Origin: Chiloscyllium plagiosum
Taxonomy: Eukaryota
Length of the DNA: 60,563 nt
NCBI RefSeq assembly: GCF_004010195.1
Contig: NC_057719.1
Span: forward strand, 37,386,138-37,446,700
Reading direction: 5' to 3'
Of the stretch, positions 1 to 60,563 are shown piece after piece (within the stretch, counting starts at the first letter, position 1; each line of letters begins with the position of its first letter). A program made the translations under genes and the position numbers. The notes beneath the pieces are model-generated. The model had not been told where the DNA came from, did no database searches, and saw only the letters and a program-made list of their open reading frames with translations.

Positions 1-869
1 TCAATTTCTCCTTCATTACATTGTCCCCTATTATTACTGCGTTCCCTTTTACCCCAGTGACTTGAATTGCTCCATGAGGGGTGTAGCAGAAATGTATTCA
101 ACCACAATCAGTAACCCCATGGAATAGCATTTCCATCAATAGCAAGCCAGGGACCAATACTCGCTCAAGGAGGAATTCAGGAGGGCTTGATAATAGTAAC
201 ATTAGGTCAATCTAAAACATGAAGTGTCAGCCTGGTAAAGCTACTACATAGGACTGCATGCATCTAAACAGCAAGCAACATGTAGTATAGAGAAATAAAC
301 TGGGATTATACAAAGCTCATTTTTACCTCCTTAATGGCTTATGTGTTCCAAATAGCTAGTCAAGGTAATGTATTTTTTCCATATAAATTAGGAGATTTCA
401 TTAAGCGAAATTGCACCTCCTTCTTTCCCCAAGCCATCAATGCTAGGGGATTGGAACTGCAGCTATATGCTAGTCTATTGGTAGGCTCCCTTCACAATGC
501 AGACCTGGCAGCTGTGGCCTCCCTTATTTTAACATTTTTCTTTGAAGTCTTCAGAGTGGTCTGCATTCTTGATGTCCTCTTGTGGTCTCCCATCTACATT
601 GGATGTGCCTATCTCTGTTTAAATGGGACTGTCCAGCTTTGAGAGCCTTGGACAGTTCCGCTCAACTTGCTTGCTATTTGCTTGCTGCTGGGAAGATTGT
701 GAAGTGGATGGGGGGGGGGCAATGTGTTCTTCAGGAACCACTGGGGTCAGTATTCAGAAGTGGTGACAGCTGACATTCAAAAACAAAGAAATAAGATTTT
801 CTCTGAAGAAGCATACAGTACAGAAGGCAGCAGACATTCAGCCCATTGAAATTCTTTAAAAGAACCATT

Positions 870-1420
870 AAGATGCTGTCACTCTCTTATTCTTAACCTG
901 ACCCCATCCCCACATTCCCATAACTATCACCACAGCCCAATGGCTGGCAAATGTTTCATTTCCAAAATTGTATTCAATTCCCTCTTTCAAATACCATTAA
1001 ATCTACTTCCGATAATCTTCCCAGCAGTACATTACAAATTTTAATTTGTTGCATTTTAAAATAAACTCTCCTCATTACCCTTCTGGTCATTTTAGCCAAT
1101 TACCTTTAGTTTGTACTACCTTATCATCACCCCTCCCTGAACTGAAACTATTACAGCGAACCTACTTTAACATAACCATCAATATTTCTCTCCTCCAAGG
1201 AGAATGTTCACAGCTTTCCTAACATTTGCATTTAACTAAATTCCCTCATTCCGGGTGCCCTCAGCTCTGAGAACATTTTGGTAAATCTCCTCTGTACTAT
1301 CTCCAAAGCTTTGATATCCTTTCTCAAATGTGCTGCCAGAATCGGATATAATTCTCCAGCTGAGGCCAAATCAGAGATTTATAAAGGTTTAGCATAAATT
1401 ACTTATCCGCTGTTCTTTGG
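870..1420 (-). mobile_element. Old degraded CR1 LINE 3' fragment
   Basis: Decayed reverse complement of the CR1 RT C-terminus and 3' UTR (e.g. ttttggtaaatctcctctgtac). Ends approximate. Confidence 0.55.
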
Positions 1421-1931
1421 AATCAACTGTTTAATCGCAATCTGAATCCCATAGCAATTGAACCAAGATGTTGTAATTTTACAATGAATTAAATTGAAGG
1501 TAATAACTTAATTTTGGGTCTCATCGCCAGCTAATATATTCACATAATGGTGTACAGGAATAATACTACAGTATTACTGTTTTCTATATATTTGAGAATC
1601 TTTTTCTGTTCTAGTGATATATCTTTGCTCTCTGCGCCTTCTCTAGCAGAATAGAAGTAACAAGAGCAATATCTCATTTAGACATATTTATCAAAACACC
1701 AGAACCAATGCTTGTTCAAAGAAGAGTGCAGGAGTGCATGACATGATCAGCACTAGGAACATCTAAAATGAAGTGTCAACCTGGTGAAGCTATCACACAA
1801 GGATACATGCATCCAAACTATACAAGCAACATGTGGTAGAGAGGAATAAACTGGGATTACACAAAGCTTGCTTTCATTTTTACCTACTTAATGACTTGCG
1901 TGTTCTAAATTGTTAGTCAAGATAATGTCTT

Positions 1932-3502
1932 GAAATGCATAAAGGTGGATAAATCCCCAGGACCTGATCAGGTGTATCTTAGAACTCTGTGGGAAGCTAG
2001 GAAGTGATTGCCGGGTCCCTTGCTGAGAAATTTGTATCATTGATAGTTACAGGTGAGGTGCCGGAAGACTTTAGGTTGGCTAATGTGGTACCACTAATTA
2101 AGAAAGGTGGCAAGGAAAAGCCAGGGAACTATAGACCGGTGAGCCTGACGACGGTAGTTGGAGGGAATCCTGAGGGACAGGATTTACATGTATTTGGAAA
2201 AGCAAGGACTGATTAGGAATAGTCAGCATGGCTTTGTGTGTGGGAAATCATGTCTCATGAACTTGATTGAGTTTTTTGAAGAAGTAACAAAGAGGATTGA
2301 TGAGGGCACAGCAGTGGACTTCAGTAAAGTGTTTGACAAGGTTCCCCATGGGAGAGTGGTTAGCAAGATTAGATCTCATGGAACACAGGGAGAATAGCCA
2401 TGTGGATACACAACTGGCTCAAAGGTAGAAGACAGAGGTTGGTGGTGGAGGGTTGTTTTTCAGACTGGAGGCCTGTGACCAATGGAGTGTCACAAGGATT
2501 GGTGCTGGTCACTACTTTTCATCATTTATATAAATGATCTGGATGCGAGCGTATGAGGTATAGTTACTAAATTTGCAGATGACACCAAAATTGGAGGAGT
2601 ACTGGACAGCGGAGAAGGTTACCTTGGAGTACAATGGGATCTTGGTCAGACGGGCCAACGGGCTGAGGAGTGGCAGATGGTGTTTAATTTAAATTAATGT
2701 GAGGTGCTGCATTTTGGAAAAGCAAATCTTAGCAGGACTTGTACACTTAATGGTAAGGTCCTGGGAGTGTTGCTGAACAATTGGATCTTGGAATGCAGAT
2801 TCATAGTTCCTTGAAAGTAGAGTTGCAGGTAGATAGGATAGTGAAGAAGGCGTTTGGTAAGCTTTCCTTTATTGGTCAGAGTATTGAGTACAGGAGTTGG
2901 GAGGTCATGTTGCGGCTGTACAGGACAATGGTTAGGCTACATTTGGAATATTGCATGCAATTCTGGTCTCATTCCTATTGGAAGGATGTTGTGAAAATTG
3001 AAAAAGTTCAAAAAACATTTACAAGGATGTTGCCAGGGTTGGAGGATTGGAGCTACACAGAGAGGTTGAATAGGCTGGGGCTGTTTTCCCCGGAGCGTTG
3101 GAGGCTGAGGGGTGACCTTATTGAGGTTTATAAAATCATGAGGGGCATGGATAGGATAAATAGACAAGGTCTTTTCCCTGGGATGGGGGAGTCCAGAATT
3201 AGAGGGCATAGGTTTAGGGTGAGAGGGGAAAGATATAAAAGGCACCAAAAGGGGAACCTTTTCATGCAGAAGTGTGCGTGTATGGAATGAGCTGCCAGAG
3301 GAAGTGGTGGAGGCTGGTGCAATTATAACATTTAAAAGGCATCTGGATGTGTATATGAATAGGAAGGGTTTAGAGGGACATGGGCTAAGTGCTAGTAAAT
3401 GGGACTAGATTAAGTTAGGATATCTGGTCGGCATGGATGAGTTGGACCGAAGGGTCTGTTTCCATGCTGTTCCAACCACATCTCTATGATTCTATGACTC
3501 AA
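1932..3502 (+). mobile_element. 5'-truncated CR1 LINE (RT region and 3' tail)
   Basis: ORF pieces KPGNYRPVSLT, QHGF, DFSKVFDKVPH, KFADDTK, RLRGDLIEVYKI. Tail ctctatgattctatgactc. TSD aatgtctt at 1924-1931 and 3503-3510. Confidence 0.95.
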
Positions 3503-3880
3503 AATGTCTTTCTACAGAAATTAAGAGTCATCATTAAACGAAATCTCCCTTCTGACACCCTTCCCTCTTAACCCCCAGCACCTCAATTACCACGCCATCA
3601 ATGCCAGGAGACTAGAATTTCAAATGTATGCTATTCTATGGATCGGTTTCCCTTTCACAATTCAGCATTACCTCCTGTGTTTCTTCTGACCATGCCCAAC
3701 AATCAAAGCTCAAATGATTAAATGCGAAGTTTTGGACAAATAGTGTAGACCAGCACAAGCCACATTTTCAAATTAAAAAGAATAATGATGCATATAGGAC
3801 AAAAATCTACTGTCAATGTTGCTGAAAAGCCAGTGGTGACTAGTTTGACCTGTATGTACGCCCTAGAAAGGCTTGCTCAC

Positions 3881-4135
3881 CGTTTTTCCATTTTGTCAGT
3901 CAGAAATGTCCTTGACCGATTCTGGGGTCGCTTCCTCTGCTCCTCCAACCACAAACCCTCCCCAAAAACCAAGAACTTGCCACAAGGAGAAATAAATTGC
4001 AAGGCATCGTCGGATTGTGCCATGCCCTTGTCACCCAAATATTGCAACCGAGCAAAATTGGGTAAAAGTAGCATTTTGTTTTTGTCACGTTGCGTGCACC
4101 TCTGAAGGAGTTCAATCACTCTTTCTTGCAAATAT
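3881..4135 (-). CDS. Candidate alternative first or cassette exon of EML1
   Basis: Frame open 4179-3880, with in-frame ATGs at 4074 and 4023 (GGCATGG). The donor ACG|gtgagc is phase 2, the same as the donor at 7306. A possible phase-2 acceptor (ttaag|A at 4135) gives 255 nt. Confidence 0.45.
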
Positions 4136-5199
4136 CTTAATTTAGAAAGACCTTTAAAAACTTGCTGTTTAAATAAAATTCAGAGATAGTGGCATGGATG
4201 TCTGAAAGCATGCCCATTAATGATGCTCAATAATGTCATTATTTAAGAATTCCATCTAATTAGTCAAAGGAAGATTTCCCTTAATGAAAACTCATTTATA
4301 TTGGGAGAAACATTATCCTGACTAGCAATTTAGAACACATTAGCCACTAAGGAGGTGAAAATGAAAGCAATCTTTGCATAATCCCAGCTTTGTTCTACTG
4401 CAGCTAATCAATACAATATTAATTTGACCATCTGGGACAGCATTTCACTTTAATCTTGTTCCACTAAACATTAATGAAAAAAAGAATTTTATCCATTGAG
4501 CAGCTTATTCGGATTTTTAAAATGACCTTTGTGTCATATTTAGCAGCACTTTAAATTATTACTTATGCAGCTGTTAATAACGTGTCCTTGCTACGTTTGC
4601 TGTTACGTGTGTATGTGTGTGTGTGTGCCAGGTCATTTTGACAACCTTCGGTCTGTGCAGCCTTTTTTCAAAGTAACTCAATTATTCGAGCAAAGCTATT
4701 CAGCATATATAAGCATAAAGTCATTAAAATACTATCCAACTGTCCAAATCTGCTGGGAATAAATTTATCCTTGTAAATTAAATGAAGTTTCTTCCTGGGA
4801 ACGATGCCAAGAATTTAATCATTACTAACAGCTGAAATAAAAAAAAGTTAAACTATAAATCTTTTAATGTTAATTTATAAATATTTAAGCCATGAAACAA
4901 ATAATTTTTTAAAAGATGTTGTATCTCAGCAGAAAAGCAATGTGAAGCAGACATGTACTTTGTAATTATGAAATATGCTCCTGAACAAAGAATAACTGAT
5001 AGAAAATATTACATCAAGGGCTACATTAATAGAAGCTACACAATCTGTCAGTCACAATAAAGGCTTAAATAACACACTGCCATGTTGTTATATTGAGCAG
5101 TTCATCATTGGCCAGAGATTCAAATAAATGATTTAAAAATTGACAACAGTATCGTGAATGGGCTTACTTTTTTTTTAAAAAAAGCAAAGGTATACTTGC

Positions 5200-5410
5200 A
5201 CTTTTTATTCATTCACAGAAGGTGAGAACCACTGTCAAGGCCAGCATTTATTGCTCTTGAAAGGTAGTAGTGAGCTACCTTCTTTGACCCTTACAGTCAG
5301 TGTAGAGAAGGTACTTCCAAAATTCCAGTATTTTAATCATGTGGTGATGGAATGCTAATATATTTTCAAGTCAGGATGATGTGTGACTTGGAGGGCTACT
5401 CGCAGTTGGT
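5200..5410 (-). mobile_element. 3' tail fragment of the LINE family seen at 52.0-54.8 kb
   Basis: ggccagcatttattgc is the reverse complement of that family's aataaatgctgg tail. Confidence 0.55.
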
Positions 5411-6315
5411 GAGCTGTTGAGTGTAGTCAGAATCCATGTAGTCTCGTTCACATTCGGTCAATCTTCACAGCATGCGAGCAATAGAAGTATTCAACCAGTG
5501 GCCATTATGTTTGCTGCAAACTTTAATTACAGCTATTAGACTGTGATACAGAATTAATCTAAAATGCATTTACCAACGCAGTAGAGTGGCACTATGGGAT
5601 GTAAGATTTCCTCAGTCACCTCAGCACACATGCAAACTATGGGAAGCAATTGATTGCTTTAAACAGCTTTCATACAAAAAAGATGCTTTGATGTAGAAAA
5701 TGGCTTGCTTTGTTTAATGATCACTGTTTGATCTCATTACCAAAAGCTCAGTTTGAGAAAAGCAGCTTTCAATTTGTAACCAAGAGAGAGGAAAGAAGAA
5801 TGAAAGGAAAAAAGACAAAGTGGCCTTGACTACATTTATTAAAAAAAGTTGTTTTAAAGGTGTAAGAATCAAGTCTTATTCTTACACATCATCTTTATAA
5901 AGGGTCTTAATTAATTGCATTCATTAGTACTCATCTGTTCAGAATAGTTTCGCTTACAGAAGTAACATAAACCTTAAGAATCATTCCAGATTCTATTACA
6001 CCAGAATCACTGCATCTTTTATGGTTCAAGGAGTTCCAGTTGGATTTGTCATGACACTATAAAAATTTGGCAAAAGCTTCCTTAACAGCCCAATGTTTTT
6101 TTTTCCCCTCAATGACTAGTTGAGCCATACAAGCTAGAAACATTCTCCACTGGTGCTCAACATGTGCTGATTTAACCAATGTAAGCTAGCTGGAGTGGGG
6201 TGGAGTGTATAACAGTATAATAATTGGTCGCAGAACCCTAATTACCAAGTGGGCAACTGAACGGTAATCCTTATTTTGGTAGTTATCAGCAATTGGAAGT
6301 GTGTATGTGCAATTT

Positions 6316-6530
6316 TCCAAGGCTATGTTTGGACTAGATTGTGATAGAGCTTTTGAGTTGAGAGGTACTGAAACCATGGCAAATACAATTACCTAATATG
6401 TTGATTAGATTACATTACAGTGTAGAAACAGGCCCTTCGGCTCCAAGGCTATGTTTGGACTAGATTGTGATAGAGCTTTTGAGTTGAGAGGTACTGAAAC
6501 CATGGCAAATACAATTACCTAATATGTTGA
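6316..6530. repeat. 89-bp perfect direct repeat flanking a 37-nt HE1-type SINE tail
   Basis: 6316-6404 is identical to 6442-6530. The spacer 6405-6441 is the SINE 3' end on the minus strand (compare 25621-25665). Confidence 0.9.
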
Positions 6531-7305
6531 GACAAATGATACATCAAAGAAAACTAAAGAAAGCAGTTTGGTCCACAGAAAATTCAAGCTTTCAGGAAGA
6601 CACTACAAATGAGCATCTCATTAGCAAAAGAATTTTACCTTTCACACTCCCAGTGTAGAACTACTCTTCTTTTTTTGTGTCATCTATCAATTTCACTCAT
6701 TTTCCTTTAATTTTCTGAATACAGATCATTAATAAATAAATCATCTATACCAAGCCCTGGTCATGCCAATCAGTGCCATATTACCCAACATAACTCCTAA
6801 CATTGTTTAATAGCTTTGAGCCAACTTCTTTTCCATTCCCAATTTCCACATGCTAATTAATGAACTTTCATTTTAAGTATTGTTTGGACATTGAGATAAC
6901 CATAATGAATGTTTTCTCAATCACGTCTTCAAAAGAATTAGACAAGTCTTCTCTACTTCACAGTGAATGTGGACATGCCAGAAAGAATCGCCATAATAAT
7001 CCGAAAACAAACAATGGCTGTCTTAAAAACAGGTTTGAAAATATATATAATTGGAATTATGCAGAATGATAGGAAGATTAATATATAATGGGGCATAATA
7101 GAAAATGTAATCAGCCCTAATAGGATACATCAAATATAACTGTGATATTATTTAATGACAAAGCAGGTGTAATGCTTCTATTTCACAGTGTATAATGCGT
7201 TGCTTTGAGAAATAAAGAAATTGCTTAGCACCAGGGGCATCCGAGGGATATACTGAAGATTATAAAATGGTACCTGCTGCTTTTTTGCCTGGAGTTCATT
7301 CTCAC

Positions 7306-7435
7306 CTTTTGGTTGCTGGTGTTATATCCTTCCTGACTCCAGATGGAGATGGCAGAGATCCACATCCCTTCTTTGGTAGTACAGTTCCATTGTTGACTGT
7401 AGGCCTTAATGGCAGGGCTTGCACTATAGGTCTTG
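7306..7435 (-). CDS. EML1: EML1 coding exon (basic/Ser-Pro linker after the coiled coil)
   Basis: Translates as (A)RPIVQALPLRPTVNNGTVLPKKGCGSLPSPSGVRKDITPATK, matching recalled human ARPLMQTLPLRTTVNNGTVLPKKPTGSLPSPSGVRKETAVPATK. Acceptor gctttacag, donor AAG|gtgaga, 130 nt, phase 1-2, in frame with the 21.5 kb exon. Confidence 0.94.
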
Positions 7436-8264
7436 CTGTAAAGCAAGCAAAAGCATATTACTATTCTTTGTAGAGTAAATATTCATCTTACTTTTGAAGT
7501 AAAGCCAGACATGGGTTGTAACTTTTTCATCAGTTTTCAAATAGGAGATCAATACTGTAAAGGAATGAGCATCTCTTTGCGACATTGGAACAAAAATCAA
7601 TAGTTTCAAACCAAATGAGTTACTGCCTTGAAATTTTTCTGTGAGATAATTGTCACAAATGTTCATTTGCTTGTCTGAAGTTCTTCACTCTTTTGCTTTA
7701 GTGAAGACAATACCTTCAGTGAAACAAACTGTTGGGTGTCTATGCTAGGAATGGAGTTTCAGATGAAAGCTTTAAGCATTGGTAAACTTTGAAATCTATG
7801 ATCCCTGGTTGTAAATTCAGAGCTCAGTTCATATATTTTCATGAGATAAGGAAGAAAAAATACAACAAAATATTCAGTTCTATTATGCTAATTTTTCAAT
7901 AAAACCATAACAGAAGTAATACTTTAAAAAAATGCTTACATGTTACAAGATACTATCATTTATACTTCTGAAGTGACACTGCAAACTGAAACTATACTTC
8001 CCAACATTACTTTATAATTCTAAACCATTTCAAGACAATAAAAGAGATAAGGGATTGTACAGCAAGCAATACTTTCAGGTTGGCAAGGTAAAAATGATAA
8101 TTTCACTTTTCTCAGATTTGAGGTCACATTCAAATAATATAGGTGGGTAAGATACGCAGGAAGAGCCAAACATTTTGAATGGAGATTTGGATCAACACTT
8201 CCAAATCAGGAGTGACGCCACAAGGGTTTACACTGATGTTGCTGGATAGTGTGTGAAACAGGGC

Positions 8265-8392
8265 AAAAATGAGGACTGCAGATGCTGGAAACCAGAGTTT
8301 AGATCAGAGTGGTGCTGGAAAGACACAGCAGGTCAGGCAGCATCCAAGGAGCAGGAAAATCGATGTTTCGAGCAAAAGTCCTTCATCAGGAA
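8265..8392 (-). mobile_element. Solo PLE terminal-repeat fragment with degenerate hammerhead motif
   Basis: Same sequence as the ends of the RT-bearing PLEs at 11.1 and 49.0 kb. Minus strand reads CTGATGA-AGGAC-TTTT-GCTC-GAAAC-ATC. Confidence 0.8.
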
Positions 8393-10042
8393 CAGATCCG
8401 AGGAGTGTGCGAAATAACCAGAACTAAGTCATCAACTTAGATTTAAAAAAAAATAAAGTGCTAAACCTGAGCTTCCCAAATTGTATCAATCAAACCTTTG
8501 TGAAACAGGCTGATACGTAGACCACTGCAACAATACCTTTTTTTTCAATATTTGCTGTCTTTGTGCTTTCTTTGCTCTATTTGTAAACATTTTTGAAAAA
8601 TGTTCTTAATTATCAAAAGCATAATGATTTGTAATATTATCTGCAATCTACTTAGGTACAATAATCCTATTGTTAAATGAGGGAGCAAACGTAATAAGGT
8701 CTGTGTGTATGTATGCATGCAACTTAATAATTTCTTAAGGAGACTGTTTTGACATTATGCATGATCAGTCAGATAGGACCATGAATACTATTCTGCATGT
8801 TAGATAGATGAGGTAAATTATGCCACACACTCCACAATGCAAAATCCTACTTCTAAAGTGGAATTATGTATAACTCTGTTCATTCCTTTGAAGCCACAAA
8901 TATGCAAACAAATATACCCAGGGGTATAACTCAAAAGATGTAGTGTCAGATTAGAAAGCAATTGCTTTGCTTTAGAGTAATATTTGCCTTTGTTTGTTTA
9001 GATTCTCCCAAAAGTGAGAAAACCAGCAGAAAATGATTATCTCTTTATCACATTTCTATGTTTTCCTCCAGATTGGTTGGTGCCTACAAAGAGTGAAATA
9101 TTGAAGCATAATGCCTAAGATGTCATCACATGCATCCCATTTATGATGTGCATAGAGCTTAGATCATTCATTTTTAAGTTAGGAAAATTACTAGTAGAAT
9201 TATTCGTGGTTGAACACAACAAATTCTTCTCTCTCACCTTAACGAATTAACTTGTTTGTTTCTCTCTGCTAAAATAGTACAGAGAGGAATTGTATATAAG
9301 ACAGTAAATACAATTAAATCGATCTTAATATACTTTTTATTTCATGACCTCACTTTAAAGATCAAAGTCTCTCCATTCCCAGGCATCCATTACAGTGGCA
9401 TTGCACTGAAAAGCAGAAAATGGACAGAAATTCAATCCTAGTGATGTCACTTCCAGGGGATGGGGGACTAGGGATGTAGGAAAAATCTCCTTCAAAAATG
9501 AAAAGCACTTTGTTTAAGTATTTACTTGGGAGCTGTCCACAGTACATGTCATTATCTGCCATTCCATTTGAGAATTACACCTGAATGAAATGGATATCTG
9601 GGTTACAAGGCAGTGTTAACTAAATAAAAGGGTGCGAAAATGACACTAGTTTTAACCAGTATTTCTCCTGGCACTTAGGTTTTCAAGAGCCTTTTTGCCA
9701 ATTGTTTGTAAAAGAATTATTTTCCCTAGCTGCAAAGGGAATCTTGCAGCTGGGTAGTTGGTTAGGATCAATAAGTAAAGCAGCTACAGATAAACAAGGG
9801 TAAACCCAGCAGCAGACATAGGTAAATATACCTTGCTCTGGCAGACAGATGGTGCATTTGGCCATATTTCTTCACTGAAAGCTAGGAAAGCAGATCCCAG
9901 GGTATTGGCAATATCTGTGAATATCTAAATAACTTTATTTAGGACAGTGCTTCAGATGCAAGCCAATCAAAATATAGCATGTAGCATATTCAGTGGTAGT
10001 GTAAAAGAAAGGGTTTGTGACGAACAATAGATATGCAGTGAT

Positions 10043-10078
10043 GGGCGGAGCCTACCAATAGACCACCAATGACACGTG
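10043..10078. promoter_or_regulatory. GC-box, two CCAAT boxes and an E-box in one cluster
   Basis: GGGCGGAGC (10043-10051), CCAAT (10055-10059 and 10066-10070) and CACGTG (10073-10078) within 36 bp of AT-rich intron. Confidence 0.45.
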
Positions 10079-10419
10079 CAAGCTCTGATACAGCTCCAAG
10101 GAATGGCCTTAAGGAAATTTTGGGGTTATTGAGGAATCCGATGTATAACTTGCTAGAGGACATACGCTTCTATTATACAGAATGGGATCAGCACATTCAA
10201 TGACAATCACCATCATCTGTATCACGGTTGGATTTCCTTGCAGGTATTTTCTGAAGATTGCATAATAGAATGTCACAAAAAGCCTCCTTTCTCCACCCCT
10301 TTCAGATTGGGTCCCTCTATTATGCGTACAATTAGAGAAGGGTGTGCTGATGCTATCAAAAAGGTTTTACTTGAATGTTATCAGAATTGAGTGATTATAC
10401 CCATCAGAAATGATTTGAG

Positions 10420-10790
10420 CGGGCTGGGGTCTTTTCTTTCGAACTGATAAGACTGAAGAGTAACTTTATGGAGGCCTTTAAGGTTATGAAAAGTTTTGAT
10501 AGGGCAGACTCTGCAAAAACGTTTCCACTCGCTGGTGAAACAAGAATAATGGGTTGTAAACATAAAATAGTCACTAATAAATGCAACAGGGAATTCAGGA
10601 TCAATTTCTACCCTGAGTGATGTAAATGTAGAACTCATTACCACAAGTAGTAATGGAAACAAATAACATGGGTACATGATAGGGAAAGCAGGTATAAACA
10701 TGAGCTGGGGTGTAGATAAAGGAATAGAGAAGTTTGACGCAGAAGGTGGGAACGCTGCACCAAATGGTTTCTTTTTGTGCTGCAAACAGT
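10420..10790 (+). mobile_element. Old CR1 3' fragment
   Basis: Decayed LGxFSxExxRLxxxxxExFK coding stretch followed by a CR1-like 3' UTR. Confidence 0.6.
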
Positions 10791-11080
10791 ACATAGCCGT
10801 GAAGAGGTTGTGTCACTGGACGCTAATCCAGAAGCCCGAACCACTGTTCAAGGGACATGGTTTCAAATCCCAACATGGTAGGTGGTAAAATTTGAATTGA
10901 GCTTGAATAAAATGGCAACCACTGCAGATTGTCATAAAGCCCAGTTGGTTCATTCACATCCTTTCAGAAAGGCAATCTGACTTTCTTACCCAGTCTGGTC
11001 TACATGTGATTCCAGACCTATAGCAATTTGGCTGACTCTTAACAATTTGATAAATGCTGACCTAATTAGAGATGTCCATG

Positions 11081-11768
11081 CGGAGAAAGTGAGGTCTGCA
11101 GATGCTGGAGATCAGAGCTGGAAATGTGTTGCTGGAAAAGCGCAGCAGGTCAGGCAGCATCCAGGGAACAGGAGAATTGACGTTTCGGCATAAGCCCTTC
11201 TTCAGGAATGGGGAAAGTTTGTCCAGCAGGCTAAGATAAAAGGTAGGGAGGGAAATAGAGAGGTCGAGGAAGGGGAGGGAGGAATGTGAGACTGTCCAGG
11301 TGAATTTGAGGTCGGGGTGGAAGGTGTTGGTGAAGTGGATGAACTGTTCAACCTCCTCGTGGGAGCACGAGGCGGCGCCGGTACAGTCATCGATGTAGCG
11401 GAGGAAAAGGTGGGGGGTGGTGCCAGTGTAGCTGCGGAAGATGGACTGTTCCACTTATCCTACGAAGAGGCAGGCATAGCTGGGGCCTATGCGGGTGCCC
11501 ATGGCTACTCCTTTTGTTTGGAGGAAGTGGGAGGATTGGAAGGAGAAGTTGTTCAGGGTGAGGACCAGTTCAGTCAGTCGAAGGAGGGTGTCTGTGGAAG
11601 GGTACTGGTCGGTACGGCGGGAAAGGAAGAAGCGGAGGGCTTTGAGTCCTTCGTGATGGGGGATGGAGGTGTACAGGGACTGGATGTCCATGGTGAAAAT
11701 AAGGCGTTGGGGACCGGGGAAGCGAAAATCATGGAGTAGGTGGAGGGCATGGGTGGTGTCCCGAACGT
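11081..11768 (-). mobile_element. Young, internally deleted Penelope-like element (RT fragment joined to terminal repeat)
   Basis: RT motifs DIQSLYTSIPH, QTKGVAMGT and LFLRYIDD lie in one frame with a single TAA at 11455-11457. TSD agatgtccatg at 11070-11080 and 11769-11779. CpG-rich. Confidence 0.92.
11175..11209 (-). ncRNA. Minimal hammerhead ribozyme motif (PLE type)
   Basis: auuc-CUGAAGA-ag-GGC-uuau-GCC-GAAA-CG-UC-aauu, with palindromic ACGU stem III and a GUC triplet. Stem I is imperfect. Confidence 0.6.
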
Positions 11769-13349
11769 AGATGTCCATGTCCCATCAACAAATAATATTT
11801 AAAATATCACTTATTTGAAGGCTTATGCTTACTCCCTGGGTTGCCTCTGATAATTTTTGTTCATCACTCCTAACACCCCCTGCCACCCAGCAGCCTAGTT
11901 ACTATTGGTCAAGAAATCCTCTGATCTTTTCTGAAGTTTGTACCAGAGATTTTTCACCTTGCCTGACATATCTCATTAATTTGTTTTTAAAACGTGCAAA
12001 TTTCCATTCCACCCACTCTGACCTCAATATCAATCCAAAGGAGCAGTCAAAATTCCTATTTCAGCTAAAATCTACCAGTAGTAATTTTAAACCATGCCAA
12101 GGTCAGGTTTAAGCATCATCCCCTCTGAAACATTACAACGACTTTTTACAACAGCCTTTCATATTACTGCCTTTCTATTTTTGCTCCTTTACATTACATC
12201 TAAGACATGGTTGCAAACTAGCCTTCAATATCCTCTGGCTCTTAGTCCTCTCAAGCACATTAATTAAAATAGTGACATTGTGGCTTGTTAAGGGTGTGCC
12301 ATTTACAAAGGGATGATTTTTCTCCACAGCACAAGATCAGTGTGTGCCTTTTGAAAATCTTTGCTTGTGAGTTAATTCAGAGCAAAGAAATCAGCCGCGT
12401 TGATCAGTGATGGCTGCTTGCCAGAATTCCCCTGTAGTGAACATACTGTTACAATGCAGACATAATAGGACAGGTTCAGAACAAACCAGTTGGCAACTGG
12501 GCTCTAAACCACAATGGAGACATTGTTAGAAATCATAAATATTGTGATTCCATCATTAATAATTTTCAAAATCAAATATTTAATTTCTAAAAGGGTGTTT
12601 GCAAATGGTAAGGAATTGGAATATTATTCCTGACAAGTCTCCAGGGACCCATTTTGAAGTGAATAGACTGAAAATGTTCTGCCTCTCCGATCCTTTTGGC
12701 TCCAGTTCCAAAAGTAATTGAACCTGACCATTGGACTTGCTCTGGGGACAGGGTAGAGGGACAAGGCTTGTGTGCCTTACAGCTGCACTACAGCAGCTAT
12801 TAAATGGAATTTACCTAAAAGTATCAAATAAAACACACTCTGAAAGGTATGGAGGCATTGAGGTCACACACAATTTCCCAAAAAGGGAACAGTCAGCAGT
12901 TCAGTATCTGACCCAAGCTCTGAACTGAACAGAGAAGCCCAGAGTGGGAGGTCTGCCACATCACCATGCCAAGAGTGAAAGGAAAGAACAATCAATCAGG
13001 CGGCGAAGTTGTGACCGGTAACTTCTGGTACAGTTTCTTAAATGGCCATAACAAACATTGAAGATGGCCTGGAAGCAACCTTCTCCACTGCAGCCATCAC
13101 CTTAGGCAATCGAAGTAATGAGAAAATGTGCCTCGAGGATTCCAAAAAAACCCTTTGTAAAGTAGAAGAGTTGACCTGTCAATAGAGTTGATGATTCTTC
13201 CTAATTGGCCACAGTTGCTTTGAAGCAGAATACCCTAAATCGAGTGGTCCTATTCCCTTTCTGTTTTACTCTTGGACATTGTGGGCTAAGCCATCCTCCT
13301 CCAATGTCTCTCCATCCAGCTGGGTGACCCTGCCTTCACCAGTTCCGTA

Positions 13350-14285
13350 CTTATCTATTGCAATCCGAGCCAAAGGTTGGTTTCCCCTCCTGTTCCCATG
13401 CTGTTACCTCTGGAGTCCTCCCTAAGGATGGTTTGTTGGTCCCCTTCTATTTCTGATCTATATACAGCCCCTCAGAAATGTTATCTACAAATACAGCATC
13501 AGATGTCACATGCATGCTGGTCACACCGAGTTCTACTTCATTACTACCTCTCTGAGCATCTAACTGACTCTTAAATTGTCAGCTTTTTTTGCTTGTCTGA
13601 CATCCAGTACGGTAACATGAAACATTCTCCAATTAAATATTGAGAACACCAAAGGCTTTCTGGATTCCACCATCTCCTAGTTGCTGATTCCATCCTTCTC
13701 CCTCATGGCTGACCTAAGATTGAACCAACCTGATTGTGACCTTGATGTTATATTCTGCCCTGAAACAAATTTCTGACAAATTTTCACACAATCACCTCTA
13801 TTTGTTGCCTCAAGCTCATCTAAAATTCTACTGCCAGTGTCTTTACTCAGACCAAGACCAACTATATGTTCCTGGTAAGGCAACAGCTCAATTTTAATGT
13901 TCCTATCCCTTTTGTCAAATTCCAAATTGGCTTTGACACTCTCCATCTGCTCCCGTCCCATGTACCACGCAGATATCTGCACTCCTTTAGTTCTGGTATT
14001 CTGAGTAACGACAATTTAATTGCTCCACACATCACAGTCAGACCTTCAGCTGCCTGAGCCTGAAGTTCTGAAACTTTCTTTCTCTACCGATATTTAATTC
14101 TCTAACTCCCTTTCCTTCTTTAATAAGCTTCATAAGACTGACCTTTTCGATCTAGCTTTTAGTCATCTGCTCTAATAGCTCTTTAATGTACATCACTGTT
14201 GATGTTTGTTAGAATGTTGTTGTGAGGTGCCTTGTGCTGTTTTACTGTGTAAAAGGTACGACACAAACACAAGTTGTTGTCATTA
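13350..14285 (+). mobile_element. Old L2-clade LINE 3' fragment
   Basis: Decayed GVPQGSxLGPLLFLIY and YADDTQLY-like coding near 13410-13540. L2-type tail ending ...caagttgttgt at about 14280. Confidence 0.7.
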
Positions 14286-14827
14286 TCCTAGCTGCAGTGA
14301 GTTTGCCAGTGGTCAGACCTGGTGGCTAAGTGGTTTTTGCAGAACAGAAGTAGAACAACAAAGCTCTAACTGACTATTTTAGAGCCACTACCCAGTAACC
14401 TTCAGAGGAGAATTTGCCCAAGAAATTAATCTTTTGTGACTCTGGCCCTTAGCTTTATTTGTTGTATTCCAGTTAATGACTTCTTACAAGAGGATTTCCT
14501 CACCTGAAAGGTTCTTTCCTCTCCCAATCGCAGTGGTCTTGAAAAATAAGTAACAAGAAAACTGGATGCATGAACACATCTGATATATTCCCCAAGATTA
14601 TTCACAAAATATTAATTTGAACAACTTGCTATTATTCCCAGTCCTCACATGTGTTGTTCTTGGCAGTGTCATTCACAAAGTACATTGTGGTACCTAGCTC
14701 AACATTTCCACTTCCTTTCTAGCACATTCCCTGCCTTTATGTAGTCATCTGCTTATCTGACACCCACTCTTGGATCAGTTAAATATACTGGAAAAACTGA
14801 AACCATCACCTTATTGCTTAGTCAATT

Positions 14828-14950
14828 TGTTCTGGAAAAGGGTTACACCCAAAATGTTGACTTCTTGACCTCCTGATGCTGCCTGGCTTGCTGTGTTCTT
14901 CCAGCCTTCTACTCATCAACCTTGGATTCCAGCATCTACAGTTTTTTGGC
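14828..14950 (+). mobile_element. Solo PLE terminal-repeat fragment (decayed hammerhead)
   Basis: gggttacacccaaaatgttgacttct...gatgctgcctggcttgctgtg matches the end of the PLE at 32.74-32.83 kb. Confidence 0.75.
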
Positions 14951-15267
14951 TCTAGTCAATTTGTTTTGGAATTCTTCCTAAAATCTCCTCTGGCTCTTTT
15001 CCACTCTCTTCTACCTTAAAATCTTTTTTTTTTGGCCAAACCTTTGCTCACGTACCTTAAAATCATCTCGCCAAAGAAATCTCCATCAAGATTCATTCAA
15101 ACATAATGATACAAACAATGTATTTAATTTCATGCACAATCTAACATCAAAATCCATACAAAACCAAAAACATAATATTGAGAATTAATGTGCTTTAATG
15201 CTCTTTGACTGTCCTGTGGATGTGAAAGCCGTTGTATAAGTGTATGTTAGTCTTTTATGCGTATGAC

Positions 15268-16700
15268 TTTATGACAACATCCCAAAGTATCATGGACATT
15301 TTAAAATTGTAGTTCCAAAATATGTTTTTTGAGAAAAAGGGGCTGATACAACCAAAAGACTAGCTGCGGATATAAATCAAGTGGTTCTCTGGAGAGAGAG
15401 AGAGGGAGAGACCCACAAAACTTCACACCTACAGTTATAAAAACAACTTTAAACAAGAACGCTTCAAAAAAGGTGGAAGACATAAATCAAATCAGACTGC
15501 TGTGGTCTTTATGAAGACATTGAGGGGAAGATGACCCCTGTTCAATAGTAAGCCACCTGCCTTGAATGATGCCTCAAACTAAAGACCCATTATCTTCAAA
15601 GTGAAAATAACACGAGCAGGGGTCAAAATGCATATTTCAATTCTATTAGAGTGTATTAGTGGGATTGAAAGTTCTCATGTGTGTCAGCTTTCTTCAGGCA
15701 TTAGTGTGCTGTGAAAGTCACAGACGATAACTACCTCCTAGTTAGCCATGATGCAGGTAAAGATCTTTCCTGTCTCTGAGTGTTAGAAGTCAAGCAGCTA
15801 GCAGCCTGAGAAAAGGACTCTCTCTCACCCTGAATGCTGGAATTCAATCACGGTTGAAAGTAATCAGAACTACAGAATCTCAACTAATTTGCAAAACTGA
15901 GGATTGTGAAACCAACTGTTCACCAGTCAAAATCAACCCTACCAGTAACCTCCTCTGCAATGGCCATGATGTTCAACTGTCTACTCTTCATGAACAATTC
16001 AGAGGCTGATCCATATATCTATGTTAAAAATCACACAACACCAGGTTATAGTCCAACAGGTTTACTTGGAAGCACTAGCTTTTGGAGTGCTGCTCCTTCA
16101 GGTGGTTGTGGAGTATAAGACCGTAAGACACAGAATTAATAGCAAAAGCTTACAGTGTGATGTAACTGAAATTATATACATATTTATATATATATAATTT
16201 CAGTTATATCACACTGTAAACATTTGCTATAAATTCTGTCTTCCGATCTTATATTTCACAACCACCTGAAGGAGCAGCGCTCTGAAAACTAGTGCTTCCA
16301 AATAAACCTGTTGGACTATAACTTGGTGTTGTGTGAGTTTTAACTTTTTACACCCCAATCCAACACCGGCATCTCCAAATCATATATCTATGTTACCTTA
16401 CATTCGTTCAATTGGATGTGTGTGTGTATGTATGTTATAAGACTCATACTTTGTTAATTCAAGAACATCTGATTAAATTGGCCCCTTTCAAAAGCTAAGT
16501 TAATTTGGTCTGTGGAAACAATATCCAAAGGGAAAGGGATAACTTTTAAAATTAACCTTGCTGTAACCAGCCAAGGGGATGGGTGACGAAGGAAGAGGAG
16601 TCAGTTCATCCCTCCTCACCCAGGAGCTTAATAGTTTGGGGTATCCCATCTGTAATTGCAACAAATTAGGGGACCTAATTTTCGGTCTGGGTGCAACAAT
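15268..16700 (+). mobile_element. Possible degraded solo LTR, interrupted by the palindromic insertion at 16027-16380
   Basis: Begins tttatgaca (tgttatgaca-like) and ends in ...aaca-like termini. Overall layout resembles fish/shark Gypsy LTRs by recollection only. Confidence 0.3.
16027..16380. mobile_element. Fold-back (inverted) PLE terminal-repeat insertion
   Basis: Inverted arms of about 150 bp around a (TA)n loop. TSD catatatctatgtta at 16012-16026 and 16381-16395. Decayed hammerhead cacCTGAAGGAGCagcGCTCTGAAAACTAgtg. Confidence 0.85.
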
Positions 16701-17285
16701 GACATGAGCCTGTTTTTGACAAATAAATATTCATGCAAGTTCATTATCTTAATCCCTTGTGCAGATGAAATTGACAGTGAGAATTTCCAAATGCTCACTA
16801 CATGGAGAGTTTCTGAATCAGTCAGGCTGACTGATTAGTTAACATAACTCTGCTTGGCATCGCCCCAATTTTAGCAAGAAAAACTAGAAGACAACAATTT
16901 CCTGTGCTTTTCTACCAGTTTCCAGCAGATGGTCTTGGAGTTCAGAGGAAGCAATGTCCACTTGCACTCTCAATCTTGAGATAATGTATGGATCAGGTGT
17001 GAGAAAAATACAATGCAGAAAGCAAGAAAATAAACTGATATTGCTGGGTTTAAATAAAAGTTATTCCTGTAAGGTTTGTGAAGGTTTCTTGGAATTAGTG
17101 ACGCTATTTCTGAAACAAATGCCATCACTTCAATCCATCATCATTTACTAACAATGGACATGACGAGCTAGAATGATAACTCAAACAAAGGTACAGTGTC
17201 AGTTGTCAAAAGCTTCCACATGTTTGCAAATCACATCTTATTTTATGGGGAGCTTCTATAAGTGGAAGGGAACTCAAACACTTAC

Positions 17286-17342
17286 CTGCTTTGTTAGCAC
17301 TGCCCTGTTTATCTGCCTCCAATCGTTTAGATGCTGCCTGAT
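17286..17342 (-). CDS. EML1: Probable in-frame 57-nt EML1 cassette exon (DQAASKRLEADKQGSANKA)
   Basis: Long polypyrimidine tract plus ttag acceptor, consensus donor CAG|gtaagt. Symmetric phase 1-1 and open in the frame needed between the two clear exons. Confidence 0.75.
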
Positions 17343-18180
17343 CTAAAGGTCCATAAAGAGGAGAATTTGGCAAAGAAGAACAGACAAGAGAGGAAAATAA
17401 AATATAAATAAGACTGAAACATTAACAGAAAGCAGAAAGAAAGGTTTAACAGTATGATATAAACAAAAGATAAAATAATTAGCAGTAAAATAGAGTAGGT
17501 AGGAAAAGGAAATTTTAAATATTCACAGAAGTAGTATGTTTCTGTGTGGTGTCATTTGAAACCTCAATAATGAACAACTGATCTCCAATTTAATAGGAAA
17601 AGGGAAATTCTAATAACCTGTAAATCAGACATTTTTAACAATATAACTGTAATCGGACATTTTAACTATCAGTTTTAGGCAGTGCAAAATATTCAAGAGT
17701 CACAACTTCAATGCAACTGAAATCTGAGATTCTGAGAACATTTCACACAATTACTAATAGTTGTTGAAAACTAGTTTACACAAAAATTGCACCTTACAAA
17801 AGAAAATAGAACTTTTCTAATATTCTCAAGAGTTCCTGCCTTGGCTCACTCCCAACGATACTCCAGCACAGACAAAGAAAATACTTCATAGTAGAGAGAG
17901 GTGAATTCTGGATAATACATCATTAACGACCTGCAGGTTATTGGTACCAATCTTTGAAGTAAGATAGTATATTTTAGCTTTGAAACTATCACTAGACCAA
18001 ATAAAATATTAAAGGTAGGTTCTTCAAGCTTTAAACAAAGAAATTGAACAGCCAGATGAAATATAACACACCTTTCCAATTAAATAATATGAAATGGATC
18101 CTAAACCACTGTATTTTATTTCCTAAGCTATTAGGGATGCTCTATAATAACTTGAATTCAACTGTGTATGTATTACTTTG

Positions 18181-18300
18181 GCTGCTGGGACGTTTTACAA
18201 ATGCACTATATAAATGCAAGGCTGCTGGGACGTTTTACAAAGGCACTATATAAATGCAAGGCTGCTGGGACGTTTTACAAAGGCACTATATAAATGCAAG
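18181..18300 (+). repeat. Three tandem 40-bp copies of an L2/DeuSINE-type 3' tail
   Basis: Unit gctgctgggacgttttacaaa(t/g)gcactatataaatgcaag, with one mismatch among the three copies. Confidence 0.92.
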
Positions 18301-18420
18301 CCACAGTTGTTTAAAGACAATTTCACCTCCAGTTTAAATGGTACTTAGAGTGTGTTTGTGGTTCTGTTCATAAGGTTTGCTATTCCAAAGCAGTTTCAAC
18401 TGGTTAACTTCAAATGATGA

Positions 18421-18550
18421 AGCTCTGACGATGAGTCACCAGCCTCGAAACATTAACTCTGTTTTCTACACTGCAGCCAGAACTGCTGAGTTTCTCCAGC
18501 AATTTCTGTTGTTGTTTCAGATCTCCAGCATCCACAATTCTTTATTTCAT
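18421..18550 (+). mobile_element. Solo PLE terminal repeat with hammerhead-like core
   Basis: CTGACGA-T-GAG-loop-CTC-GAAAC-ATT followed by the typical ...gctgagtttctccagcaatttctg...tccagcatcc tail. Confidence 0.75.
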
Positions 18551-19759
18551 ATTAACTTCAAATGAATTTTGCTTTGGACCTCATCATATTGTTCAAAATA
18601 TGTGTGCATTAAATTTTAACTTGTGTCCAGATATTTTCACTGTATTTGCAAATGTAGGTTGAACTTCATTTTATCTTTAATTAATAGCGGCAAGATTATT
18701 GAGAATGCATTGAAGTGCATTCAATATTTCTTGAAAACAATTCTGCGTCGCTGTAGCATATTAACGTGAAGAGTCTTCTTTTTCCTCACAAAGCCTAAAA
18801 TTTATTGCTGTCTGCCAAAGTGGAGTTGCTAGTACCATCACAAATCTGGAGCTAGATATGGAGATGCAACATGTGTTATTAAATATCCACAACTCCCAGC
18901 AATATCCATCATTCCATCAGTAGTATTGATTTAGCCAGGGAGTTTGGTTGTACACAGCATCCTAAAATTTGGAAGAGAAAGATAAATATATAGACTTCAT
19001 TAATGAATCCAACTGTATTTGGGAAATTCCACTATGGTATTAAAAGTAAAATTCATTCCTTATTACTGAACACAAAATGAAGCTTGTCCAAATTAATTTT
19101 TAAGAAAGCAGAGTTTCAGAATTTATATTTAGACATTGCAGTAAATATTCAATCATAAGGTTCAGCCTTGTCCTGATGAATTAATTTCTTTGCTTTTAAC
19201 TATTTTTGGTGCTCACATATCAGAAAGTCATTTTCCTTGGTAGTCTAGAACCTGGACATATGTGAGTCTCTGGTAATTTTGTACTGATTTGCATCTGAGG
19301 GCTTTGTCTGTTAGAACTTGTACGTATTTGAGTCTCTGAATGTTTTGTGATTCTGGTGGTAAAACAAACCTTCAATCTTGTGGTCATGGGTATCAATATG
19401 CATTTGAATATTTAACGTCAAATAATTAAATGTACTTGAGTACCTATATAAACTGAGTATTTAATTGTCTTTGTATGAATTAGAGTATCAGATGGTCATG
19501 TATCTAAATGTATGAGTTACTTATTATCTGTTAGGTAGATTCTTCAGTGTTTGTATATCAAATTCATTCAAACTGAAATTCAGATTTGCATGAGCCAAAT
19601 TATTTACTCCCCGATTCAAAACCTGAATCTTATGCGAATGTTTAGATGTTAACTACAGTAAATTACTGGTCTTAACAATGTAATTATTAAGCAATAATTA
19701 GCAAATGGGAATATGCCAGTGTGAAACATTGTAAATAAAACTGTGCTATTTGTCAAAGG

Positions 19760-19955
19760 TAAAGTTGCCATAGTCCTACTAGACTGTAGAGCTGCGCTCT
19801 CACAGGAGAGAAAGCTGACTGGTGGTAGTTTAACTGTGGGTAAACTCGCCTCATATGAAGGGATAGGTTAAAACAGGAACCTCAGCCAGTGTAGGAATTG
19901 AACCAGCGCTGTTGGCACCATTCTGTAACTAGCTAACTGAGTAAACCAACCCCCT
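19760..19955 (-). mobile_element. tRNA-derived SINE
   Basis: Minus-strand head with A-box-like ggtttactcagttag and B-box ggttcaattcc. Confidence 0.6.
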
Positions 19956-21495
19956 TCGGTGTTCAGCTAAACAGGTGGACCCCATGCAGTTAGTCAGACC
20001 TGTTACACTTCAATCCTCTATTAACTCAGTTAATAACTCACGTGACCCTGAAGCTTTTCCACAGTTATAAAGCTTTATTAATAATTTGTTTGTGACTGTA
20101 TGCCATTTCAATGGTTTAGTACCATAAGAAATGCAATTATTTGTTCAGATGTTGCTGTTTCCTGATCTCAGTACAGAAGAACAACTTCCACATAATTATG
20201 CTTGAGGCTTGGGAACCACAAATATATAAGACATATTGTCATCTGAATTCCAGAGAGAGAGCTGGCAACATTAGAAAAAACTAGACATCAGCTGTCAACA
20301 ACACTCCTTCACAATAAAAGGATCTGTACTGCGGCATGAAATTCCACTAATGTCATCTTTACTAAATTTGCTCTACAGCTGTTTAAATACATCATTCTGC
20401 TTCCTTATGGCTGACTGGCAATGTCCATTGAGTGCCCGCTCATTCCTTTAGCAGGTTCCTCTGGGACTCATCACAATCGGAAACGAGTCAATGCACCTGA
20501 GCTCGGGAGGGGAAGCTCAGCAAAAAGTTCCGGTTCCTGAATGACACCCAGTGGCTCCTTCTGGAAGAGCACATGTTCGGATGGTGTCTGAGGACAGGAT
20601 TGGGCTAGGTTACGATGCCCAATGTAGTTAAGCAGAATCGAGGCTCGCATGCAAGTAAAGGCAACATTAGGCTAAACAATAGACAGTGACCAGCGCATCT
20701 GAACCCAAATTCCAAAAAAGAAATATCATTGGAGGAAGAAAGAAAGATAGTAATTAGGGGAGGAAAGAATTATTTCATGGTTAGACTTAACCTTGGCCTT
20801 CTGGCACCTTGTGCTTCAAATTTAAAATCCTCAGCCTGCATTTGTCTTTCAATCCCCCACAACATTACCAAACCTCATCTCTTTCCCGAGATCTCCCTTT
20901 TTGACCGTCTCTTGTGCACCCTCCTACGTACCTTCATTTGCCTGAGTCCTTTGTCCATAGGTTCCACTCTCCTCCTTCAAAATACCTCAAGTTTCCATCT
21001 CTTTAACCGATTCTTTTGGTGAGCTGTCCTAAATTCCTCTTTCTTGGGTCACTGTTTGTACATTGCAAAACCTGATCAAGGCATTCCTCTGCATGAGCAT
21101 GAACATTGTGTTACGCCAATCAGTCCTCACCAGTTCCCTCTCCAAGACACGACGTTCCAAAACTAACAGTGACAGAGAGCCTCGCCATGGAAATAAATGC
21201 AATGTTCACACCCACCCCTTTGCACAACAGCCACTCCCCCAACAGACACAAGAATCATCAGCCAAACAAATATGTCCCTTTCCCTTGTTAGCTGTTAAAC
21301 AACTGCAAGATAGACAAACGCCCAAAGGCTAATTCAAGGGTAAATGTACCATAACTTCTAGATTATATGATGTAATCATATGATAAACATTATTTTTCAG
21401 AACTAGTCAGCATGTATGAAGTGCAATGATTGCTCCTCATACATGTTTACCTTTGCAATAAATATGCCCCATTTTACTTTCTGTTTCTTGGTTAC

Positions 21496-21678
21496 CTTTG
21501 GTAGGTCCCTTCCTATTCAGCATGGCCTGTTGTTCTTCAGAAACATTCAAACGTCGGACTACATCAGCCAGTGCTGACTTGAGCAGCTGAATCTCATCCT
21601 CCTGCATCTGTACACGCTGCTCCAGAGAGGCGATTCGATCCGTCATCTCCATGCTGCTGGCTGCAGAGGCACTGTCAT
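21496..21678 (-). CDS. EML1: EML1 coding exon (N-terminal coiled-coil/trimerisation domain)
   Basis: Translates as (D)DSASAASSMEMTDRIASLEQRVQMQEDEIQLLKSALADVVRRLNVSEEQQAMLNRKGPTK, nearly identical to vertebrate EML1 as recalled. Acceptor ttttacctcag, donor AAG|gtaacc, 183 nt, phase 1-1. Confidence 0.96.
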
Positions 21679-21929
21679 CTGAGGTAAAAGGAAGACAACG
21701 CTAGCTGAAGGGATCAAGCAACACAATGGCCAACATTAAGAGGAACTTCTGTTAATGATCTATGTTTTCATTGTCACATGTGAACTGGTGACCAATTATT
21801 TTATTTTAACCATGGCCTTTATGCTCTAATTTCTTTACACAATTGCATTCCATGGCACAGGAGACACAGATTAATTGTGGAGGACTTTGTTGACATCCTA
21901 AATTTATCGGATAAGTAAAGCTCTAATGG

Positions 21930-23370
21930 GAAGATAGATCAGGAAGAGTATCATCATGAGAGACAAAGTAGTTTGCCAACTAATGGAACGGAAGGCAGAT
22001 AGGTTGCCAGGACTTGATTACCTACATTCAAAGGTATTAAAGGAAATGGCTGCAGATATAGTATGGTAATTAGTCAAAATATTCCAGAACTCACAACTTT
22101 CTGGGAGGGTTCTAGCCGATTGAAAAAGCACTAAAGTGATGTCCTTGTTCAAGAAAGAAGGGAGACAGAAAGAAGGAAAGTATAAACCAGTTAAGGGAAA
22201 GTGAGGATTGCAGATGCTGGAGATCAGAGTCGAGAGTGGGGTGCTGGAAAAGCACAGCAGGTCAGACAGCAACCGAGGAGCAGGAGAATCAGGAATGAAG
22301 GGCTCTTACTCGAAACGTTGATTCGCCCGCTCCTTAGATGCTGCCTGACTTGCTGTGCTTTTCCAACACCACACTCTCGACTATAAACCAGTTAAGTCGA
22401 ACATCTGCCTTTGGAAAATGCGAGAGTCCATTATTAGGGAAGAAATAGCAGGACATTTAGCGAAGCTTAACATTATCAAACATAGTCAGCATGGTTTTGC
22501 ATAAAGGAAGTCGTGTCTCACAAATTTACTTGAGGTTTTTGAGGGTATAATGAGCAGAGTTGATGAAGGGAAACTGATAGATGTCCTCTACTTGGAGTTC
22601 CAGAACGCATTCAGCAAAGTGCCACATAAAAGGCTATTGTACAAGAAGGGAGCTCATCATATTGAGAGTAATATATTTGCATTGATTGAGGCTTTGCAAA
22701 GGAAGGATAATAGAGATGCAGACAATTCAGATTAAACGTGCATTTTTCAGACTGGAAAGACATAACTAGTGGGATGCCACAATGATCAGGCTGAAGGCCT
22801 CAATTATTTACTATTTAGATAATGACTTGGAGGAGGGGGCAGAGTGTAATGATTCCAAATTTGTGGATAATGCAAAAATAGGTGAGAAGGCGTGTTGTGA
22901 TGAAGACATATGCAAGACAACATTGATAGTTTATGTGAGTAGGCAAAAACTTGGCAGATGGAACTCAATATAAATACATGGAGAGAGATTCCAAATAGGC
23001 ACAGTGGGACCTGGGTTTCTTGTGTTTGAAACTCAAAACATTAGCATGCAGGTGAGCAAGTAACTAAGAAAATGTAGAGGTTGGAATGAGGTCAGCTAGG
23101 TGGACGTCACAAAGTACGAGTTTCCTGATTAGGGCTATTTATCTGGGTCTAATCAGGGAGCCCTGGCTGGCAGACAAGAACAGGAGTGTCAGGGGTTTTG
23201 TTCACTCTAGGAGACAGCAAATTAGATTTTGGCCTTTATTGCTTGGAGTTTGCTAGTTGAAAATAGGGAAGTCTTGTCATAACTGAGACCACACCTGAAG
23301 TACTAAGTACAGATTTGGTCCCTATATTTTAAAAAAATCATACTGGCCTCGGAGGCAATTTAAAAGGGCC
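21930..23370 (+). mobile_element. Older CR1 RT fragment with nested insertions
   Basis: ORF pieces DVLYLEFQNAFSKVPHKRLL and SKFVDNAKIG. Interrupted at 22196-22381 and about 23073-23215. Confidence 0.85.
22196..22381. mobile_element. Fold-back PLE terminal-repeat insertion inside a CR1
   Basis: Inverted arms and TSD tataaaccagttaag at 22181-22195 and 22382-22396. Partial hammerhead ATGAAGGGC..CTCGAAACGTT in the loop. Confidence 0.9.
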
Positions 23371-25107
23371 TAATTATGGATGGAAATCAATTTTGTGGCT
23401 GGAAACTGTTAGGATTTATCTGAAAACTAGCAACTTAAGATTTTGTCTAATTATTAGATTCCAGAAATATGGAAAATGGCAAGACTAATCACTGTCCCAA
23501 AATGGTTTCTTGAATCAATATGCTGTCTATGAAAGTTATATAAACAATACAATGTACTAATCCTTTGCCCGTCTGCAAAAGTGCTCTGCTACTGTGAACT
23601 GTACAACTAATTAAACTGAGAATCCTTTACAGGTTTTGAGAGCAAAATCATGAATCAGACTCAAGCTCTGAAATCTTATTTCATCCAAGCAATAATAAAT
23701 ACAGACATGTTTTTGAGAAGTTCCTGGAATGATGCAGATATAGATTAATGGAAACCATTCAAACGTTGTATAGTTGTCACTCCCTGGCCACAAAATATAA
23801 GAAATGTAAAAATAAATTTTTAAAGGTAGGCATTACATTTTTCACCGTGTTAAGATTGAAGTACATTAAAATAAAACAAAGCTTGGTGATATTGTTATAA
23901 TGATTTAAATAACATGTTTTCCGGTGAATATGACAAATGCTGATACAAAACTTACTAAATATGTTCCTTATTCAATGATAGATCTATTGTCAACAAGAGC
24001 AGATGGCCAGAATCAACACCTCAACAACTGTTGTTCCTTCACAGGAGCAACATTTGGGCAATGTCAATAAAACCTGGGATTGAACAGGGTGGGAAAGAAA
24101 AGGGAGATAGGCAACAGTTTGCAGATGTAGCACCATTTAAAAGAACCCAAGCTGTTAAAATTCTGACAGTGTTGTTCATATTTGTGAGAAATCCATTGCA
24201 TTCCCTGGAGAATTTTAAACAATTTACAACCTTACCGAAGTCTGTGTTTGGAGCTTGCTGTATTAACTCATGTATTATTGACTAAGTTACAACAGGCTCC
24301 TTCCATGTTGCTATTAGGGGCACAGCTTCAGATCAGGTACCTGGTGTTAGGCTGAAATAGTGTTAGGCTGCAATTACTTGACAGTAATTACTTCTGAATT
24401 GGCCACTTAGTGAGCAGAGGCTATGCTCACCATTCATTTAAAGACATTGGGTGGGGCTCTCTAAGCTGGAAGGCCAGCAGGATGGGAAGGGCTGATGCCT
24501 TCTGTTAGAGGGCTCCTCCTCTTGAGATGCCTGCTCAATAACTTTAGATTTAAAAGTGGTCTGACAGCTCCAAGGCTACCCATGTGGAGGCAGAATCCCT
24601 CCACAGGGCAGCCTGCCTCTACAGCTGTGGCCAGACAGATGGGGAGACTGCTTGGGGTGCTGCCCCCGATCTACAGCTAGACAGACAGTCTCTTTCCAAT
24701 GAGATGTGGGCCCATAGGACAACTGGAAAATTCCAGCCAGGCTCTGTTCATTGGCTTCAGTAGGCCACTGATTAACCTCCTCTGACTACTCGCTGCTGAC
24801 TACTGGTGTAGCGTCCAGACATTCTCTCACTTGCCTGAATATTTGCATCCCTTTTAGTGCAAACATTCAGTCCCAAGGGTTCCTTATATCAGAAAAGGTC
24901 ATCAATTCCTGATTAAATCCTAATTAAAATGCCATATCAATTGAATAAGCTTTAAGGTTTAATCTGCAACAACTATAACAGTACAATGATTAATCTCATC
25001 AAGGTCTATACAATGCTGAATATATCACCATTTGCAAGTGATTTCATTAGATTTCCCAGTTACAGCTAAATGCTTTATGTCCTATTAAAGTGCAAATAAT
25101 TACTTGC

Positions 25108-25255
25108 AAAGTTCTGTGGATGCTGGAGATCTGAAATAAAAAGTGACATTTTTGGAGAAACTGGAGTTTCAAAGAAGATCGTATCAGACTAAGAAAAGTT
25201 GATTTTGTTTCTCTCTCCACAGATTATGCTGAGTTTCCCCAACAATTATTTGCTC
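25108..25255. mobile_element. Old degenerate inverted PLE terminal-repeat pair
   Basis: ggatgctggagatctgaaataaaa...ggagaaact is followed by the opposite-orientation ctctctccacagat...gctgagtttcccc. Confidence 0.5.
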
Positions 25256-25620
25256 TTTTAAGAACAAGAAAAACATTATAAAAGTTGTAAGTGAGACAAA
25301 ATGGATGACAATGGTTATTATATTTCAGTGAAGGACAGAGAAGGTTTAAGCCTTTCTCCATTCTCATTCCTCTGGTAAACAGCCTGCTGTGTGCAACATT
25401 TACTCAGTGTTGCTTCCATTAGACAAAAAGGATTAATCACAAAATTATAGTTAATGAGAAATCTGCCTACATGTCAGAAAAGAATCCAAATGATTTCAGC
25501 AGGTAACGATTGTAAATTCTGTGAGGAAATTGCTTCTCCAGATCACAGACTAGGAATTATGTAGGGAGTAACTCATCTTCTGACACCACAAAGCCTGTCC
25601 ACCAACTATAACACAAAGGT

Positions 25621-25818
25621 TAGATTAGATTACTTACAGTGTGGAAACAGGCCCTTCGGCCCAACAAGTCCACACTGACCCGCAACCGGAGCACCCGGAG
25701 GAAACCCACGCAGACACGGGGAGAATGTGCAAACTCCACACAGTCAGTCGCCTGAGGCAGGAATTGAACCCGGGTCTCTGGCGCTGTGAGGCAGCAGTGC
25801 TAACCACTGTGCCACCCA
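25621..25818 (-). mobile_element. HE1-type SINE, internally shortened, inside a LINE remnant (about 25510-26045)
   Basis: Head ggtggcacagtggttagcactgctgcctcacagcgccag, B-box ggttcaattcc, tail gggccgaagggcctgtttccacactgta(atcta)n. Confidence 0.9.
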
Positions 25819-26069
25819 ACATGAGTGGCAGCTGAGTGGGTGCAACTCAAATAACATTCAAGAAGTCTGACACTATCCAAGACAAAGCAGCCTGCTCAAT
25901 TGGCATTACAACTGTAAACATTCACATACCATCCTCCACCATTGACACTCAGTAACAGCAGTGCGTACTATCTGTGAGATATACTGTAGAAATACGCCAA
26001 GGCTCCTTGTAGAACACTTACCAAACCCACAATAACTACCATCTAGAATGGTCTGGCGTTGCTCTCAAT

Positions 26070-27620
26070 TTCTGCACTCCTTTCCGATGTAACATTAAAA
26101 CATTCCAGAAAAAGAGAGGAAAAAGGGTCATCAGAGAATGAGAAATTTAAAGAATTCATTATCACTAATGAAATATTACAGTCAAAATTAGTGCACTGAA
26201 AGTGGTCACACCCCTTGTGCTGCATGGTCTACGTGCTAGTTTCTTATTATAAATAGGTGTCTAGAGAAATAGTGAAAGCATTGGTTTTGATCTTCCAGAA
26301 CTCCCTAACTCTAAAATGGTAGGAAGGAAAAGGGGTAATCAGAGAATGAGAAACATAAAGAATTATTTCATCTAACAGTAAGTTTAGAGCTTACCAGAGA
26401 GCAGGCTGTTTTAGAATCAGTATTATGCAGTGAGATAAAATTAATTAATGATCTCACAGTCAAGGTACCTTAAGATGGAAGTGACAACAACATGATTTAA
26501 TTCAGTTTGATGAAAAGAAAGATGTGGCTGAGACCTCTTTAACATTTTCAGAAGACAATTGTAAAGGCATAAAAACCAAGCTAGCAAATTAGGTTAATGG
26601 AAAGATCGATAGAAATGCAATGGCAAAGGTTGAAGGAGATATTTCACAATACACGGAATAAATATATTCCGAAGAGTAAGAAAAAAATCCAAGAGACAGA
26701 CCCCCTGACCATGGTTAGCTAGAAAGTTTGAAGATTGTATAAAAGCGAGACAAAAAGTGTATAATTTTGCAAAGGCAATTTTCAGGTCAGAAGACTGGAC
26801 AGAATATAAAGAACATCCAAGAATAAACAAAAAAGAATAAGGAGGGGAATATTATGAGAGAAAACCAGCTTGAAATATAAAAATAAATTCATGAATTTCC
26901 ATAAATATTTTAAAATGTGAGTATCAGGCCTATAAAAAGTAAGTTTGGAGGCATAATACTGAAAAATAAGGAACTAGTGGAATCATTGAAACAGTATTTA
27001 CATCAGTCTTCACTATACAAGATAACAAGGAAGATCCCAGAAGTAGCCATATATTAAGGTTTGGAAGGAGGGAGGAACTCACGAAAATTACACAATCACC
27101 AGAGAATAAATTGTAGCAGTTACAGGCTAACATGTGCATAGATCCTGTGGGTCTAAAAAAAGGTGGCTAGTGAGATAGCGATTCCGGTTTTAATTTTTCA
27201 AAACTCCCTTGATTCAGAGAAGGTCTCATGAGATTGAAATGTAACTTACCTATTCAAAAAGGAAGGAGACAGAAAGCAGGAAACTGCAGGCCAGTTAATT
27301 CAACATCTGTCTTTAGGAAGATGTTAGCAGCTATTATTAAACAAGTTATAGCAGGGCACTTATACAAGTTCAAGAGAATCAGGCAACAGGAACATGGTTT
27401 TGTGGAACGGAAATCATATTTAACTAAACTAATGGAGTTCTTTAAGGAAGTAACATTTTCTGAAGGAAACTGGTGAATACACTGTACCTATATTTCCAGA
27501 AGGCATCTGATAAAGTGCCAAATCAAAGACTGCGCAGAAAATAAACATTGGTGGAGTTGGGGATAGCATATTGACATGATTGGAAGCAGAATGTAGGCAT
27601 AAATCTTTTTTATCAGCTTG
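26070..27620 (+). mobile_element. Old fragmented CR1 ORF2 remnants
   Basis: KGRRQKAGNCRPV...EHGFVERKSYLTKLMEFF at 27228-27476, with decayed linker sequence upstream. Confidence 0.7.
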
Positions 27621-29059
27621 GCAAACAGGTTACTGCAGTCCATAAAGTATTAGAGGGACACGAAGGCTTATGATCTACTTTGTTTGAATGAAATGCATGA
27701 TGAGGTGGTGACAGGAGAAAGGGGGAGGGGTAGAATATGACATAAGCTTTAACGATTAGGACTGTCAAGTTACTTAAACAGTATCATTTTGGAAGCAACT
27801 TGACTGAAAGGTAATGATATGGTTTAAGAAAGTGCGATCACAGCATGCGGAATGCCACTTACTCTAACCTCCATGCATTTGCTGACTATATCAGTACAGG
27901 TAGTTACACAGCTGACTGAGTAGATTAGCGTTAAGGCAGTATTGGAAATGCCAGTGTTAAACACAGACTTTGTTGAGCTATTTCTGAAGTCTGGCATGAC
28001 GCTCTCAAATTTTAGCTATTTGAAATATACTAACAGTGTGATCCTCCATTTACACTGATGCATTGATCATTGCAATTCCAAAGCAGCACAGGAACCATGA
28101 ATTGGCAGGTTTCAAATGTGTATTGCTGCTAATAGCAGCTCTGCATTCTCTTGTTATTGTTCCTCCTCAAAATAATGCCTGTATTCAACTGGAACTTGAT
28201 CAAAATGTATATAATTACAGTAAATGATATACTGTACATGGAAGAATTTGCATCCAGAAGCCATTATTTTGATACATAAAACTGCACAGAAGCATTGTAA
28301 AATCTTGGATACACCCTTTCATAGCCATCTCTCTTAGTCAAGAATCAACCAACACAGAACGTTTTATACAAGACAGAATGTCTTTGTTTAGGTTATAGGC
28401 AATGTAATCCATACTTTAGTCCATATTTTGTTCCTTGGTTTAGCATGTTTTGTTTTATATTTGGAATATTTTTGTCGAATTTCACACCACAGGACATGCG
28501 CCACTAAAGACATTTCTAAATTAATCAAGCACTAACAGCAGCTGTAACTGTACCAGCCACTGAACTAAGTCTATTGCCTCCATTTCTCACTCTCTCATAA
28601 ATAACGTTCAGGTAATACAATGTCAAGCAGTAAATCAGAGTGGATAGTAAGAGTGCACAAAGAAAATGCAAGAAAAATAGGACAGAATTTAATTTCCCAC
28701 CACCAAGCCCTGGTGAATTCAGCTGCTTGGTCTGGCAGGAGAGTTCACCTTCCAACATCCTGATTTTTTTATCAAATCTAAAGCAGAAAAACTTTGAGGT
28801 ATCCTACCCTATCAAAATATCAATTTAGGCCTTTTTAAAGTGGACAATTGATTCCCTATTGGACTTGCTTTGGGCTTCTTATTGCTTATTCAAAGACAGT
28901 CTACAGCTGATCAAGGTACATCAGGAAGAGTAAGAATCCTACTGACCGCCACACCGACTCTAACTCCAACTCCAGGCCTCCCCCCCCACCAACCCCTCCC
29001 CCCTCCCCCACCACTCCCTTACCAGTAACCCTCTCACTATGACAGGTTTTCCTTTTCAA

Positions 29060-29990
29060 TAAGTTCATGGCATTACTGGCCAGACCAGAATTGATTGTGT
29101 ATCTCCTGGAGAAGGTGGTGGTGACCCATCTTCTCGAACCACTGCAATCCTTAGGGTGCAGGGCAGCCTCACTTGTCAAGGAGAGACTTCTAGGATGTTA
29201 ATCAAGTGATCGTGAAGGAACAGCAACATATTTTCAAGCCAGGATGGTGAGTGGCTTGGAGAGGAACTTGTAAGAAATGGGACTACCTAATGTATTATCT
29301 GTCCTTATCATTGTAGATGGTAGAGATCATGGATTTGGAAAATGCTGTTGCAGAGGCCTTGGTGAGTTACTGCGGTGAATCTCATAGATGGTGCACACTG
29401 CTGCCGCTCTGTTTCGGTGGTGAAGTGAAGGAAGGTTGAAGTTGTGAGATGGGGTGCCAATCAAACCAGCTGTTTTATCTTATTTGAGATCATGCCTCTC
29501 GAGTATTGTTAGAGCTGCACTGATCCAGGTAAGTGAGGAATATTCCATCACACTCCTAATTTGTACCTTGCAGTTAGTGGGCAAGAGTTGCAGAGACAGA
29601 AGGTGGATTGCTCAGAATTCCCAAACTCTGATCTGCACAAACCACAGTATTTATATGTCTGCTCCAGTTCAGTTCTGGTCATTGGTAACCCCCAGGATGC
29701 TGATAAAGCAGTTTTCAGTGATGGTAATGAGATTGAATGTCAAGGGAAAATGGTTAGATTCTCACTTGTTGAAGATGATCATTTCCTAACACTTGTGTGA
29801 CAGATGTTACTTGCTATTTGTCAGCCCGAACCTAGATATTTTCAGTTTCTTGCTACATTAGGACATGGACTGCTTCACTATCTGAGGAGTTGCAAGTGGT
29901 GGTGAATATTGCACAATCAGCGAAAATCCCACTTCTGATTTTATGATGGAGGGAAAGTCATTTAGGGTTGGGACACTACCCTGAGGTGAC
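29060..29990 (-). mobile_element. Old LINE RT/3' fragment of the 52-54.8 kb family
   Basis: Reverse-complement similarity to 53.9-54.8 kb, including the tail. A decayed minus-strand SINE follows at about 29990-30290. Confidence 0.65.
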
Positions 29991-31529
29991 AGACTTCGTA
30001 GCAGTTTGATTTAACTGAATGGCTTGCTCAGCCATTTTAGAGTGCAGTTAAGAATCAATCATATTACTGCAAATCTGGGGTCATGTGCAGGCTAAATCAG
30101 CTAGAGATGGCATAATACTTTCCATGAAAAATATTTGTGAACAAAGTGGATTTTATAACTATTGATTTTCATCAGTTTTCTCAGATTCTTTTGTTGAATT
30201 CAGATTTCACAAATGATATAGTAGGATTTCATCCAACATTACCATAACGTTTGCCTATGGCTCTAGATTATCAGTCCATTGCCATTATCACTGCACCCCC
30301 AACTCCATTCCACTATCACTTACCTTTATCTTGAGACCCCTGGTAAGGCCCAAGTGAATTGCCAGCAGCAGCCACTACTCCCAATGGCATTGCCAGCCTC
30401 TGACTGTCCAGGACACTTGGAGACAAAGTTTATTCCTTCGTGGGGAAGTACAACAACTAAATGGCTCCCATGGAATGAGAATCTCCATGAGTAGGGTTGA
30501 CAATCATTGACATAGTTTCCCCAGGCTACTTCTCCTGAAATATGTTTATGGGATGTGGATGTTACTGGCAAAGCCAACAATTGGAGATCCCAGGTTCAGT
30601 AATAGACAGTGTCACCCTCATTATATTTTACTCATATACTTTGAGCTTCATAATTGATTCTTAGTCAAATCACATGGAATCTGTAATGTTACCACTGTCT
30701 CGAAATGTCTGTAGCTCATACAAGTGTCAGAGTGACTCGCAGGTGAACTTTATCCCTGTGCAGAAGCTGCACCTGGAGACCTCATTCCTTTTTCAATTGC
30801 TGTTTCCAAGTTAGCTTGTATGGCACAGGAGAGTGGGAAGTTAATAACACAGACTTAAAAAACATTCAACATGTCATCTCTGGATTATTCAGGCTGCATA
30901 CTTATATTTGTAAGCTTAGAATAGATTGTTTTACAAATCTTTGAATAATGTGATGGTATCGTGTTTATTCCACCCTTATACATTGCAGCTTAACTCCTAA
31001 AACTTGTCAACTTTTAAACAAAAATAGTTAAAAAGATAAGTTTAATGTCCAAGTGAAAAATCAATTAAACGTGGCCCATATCTCCCCAACTCCAGATCAT
31101 CAATACCAGATGTGTAATCCAAGATATGTTAGGATCGTGCAAAAACCTGGAATTAATCACTCAGTGTGAAATGCCCACAAATGTTTAATGAACAAATTTC
31201 CTGCTCTCACTTACCTTATCACTCCCAACCCACTTACCTGGATACTTATCCAGTAGATGTTAGTACAATCTGAGTCTAATTCCTGGAAAGTACCAAAATA
31301 ACCTTTCCAACACTCACATTGATTGGACTCTCAATTCCCCAAGACCCTGACTGAGCCCCTGACACTGACTCAGGAATCCCCAACACCTGAATTGATTAAT
31401 CCTTACCACCAGGCTCCCCCACCAACCTGACAGGGTCCAAATCTGACAAATCTTACCAATCCACACATGCACCCACCTGCTACGCCTGACTCTCTGTCGG
31501 CTACGTCGAATACTCCACTTCAGTACCTG

Positions 31530-32830
31530 CACAGGCACTGTGCCCCAACTCCTCCACCGTTACACCAATGACTGCATCGGCGCAGTGTCCTGCACCCAGA
31601 CTGAACTGGAGCAGTTCATTGACTTCTCCCACAAATTCCACCCTGCCCTCAAATTCACTTGGTCCACCTGGAAACCTCCCTCCCCTTTCTCGACTTCTCC
31701 ATTTCTATCTCTGGCAACAATCTCCAGACAGACGTTTACTATAAACCCACAGAATCTCACAACTACCTGGACTACACCACCTTCCACCCAGTATCCAGCA
31801 AGAACTAAATCCCGTTCTCCCAACTCCGCCGCCTCCGCCACATCTGCTCAGACGAGGAGACATTTCACTCCCAAACATCCCAGATGTCCACCTATTTCAA
31901 ACAATGCGCTTTTCCCCCCTCTGTCATCCAGATAGCCCTCCACTGCACCATCTCCATTCCCCGCTGCACTGCTCTAAACCCCCCTTACTAAAAGAAATAA
32001 AGACTCACCTACCACTCCACCAGTCTTCACATCCAATGTATCATCCTTAAACACTTCCGCCAACTCCAAATAGACCCCACCACCAAGAACATCTTCCCCT
32101 CCACACCACTCTCTGCTTTGCAAGGATTATTCCCGAGACTGTCCTTGGTTCGTGCCACTCTCCCCACCAAAACCCACGGACCAGAAAAAATGCAAAACCC
32201 GCCAGCACACCACCCCCCTCACCTCCATGTAGGGCCCCAAACAATCGATCCAGGTGAGACAGAGGTTCATCTGCTTCTCTTTCAACCTAGTTTATTGTAT
32301 CCGGACCAAACGTAAACTTAGGGCATGTTTTGCCAAGCATCTCAGCCGGGCCGACAGGGGCTGACTGGACCTCCCAGTCACTGCCCACTTTAATTCCCCT
32401 TCCCACTCCCTTTCCAACATGACCATCCTCAGCCTCCTTCATTGCCACAATGAACCAAACCGCAAATTGGAGGAACAACACCTCATCTTCCTCCTGGGCA
32501 GTCTACAGCCTGGAGGACTCAACATTGAGTTTTCCAATTTTAAATAAACTCCCTTCCTATCGCCCGACTCCCTTCCCAGCCCCTCCCCCTCCCTTCCATT
32601 CTTCTGACTGACCGTTCCTTCCAGCTACTAACCGGATTCATTCCTTCCATCAACCAACCAGGTCGTACCCTCTATCTGTGGTCACCTATCCCTACTCACC
32701 CCATCCCCTTTATCAGCAGCTCCCCTTACACTCACTCCCAGTCCTGAAGAAGAATTACACCCAAAACATTGACTTCTGCACCTCCTGATGCTGCCTGCTT
32801 GCTCTGTTCATTCAGCCTCCTGCTTGCATA
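31530..32830 (+). mobile_element. Truncated Penelope-like element (RT C-terminus, partial GIY-YIG region, terminal repeat)
   Basis: RYTNDCIG..EQFIDFSHKFHPALKFTW and YKPT..HNYLDY motifs. Decayed hammerhead agtcCTGAAGA...AAAACATTgact at 32740-32775. Confidence 0.88.
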
Positions 32831-34034
32831 CTTCACTAGCTGCTGCCTTGTGTATCCCTCACGGGTACCATTGGAGAATCAGAGAAAGTGATTTGTACTT
32901 GTATTTTATCTGAAGAATCAACTAACTTAAGGAGAACATGAAAGTGAACACTGAATCTCTGAATAACAACCCTTATGGATGCTTATTACTGAATGACGGG
33001 CATCATGGCAACATTACAGATCTGACTTTCCCCTGTTTATAGTACAGCAGAGAGACATCTATAACACAGGAATTTCCAAGCTTTTGTGTTTATGGGTTAC
33101 ATAGTGAGAACAACAAGACCTCAGGGCCACATGAGAAGTTAAAATCCATGTTCCCATCACTAACCTCAAGGTGTGCATATCAACAGAATGCAAGCATTTC
33201 AATTTTAGGTTTGACCAGCAATAAAACTAAAGCACTTTAAGTGCTCTTTCAAAACATAGTCCATCAAAACTCAAAAACGACAAAAAGAAAATATAGTAGC
33301 ATATGAATAAAATTTTAACGGCAAAGTGAGGGCTAGTAACTGAAAATTGCTTATGACCATAGTTGTCCATCCTCATTCTAAGCTAGACAGGCCTAACACT
33401 AATGTTACAGGAGCCACATAATAACGTCCAATAGGATTATCAATACGATGAGCCAGCTATTTTTCCGGTTTCAAAGAAATGAATGCAGGTTGAAAAGATT
33501 TAGATAATGTATCCTTTTTCAGAAGTGTAGGGAAGGATAATTGTTGATGCTCATCAACGTCAACAAGATCAGTGTTGCCAATTCTCCATTATTCACATCA
33601 GACCCCTACAGCGAACAGAAAAATAAACTTTCAAATTTGATCAATGGGGCTGGAGTTAAACTCACGTCCCTGAGACAAAACGTTTCATACTGACCCACAA
33701 CATTATCCAGGTTCTTTCATCATTGTTCTTCAATGACCAGTAGTTAACTATGGAACATGTATAAAATGCTCTATAATAAACAGGCTTGTGCCTAATGACT
33801 CGGAGACTTTTAGGCAGTGGATTAACTGTCAGACAATATTTTCTGTCTCATCAGTATAACACTGAATGAAAGAGGTTGAAATTAAAACACTAAAACCAGG
33901 GAGAACTGAAAGCAGACAACAAACTTCTTCTGGAAATATTCAAAAGCAGACTGGCATGGAATATAATAAAGAGACAAAATAAGTTTTGCAGCTAAATTCA
34001 TCAAATTGATTAACATTGCTATGAATAGATGACA

Positions 34035-34070
34035 TTTAAATTTAAATTTAAATTTAAATTTAAATTTAAA
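34035..34070. repeat. (TTTAAA)6 self-complementary microsatellite
   Basis: Six perfect units read directly. Confidence 0.95.
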
Positions 34071-35974
34071 CAATTAAAACAAGAGAATGCAAATCACAGC
34101 GTGTAACCTATGAAAGAATGTGTGACATCTCTCTGTAAATGACCAATAAATTCAAATTAAATCTAAATATGGATGAATTATTAATAATCAAATTAAAAGT
34201 GAGAAGGAATTAGTCTAACAAGCATGCAGTTGTTCCGTGAATTCACTGAATGTCAGTTGCAGAATCAGCGCTAGAAGTGTAGCGAATAAGCAGCCAACTG
34301 GAAAATTCTATCTTTTCTAATTTCATTGCTGCATATGAACAAAGATATTAAGATTATTTTGCAGAACAAGTCAGCTGGAACTGCACAGAGCTCACAGCTT
34401 GCATTCATAGTGTGTGTTAGAAAATAAGACTGCTTCTCAGGCTATAAGTACAGATGATTCTGTGTTACATAACCATCCATGGATAATGATTTCTGTGAAT
34501 GGATTGAAATGTCACACTTTGAGCTTGGCTACTCCTGTTTGTTTGTAAAACCTCCGCTGTCTCAATTGAAATGGTGGCGGGAGTGTCAGTGTCAAGTCGC
34601 ACAATAGCATTTTACGCCTGGGTCATTTACTTGTCCTGTCAATGATTTTCTCTCCTATCAGGTCTGAAACTATTTAAAGGCAGGCATTGTGATATCCCAG
34701 AACTGACAAACTTTGTGCCAACTTGTAGCAGTTAAATTAACCTTCTGCACATTGAATTCTATGTGTGCCAGTTGCGTCAGGCATTTTTGAAAATGTCAGT
34801 GCAATCAGCATTAAACACTTACTAGCCAGAAGGAATGGCTATAAAGGAGGTATCACAAGAGTTTCCAGTTATTATTAAAGTGATTTAAAACACACACACA
34901 AATCTCCACAAAATAGTTTAGGATACAAGTTTAAAGTCATGTTTCAGTTCATTGGTCTAGTATGTGTTACATGTAAAGATATTAATAACCTTGGCAAAAT
35001 GAAACAAAAAGACCATTCAGAAAACAGATAGAAACTGCTGTGTGATTGGAAAGGACTTAGGAAAAGCTTTATACAGAAATGGAGTGGTGAGGAAAAGAAA
35101 AATAATCATGAGAATGTGAGACATGTGTCGGAAAGATTGGAGTGAATATATTTCTGCTCCTACACCTCCTTCTACACAGTGTACAAAAGGGCCAAAGAGT
35201 GAAAACACTGCATGCTCTCTCATTACTTGCATTTCTCACAGGGCTCAGAAGCTGAAGCTTTGTTGTTCTCATTCAGTTGGAGTTAACCTCTAGCTTCATT
35301 CTAATGTCTTGTAAACTAGGAGTGCATTAGCAGTTCCTTATTACCTGAAGAAGTATCAATGCTCCTGAGGGAAACATAATGAAGTTATTTCAACAACATG
35401 ACTGGTTCATAAAGGTCTAATTAGATAACTGTTCTCATAGAAGAAGTGTAACTCAAGAATAATTAATTTCTGGAACTGGAATATGCATATTGTATGAAGA
35501 ACCGTTATTTCCTATTATGCAGTCACTATGTCCACTTTCAATCATAAGTGATCACCAATATCTGACAGCTAGGTGCAAACCTTCATTAAAGCAACGTGGT
35601 GACACAATTTCTCTCATTCATTTTGGGAGTACTCACTATAATCAGAAAAGTACATTCAGAAGTTTAAAAAAATTATTTCATAAATATTAAAAACAATTTA
35701 ATAAAAACAGGATTTTTTTTTACCATTGAGTCTGCCTCGTCATTGTGTCCTGGCTGTGTTCAGAATCAGCCTAATTCATTATCAAATAGATGGACAATAC
35801 AGCGGGTGATAAAGGTCACTTTAAAATCCTCATAGGACCAGACCCAAATGCCACATGGGATTCTTCATCAGGGGTTGGGAATGGTAGTCCACGGGCCTTC
35901 TTGTGAGGTACCAGAGGTACCAAACCCACTGAGAAAAGGCCTTTTCTTTAAAAAAAAACTCTCTTAGAAGGATT

Positions 35975-38900
35975 CTGGGTAATCCATGATGGAGGATGGG
36001 AAGAAATTATGGCTGTAAGAGCTGTTACCTTTTTGAGGTATTTTAGGTGTTGGAGGTGATTTCCTCAAATGGCAGGAGCAGCAATTACTGTTTTGGAACT
36101 GTGGAGGAAAAAGACGTCAACACAATGGCACTTATAAAAGGGAGAAGGACAGATAAAAGGCAGCACATGGTTGGTGAAGGGGAGAGGGAGAGGGAGAAAG
36201 AGAAAGAAAGAGGAGAAAGAAAGAGGAGAAAGAAAGAAACCTATCTGCACAGTTACTGCCTTTGCTGTTTGAATTCATGTATTTGTAGACATCAGAGCGT
36301 GTCTAGGAAAACTTAACCAGCAAAATTCACAACTGATCTTGGAGAAACCTGTGTGGCAGAGCTCACAGCACAGCACTGAAATAATACAAAGAAATGTATA
36401 ATTTTAAGTGTAGCCTTGCTGTAATTCTACAATAGTGAGTAGAGTGGGTTCTTTCTTGATTATGTTTTACTGAGATCTGTCTCTTGATTAAATTTTAAGA
36501 ATATAAGCCATAAGTTAGTCTGGAGTACTTTTTTTTAGAGCAATAAGATGATGCTGTTTTCTGGGTCTGTATTTTGTGAAGGAGCAAAGATGGCTTTTAA
36601 TAGAGTGATATGTTCTTCTTGATGGATATGGGAGTCTAGGGAGAGTTTCCATGTTATTGAGGGTTATGTCTGCAGGAAGTGTCTTTGATTGCAAATCCTA
36701 TCATATCAAATGGATCAGTTGGAGCGACAGATAGAGGAAATAAGGAATTTATAAAAGCTAGGGGGTATGATAGATGGCAATTATAGGAAGGGAGAAAAGT
36801 CACAGATATAATCAGATAGATGGGTTAACTCCAGGAAAGGTAGGAGAGGTAGGCAGATAGTGTCGGAGTCTTCGGTGGCTATTGCCATTTCAAATAAGTA
36901 TGCTGTTTTGGAAAATGTAGGAGATTACACATTCTCAGGGGAATGTAGCATGAACGGCCAAGTCTCAGTTATTGAGGCTGGCTCGAATGTAATGAGGGTT
37001 CATCGGGTCGTAAGTGATCGATTGTGATATAAGACTCTCTAGTCAGAGGCACCGACAGATGTTTGTGTGGCCAGCAGCGAAAAATCAGAATGATGTGTTG
37101 CCTCCCTGGTGCCAGGATCAAGAATATCTCGGAGAGGGTACAGAATGTTCTCAAGGGGGAGAGGGACCAGCAGGACGTCACTGTACACATTGGAATCAAT
37201 TACACAGGAAGTGAAAAGGATGAGATTCTGAAGGGAGAATATAGAAAGTTAGGCAGGAATTTCAAAACGAGTCCTCAAGAGTCATAATATCTGGATTACC
37301 CCCAGTGCTATGAGCTGGTAAGGGTAGGAATGGGAGGATAGAGCAGATGAATACATGGCTAAGGAGCTTATGCATGGGAGAAGGGTTCACATTTTTGGAT
37401 TACTGGAATCTCTTTTGGGGTAGAAGTGACCTGTACAAGAAGGATGGATTGCATCTGAATTGGAAGCAGACTAATATACTGCCTGGAGCTACTTGGGAGG
37501 ATTTAAACTAGTAAGGTGGAGGGGATGGGACCCAGGGAGATAGTGAAGAAAGAGATCAATCTGAGACTGATACAGTTGGGAAAAGGAGCAAGTCAAACGA
37601 TTAGGGCAGGCAGGAAAAAGGTAGGACTGATAAATTAAACTGCATTGACTTCATTGCAAGAGGTATAACAGGGAAGGCAGATGAACTCAGGGTATGGTTA
37701 GGAACATGGGTCTGGGATATCATAGCAATTACAGAAACATGGCTCAGGGATGGGCATGACTGGCAGCTTAAATTTCCAGGATACAAATGCTACAGGAAGG
37801 AAGAACGGGAGGTAAGAGAGGAGGGGGAGTGGCATTTTTGATAAGGGATAGCATTATAGCTGTACCTAGGGAGGATATGGCTGTGAAAACATCCAGGGAA
37901 GTTATTTGGGTGTAATGGAGAAATAAGAAAGGGATAATCACCTTGAGTCAGTGAGAAATTGAGAAACAAATTTCTGGGGCAATTTCAGTTGTCTGTAAAA
38001 ATACTACGGTGGTTGTGGTAGGGGATTTTAACTTTCCAAACATAGACTAGCACTGCCATAGTGTTAAGGGTTTAGATGGCGAGGAATGTGTTAAGAATGT
38101 ACTGTATAAGAAAATGTTCTGATTCAGTATGTGGATGTACCTACTAGCGAAGGTGCAAAACTTGACCTACTCTTGGGAAATAAGGCAGGGCAGGTGACTG
38201 AGGTGTCAGTGGGGGAGCACTTCGGGGTCAGCGACCATAATTCTGTTAGTTATAAATTAGTGATGGAAAAGGACAGACCAGATCTAAAAGTTGAAGTTCT
38301 AAATTGGAGGAAGGCTAATTTTGACAGTTTTAGGCAAGAACTTTCAAAAGCTGATTGGGGGCAGATGTTTGCGGGTAAAGGGATGGCTGGAAACCTTCAG
38401 ACATGAGATATCGGGAGTTCAGAGAGTATATTCCTGTTAGAGTGAAGGGAAAGGCTGATAGGTTTAGGGAATGCAGGATGACTAGAGAAATTGAGGTTTT
38501 AGTTAAGGAAAAGAAGGCCTATGTCAGGTATTGATAGGAGAGATCGAGAGAATCCTTAGAAGAGTACAAAGGCAGTAGGAGTATACTTAAGAGGGAAATC
38601 AAGAAGGCAAAAATGGGACATGAGATAGCTTTGGCAAATAGGGTTAAGGATAATCCAAACAGATTTTATAAATACATTAAGGACAAAGGGTAACTACGGA
38701 GAGAATAGGGCCCCTCAAAGATCAGTAAGGTGGCCTTTGTGTGGAGCCGCAGACAATGGGGGAGACACTAAACGAGTATTTTGCATCAGTGTTACCTGTG
38801 GAGAAGGACATAGAAGATATAGAATGTAGGGAAATAGATGGTGACATCTTTAAAAATGTCCACATTACAAAGGAGGAAGTGCTGGATGTCTTGAAACACA

Positions 38901-40626
38901 TTAAAGTGGATAAATCCTCAGGACCTGATCAGGTGTACCCTAGAACTCTGTGGGAAGCTGGGAAGTGATTGCTGGTCCTCTTGCTGAGATATTTATATCA
39001 TCGATAGTTACAGGTGAGGTGCCGGATGATGGGGGTTTGGCTAATGTGGTGCCACTATTTAAGAAGGGAATTATAGACCAGTGAGCCTGACGTCGGTGGT
39101 GGGCAAGTTGTTGGAGGGAATCTGAGGGAGGGGATTTACGCGTATTTGGAAAGGCAATGACTGATTAGGGTTAGTCAGCATGGCTTTGTGTGTGGAAAAT
39201 CATATCTCATGAACTTTATTGAATGTTTTGAAGATGTAACAAAAGTGTATTAATGAGAGCAGAGCAGTGGACATGATCTATATGGACTTCAGTAAGGCGT
39301 TTGACAAGGTTCCCCATGGGAGACTGGTTAGCAAGGTTAGGTCTACTGGAGTACAGGGAGAACTAGCCATTTGGATACAGAACTGGCTCGAAGGTAGAAG
39401 ACAGAGGGTGGTGGTGGAGGGTTGCTTTTCAGACTGGAGGCATGTGACCAGTGGAGTGCCACAAGGATCAGTGCTGGGTCCACTACTTTTTGTCATTTAT
39501 ATAAATGATTTGGATGTGAACACAGGAGGTATAGCTAGTAATTTTGCAGATGACACCAAAATTGGAGATGTAGTGGATAGTGAAGAAGGTTACCTTAGAG
39601 CACAACAAGATCTTGATCAGATGGGCCAATGGGCTGAGGAGTGGCAGATGGAGTTTGATTTCAATAAATGCGAGGTGCTGCATTTTGGAAAAGCAAATCA
39701 TGGTAGGTCTTATATGCTTAATGGTAAGGTCCTAGAGCGTGATGCTGAACAAAGAGACCTTGGATGCAGGTTCATAGTTCCTTGAAAGTAGAGTCGCATG
39801 GAGATAGGATAGTGAAGAACACATTTGGTATGTTTTCCTTTATTGGTCAGATTATTGAGTACAGGAGGTGGAAGGTCACGTTGCAGCTGTACATGATGTT
39901 GGTTAGGCCATTTTTGGAATATTGCTTGCAATTCTGGTCTCCTTCCTATTGGAAGGATGTTGTGAAACTTGAAAGGATTCGGAAAAGATTTACAACCCTG
40001 TTGCCAGGGTTGGAGGATTTGAGCTAAAGGGAAAGGTTGAATAGGCTGGGGCTGTCTATCCTGGAGCATCAGAGGCTAAGGGGTGACCTTATAGAAGTTT
40101 GTAAAATCATGAGGGGTATGTATAGGTTAAATAGGCAATGTCTTTTCCCTAGGGTGGGGGAGTCCAGAACTAGAGGGCATCAAACTCCACACAGTCAGTC
40201 GCCTGAGGCGGGAACTGAACCCGGGTCTCTGGCGCTGTGAGGCAGCAGTGCTAACCACTGTGCCACCGTGCCGCCCACCTGTATGTATAGGTTAAATAGG
40301 CAATGTCTTTTCCCTAGAGTGGGGGAGTCCAGAACTAGAGGGCATAGCTTGAGGATGAGTGGGGAAAGATATAAAATGGACCTAAGGGGCAACCTTTTCA
40401 CACAGAGGGTGGTACATGTATGGAATGAACTGCCAGAGGAAGTGCTGGAGGGCTGGTACAATTGCAACATTTAAAAGGCATCTAGATGGGTATATGAATA
40501 TGAAGGGTTTAGAGGGATGAGGGCCAAGTGATGGGAAATGGGACTAGATTAGGTTAGCATTTCTGGTTGGCATGGACGAGTTGGACCAAAGGGTCTGTTT
40601 CCGTGCTGAACATCTCGATGACTCTA
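35975..40626 (+). mobile_element. Near-full-length decayed CR1 LINE (5' UTR, ORF1 zinc finger + SGNH esterase, ORF2 endonuclease-RT)
   Basis: ORF1 from ATG 36590 with CxxC remnants, DSLVRG and DGLHLN. ORF2 motifs ITETWL, GDFNFP, LDLLL, SDH, GVPQGSVLGP, FADDTK. CR1 tail present; many stops and frameshifts. Confidence 0.95.
40181..40280 (-). mobile_element. HE1-type SINE head fragment flanked by a 65-bp duplication
   Basis: SINE 5' 100 nt only. 40116-40180 matches 40281-40345 with one mismatch. Confidence 0.9.
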
Positions 40627-41332
40627 AGTCCTCGCTGGTTTCCTGACAACGTTATCTGGTAGGACAGTGATCACACAATGCAGTAACATTTATTGTCAGA
40701 ATCTAACAGGCAACCCAACTGCCCTGAACCCAAATCAGCACCATTATAAAGTGGTGCAGTAAGCAGGGCCAACTTATTTTAAGAGCTTACCAATTCTGGT
40801 CCTAACAAGGTATGAGGTTGGAAGTGTATTAGAAAGAAAGGGAAATTCTTGAATTGATACAGTCCGATATATTGTCAGTGACAAAGTATTTACACATAGA
40901 ATTCAATGTACTACTCTGAAAAAGGCTATTTGACCCAACTTGTCTAGTCCTTTATTTACGCTGTCTATGACTCTTGACCAACACAATGAATTGCTTTAAA
41001 ATACAGTTATTGCCTTTCCATAGATGTAAGGATGATAGTACAGGGACTTCTTATCCCAAAGTGTTAGTCAACAGTAATGCATTCCAGTAGGTACTAAACC
41101 AGGTAGTGTTACACAGAACTGAGTGACCCATCTAGGCATAGCAAAGATGTGTTGAAAGAGGATTATACAACTTTGAACAGGCAGATGTCCTTAGTGTTTT
41201 ATGAAGTGATTGTAAACTACCTCTGCCAATGACTGGCTTTGGTGTTCACGTAACCTGGCTTTGCCCCTATCAGCTTTCTCCTTTCTAATTTTGGGCACTT
41301 TCTTCACAATTGCTTACTTGCATGCCATTCCA

Positions 41333-41606
41333 TTGACTTGGATCCCATTTACCATCCCCGAGAAAAACAACAGGAAAGTAACATCATCATAGGAAATGAT
41401 GTCACCACAGGAAATGACATCACCAACCCTAGGAAGCTCAAGTATATAAAATACAAAGTGGGCTACACTACCAATGCTTGCTTTGGAGGCTCACTGAAGA
41501 TATTACCTAGTATGGTGATGAAATATCTGAAAATGAACCTTCCAGCTCAGGGAGCAAACCTACATCCTGAACTTCAACCTGAGCTACAAATCTTCTCAAA
41601 ACTCGC
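41333..41606 (+). mobile_element. PLE 3' end/terminal repeat of a further family
   Basis: Starts with the ORF tail HxDLDPIYHP and carries a hammerhead motif at 41492-41529. TSD tgccattcca at 41323-41332 and 41607-41616. Confidence 0.8.
41492..41529 (+). ncRNA. Minimal hammerhead ribozyme motif (PLE type)
   Basis: ca-CUGAAGA-u-AUUACC-uaguau-GGUGAU-GAAA-UA-UC-ug: both core boxes, a 6-bp stem II, palindromic AUAU stem III and an AUC triplet. Confidence 0.65.
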
Positions 41607-42556
41607 TGCCATTCCAACACATAGGTAGGTGCAGAATCTGGTGTGAAAATTGGACCTCTTCACTTTCCATAAAGTCACCTTATGAGGCAATATTTTGCAA
41701 AGGAGGGTCACTAAGCATTTCAACATTTAAATTTTGTTAAATGGCTCCATGAGAAGTAACATTACAATCATCACAAATGCATTGTACTTGATGGGTAACC
41801 TCCTTCGAAAAGATACTGGAAGGTCTGTATTTCTTCCATGCTTGTTGAGTATGTGAAAATATTGCCTTACAATCTTTGACCTATGAAACTCAGCTCAGCA
41901 TGAGTCACTGTCTTTCTGTGAAACATGAAGAAAAAATAAAACTCTCAGCTATACCTCATGCTTTAATCAGCTGCCCACGAAACACTCCAAAATATTCATT
42001 ATGCAAAGTCAATGTGAAATGACAAACCAGAGAAATAATACAGGCAACATCAATACAGCATGTGCATTTTCCATTAAAACAGAATAAAAGTGGGTAGCTT
42101 GAAAGATGTTTGGAGTCCAAATATTTATAAGTCCTAAAAATATTTAACTAAGCAAGACTTTTCTGGTTTACCGTTTACATAGACATTGTAGATTATTACA
42201 AATTTTGACTCACTTCTATCTGGAGCCTGGATCAAATGTGATCTGATCAGTTCCGCCACACAATTAACAAGTGAAAAACCTTTACAGTCAAAAGTTGCTG
42301 TTTAGGGATTGATCGAGCACTTTCTGTCACATGATTGTGACAACATTCCAAATTCCAGATATCTAACTATTTAAGTTGGAGATCTATTAACTCAAAGAAA
42401 GTACTCATCTGTCTAATACTAGTTTTTAAGGAACTTGTTAATTTAAAATGGACGTCGAAATTCCCACTTTCCCTCCATCATATGCTGTACTGGCATGAAG
42501 GATGGGGAATTGGGAAGGTACAGTACCAATCTGCTCGTGTTGACAAGGCTCCTCAC

Positions 42557-42998
42557 CCGTGAATCCTCGACTTCCCCATTCATCTGTACCTGGGTTCCCC
42601 CTCAACCCTGAAGCAGTGAGTGAGTGTAACAGCGGCAGCAGCCTCTGCCTAATTGGTGGCGCTGCTGAGTACAGCAGAGTTGGCAGGCTCTGATTGGCTG
42701 GTAACTCTTCATTAGGGCTTCTAGCATTTGGGTCCTTGGTGATGGGAGAAGGGACACCTCTGAAATGCTGGAGCAATGGGTCGTCCTGAAAAGAGTTGGT
42801 GTCGGTGTCTCGCCAGTTCTTTCGCTGGTAGCAGAGACCCCCTCCCTCCCTACCCACCCACCCCAAACTGGAGCCTACCCAAAAGGGTAGATGTTGCAAG
42901 ATAAGGGTAGATGGAATTGGAACTGGAACTGGAACAAGTGAATAAATAAAGTTTATATGTAAAGGCAAGTTACTAGAACCATCTCCCACAGCAGCCAT
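42557..42998 (-). CDS. Candidate alternative upstream coding exon of EML1 (about 147-aa N-terminal extension, MAAVGDGSSNLPLHINF...)
   Basis: Non-repeat 186-codon ORF. The acceptor ttttttttcag directly precedes the ATG at 42998. The donor CGG|gtgagg is phase 1, matching the acceptor of the 21678 exon. Confidence 0.5.
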
Positions 42999-43979
42999 CT
43001 GAAAAAAAATCGTGCTGGTGGTGATGAGCTGAAGCTGTTGAACATGGAGTGTTAAATCCAGAAACGTGCCAGACTGGAGGATTTGGTGACTATGACCATG
43101 AGCAGACCATTAACATTTAATCACAGTTCTGAGTGAAAGGCATTTAACCTGTTTTTTTCATGTAGATGAAGTGATTGAAATATAATTAAACATTGAGAAT
43201 CAGTGTTGGGAACGATTAATTGCAGTGAATTAAGTCAATTAAGCTTTGCTTATTAGGAATGCAGGAGTTTTAAAGCTCATGGCTGGAGCAGTGAACCTTA
43301 AAGGTTGTTCTGGTTTATTGTTCTCATGTATATTTACATCCCTGAGTTTTCAGTAACCATAGCAATTTAGATTATTAGCTAGGAAAGAAGCCAGTTTGGG
43401 GAAACCTTGAGGGAGAAAGAATTTAACAGTGTGAGAGGAAGAATTATGTCTCTTAACTCATTGCAATTCTTGACCCAAATAAGTGAATAACGCCCAAACT
43501 GAAGCTTAATTTTTCTTTTGTTCTCGGGACATAATATTTTGTTGGGGACAGGAGGCCACATGCTCCTTGAAAACATTGGTTGGATGTTTGCTAAGAGAAG
43601 AATCTCATGTCAGGAAATCTCTCTTGTTGATGAAAGGCGTGCCATCTGTATTTGCTGCACTTTTTCAACCTTACTGTTAAGCTTAACTCAAAGACTTTTG
43701 AACTTCAAACCCCAACAATTAAATCCCAATGCTCATTTTTGACCTGGGACTGTCTCCCAATAACCTGAACCCCAAAAATTAATCTCAAAGCCTAAAAGTA
43801 ATTATTTGACACTCCAAAAATGTTGACTTTTTTCGTGTGACAGTGCCTAGTGTCAGCAAAGTGGCAGCCACGTTCTTTTTTTCATTGCATTTTCTAAACC
43901 CAATCCCAACCCCTCCCACCAACCATCCAACACTTCCCCCACCTCCAACCCCCAAACCATCCAACACGGCCCCCCGCCC

Positions 43980-44400
43980 GCCTGCCCTGCCGCCTCTCCA
44001 GCACCTGGACTGGACACCAACAAGACTGCTGCTGCTGTCTTTGTGGGGTAAGTCTCCAAATAGCACGCACGCACACGCAGCCACAGCCACAACTTTTTAC
44101 TGCAACTTTTTGACTGGTTCCACCTTTGCCCTTTACAGGACAATGTTAGGGAGATTATCTGGGGGGGAGGTGGTTTAGGATACACCCCTGTGTGGAACTC
44201 CAGGGAAGGTGTTGGGGGGGGGAGAGAGAGAGAAGGCAGGCAGTCATTTGGAACCGGTGCCTGTTTAATCACTGTAAACAAAAGACACGATCACTTTTGG
44301 AAACACTTCTTTGATGTAATGTTTCTAACAGGACCTTGAGATCTCCTTCGGATAATCCGATTTTCGGATAATTGGTGTTCGGATAATCGAGGTTCCTCTG
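43980..44400 (-). mobile_element. Tigger/pogo-like DNA transposon end
   Basis: Minus strand reads TA|CAGAGGAACCTCGATTATCCGAAC, with three subterminal ttcggataat repeats (44347, 44363, 44378). Left boundary uncertain; partner TIR not seen. Confidence 0.6.
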
Positions 44401-44409
44401 TATTCTTCT

Positions 44410-44850
44410 TTACCCTGTTAAATTGTTTGTAATTTTGAACACCTTAATAAGGTCACCTCTTAATCTTCTTTGCTCCAAGGAGAATAAGCCCAATTTCTCT
44501 AATCATTCCTTAAATCTAAAATCCCTTTTTCCTGGTACTATTTCTGTAAATCTCACCAGAGCTTTAACATTCTCCCTTAAATAAGCTGCCCAGAACTGAA
44601 CACCATACTCCAAAAGTTGTCTGACCAATGATTTGTAAAGATATAGCGCCACTTGCTTTTATAGTCCAGGCCTCTATTTATAAACCCAATGATTCACTTA
44701 GCTTCTGAAGTCTCTGAGCCCTCTGAACAACTTTCAACTTACTTGGCCATCTTCAGAGAATTGTGTGCGTGAACCCAGGGAGCCCTCTGCCCCTGTACTC
44801 CCCTCTAATTTGTACCAGTGAGCCTGTACTGTCTCTCCATTTTTCTTCAA
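44410..44850 (-). mobile_element. Old CR1 RT fragment, followed by a PLE terminal-repeat remnant (about 44885-44995, +)
   Basis: aaggtcacctcttaatcttctttgctccaaggagaataagccc is the reverse complement of GLFSLEQRRLRGDL. Confidence 0.7.
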
Positions 44851-45494
44851 CTAAAATACTATGTAAACACTATAGCATCTTCCATCCAGTTCTGGAAGAG
44901 GATCACTGGACCCACAGATGCTGTCAGATCTGCTGAATTACCTCAGCAATTTCTGTTTTTGTTTCTGATTTCCAACATCCAGTTCTTTTTTTTTTGTTAA
45001 CATCTTCCACATCATGGCCTGAAACAAAATATTTAATTGCAGGGACACTTGCAACGTACTTGTATTTTATGCTCCCTTTGTATTCATTGAGCATTATTCT
45101 TTCGCAAATATAGTCCAGGCAGCTTAAACTACATGCTAATTATGTCATCTGCCATGTGACCATTATTCTTCTCTTTTGAAAGCAATGAATCACATTAGAA
45201 TAAGGTTCTCCAGCTGACATCCCAACCACTTTGCTAATTGAAATGGGCTGACTCTTGTGCAAATCTGACAGTGAACCCAAGACCCTAAGCATATCAACTT
45301 GATAAGCATTAAAGCACTCACATCAGAAGGTGAAGCACCGAGACCCCAAATGTTCCCAATGTGTTCCCTTGAAAGAAGTACAACAACTGCTGCTCATAAA
45401 TCCTCCACACTGAAGACATTGCTGGTAACACACAATGTGGTTTAGTACTGTACCCAGCAGCATAAAGGGTACGCCTCTCATGCTATTGCTCGTA

Positions 45495-45825
45495 GAATCA
45501 CTACAATGCAGAAGCAGGCCATTCAGCCTGTCAAGTCCACACCGCCCCTCCATAAAGCATCCCACCCTGAGCCACACCCCCTACACTTTCCCTTAATTCC
45601 CCATGGCTAATCCACCTAGCCCACACATCCCTGGACACACTTAGTATGGCCAATCCACCTAACCAGCACATCCTTAGACTGTGGGAGGAAACCAGAGCAT
45701 CTGGAGGAAACCTATGCAGATACAGGGAAAATGCAGAAACTCCATTCAGTCACCTGAGGGTGGAATTGAATCCAGGTCCCTGGCTTTGTGAGGTAGCAGT
45801 ACTAGCCACTGAGCCACCATGCTGC
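45495..45825 (-). mobile_element. Older full-length HE1-like SINE
   Basis: Head atggtggctcagtggctagtactgct, B-box ggattcaattcc, CR1-like tail. Confidence 0.85.
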
Positions 45826-45864
45826 CATCACAGCATTAGTTCAATGATCAGACATTCTTTTTTG

Positions 45865-46215
45865 AATCAGAAGGTTGTGTGTTTCAGTCGACCACCAGAG
45901 AATTAAGTATATAACCTATGTTGACACTGTAGTGCAGTAGTGGTACATTCTGTCCTGTCTTGGAGATTATTGTAAAAGATCCCATGGCCTGATTCAAAGC
46001 GCAGTGCGTTTGTGTCCTAACTAACAAATATCCCTCAGTGAGTATCACTCAAACATCTAGTTATTTACCTCATTGCTGTTTATTGGACTTTGTTGTACAT
46101 AAATGACTGCCGTATTTCATGACACTACAACAATGACTGTACCTCAAATGTACTTCAAAGTGAAGTATTTTAGAACGCTCTGAGGAAGTGAAGGAACAAG
46201 AATGCAAGTTCTTCT
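45865..46215 (+). mobile_element. DeuSINE/SacSINE1-like ancient SINE
   Basis: aaaagatcccatggc...cattgctgttt...acactacaacaatgactgtacctcaaatgtacttc...aatgcaagt resembles the recalled Deu domain and L2-type tail. Confidence 0.65.
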
Positions 46216-46896
46216 ATGAATAAAATATTGGGTTAATGAAAGGGTTGCATTTATAATTTACTAACAGAGAATTCCCAGGCTACTTCACTGCTGTTACTAA
46301 GCCTTTGTAAAAGCTATATTGGCAGTTTGAGATGAATGACTTGTGTTACAGTGGTGGCCCAACACTGGTGGTGAGAGAAATTCCCACATCACACTGAGTG
46401 GGAGGCAGACTACACATTGTGCTGTGAGAGCTGCATGAAGCTAGTGGATTATGTGTAATATGACTCTCAGCAATGGCACTTAGGTACAATTGTTCAGTAC
46501 AGAATAGCTGTTTGAAATTGTTGTGGGTGTGTTTACGGCAATGAACCAAAGAATGATTTTTAAATAAATTATGGACCTTGATGTTCCTGTTACATAGAAT
46601 GAGTATACACAAGCAAAGACACTTGAGTGCTAGCAATGGGCAATAAAAACCATATTGCATTCGCTAGTGATGGTAGAAAGGATCTAACACAGGGCAGAAT
46701 CTTATAGAAGCCTGAACAATATGAGCTGGCTAGAGAAGAGATGGAATAGTGTGAATAGTTGAGTGAGGACTTTCTTGATATTGGGAACAACTTTCTGCAT
46801 CTTTTAACTACAGTCTGGATGTTGAGACTAGATTCTCACTACAGAGCGCTGTGTTGCCTGTTAAGGGAAATTATCGCTTGTTAGACCTTATTTAAC

Positions 46897-47045
46897 GTTG
46901 AAACTTTATTGCTGGAACAGCACAGCAGGTCAGGCAGCATCCAGGGAACAGGAGATTCGACGTTTCGGGCCTGACCTGCTGTGCTGTTCCAGCAATAAAG
47001 TTTCAACTTTGATCTCCAGCTCTGCAGACCTCACTTTCTCCTCGA
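46897..47045. mobile_element. Young fold-back PLE terminal-repeat insertion
   Basis: Perfect 39-bp inverted repeat (46897-46935 and 46969-47007). TSD agaccttatttaac at 46883-46896 and 47046-47059. Confidence 0.92.
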
Positions 47046-47409
47046 AGACCTTATTTAACTGCAGACCTTGCCTCATTAATATGCAGTTTCCTATCCTGCC
47101 ACCCACTGTGCACTAACGATGCACTGAGAAGTCAGAGCGGATATCTGGCAACTTCAGCTTGTTGTGAGGAGCACCTACCCATCCACCCCCCTCCCTCACC
47201 CCGTGTTGCTCAACACCAAACACCATCTCTGGTCTCGATCGATGGGCATGTGATGCACATGCCCCTTGTCCATTGACACTGGCATCTAATAATTTCCAAA
47301 CACTAAGGATCCTATTGGTAATTCTCTGATCCACTTGCAGGGTACTTAGGAAATATAGACCCAAGCTGCAGGGCACACTGACAAAATGGTTTGATTGGCT
47401 GCTGCAAGG

Positions 47410-47707
47410 ACTAGAGGGGATAGGTTTAGGGTGAGGGGGGGAAAGATATAAAAGAGACCTACGGGGCCACCTTTTCACATATAGGGTGGTACGTTATGGA
47501 ATGTGCTGCCAGAGGGAGTGGTGGAGGCTAGTACAATTCCAACATTTAAAAAAGACATCTGGATGGGTATATGAATAGGAAGGTTTCAGAGGGGTATGGG
47601 CCAAATGCTGGCAGGTGGGACTAGATTGGGTTGGGATATCTGGTCGGCATGGACAAATGGGACCGAAGGGTTTGTCTCTGTGCCTTACATCTCTATGACT
47701 CCATGAC
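47410..47707 (+). mobile_element. CR1 3' end fragment
   Basis: Matches 3200-3500, including the tail. Confidence 0.9.
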
Positions 47708-48980
47708 ATTTTGGATGAGAGGAGGGTCATTCAACCTGCTCACGGATTGGACCAGGCTGCATCTCAGGCCTACTCACTCGCTGTCTCCACACTCGCTCGC
47801 CTACATTCATGCTCGCAGCATCCCTGCCCTGCCATGCCTTGCCCATATGCATTGTTGCTTCAGCCAGTGCCTAAAGGTTATCATTACTGGCTTTGTTATG
47901 CAGACACACAGAGAGGGTGCTGGTCATGTTTGTCCTGGTACTGACAATCAAGAGCACAGTCTGAGCACTGTCCTGGGGTTAGGCCGCAGTCAGTCCATTA
48001 GGGCCAATCATGGTTAGCGGATCTGTCCGACTACTAGGCAGTAGTCAGTCCTGCAAAGCCATCACAAGCAGTCAGAGGCATCATGTATCATCAGTTGGAG
48101 AGCTGCAAAAACACAAGTCCAGGGGCTGGTCAGTCATGTCTAGGGGCTGTCATTCGAAGTCAATAGAGATCCAAGGATTGTTGAGCTGGGTTCAGACATG
48201 GCTTGTAGGTTCAAAGGGAGATCATTGCCAAGAGGACTGGGGTCACCTGGGGATGAGAAGCAAGAATATGTGTCAAGAGGGCAAGGACAGTGACGGGGGA
48301 GAAGTCGAGGTATAAGAAGCAAATGTGAAGCAACAATGAAGGGAATGGTAAGTTATGGGGGTGTGGGCAGACTTTGGGGTGGGGGTGGTGTTATTGCAGG
48401 GACACCACTGTGGCCTCCAACAAGGAGCCTAGTGAACCATTGTGAGCATCATTACAGTATAATGTTGGGATTCAGGATTGGGTGGGTGATGGGCGAGATG
48501 AGCTGTTGGAGTAGTGTGAGATAGAACAGAACATGGAGGTTCTGAGAGGGTACCCGGCAATTAGATGGAGCATGGTACTGTCTGTGTCTAACGAGCTGTT
48601 CACTTGACACTAACTACAAATGGAAAACCTTTGGGACAATGTGCGGGCTCAGTGCAGACATCATCAGTATGACAGGTGAAGGCAAGATTAGGACATTGAA
48701 GGGACAAACACATTCAGTCTGAAGCTAGAATTTCCAAGCACATTTCATTTTCAATTATTTAATTGTCTATTTGCAATGCATTCAGAGTGAACATGCTTAA
48801 GGTTCAAAAGCTGACCATAGATGATATGAACAAATTGAACAGTTGGCATCTCAAATGATGCAACTGTCAGTGACAATGTGTTAAAAGGAAGCAAATGCTG
48901 GCTCAATACAGCCCATAACTAAGACGACTGCTGCATCATCAGACATAAGAGTATTACACTGGACTATATTGAATGCAATT

Positions 48981-50447
48981 AGGAGAAAGTGAGGATTGCA
49001 GATGCTGGAGAGTCAGAGTTGGAAAGTGTGGCACTGGAAAAGCATCCGAGGAGCAAGAGAGTCAACATTTTGGGCATAAGCCCTTCATCAGGAATGTGGA
49101 GGGGGAAGGGGATAAGAGATAAATAGGAGGGTGGGGGTGGGGCTGGGAGGAAGGTAGCTGGGAAGGCTGGTGGATGCAGGTGAGGGGTGATAGTGGTAGG
49201 TGGGGAGGGTGGAGTGGATAGGTGGGAAGGAAGAGGGGCAGGTCATGAGGGTGGTGCCGAGTTGGTGGGCTGGATCTGGGATAAGGCAGAGGGTGAGGAG
49301 ATTTGGAAACTAGTAAAGTCAATGTTGATGCTGTGTGGTCCCAAGTCGGTATATGAGGCTTTCTTCCTCCAGTTGTCGTTGACTTGGATTTGGTGGTGGA
49401 GGAGGCCCAGGACTTGCATGTCCTTAGGGCAATGGGAGGGGGTGTTGAAGTGGTGGACCACAGGACAGAAGGGTTGTTTGGTGTGTGTGTGTCCCAGAGA
49501 TATTCCCTGAAATGTTCTGCGAGTTGGTGTTTTGTCTCCCCGATGTAGAGGAGACCACATTGAGAGCAATGGAAGTTGATATGGTGGGTGGATGTGAAAA
49601 GATCCTTTGGGGCCTTGGACGGAGGTGAGGGGGGAGGTGTGGGTGCAGGCTTTGCATCTCTTGCAGCAGCAAGGGAAGTTGTGGGAAGTGAAGTGTGGGT
49701 TGGTGGGGTGCCTGGACCTAACAAGGGAATCGCAGAGGGGATGGTCTTTGCAGAATGCAGATAAGGGTGGGGAGGGAAATCTGTCTGTAGTGGTGGCATC
49801 TAATTGTAAATGGTGGAAATGATGAAGAATAATATACTGTATCTGGAGATTAGTGAAGTGGTAGGTAAGGACCAGGGAGTTTATATCCTTGTTGCAGTTG
49901 GAGGGGTGGGGTTCAAGAGCAGACGTGCGGGCAGTGGAGGAGATGCCTTGGAGGGCATTGTTGATCATGTGGGAGGGGAAATTGCAGTCCCTGAAATAGG
50001 AGGACATCTGGGATGACCTGGATTGAAATTCTCCTCCTGGGAGCAGATATGGCAGAGGAATTGGGAGTAAGGATTGTGATTTTACAGGAGGGGAGGTGGA
50101 AGGAGGTGTAGTCAAGAGCTGTGGGAGTCAGTGGGTTTGAAATAGATGTCTGGGTTGAATTGGTTGCTGGAGATGCAGACAGAGGTCCAAGAGGGGGAGG
50201 GAGGTGTCGGAGATGGTACAAGTGAACTTAAGGTCAGGATGGAATGTGTTGGTGAAGTTGATGAACTGTTCAACATCCTCGTGGGAACACAAAGTGGAAC
50301 CAATACATTCATCAATGTAGTGGAGGAAAAGCTGGGGAATGGTGCCAGTGTAACTAGGAAAGCTGGACTGTTCCATGTATCTGATGAAGAGGCAGCACAG
50401 CTGAGCCCATGGCTACCCCTCTGGTCTGATGGAAATGGGAGGATTCA
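48981..50447 (-). mobile_element. Truncated Penelope-like element (RT C-terminus, GIY-YIG, terminal repeat)
   Basis: LFLHYIDE..EQFINFTNTFHPDLKFT, and CSQCGLLYIGETKHQLAEHFREY. The hammerhead remnant at 49061-49095 has GAAA mutated to AAAA. Confidence 0.92.
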
Positions 50448-50479
50448 AATACAATGACAGGTTTCATGGTTAAGTACAT

Positions 50480-50965
50480 AACACATAGGAGCAGAAGTAG
50501 GCCATTCGGCCCAATGTTATTCAATAAAATCATGGTGAATCAAATAATACTTAACTCTGCTTCTCCATCTTAGCTCCTTGTACTCCTTGGAATACAGATG
50601 AATGAGAGGCAAATGTATTGAAACATAGAAGATTCTCAGGGGACTTGGCAGGGTAAATGGTAAAAGATTGACTCCATTGTGGGAGAGTCTAGAACCAAAG
50701 GGTATAACCTCCGAATAAAGCGTCACACATCTAAGATAGAAATGAGGAGGAATTTCTTCTCAGGATGGAGGGGGGAAGTAAATCTGTAAAATTCTTCATG
50801 CAGACTGGGTCATTAGTTACATTCAAGACCAAAATGGACAAACTTTTAATCAGTAAGGGAATCAACGATCACAGAGAAAAGGCAGGAAAATGGAGTTGAG
50901 CATTATCAGATCGGCCATGAACTCATTGAATGGTACAGCAGACTTTGCGCTGAATGGCCTACTTT
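50480..50965. mobile_element. Old CR1 3' fragments in both orientations
   Basis: Minus-strand tail at about 50480-50570, then plus-strand RT C-terminus and 3' UTR to about 50965. Confidence 0.6.
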
Positions 50966-52049
50966 TTACAATTGTGTGAGAGGGGAGGGGTAGGTTGTTA
51001 ATAGGGTAATTTTTATAAGATACAGTGCAAAATCTCACCCGGCATCATGGAGGGAAACCCTCTGTAAAACCTGACAAAGGTAACAGCCAAAAAAACCCAG
51101 AAAAATTCAACCCACAGCTTCAGTCACATATTCAGTTCTATACTTAGTTTACATACATCTCACAGGTATCAGACACAATCCTGCAGTCTCCAGGAATTTA
51201 TGATGAATCTCTAGGATACTGCTGTATGCAATCTGGGAAAGAAATCACAGAGCCACTAACTATTATGACATTCCCTTTGAACTATTTATAAAAATACTGA
51301 AACAGGGGAAAAGGTGGTTGTTTGGCTGACAGGCAAACTTCTTCCAATTGGGTAATGGATCTTCCTGCTTTCCAATCGGCATACGGTGCGTTAGTCAACA
51401 AACGCCTAAAGCATTAGGGCAAGATCTGTGATGAAACTTTCAGGAATGGATTTAATCACAATTAGCAACCCTAATTTCACACCTTTATAGCAATGGGAAG
51501 AACCAAAGACATATTCTCACTGTGAGGTATGTGCCAGAAACTGCAAATATAATTAGCACAACAAAAGCATCTTTTCTCTTCCTATACACTACATTGCATG
51601 AAGAACTGATTTGAGGATTTATGATAATTTTCATTTTGCAGTGAAATCAAGAATGATCAATTCATCATGTTAACAAATCCTCATTCTGGTTTGTTGTCAT
51701 GATGAAAAGAGAGGAGAGAACACTCTATTTTATCATCTTTTCCACAGGTAAGGCTCTAAAGACAAATGCAACAATTTGCTCTGAAACTGATTCCTCCCTC
51801 AACAGCCGTCACAGCAATCCACACGTAGTAACAGTAAATGTCAAGCATGTCTTAGGAAGAGGTAATGGCAATGATACAGTCATACTCACTGAGTTGTATC
51901 CTGCAGACTATGTCCCAGAACACCATCAATGTCTGTCCCCAGTGCAGGGCAGACCCAGCAGAGAGGACAGCACCGAAGCAATCAGAAAGCACTGGCCATG
52001 GTAATCCTCAACATTTACTCCAAATCCCATCAAGTCTTGTAGCACTAGG

Positions 52050-54795
52050 TCAAACACAGGCAAGGAAACATCTTGCTGGTTACCACTTACTACATCCTCC
52101 TCGGTGACAAATCAGTATCCCATTTTGAAATGCGGTTGGAGGAAGCGCTGAGGGTAGAAAAGAACAGAATGGACTCTGGGTGGAGGACGCCAAAGGCCGT
52201 CATCAAGAATGGCTCAGCTGCATCATCACCGACTGAGCCAGTCAAATATTAAAAGACATAGCTTTTAGACATGGTCTGCAGAAAGTGGTGAGGAAACCAA
52301 CAAGAGGGAATAACATACTTGACCTCATCTTCATCAATCTGCCTACCACAGGTGCATCTGTCCATGGCAGTATTGGTAAGAATGACCCTCCACACAGTTA
52401 CCATGGAGATGAAGTTTCCTTTCACATTGAGAATGCCCTCCATTATATAGATTAGATTCCCTACATTGTGGAAACAGGCCCTTTGGCCCAACTAGTCCAC
52501 ACTGACCCTCTGAAAAGTAACCCACCCAGCCCATTTCCCTCTGACTAATGCACCTAACACTATGAGCAACTTAGCAAGGCCAATTGACCTGACCTGCACA
52601 TCTTTGGACTGTGGGAGGAAACTGGGGCACCCAGAGGAAATCCACACAGATATGAGGAGAATGTGAAAACTCCACACAGACAGTCATCCGAGGCTGGAAT
52701 CAAAGCTGGGAACCTGCGCTGTGAGGCAGCAGTGCTAATCACTGAGCCACCTTGCTGTCCCAATATTGCTTGGTACTATCACTACGATAATTGGGATGGA
52801 TTTCAAACACATTCAGCAACTCAAGACTGGGCAGCTCCTGTGGGCCAACAGCAGCAGAACTGTACTCCAATACAATCTGCAATCTAATGGCTGCCTATCA
52901 TTACATCATGCCACAGGATCAGCTCTGGAACAATGAAGAATGAATGACAGGACAGCATCAGGGCATAAAAATGAGGTGTCAACCTGGAGAAATTACATGA
53001 CAGGAATACTTGCGCATCAACAGCATAAGCAGCAAGACATAGACAGAAGCTAGCAATTCCACAACACACAGATCAGATGTAAGCTCTGCAGTCTTGCCAC
53101 ATCCAGCAGTGAGTGGTGGTCAATTAAACAACTCAGTGGAGGGTGCTCCACAAATCTCCCCATCCTCAATGGGTGGCCACCACATCAATGCAAAAGGTAA
53201 GAATGAAGCATTTACAACAGTCCTCGACCAGAAGTCCCCATCGTCACAGATGCTAGTCTTCAGCCAATTCGATTCAGTTCATGCAATACCAAGAAATAGC
53301 TGAAAGCACTAGGTACTACAAGTTTGGGCCCAGGCAATATTCTGGCAGAAGTACTGAAGACTTGTGCTCCAGGCTGTTTCAGTACAGTTACAATACTGGC
53401 ATCTATCCAAGAATAAGAAAAATCACCCAGATATGTCCTGTACACAAAACGCAGGACAAATCCAACCTGACCAATTAATACTCCATCAGCCCACTCTCAA
53501 TCAACAGTAAAGTGATGGAAGGTGTCATCAACAGTACTATCAGCACTGTTCCCTTAGCAACAACATGCTCACTAATGCTCTGTTTGAGTTCCAGCAGGGT
53601 CACTCAACTCTTGATCTCATTACAACCTTGGTTCAAATGTAGACAAACAGCTGAACCACAGAGTTTATGAGAGGGAGTGCCTTCAAGATCAAGAATGCAT
53701 TCAACTTTGTTTGGCATCAAGAGCCCAAACAAAACTAGCAGGAATGGGAATCAGTGGGAAACCTCTCTCCTGGTTGGAGTCATATATCTGGCACATAGGA
53801 ATATGGTTGTGGTTGTTGGATGTCAGTCATCTCAGCTCCAGCACATCTCTGCAGGAGTTCCTCTGGGTAGTGTCCTAGGCCCACCCATTTTCAGCTGCTT
53901 CATCATGTAAGGTCAAAAATGGGGATGTTCATGGATTATGGCACAACATTCAGGACCATTTGTGACTCCTGGAGCAGGCCACATTCAAACGCAGCAAGAC
54001 AATATCCAGGTTTGGGTTGACAAGTGGCAAGTAAGATTTGTACCATATAAATGCCAGGCTATGAATACCTCCAAAAACAATGAATCTAACCATCATTCCC
54101 ATTATCTCTTATTGAATCAACATCACTATCAACATCCCAAGTACTAACATCGTGGTTGATGTCATCTTGACTTCAACTCCATTTTCATGCCCACGACCCA
54201 TAACAAATTAAAAATCTGTCTATCTCCTCCTTAAATTTACTCAATGTCACCACATTACCACACTCTGGGGTAGTGAATTCTTAAGATTCACAATAATTTA
54301 AATGATGTAATTTCTCATTTGTCTATTTCAATCTGCCATCCAAAACTATGACCTCTCCTTTTAGACTGGCCGACTTGAGGAAACATCCTCTCTATGTCTA
54401 CTTTGTTAATCCCCTTTATATACTCAATTAGATGTCCTCTCATTCTTCTAAACTTTAGGGAGTATACTCCTAAACTGCTTATCATGGTTCCTTTGGCAGT
54501 ACTTTCCAAACTTATGACAGGCACGGGCAGTAGATACATAGGAACACTACCACCTGCATGTTCACCTCCAAGCCACTCACCATCCTGACTTGGAAGTGCA
54601 TTGCTGTTCCCTCTGTGTCACTGGGTTAAAATCCTGGACCTCCACCTCAAACAGCATTGTGAGGGGTAGCAACAGCAAATGGAACTGCAGCAGTCAAGAA
54701 GGCAGCTCGCCATCAAAATTCAAGGGCAATTCGGATTAGGTAATAAATGCTGGACCAGCCAGCAAAGCCCACCTCCCATGGATCGATTAAAACAA
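52050..54795 (+). mobile_element. Old CR1-group LINE of a second family (endonuclease-RT remnants and tail), with nested SINE and CR1 pieces
   Basis: HQEWL, PTRGNNILDL, CPVHKTQDKSN and GVPLGSVLGPPIFSCFI. Tail aataaatgctggaccagccagcaaagcccacctcccatg. Confidence 0.8.
52449..52760 (-). mobile_element. HE1-type SINE
   Basis: tRNA-like head, conserved body and (atcta)n tail. Confidence 0.9.
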
Positions 54796-57700
54796 AAGCC
54801 AAGCTTAACTGTGCAGTGCTTAAAATGAGACTTGTGTTGTGAGATGTACAGAACCGATTTATCATGAGTAACTGAACAATCAGTGTGTAACTCCTAGTGA
54901 GACGCACAGCACTGTAAGGAATGCAGGCTGACACTAGTATTATCTTAATTAAAAGCTCTATATGAGGCTTTGGCGAACAAATTAGTTTCTCTACTAAAAC
55001 TGGTTCAACTGGTTTGTGATGAATTAAAGGAGTTTCTCAGAAGAGCTAGAAATAATTTATAAACCCACATTGTTAAAGGTGCTGGACAAAAAATGGATGA
55101 TTCATATCCTAAAACAAAATTAGCATGGAGATTTTTCTACTTCAGATTAAACTTTAGTTCAGGCTGCCACAGAGTCACAGAGGTGTACGGCACAGAAACA
55201 GACCCTTCGGTCCAACTCGTCCATCAGATGTCGACCAGATATCCCAGCCCAATCTAGTCCCACCTGCCAGCACCAAACCCATCTCCCTCCAAACCCTTCC
55301 TATTCATATGCTTTTAAATGTTACAATTATACCAGCCTCCACCACTTCCTCTGGCAGCTCATTCCATACACGTACCACCCTCTGTGTGAAAATGTTGCCT
55401 TTTAGGTCCCTTTTATATCTTTCCCCTCACACCCTAAAACTATGCTCTCTAGTTCTGGACTCCCCCATCCCAGGGAAAAGACTTTGTCTATTTACCCTAT
55501 CCATGCCCCTCATGATTTTGTAAACCTCTATTATGTCACCCCTCAGCCTCTGACGCTCCAGGGAAAACAGCCCCAGCCTGTTCAACCTCTCCCGATAGCA
55601 CAAATCCTCAAACCCTGGCAACATCCTTGTAAATCTTTTCTGAACCCTTTCAAGTTTCACAACATCCTTCCAATATGAAGGAGACTAGGATTGATCGCAA
55701 TATTCCAACAGTGGCCTAACCAATGTCATGTACAGCCGCAACATGACCTCCCAGCTCCTGTACTCAATTCTCTGACCAATAAAGGGAAGCATACCAAATT
55801 CTTTCTTCACTATCCTATCTACCTGCGACTCTACTTTCAAGTAGCTATGAACCTGCACTCCAAGGTCTCCCTATTCAGCAACAGCCCACCCCAGCACCCC
55901 ACCATTATGTGTACAAGTCTTGCGAAGATTTGCATCCCCAAAACAGAGCATCTCGCATCGATCCAAATCGAACTCCATCTGCCACCTCCCAGCTCACTGG
56001 CCCATCCAGTCAAGATCCCACTGTAATCTGAAGCAACCCTCCTTGCTATCTACTACACCTCCAATTTTGGTATCATCTGGAAACTTACTAACTGTACCTC
56101 TTATGCTCACATCCGCATCATTTATGTAAATGACAGAAAGTAGTCGACCCATCACCGATTCTTGTGGCACTCCACTGGTTACGGGCCTCCAGTTTGAAAA
56201 ACAACCCTCTACCACCACCCTCTGTCTCCTACCTTTGAGCCAGTTCTTTGCTAACCAGTCTCCCACATGGAGCCTTATCGAGCACCTTACTGAAGTCCAT
56301 ATAGATCATATCACCACTCTGCCCTCATCAATCCTCTTTGTTACTTCTTCAAAAAACTCAATCAAGTTTGTGAGACATGATTTCCCACATACACAGCCAC
56401 ATTGACTATCCCTAATCAGTCCTTGTTTTTACAAATACATGTATACCCTGTCCCTCAGGAATCCCTCCAACAACTTGCCCACCACCGGTGTCAGGCTACC
56501 AGTCTATAGTTCCCTAGCTTGTCCTTACCATCTTTTTTAAGAAGGCTGGAGGTTAGCCAACCTCCAGTTTCCTGGCACCTCACCTGTCTCAGCAAGGGGC
56601 CCAGCAATCACTTCCCTAGCTTCCCAAAGAGTTCTAATATATACCTAATCAGGTCCTGGTGACTTATCCACTTTTACGTGTTTCAAGACATCCAGCACTT
56701 CCTCTGTAATATGGACATTTTTCAAGATGTCTCCATCTATTTCCCAATATTCTATATCTTCCATGTCCTTTTCCACAGTAAATGCTGATGCAAAATACTC
56801 ATTTAGTATCTCCCCATTTTCTGCGGCTCCACACAAAGGCTGCCTTGCTGATCTTTGAGGGGCCCTATTCTCTCCCTAGTTACCCTTTTGTCCTTAATGT
56901 ATTTGTAAAAACCCTTTGGATTCTCCTTAACTCTATTTGCCATATCTATCATATCCTATTTTTGCCCTCCTGATTTCCTTTTTAAGTAAACTCCGACTGC
57001 CTTTATACTCTTCGAAGGATTAATTTGATCTATCCTGTCTATACTTGACATATGTTTCCTTCTTTTCCTTAACCAACACCTCAATTTCTTTAGTCATCCA
57101 GCATTCCCTATACCTACCAGCCTTTCCTTTCACCCTAACAGGAATATACTTTCTCTGGACTTTCGATATCTCATTTCTGAAGGCTTCCCATTTTCCAGCT
57201 GTCCCTTTACCGTGAACATCTGCCCCCAATCAGCTTTAGAAAGTTCTTGCCTAATACTGTCAAAATTAGCCTTCCTCCAATTTAGAACTTCAACTTTTAG
57301 ATCTACACTATCCTTTTCCATCACTGTTTTAAAACAAATAGAATTATGGTCACTGGCCCCAAAGGGCTCCCCCACTGACACCTCAGTCACCTGCCCTGCC
57401 TTATTTCCCAAGAGTAGGTCAAGTTTTGCACCTTCTGTAGTAAGTACATCCACACACAGAATCAGAAAATTTTCCTGTACTCACTTAACAAATTCTTCTC
57501 CAACTAAACCCTTAACACTATGGCAGTCCCAGTCGATGTTTGGAAAGTTAAAATCCCCTACCATAACCACCCTATTATTCTTACAGATAACTAAGATCTC
57601 CTTACAAATTTGTTTCTCAATTTCCCTCTGACTATTAGCGGGTCTATAATACAATCCCAATAAGGTGATCATCCCTTTCTTATTTCTCAGTTCCACCCAA

Positions 57701-57947
57701 ATAACTTCCCTGGATATTTTCCCAGGAATATCCTCCCTCATCACAGCTGTAATGCTATCCCTTATCAAAAACGCCACTTTCCCCTCCTCTCTTGCCTCCC
57801 TTTCTATCCTTCCTATAACATTTGTATCCTGGAACGTTAAGCTGCCAGTGTTGTCCATCCCTGAGCCATGCTTCTGTAATTGCTATGATATCCCATTCCC
57901 ATGTTCCTAACCATGCCCTGAGTTCATCTGCCTTCCCTGTTAGGCTT

Positions 57948-58096
57948 CTTGCTTTGAAATAAATGCAGTTTAATTTATCATTCCTACCATGTTCTCTGCT
58001 TTGTCCCTGCCTGCCCTGACTGCTTGCTTTGAAATAAATGCAGTTTAATTTATCATTCCTACCATGTTCTCTGTTTGTCCCTGCCTGCCCTGACTG
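57948..58096. repeat. Tandem duplication of about 75 bp inside the CR1
   Basis: 57948-58022 versus 58023-58096, differing by a 1-nt indel. Confidence 0.9.
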
Positions 58097-58450
58097 TTTG
58101 ACTCACTTCTTTTCTCAACTGTACCAGATCGATCTCTTTCCTCACTATCTCCCTGGGTCCCACCCCTCCACCTTAATAATTTAAATCCTCCTGAGCAGCT
58201 CTAGCAAATCTCCCTGCCAGTATATTAGTCCCCTTCCAATTCAGGTGCAATCCTTCCTCCTTGTACAGGTCAGTTCTACCCCCAAAGAGCTTCCAATGAT
58301 CCAAAAATGTGAATCCTTCTCCCATACACCAGTTCCTCAGCCAAGCATTCATCTACTCTATCCTCCCATTCCTACCCTCACTAGTTCGCAGCACCAGGAA
58401 TAATCCAGATATTACTAATCTCAAGGATTTTTAAAAAATTCCTGCCTTAG

Positions 58451-58688
58451 TGGGTGGCACGGTGGCACAGTGGTTAGCACTGCTGCCTCACAGCGCCAGA
58501 GACCCGGGTNNNNNNNNNNNNNNNNNNNNNNNNNNNNNNNNNNNNNNNNNNNNNNNNNNNNNNNNNNNNNNNNNNNNNNNNNNNNNNNNNNNNNNNNNNN
58601 NNNNNNNNNNNNNNNNNNNNNNNNNNNNACTTGTTGGGCCGAAGGGCCTGTTTCCACACTGTAATGTAATCTAATCTAATCTAATCTA
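58451..58688 (+). mobile_element. Young HE1-type SINE spanning an assembly gap (N at 58510-58628)
   Basis: Intact head and (atcta)n tail on either side of the N run. Confidence 0.9.
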
Positions 58689-60245
58689 ACTCTCCAAATT
58701 CTCCCTTCAGAATCTCATCCTTTTCCTTTCCTATGTCACTGGTTCGAATGTGTGCAATGACTTCCTTCGGGTCCCTCTCCCCCGGAGAAGATTCTGCACC
58801 CTCTCTGAGACATCCTTGATCCTGGCACTAGGGAGGCAACACACAATTCTGATTTCTCGCTGCTGGCCACAGAAATGTCTGTCTCTGCCTCGGACTAGAG
58901 AGTCCCCTATCACAATTGATCTCTTGGAACCCAACGTACCCCTTGTTGCATTACAGCCAGTCTCGATACCAGACCAGAAATTTTGCTGTTCATGCTACAT
59001 TCCCCTGAGAATCCATCACCCCCTACATTTTCCAAAACAGCATATTTGTTTGAAATGGGTTAGCCACAGCAGACTCCTGCACTACCTGCCTACCTCTCTT
59101 ACCTTTCCTGGAGTTAACCCATCTCTGTGACTGTATCTACAACTTTTCTCCCTTCCTATAATTGCCATCCATCACATTCCCTTGCTCTTTTAAATTCCTC
59201 ATTGCCTCTAACTGTCTCTCCAAGCAATCCACTCAATCTAATCAGATTCGCAACCAACGGCATTTATTGCAGATATAATCCTCAGTAACATGTAGACTCT
59301 CCCTAAACACCCACATCCGACAAGAAGAGCAAATCACTCTACTAAATGCCATTTTTGCTTCTTTCAATCTATAGACCCAGAAAATAGTACTGTCTTATTC
59401 CTCTACAAAAAAGTGCTCCTGACTAACATAATACTTATGGCTTATATTTTTAAGTTTAATCAAGAGATGTATCTCAATAAAACATGTAATCAAGAAAGAA
59501 CCCGCTACTGCAGACTCACAGCAAGGCCACACTTAAAACTATTCATTTATCTGTCCTTGTGCTGTGACCTCTCCCAAACAGGTTCCTCCAAGATCAGTAG
59601 TAAATTTTGCTGTTTGTTAATTTTCCCAGATGTACTCCGATATCCAGAGATACATGAATTCAAACGGCAAAGGCAGTAACTGCGCAGGTTCACTGCTGTG
59701 TCAGGGATCAATGTGGGTTTCTTTCTTTCTCTCTCTCTCTCTCCTCCCCTGCACTGCCTAACCATTTTAAAAGTGCTGTTGTTTTGACTTTTTTCTCCAA
59801 AGTTCCAAAACAATGCAATGGCATATAAAACAGTAATTGCTCCTGGAATTCAAGGACACCTCCAACACCTAAAATACCTCAAAAAAGGTGCAGCCTGTTA
59901 CAGCCAGAAATTTTTCCCATCCTCCATCTTGGATTACCCAGCCATAACCAACCAAGAAAGAGCAGCAATCGACAAAACTGAGAGATCTTGAACGTCTTGG
60001 GCAAAACTGTTGAATATTACAGGGGAATGAATGGGCAAGCTGCAATGTTCACTCAAGACTGCACTTTGAATACTGTGTTCTGTACTGGTCACAAAGAAAC
60101 AACATTCAAATACAGAAAAAGATCAGGAGGATGATTTCCAACGTCAAGTCTGTGTTAGCAGGAGGGAGACAGACTTTGGCTTTTAAGATTGGAAAGAAGG
60201 TATCAGCATATATACAAATCGTTAGTGTTATTAAAAAGTTACCCT

Positions 60246-60563
60246 GGGGGATCCAAGATGGCGGCGACCCAGCAAGTCTGAGTCTATAGTGCTCCTCCCA
60301 AGACTTGGGCAAAGTGGGCCACCCACCCCACCACACTCACCAAATCATTTAAAATAGCTGTTTAATTTAATTAGTTGCTTAGTATTAAATTTAAACAATC
60401 TAATCTTTAGTAAAAATGACTAAAGGGAAGGGAGCCCGCAGCTCTCAGCAAGCAGGAACCCCTCCCCCTCTCCAGCTGCAGCAGAGGCATCCGCAGCCGC
60501 CCCGGGGGACTTACCTACGGTGGCGAGCCTCGTGGAAATCATCTCCAAACTGGATGCAAAGAT
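60246..60563 (+). mobile_element. 5' end of an L1-like LINE (5' UTR and start of ORF1), running off the window
   Basis: GGGGGATCCAAGATGGCGGCG start with a YY1-type motif. CpG-rich. ATG at 60416 (MTKGKGARSSQ...) with a probable frameshift in the poly-C run. Confidence 0.7.

Follow-up and report, generated by a model that had tools for sequence, protein, structure and literature searches.

The hammerhead-bearing units scattered through EML1 introns of Chiloscyllium plagiosum are decayed end-pieces of known Penelope-type elements (PLE termini). We consider it probable that the short units, or stubs, arose as abortive insertions by autonomous Neptune- or Poseidon-like PLEs, with internally primed cDNA running off the capped RNA 5′ end at the first helix I base. 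The analysis covered a window of 60,563 nt (GCF_004010195.1, NC_057719.1:37,386,138-37,446,700, forward strand) and a 1.38-Mb genome sample, and the population of copies was more informative than the window copies alone.

EML1 lies on the minus strand and spans the whole window. Because its exons 1-3 are placed elsewhere (exon 1 outside the window, at window-equivalent 78978-78913; exons 2 and 3 in Table 1), all ten motif sites listed by the initial annotation are intronic, as it had proposed. All ten coordinates fall on repeats of hammerhead-bearing PLE termini, and its count of at least four families agrees with our families A (with its relative B), C, D and E. The units had been described as mostly non-coding and 130-350 bp long; this holds for six sites (about 120-363 bp), whereas four carry coding remnants (522 nt of RT at 97.5% at 11175, RT/EN at 70-72% at 32740 and 49061, and the last EN codons at 41492). 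Several units were expected to have their own TSDs, and clean TSDs of 13-15 nt flank five of the ten sites; none were found at the four long window copies. Both CUGANGA and GAAA are kept at four sites (8389-, 11205-, 18425+ and 41494+), and a minimal-hammerhead descriptor (stem II of at least 4 bp) accepts one of the ten, 41494, which is antisense to EML1. The minus-strand copies predicted for the EML1 pre-mRNA are present, but none passes the descriptor. The window copies are ordinary decayed inserts, with no sign of action on EML1.

Table 1. EML1 exons and PLE-derived features of the window (motif, site given by the initial annotation)
Feature	Motif	Position	Strand	Details
EML1 coding exon 3		7308..7436	-	host gene
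Family A single stub	8359	8262..8396	-	5′ end 7 nt before CUGA, long 3′ end; both core boxes kept; stem II and helix III mismatched; degenerate 11-nt TSD 8248/8404 (one mismatch)
Family A internally deleted copy	11175	11085..11773	-	522 nt RT coding fused to 46 nt 3′ UTR, hammerhead, tail; 1-nt stem II deletion, first helix I pair broken; TSD not found
Family B single stub	14830	14829..14947	+	both core boxes mutated; 13-nt TSD 14819/14953
Family D head-to-head pair	16262	16023..16385	.	short and long arm, 5′ ends -77/-78; identical 3-nt core deletion in both arms; 15-nt TSD 16012/16381
Family C single stub	18422	18421..18550	+	start 4 nt before CUGA; both boxes present, stem II down to 3 bp; 14-nt TSD 18404/18552
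EML1 coding exon 2		21496..21678	-	host gene
Family A head-to-head pair	22295	22197..22382	.	long minus and short plus arm; whole core in neither arm; 15-nt TSD 22181/22382
Further family C fragment		25108..25162	-	no core matched
Family B old 5′-truncated copy	32740	31476..32826	+	RT/EN remnants about 70% to family A reference; GAAA box mutated, short 3′ end
Family E (Poseidon-like) 5′-truncated copy	41492	41331..41607	+	starts in last EN codons; antisense to EML1
Further family C stub		44880..44993	+	core partly deleted; 9-nt TSD 44876/45001
Family A head-to-head pair	46955	46894..47042	.	CUGA box in neither arm; 14-nt TSD 46883/47046
Family A old 5′-truncated copy	49061	48981..50445	-	RT thumb and GIY-YIG remnants (72%); GAAA box mutated, long 3′ end

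PLE terminal repeats carry minimal hammerheads able to cleave as dimers through a palindromic stem III, and dimer cleavage of these PLE ribozymes was reportedly described in a 2017 study. The shark motifs are not due to chance, since the descriptor matched 62 times in 811,665 sampled bases versus 0, 0 and 2 times in three Markov shuffles; the 1.38-Mb sample gave 104 matches. At the family level the core boxes, stem II, helix I and palindromic helix III of a minimal type I hammerhead are all present, which, as far as sequence can tell, supports the structure predicted by the initial annotation. Helix I pairs vary between families but remain paired, and the third pair is U-U in 51 of 71 A/B descriptor matches. 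Energies from folding the unit and cofolding two cores argued neither for nor against an active dimer. The proposed covariance search returned no hammerhead family among 17 Rfam matches at E≤5. Sub-threshold matches at 16036-16278 and 46902-47002 were discarded as miRNA/IRES hairpin models fitting the fold-backs.

The families retain traits of EN+ PLEs. Family A copy L056 matched RVT_1 (E=1.5e-4) and GIY-YIG (E=2.9e-4), both below the Pfam curated cut-offs, and a continuous RT-EN reference gave a single ORF with RT and C-terminal GIY-YIG. A pLTR with hammerhead, direct or inverted and with an optional tail, was also found, as were TSDs. GIY-YIG-type C termini upstream of D and E were judged by eye. 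The run-on into an RT/GIY-YIG ORF is shown for A, B, D and E, and for C we infer it from kinship to A. In PMC8557442 the Neptune clade is marked by a CX2-5CxxC linker before EN. Family A has a C-x4-C-xx-C linker, and by this motif A, B and D (the linker not seen directly in D) would be Neptune-like, while E is called Poseidon-like because it lacks the linker. In full-length elements the hammerhead unit precedes the ORF. With position 0 set at the C of CUGA, copy L249 begins at about -5. The family A hammerhead lies in the 5′ UTR, with a probable ATG near +165, and family E has its ATG at stem II and 3′ ends at +107 to +114. The family D reference had to be reconstructed, as its initial version lacked 3 nt of the core.

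The 5′ ends of the copies form a step. Among 239 family A arms scored (18 arms at assembly gaps, mostly long, were excluded), 91 begin at -10 to -1 and one in the next 10 nt upstream, giving a stop rate of 6.55 %/nt (91/139 at risk) versus 0.21-0.44 %/nt farther upstream. Young copies show the same step (66/93). The boundary is ragged, with 141/239 arms at -10 to +9, and where an old subfamily has no long reference of its own, its arms may wrongly be scored as beginning at the core. The peak at -3/-4 (45/239 arms) coincides with the start of helix I in families A/B and C, about 32 nt upstream of the ribozyme cut site, and fits an initiator consensus. Pile-ups recur in family D (25/91 arms at -14 to -1, 3 at -37 to -15) and family C (18/84 at -7 to -1). 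The initial annotation had named a continuous 5′-truncation spread as one result that would refute it; it passes this test because the ends of A, C and D are defined rather than continuous, while family E (29 arms) has no step and a continuous spread. Eight E arms at -2 proved to be another subfamily rather than truncations, and a fixed family D 5′ end at 329 nt disappeared once more copies were added.

The 3′ ends are fixed at two sites, about +90 and +126. Head-to-head pairs combine one long and one short 3′ end in 59/62 family A cases, with none long+long, and in 19/21 D and 11/15 C pairs. TSDs flank 44/62 family A pairs (control 0) and 22/98 singles (control 1), and measure 14-16 nt in the sampled population. 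Paired arms are close kin (26/35 in the top tenth), with loop II identical in 11/13 pairs versus 0.32 expected. The suggested check for strand bias of intact cores in introns gave none: singles in introns of three EML-family genes were 56 sense and 62 antisense (P=0.65), and arms with both core boxes 32:32.

Two-unit chimeras occur elsewhere in the genome; the window has none. Leader-to-hammerhead joints restart at -3 to -8 in 35/39 cases, most of them found with a query that itself contained such a joint. A G precedes the -4 base in 13/16 joints. It is an extra G in 7/10 joints after shared joints were merged and four with a leader-supplied G dropped (P=0.004); in an unbiased sample the excess is no more than suggestive (8/18, P=0.064). 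A fixed RNA 3′ end near +265 (30/30 joints) was abandoned because the query carried that joint; a leader-only query (20/32 new matches, 40 scored) placed joints at +240 to +346, with four copies running into the ORF, and a third joint set lies at about +455 to +680. The sequences suggest that these chimeras, often with an extra G, reflect template jumps able to seed retrozymes.

In the reaction that we propose, the PLE endonuclease would cut both target strands and each target 3′ end would prime on the element RNA at either about +90 or about +126, so that cDNA reaches the capped 5′ end, the first helix I base, after 95-130 nt. Joining of the finished cDNA to the target would leave a single stub and joining to the other cDNA a fold-back, while a jump to a downstream RNA point or the 3′ UTR would yield chimeras, long copies and partial tandems. 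The ribozyme would be carried along uncut, its cleavage not setting the unit ends, and inserted copies would then decay neutrally. Internal priming has a precedent: an Anolis PLE in vitro uses two internal RT start sites, with both strands cut and extended and hammerhead cleavage dispensable (PMC11167929). Several points count against run-off. Besides the ragged boundary, the possible mis-calls, the excluded gap-side arms, the stepless family E, the modest G excess in the unbiased sample and the low share of singles with a TSD, no RNA 5′ end was observed, and the one informative read set lacks a start site (one sequencing run, 3105 reads, no start or end site; 96% run into unlike sequence, as dispersed copies dominate), while a second run gave no reads. 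PMC11167929 also has start sites equal on both strands, whereas the rule of one long and one short arm implies coordination.

A fuller version, which we put forward tentatively and rate somewhat below even, holds that Neptune PLE RNA starts at the first base of the hammerhead and that an enzyme acting as a dimer begins cDNA on both target strands, at two fixed positions within the RNA's first 130 nt. The strong-stop-like cDNA, once at the cap, would have to jump templates for anything more to be copied. Where the jump fails, stubs and fold-backs would result; a jump to the 3′ UTR would rebuild pLTRs and partial tandems, and a short one would produce two-hammerhead repeats of 250-350 nt, the form in which animal retrozymes would originate. 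Run-off with template jumps would jointly account for stubs, fold-backs, partial tandems and retrozyme-sized repeats. Regeneration of the PLE pseudo-LTR is called unsettled in PMC2377424, as is the conversion of PLE termini to retrozymes in 10.64898/2026.07.22.740005.

The stubs might instead be ordinary 5′-truncated inserts of an RNA that starts elsewhere, with RT stalling or cDNAs annealing at structure or palindromes near the hammerhead. Many fold-back joints do fall at short palindromes close to the core, simple truncation suffices for family E, and 5′ truncation, inverted pLTRs and microhomology joins are known for PLEs (PMC3846280 and PMC8557442). However, single stubs show the same step (33 starts at -10 to -1, 0 at -20 to -11), the step lies upstream of stem II, and chimeras in direct orientation resume at that position too, carrying an extra G. 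We consider this reading unlikely. A SINE-like 130-nt family, transcribed from an internal promoter and spreading independently of full-length elements, appears the least probable. Stubs do outnumber coding copies (30/257 arms reach at least 190 nt upstream), and in D. virilis the Penelope promoter is located inside the transcribed region (PMC2377424), but among the junctions listed neither shared joints nor captured flanks peculiar to stubs turned up, and stub subfamily variants are common to long and leader-bearing copies.

The initial annotation itself favoured a non-autonomous, retrozyme-like family whose short RNAs are excised by dimeric hammerhead cleavage and then retrotransposed. Points in its favour are the defined ends, the TSDs of individual units, the palindromic helix III and, between families, compensatory changes in helix I. 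Solo copies with homology to PLE termini also count as retrozyme monomers in 10.64898/2026.07.22.740005. Small amplifying derivatives exist, as copies L344 and L348 on two chromosomes share one deleted structure. Against this, cleavage does not set the unit ends: there is no peak at the cut site, where the 5-nt bin at +25 to +29 holds 3/239 family A arms versus 91 at -10 to -1, and the units are not circularly permuted. Neither the window nor the 463 sampled arms contained tandem arrays, in which units follow one another head to tail and two or more neighbours each carry a hammerhead (16 same-strand neighbours lie within 500 nt, several of them artefactual), and fold-back centres differ from copy to copy. 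An RT/GIY-YIG ORF lies downstream, and the D pair at 16023-16385 was mobilised from a core-deleted template. For the window copies the retrozyme reading is largely refuted, and we regard it as very improbable overall.

Earlier publications already describe hammerheads within PLE termini, termini in solo or inverted form, and the tail. Published PLE-type hammerheads share with the shark motifs an unpaired base before stem II, G10.1-C11.1-type closing, a palindromic 15.2-16.2 and a short helix I, as well as several families per genome and mostly dispersed single copies, ascribed to truncated PLEs. That work proposes cleavage and circular templates, whereas shark copies seem to start upstream of an uncut hammerhead. 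The EN+ PLE layout of PMC3846280 and PMC8557442 (pLTR, inverted 5′ copy, optional 30-40-nt tail, TSD) is matched by inverted copies, a tail on one end only, TSDs, solo pLTRs and Inr-like pLTR motifs; shark inserts differ in that most span no more than the opening 95-130 nt of the putative transcript, their 5′ ends form a sharp step and their TSDs measure 14-16 nt. In PMC3846280, self-priming is invoked for the fold-backs, and recombination or deletion for solos that lack a TSD. PAc, a Poseidon of Anolis (Frangieh et al. 2024, PMC11167929, as excerpted), likewise has a tail flanked by two internal RT start sites; its enzyme cuts and extends both strands, the hammerhead is dispensable, and no reads end at its cut site. 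Family E resembles it in its ATG at stem II and in its 3′ ends at +107 to +114. Family A differs in its 5′ UTR hammerhead, and the excerpts on PAc contain neither a one-long-one-short rule nor 5′ run-off. Non-LTR retrozymes (PMC7229834 and 10.64898/2026.07.22.740005, in part) share the type I hammerhead, absence of protein, PLE-terminus origin, dispersed monomers and long TSDs, but form tandem 150-450-nt units with linear and circular RNAs, whereas window units are single or inverted, 95-130 nt per arm, with mostly dead cores. In a literature search confined largely to openly available text, neither the 5′ step nor template jumps, the extra G or shark PLE hammerheads were found described. Beyond the ten annotated sites, the window also holds two remnants of family C, with approximate limits given in Table 1.

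The initial annotation of the window read its ten hammerhead sites as Penelope-like element (PLE) terminal repeats of at least four families, and this was borne out: five sites belong to family A, two to its relative B, and one each to families C, D and E. Its picture of short non-coding units holds for six sites (about 120-363 bp), the remaining four having coding remnants, and target site duplications (TSDs), likewise claimed, are clean at five (13-15 nt) with one further, degenerate match. Both core boxes are kept at four of the ten sites, and a hammerhead descriptor requiring a 4-bp stem II was passed only by that at 41494, antisense to EML1. The window copies are real and, as a class, ordinary: PLE inserts that have decayed. 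Both arms (copies of the hammerhead-bearing terminus) of the family D pair at 16023-16385 have an identical 3-nt deletion in the hammerhead core, which also occurs in 3/28 unbiased family D cores.

The motif class is real, since the descriptor matched 62 times in 811,665 bases versus 0, 0 and 2 times in shuffled sequence; the hammerhead motif was undetected by Rfam. Helix I has 3-4 bp, its letters differing between families with pairing kept, and helix III is palindromic in these families, features shared with the hammerheads described in PMC4209133. A population sample of 1,382,523 non-N bases was drawn from twelve blocks of 50 kb, the 260 kb surrounding EML1 and two further genes of the EML family; it leans to introns. 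These 1.38 Mb held 463 arms and 104 motifs that pass the descriptor. Scaled to the 3.56-Gb genome, and provided this intron-rich sample is representative, that would amount to ~1.2 million arms and some 0.27 million motifs. A bias against long PLE copies arises because many of them adjoin gaps in the assembly; the window itself has an assembly gap (119 N) at 58510-58628.

EML1 exons and other repeats in the window (contig positions 37386138-37446700)
Feature	Coordinates	Strand	Evidence
EML1 exon	21678-21496	minus	100% identity to shark proteins
EML1 exon 3	7436-7308	minus	shark EML1 protein mapped over 260 kb
Long LINE-like copies	about 36579-40608; 55228-59363; 1925-3469	+; -; +	76-91% mutual identity, EN- and RT-like frames
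SINE-like repeat family copies	25621-25825; 40181-40276; 45488-45827; 52448-52760		

The same protein mapping places EML1 exon 1 outside the window and the remaining exons left of exon 3, all on the minus strand. From these exon positions all ten sites are intronic and, because EML1 lies on the minus strand, minus-strand copies are sense in its pre-mRNA, as had been proposed. No strand bias was seen among the sampled arms in three EML-family genes, and there is no evidence of an effect of the PLE inserts on EML1. Shark EML1 isoform P0009 has, between exons 2 and 3 (window 7437-21495), an exon of 19 aa that the listed tblastn matches did not place. By eye, we take the long LINE-like copies to be CR1/L2-type and the SINE-like family to be, probably, of the shark HE1 type.

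Numbering from the C of CUGA as 0, which puts the cut site at +28, we scored 239 of 257 family A arms, 18 adjoining gaps being set aside. Their 5' ends fall at -10 to -1 in 91 cases and at 0 to +9 in 50, with 1 at -20 to -11, 47 further upstream and 3 at +25 to +29; stops occur at 6.55 %/nt within this step versus 0.21-0.44 %/nt upstream, and young copies show the same pattern. Ends pile up likewise in families C and D, so that defined rather than continuous 5' ends are found in these three but not in the sampled arms of family E. The 3' ends form two clusters, at about +90 and about +126, and among 62 head-to-head pairs 59 combine one long and one short 3' end, three have two short and none two long. 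TSDs of staggered-cut size, mostly 14-16 nt, flank 44 of these pairs (controls 0) and 22/98 single arms (controls 1). Arms of one pair are closer to each other than to other copies (26/35 in the top tenth).

These data leave the inference of retrozyme-like elements only partly right. Retrozymes, as defined in PMC7229834 and 10.64898/2026.07.22.740005, were rejected because neither tandem organisation (no arrays among sampled arms) nor cleavage-set ends were found. The latter source derives retrozymes from PLE termini and would count copies like these as retrozyme monomers. By behaviour as well as by identity, the window units are termini of EN+ PLEs.

Upstream, family A has a pyrimidine-rich 3' UTR and then an ORF with RT and GIY-YIG domains, whose C-x4-C-xx-C linker is of a type given as a Neptune mark in PMC8557442; a genome search with its RT gave 29,690 candidates at first look. 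Family D runs into a different GIY-YIG C terminus, and the one reached by family E is Poseidon-like and lacks the linker. Family C has tail sequence in common with A, and its own coding region would be expected from this kinship. In 4/30 loci fetched with an N-terminal query, a direct-orientation hammerhead unit lies 1.05-1.37 kb upstream, followed by a common leader and the ORF, which we infer to start near +165. A stub (short arm-only insert) is therefore the element's 5' end as well as its 3' repeat. Two full-length family A loci (L261, L263) have a variable Thr/Ala-rich tandem expansion between leader domain and RT N-terminal motifs, reminiscent of the Asn-rich inserts of rotifer PLEs described in PMC3846280.

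Leader searches returned copies with the leader joined straight to a second hammerhead unit, a joint present at 30/30 loci with a query that itself contained one and was thus biased. With a leader-only query, the 20 fetched matches join the unit start (-5 to -3; six), the unit interior (about +28 to +45; four) or the 3' UTR (four, two with an identical joint), continue into the ORF (four), or end in unrelated DNA (one) or a gap (one). Restart is at -3 to -8 in 35/39 joints that reach a core. Exactly at -4 (n=16), the preceding base is G in 13 and A in 3; with shared joints merged and four with a leader-supplied G dropped, it is G in 7/10 (P=0.004 against 0.256), and in the unbiased sample an extra G occurs in 8/18 (P=0.064). 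In LINE biology, an additional G with which retrocopies begin counts as a trace of the cap.

The value of the finding lies in this insertion-mechanism signal. The 5' step at helix I probably marks the capped 5' end of the element RNA, with short cDNAs being captured one at a time, fused head to head or lengthened by a template jump, and the ribozyme would be carried along uncut. A core-deleted template was still copied, as the window D pair, lacking core nucleotides in both arms, shows. As reported in PMC11167929, the RT of an Anolis PLE in vitro has two internal start sites and extends both strands, hammerhead cleavage being dispensable. Against this mechanism stand the ragged 5' boundary, the stepless family E, the weak extra-G signal in the unbiased set and an RNA start site not observed in the sequencing reads examined.

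Published work (PMC4209133, PMC3846280 and PMC8557442) already covers hammerheads in PLE terminal repeats (pLTRs), pLTRs that are solo or inverted, and the tail present on one side only; no report of the 5' step, extra G or jumps was found in the literature searched. Two 340-nt loci on different chromosomes (L344, L348) have an identical leader-to-3' UTR joint and an identical extra deletion; they represent a small PLE derivative with an internal deletion, which has likely amplified.
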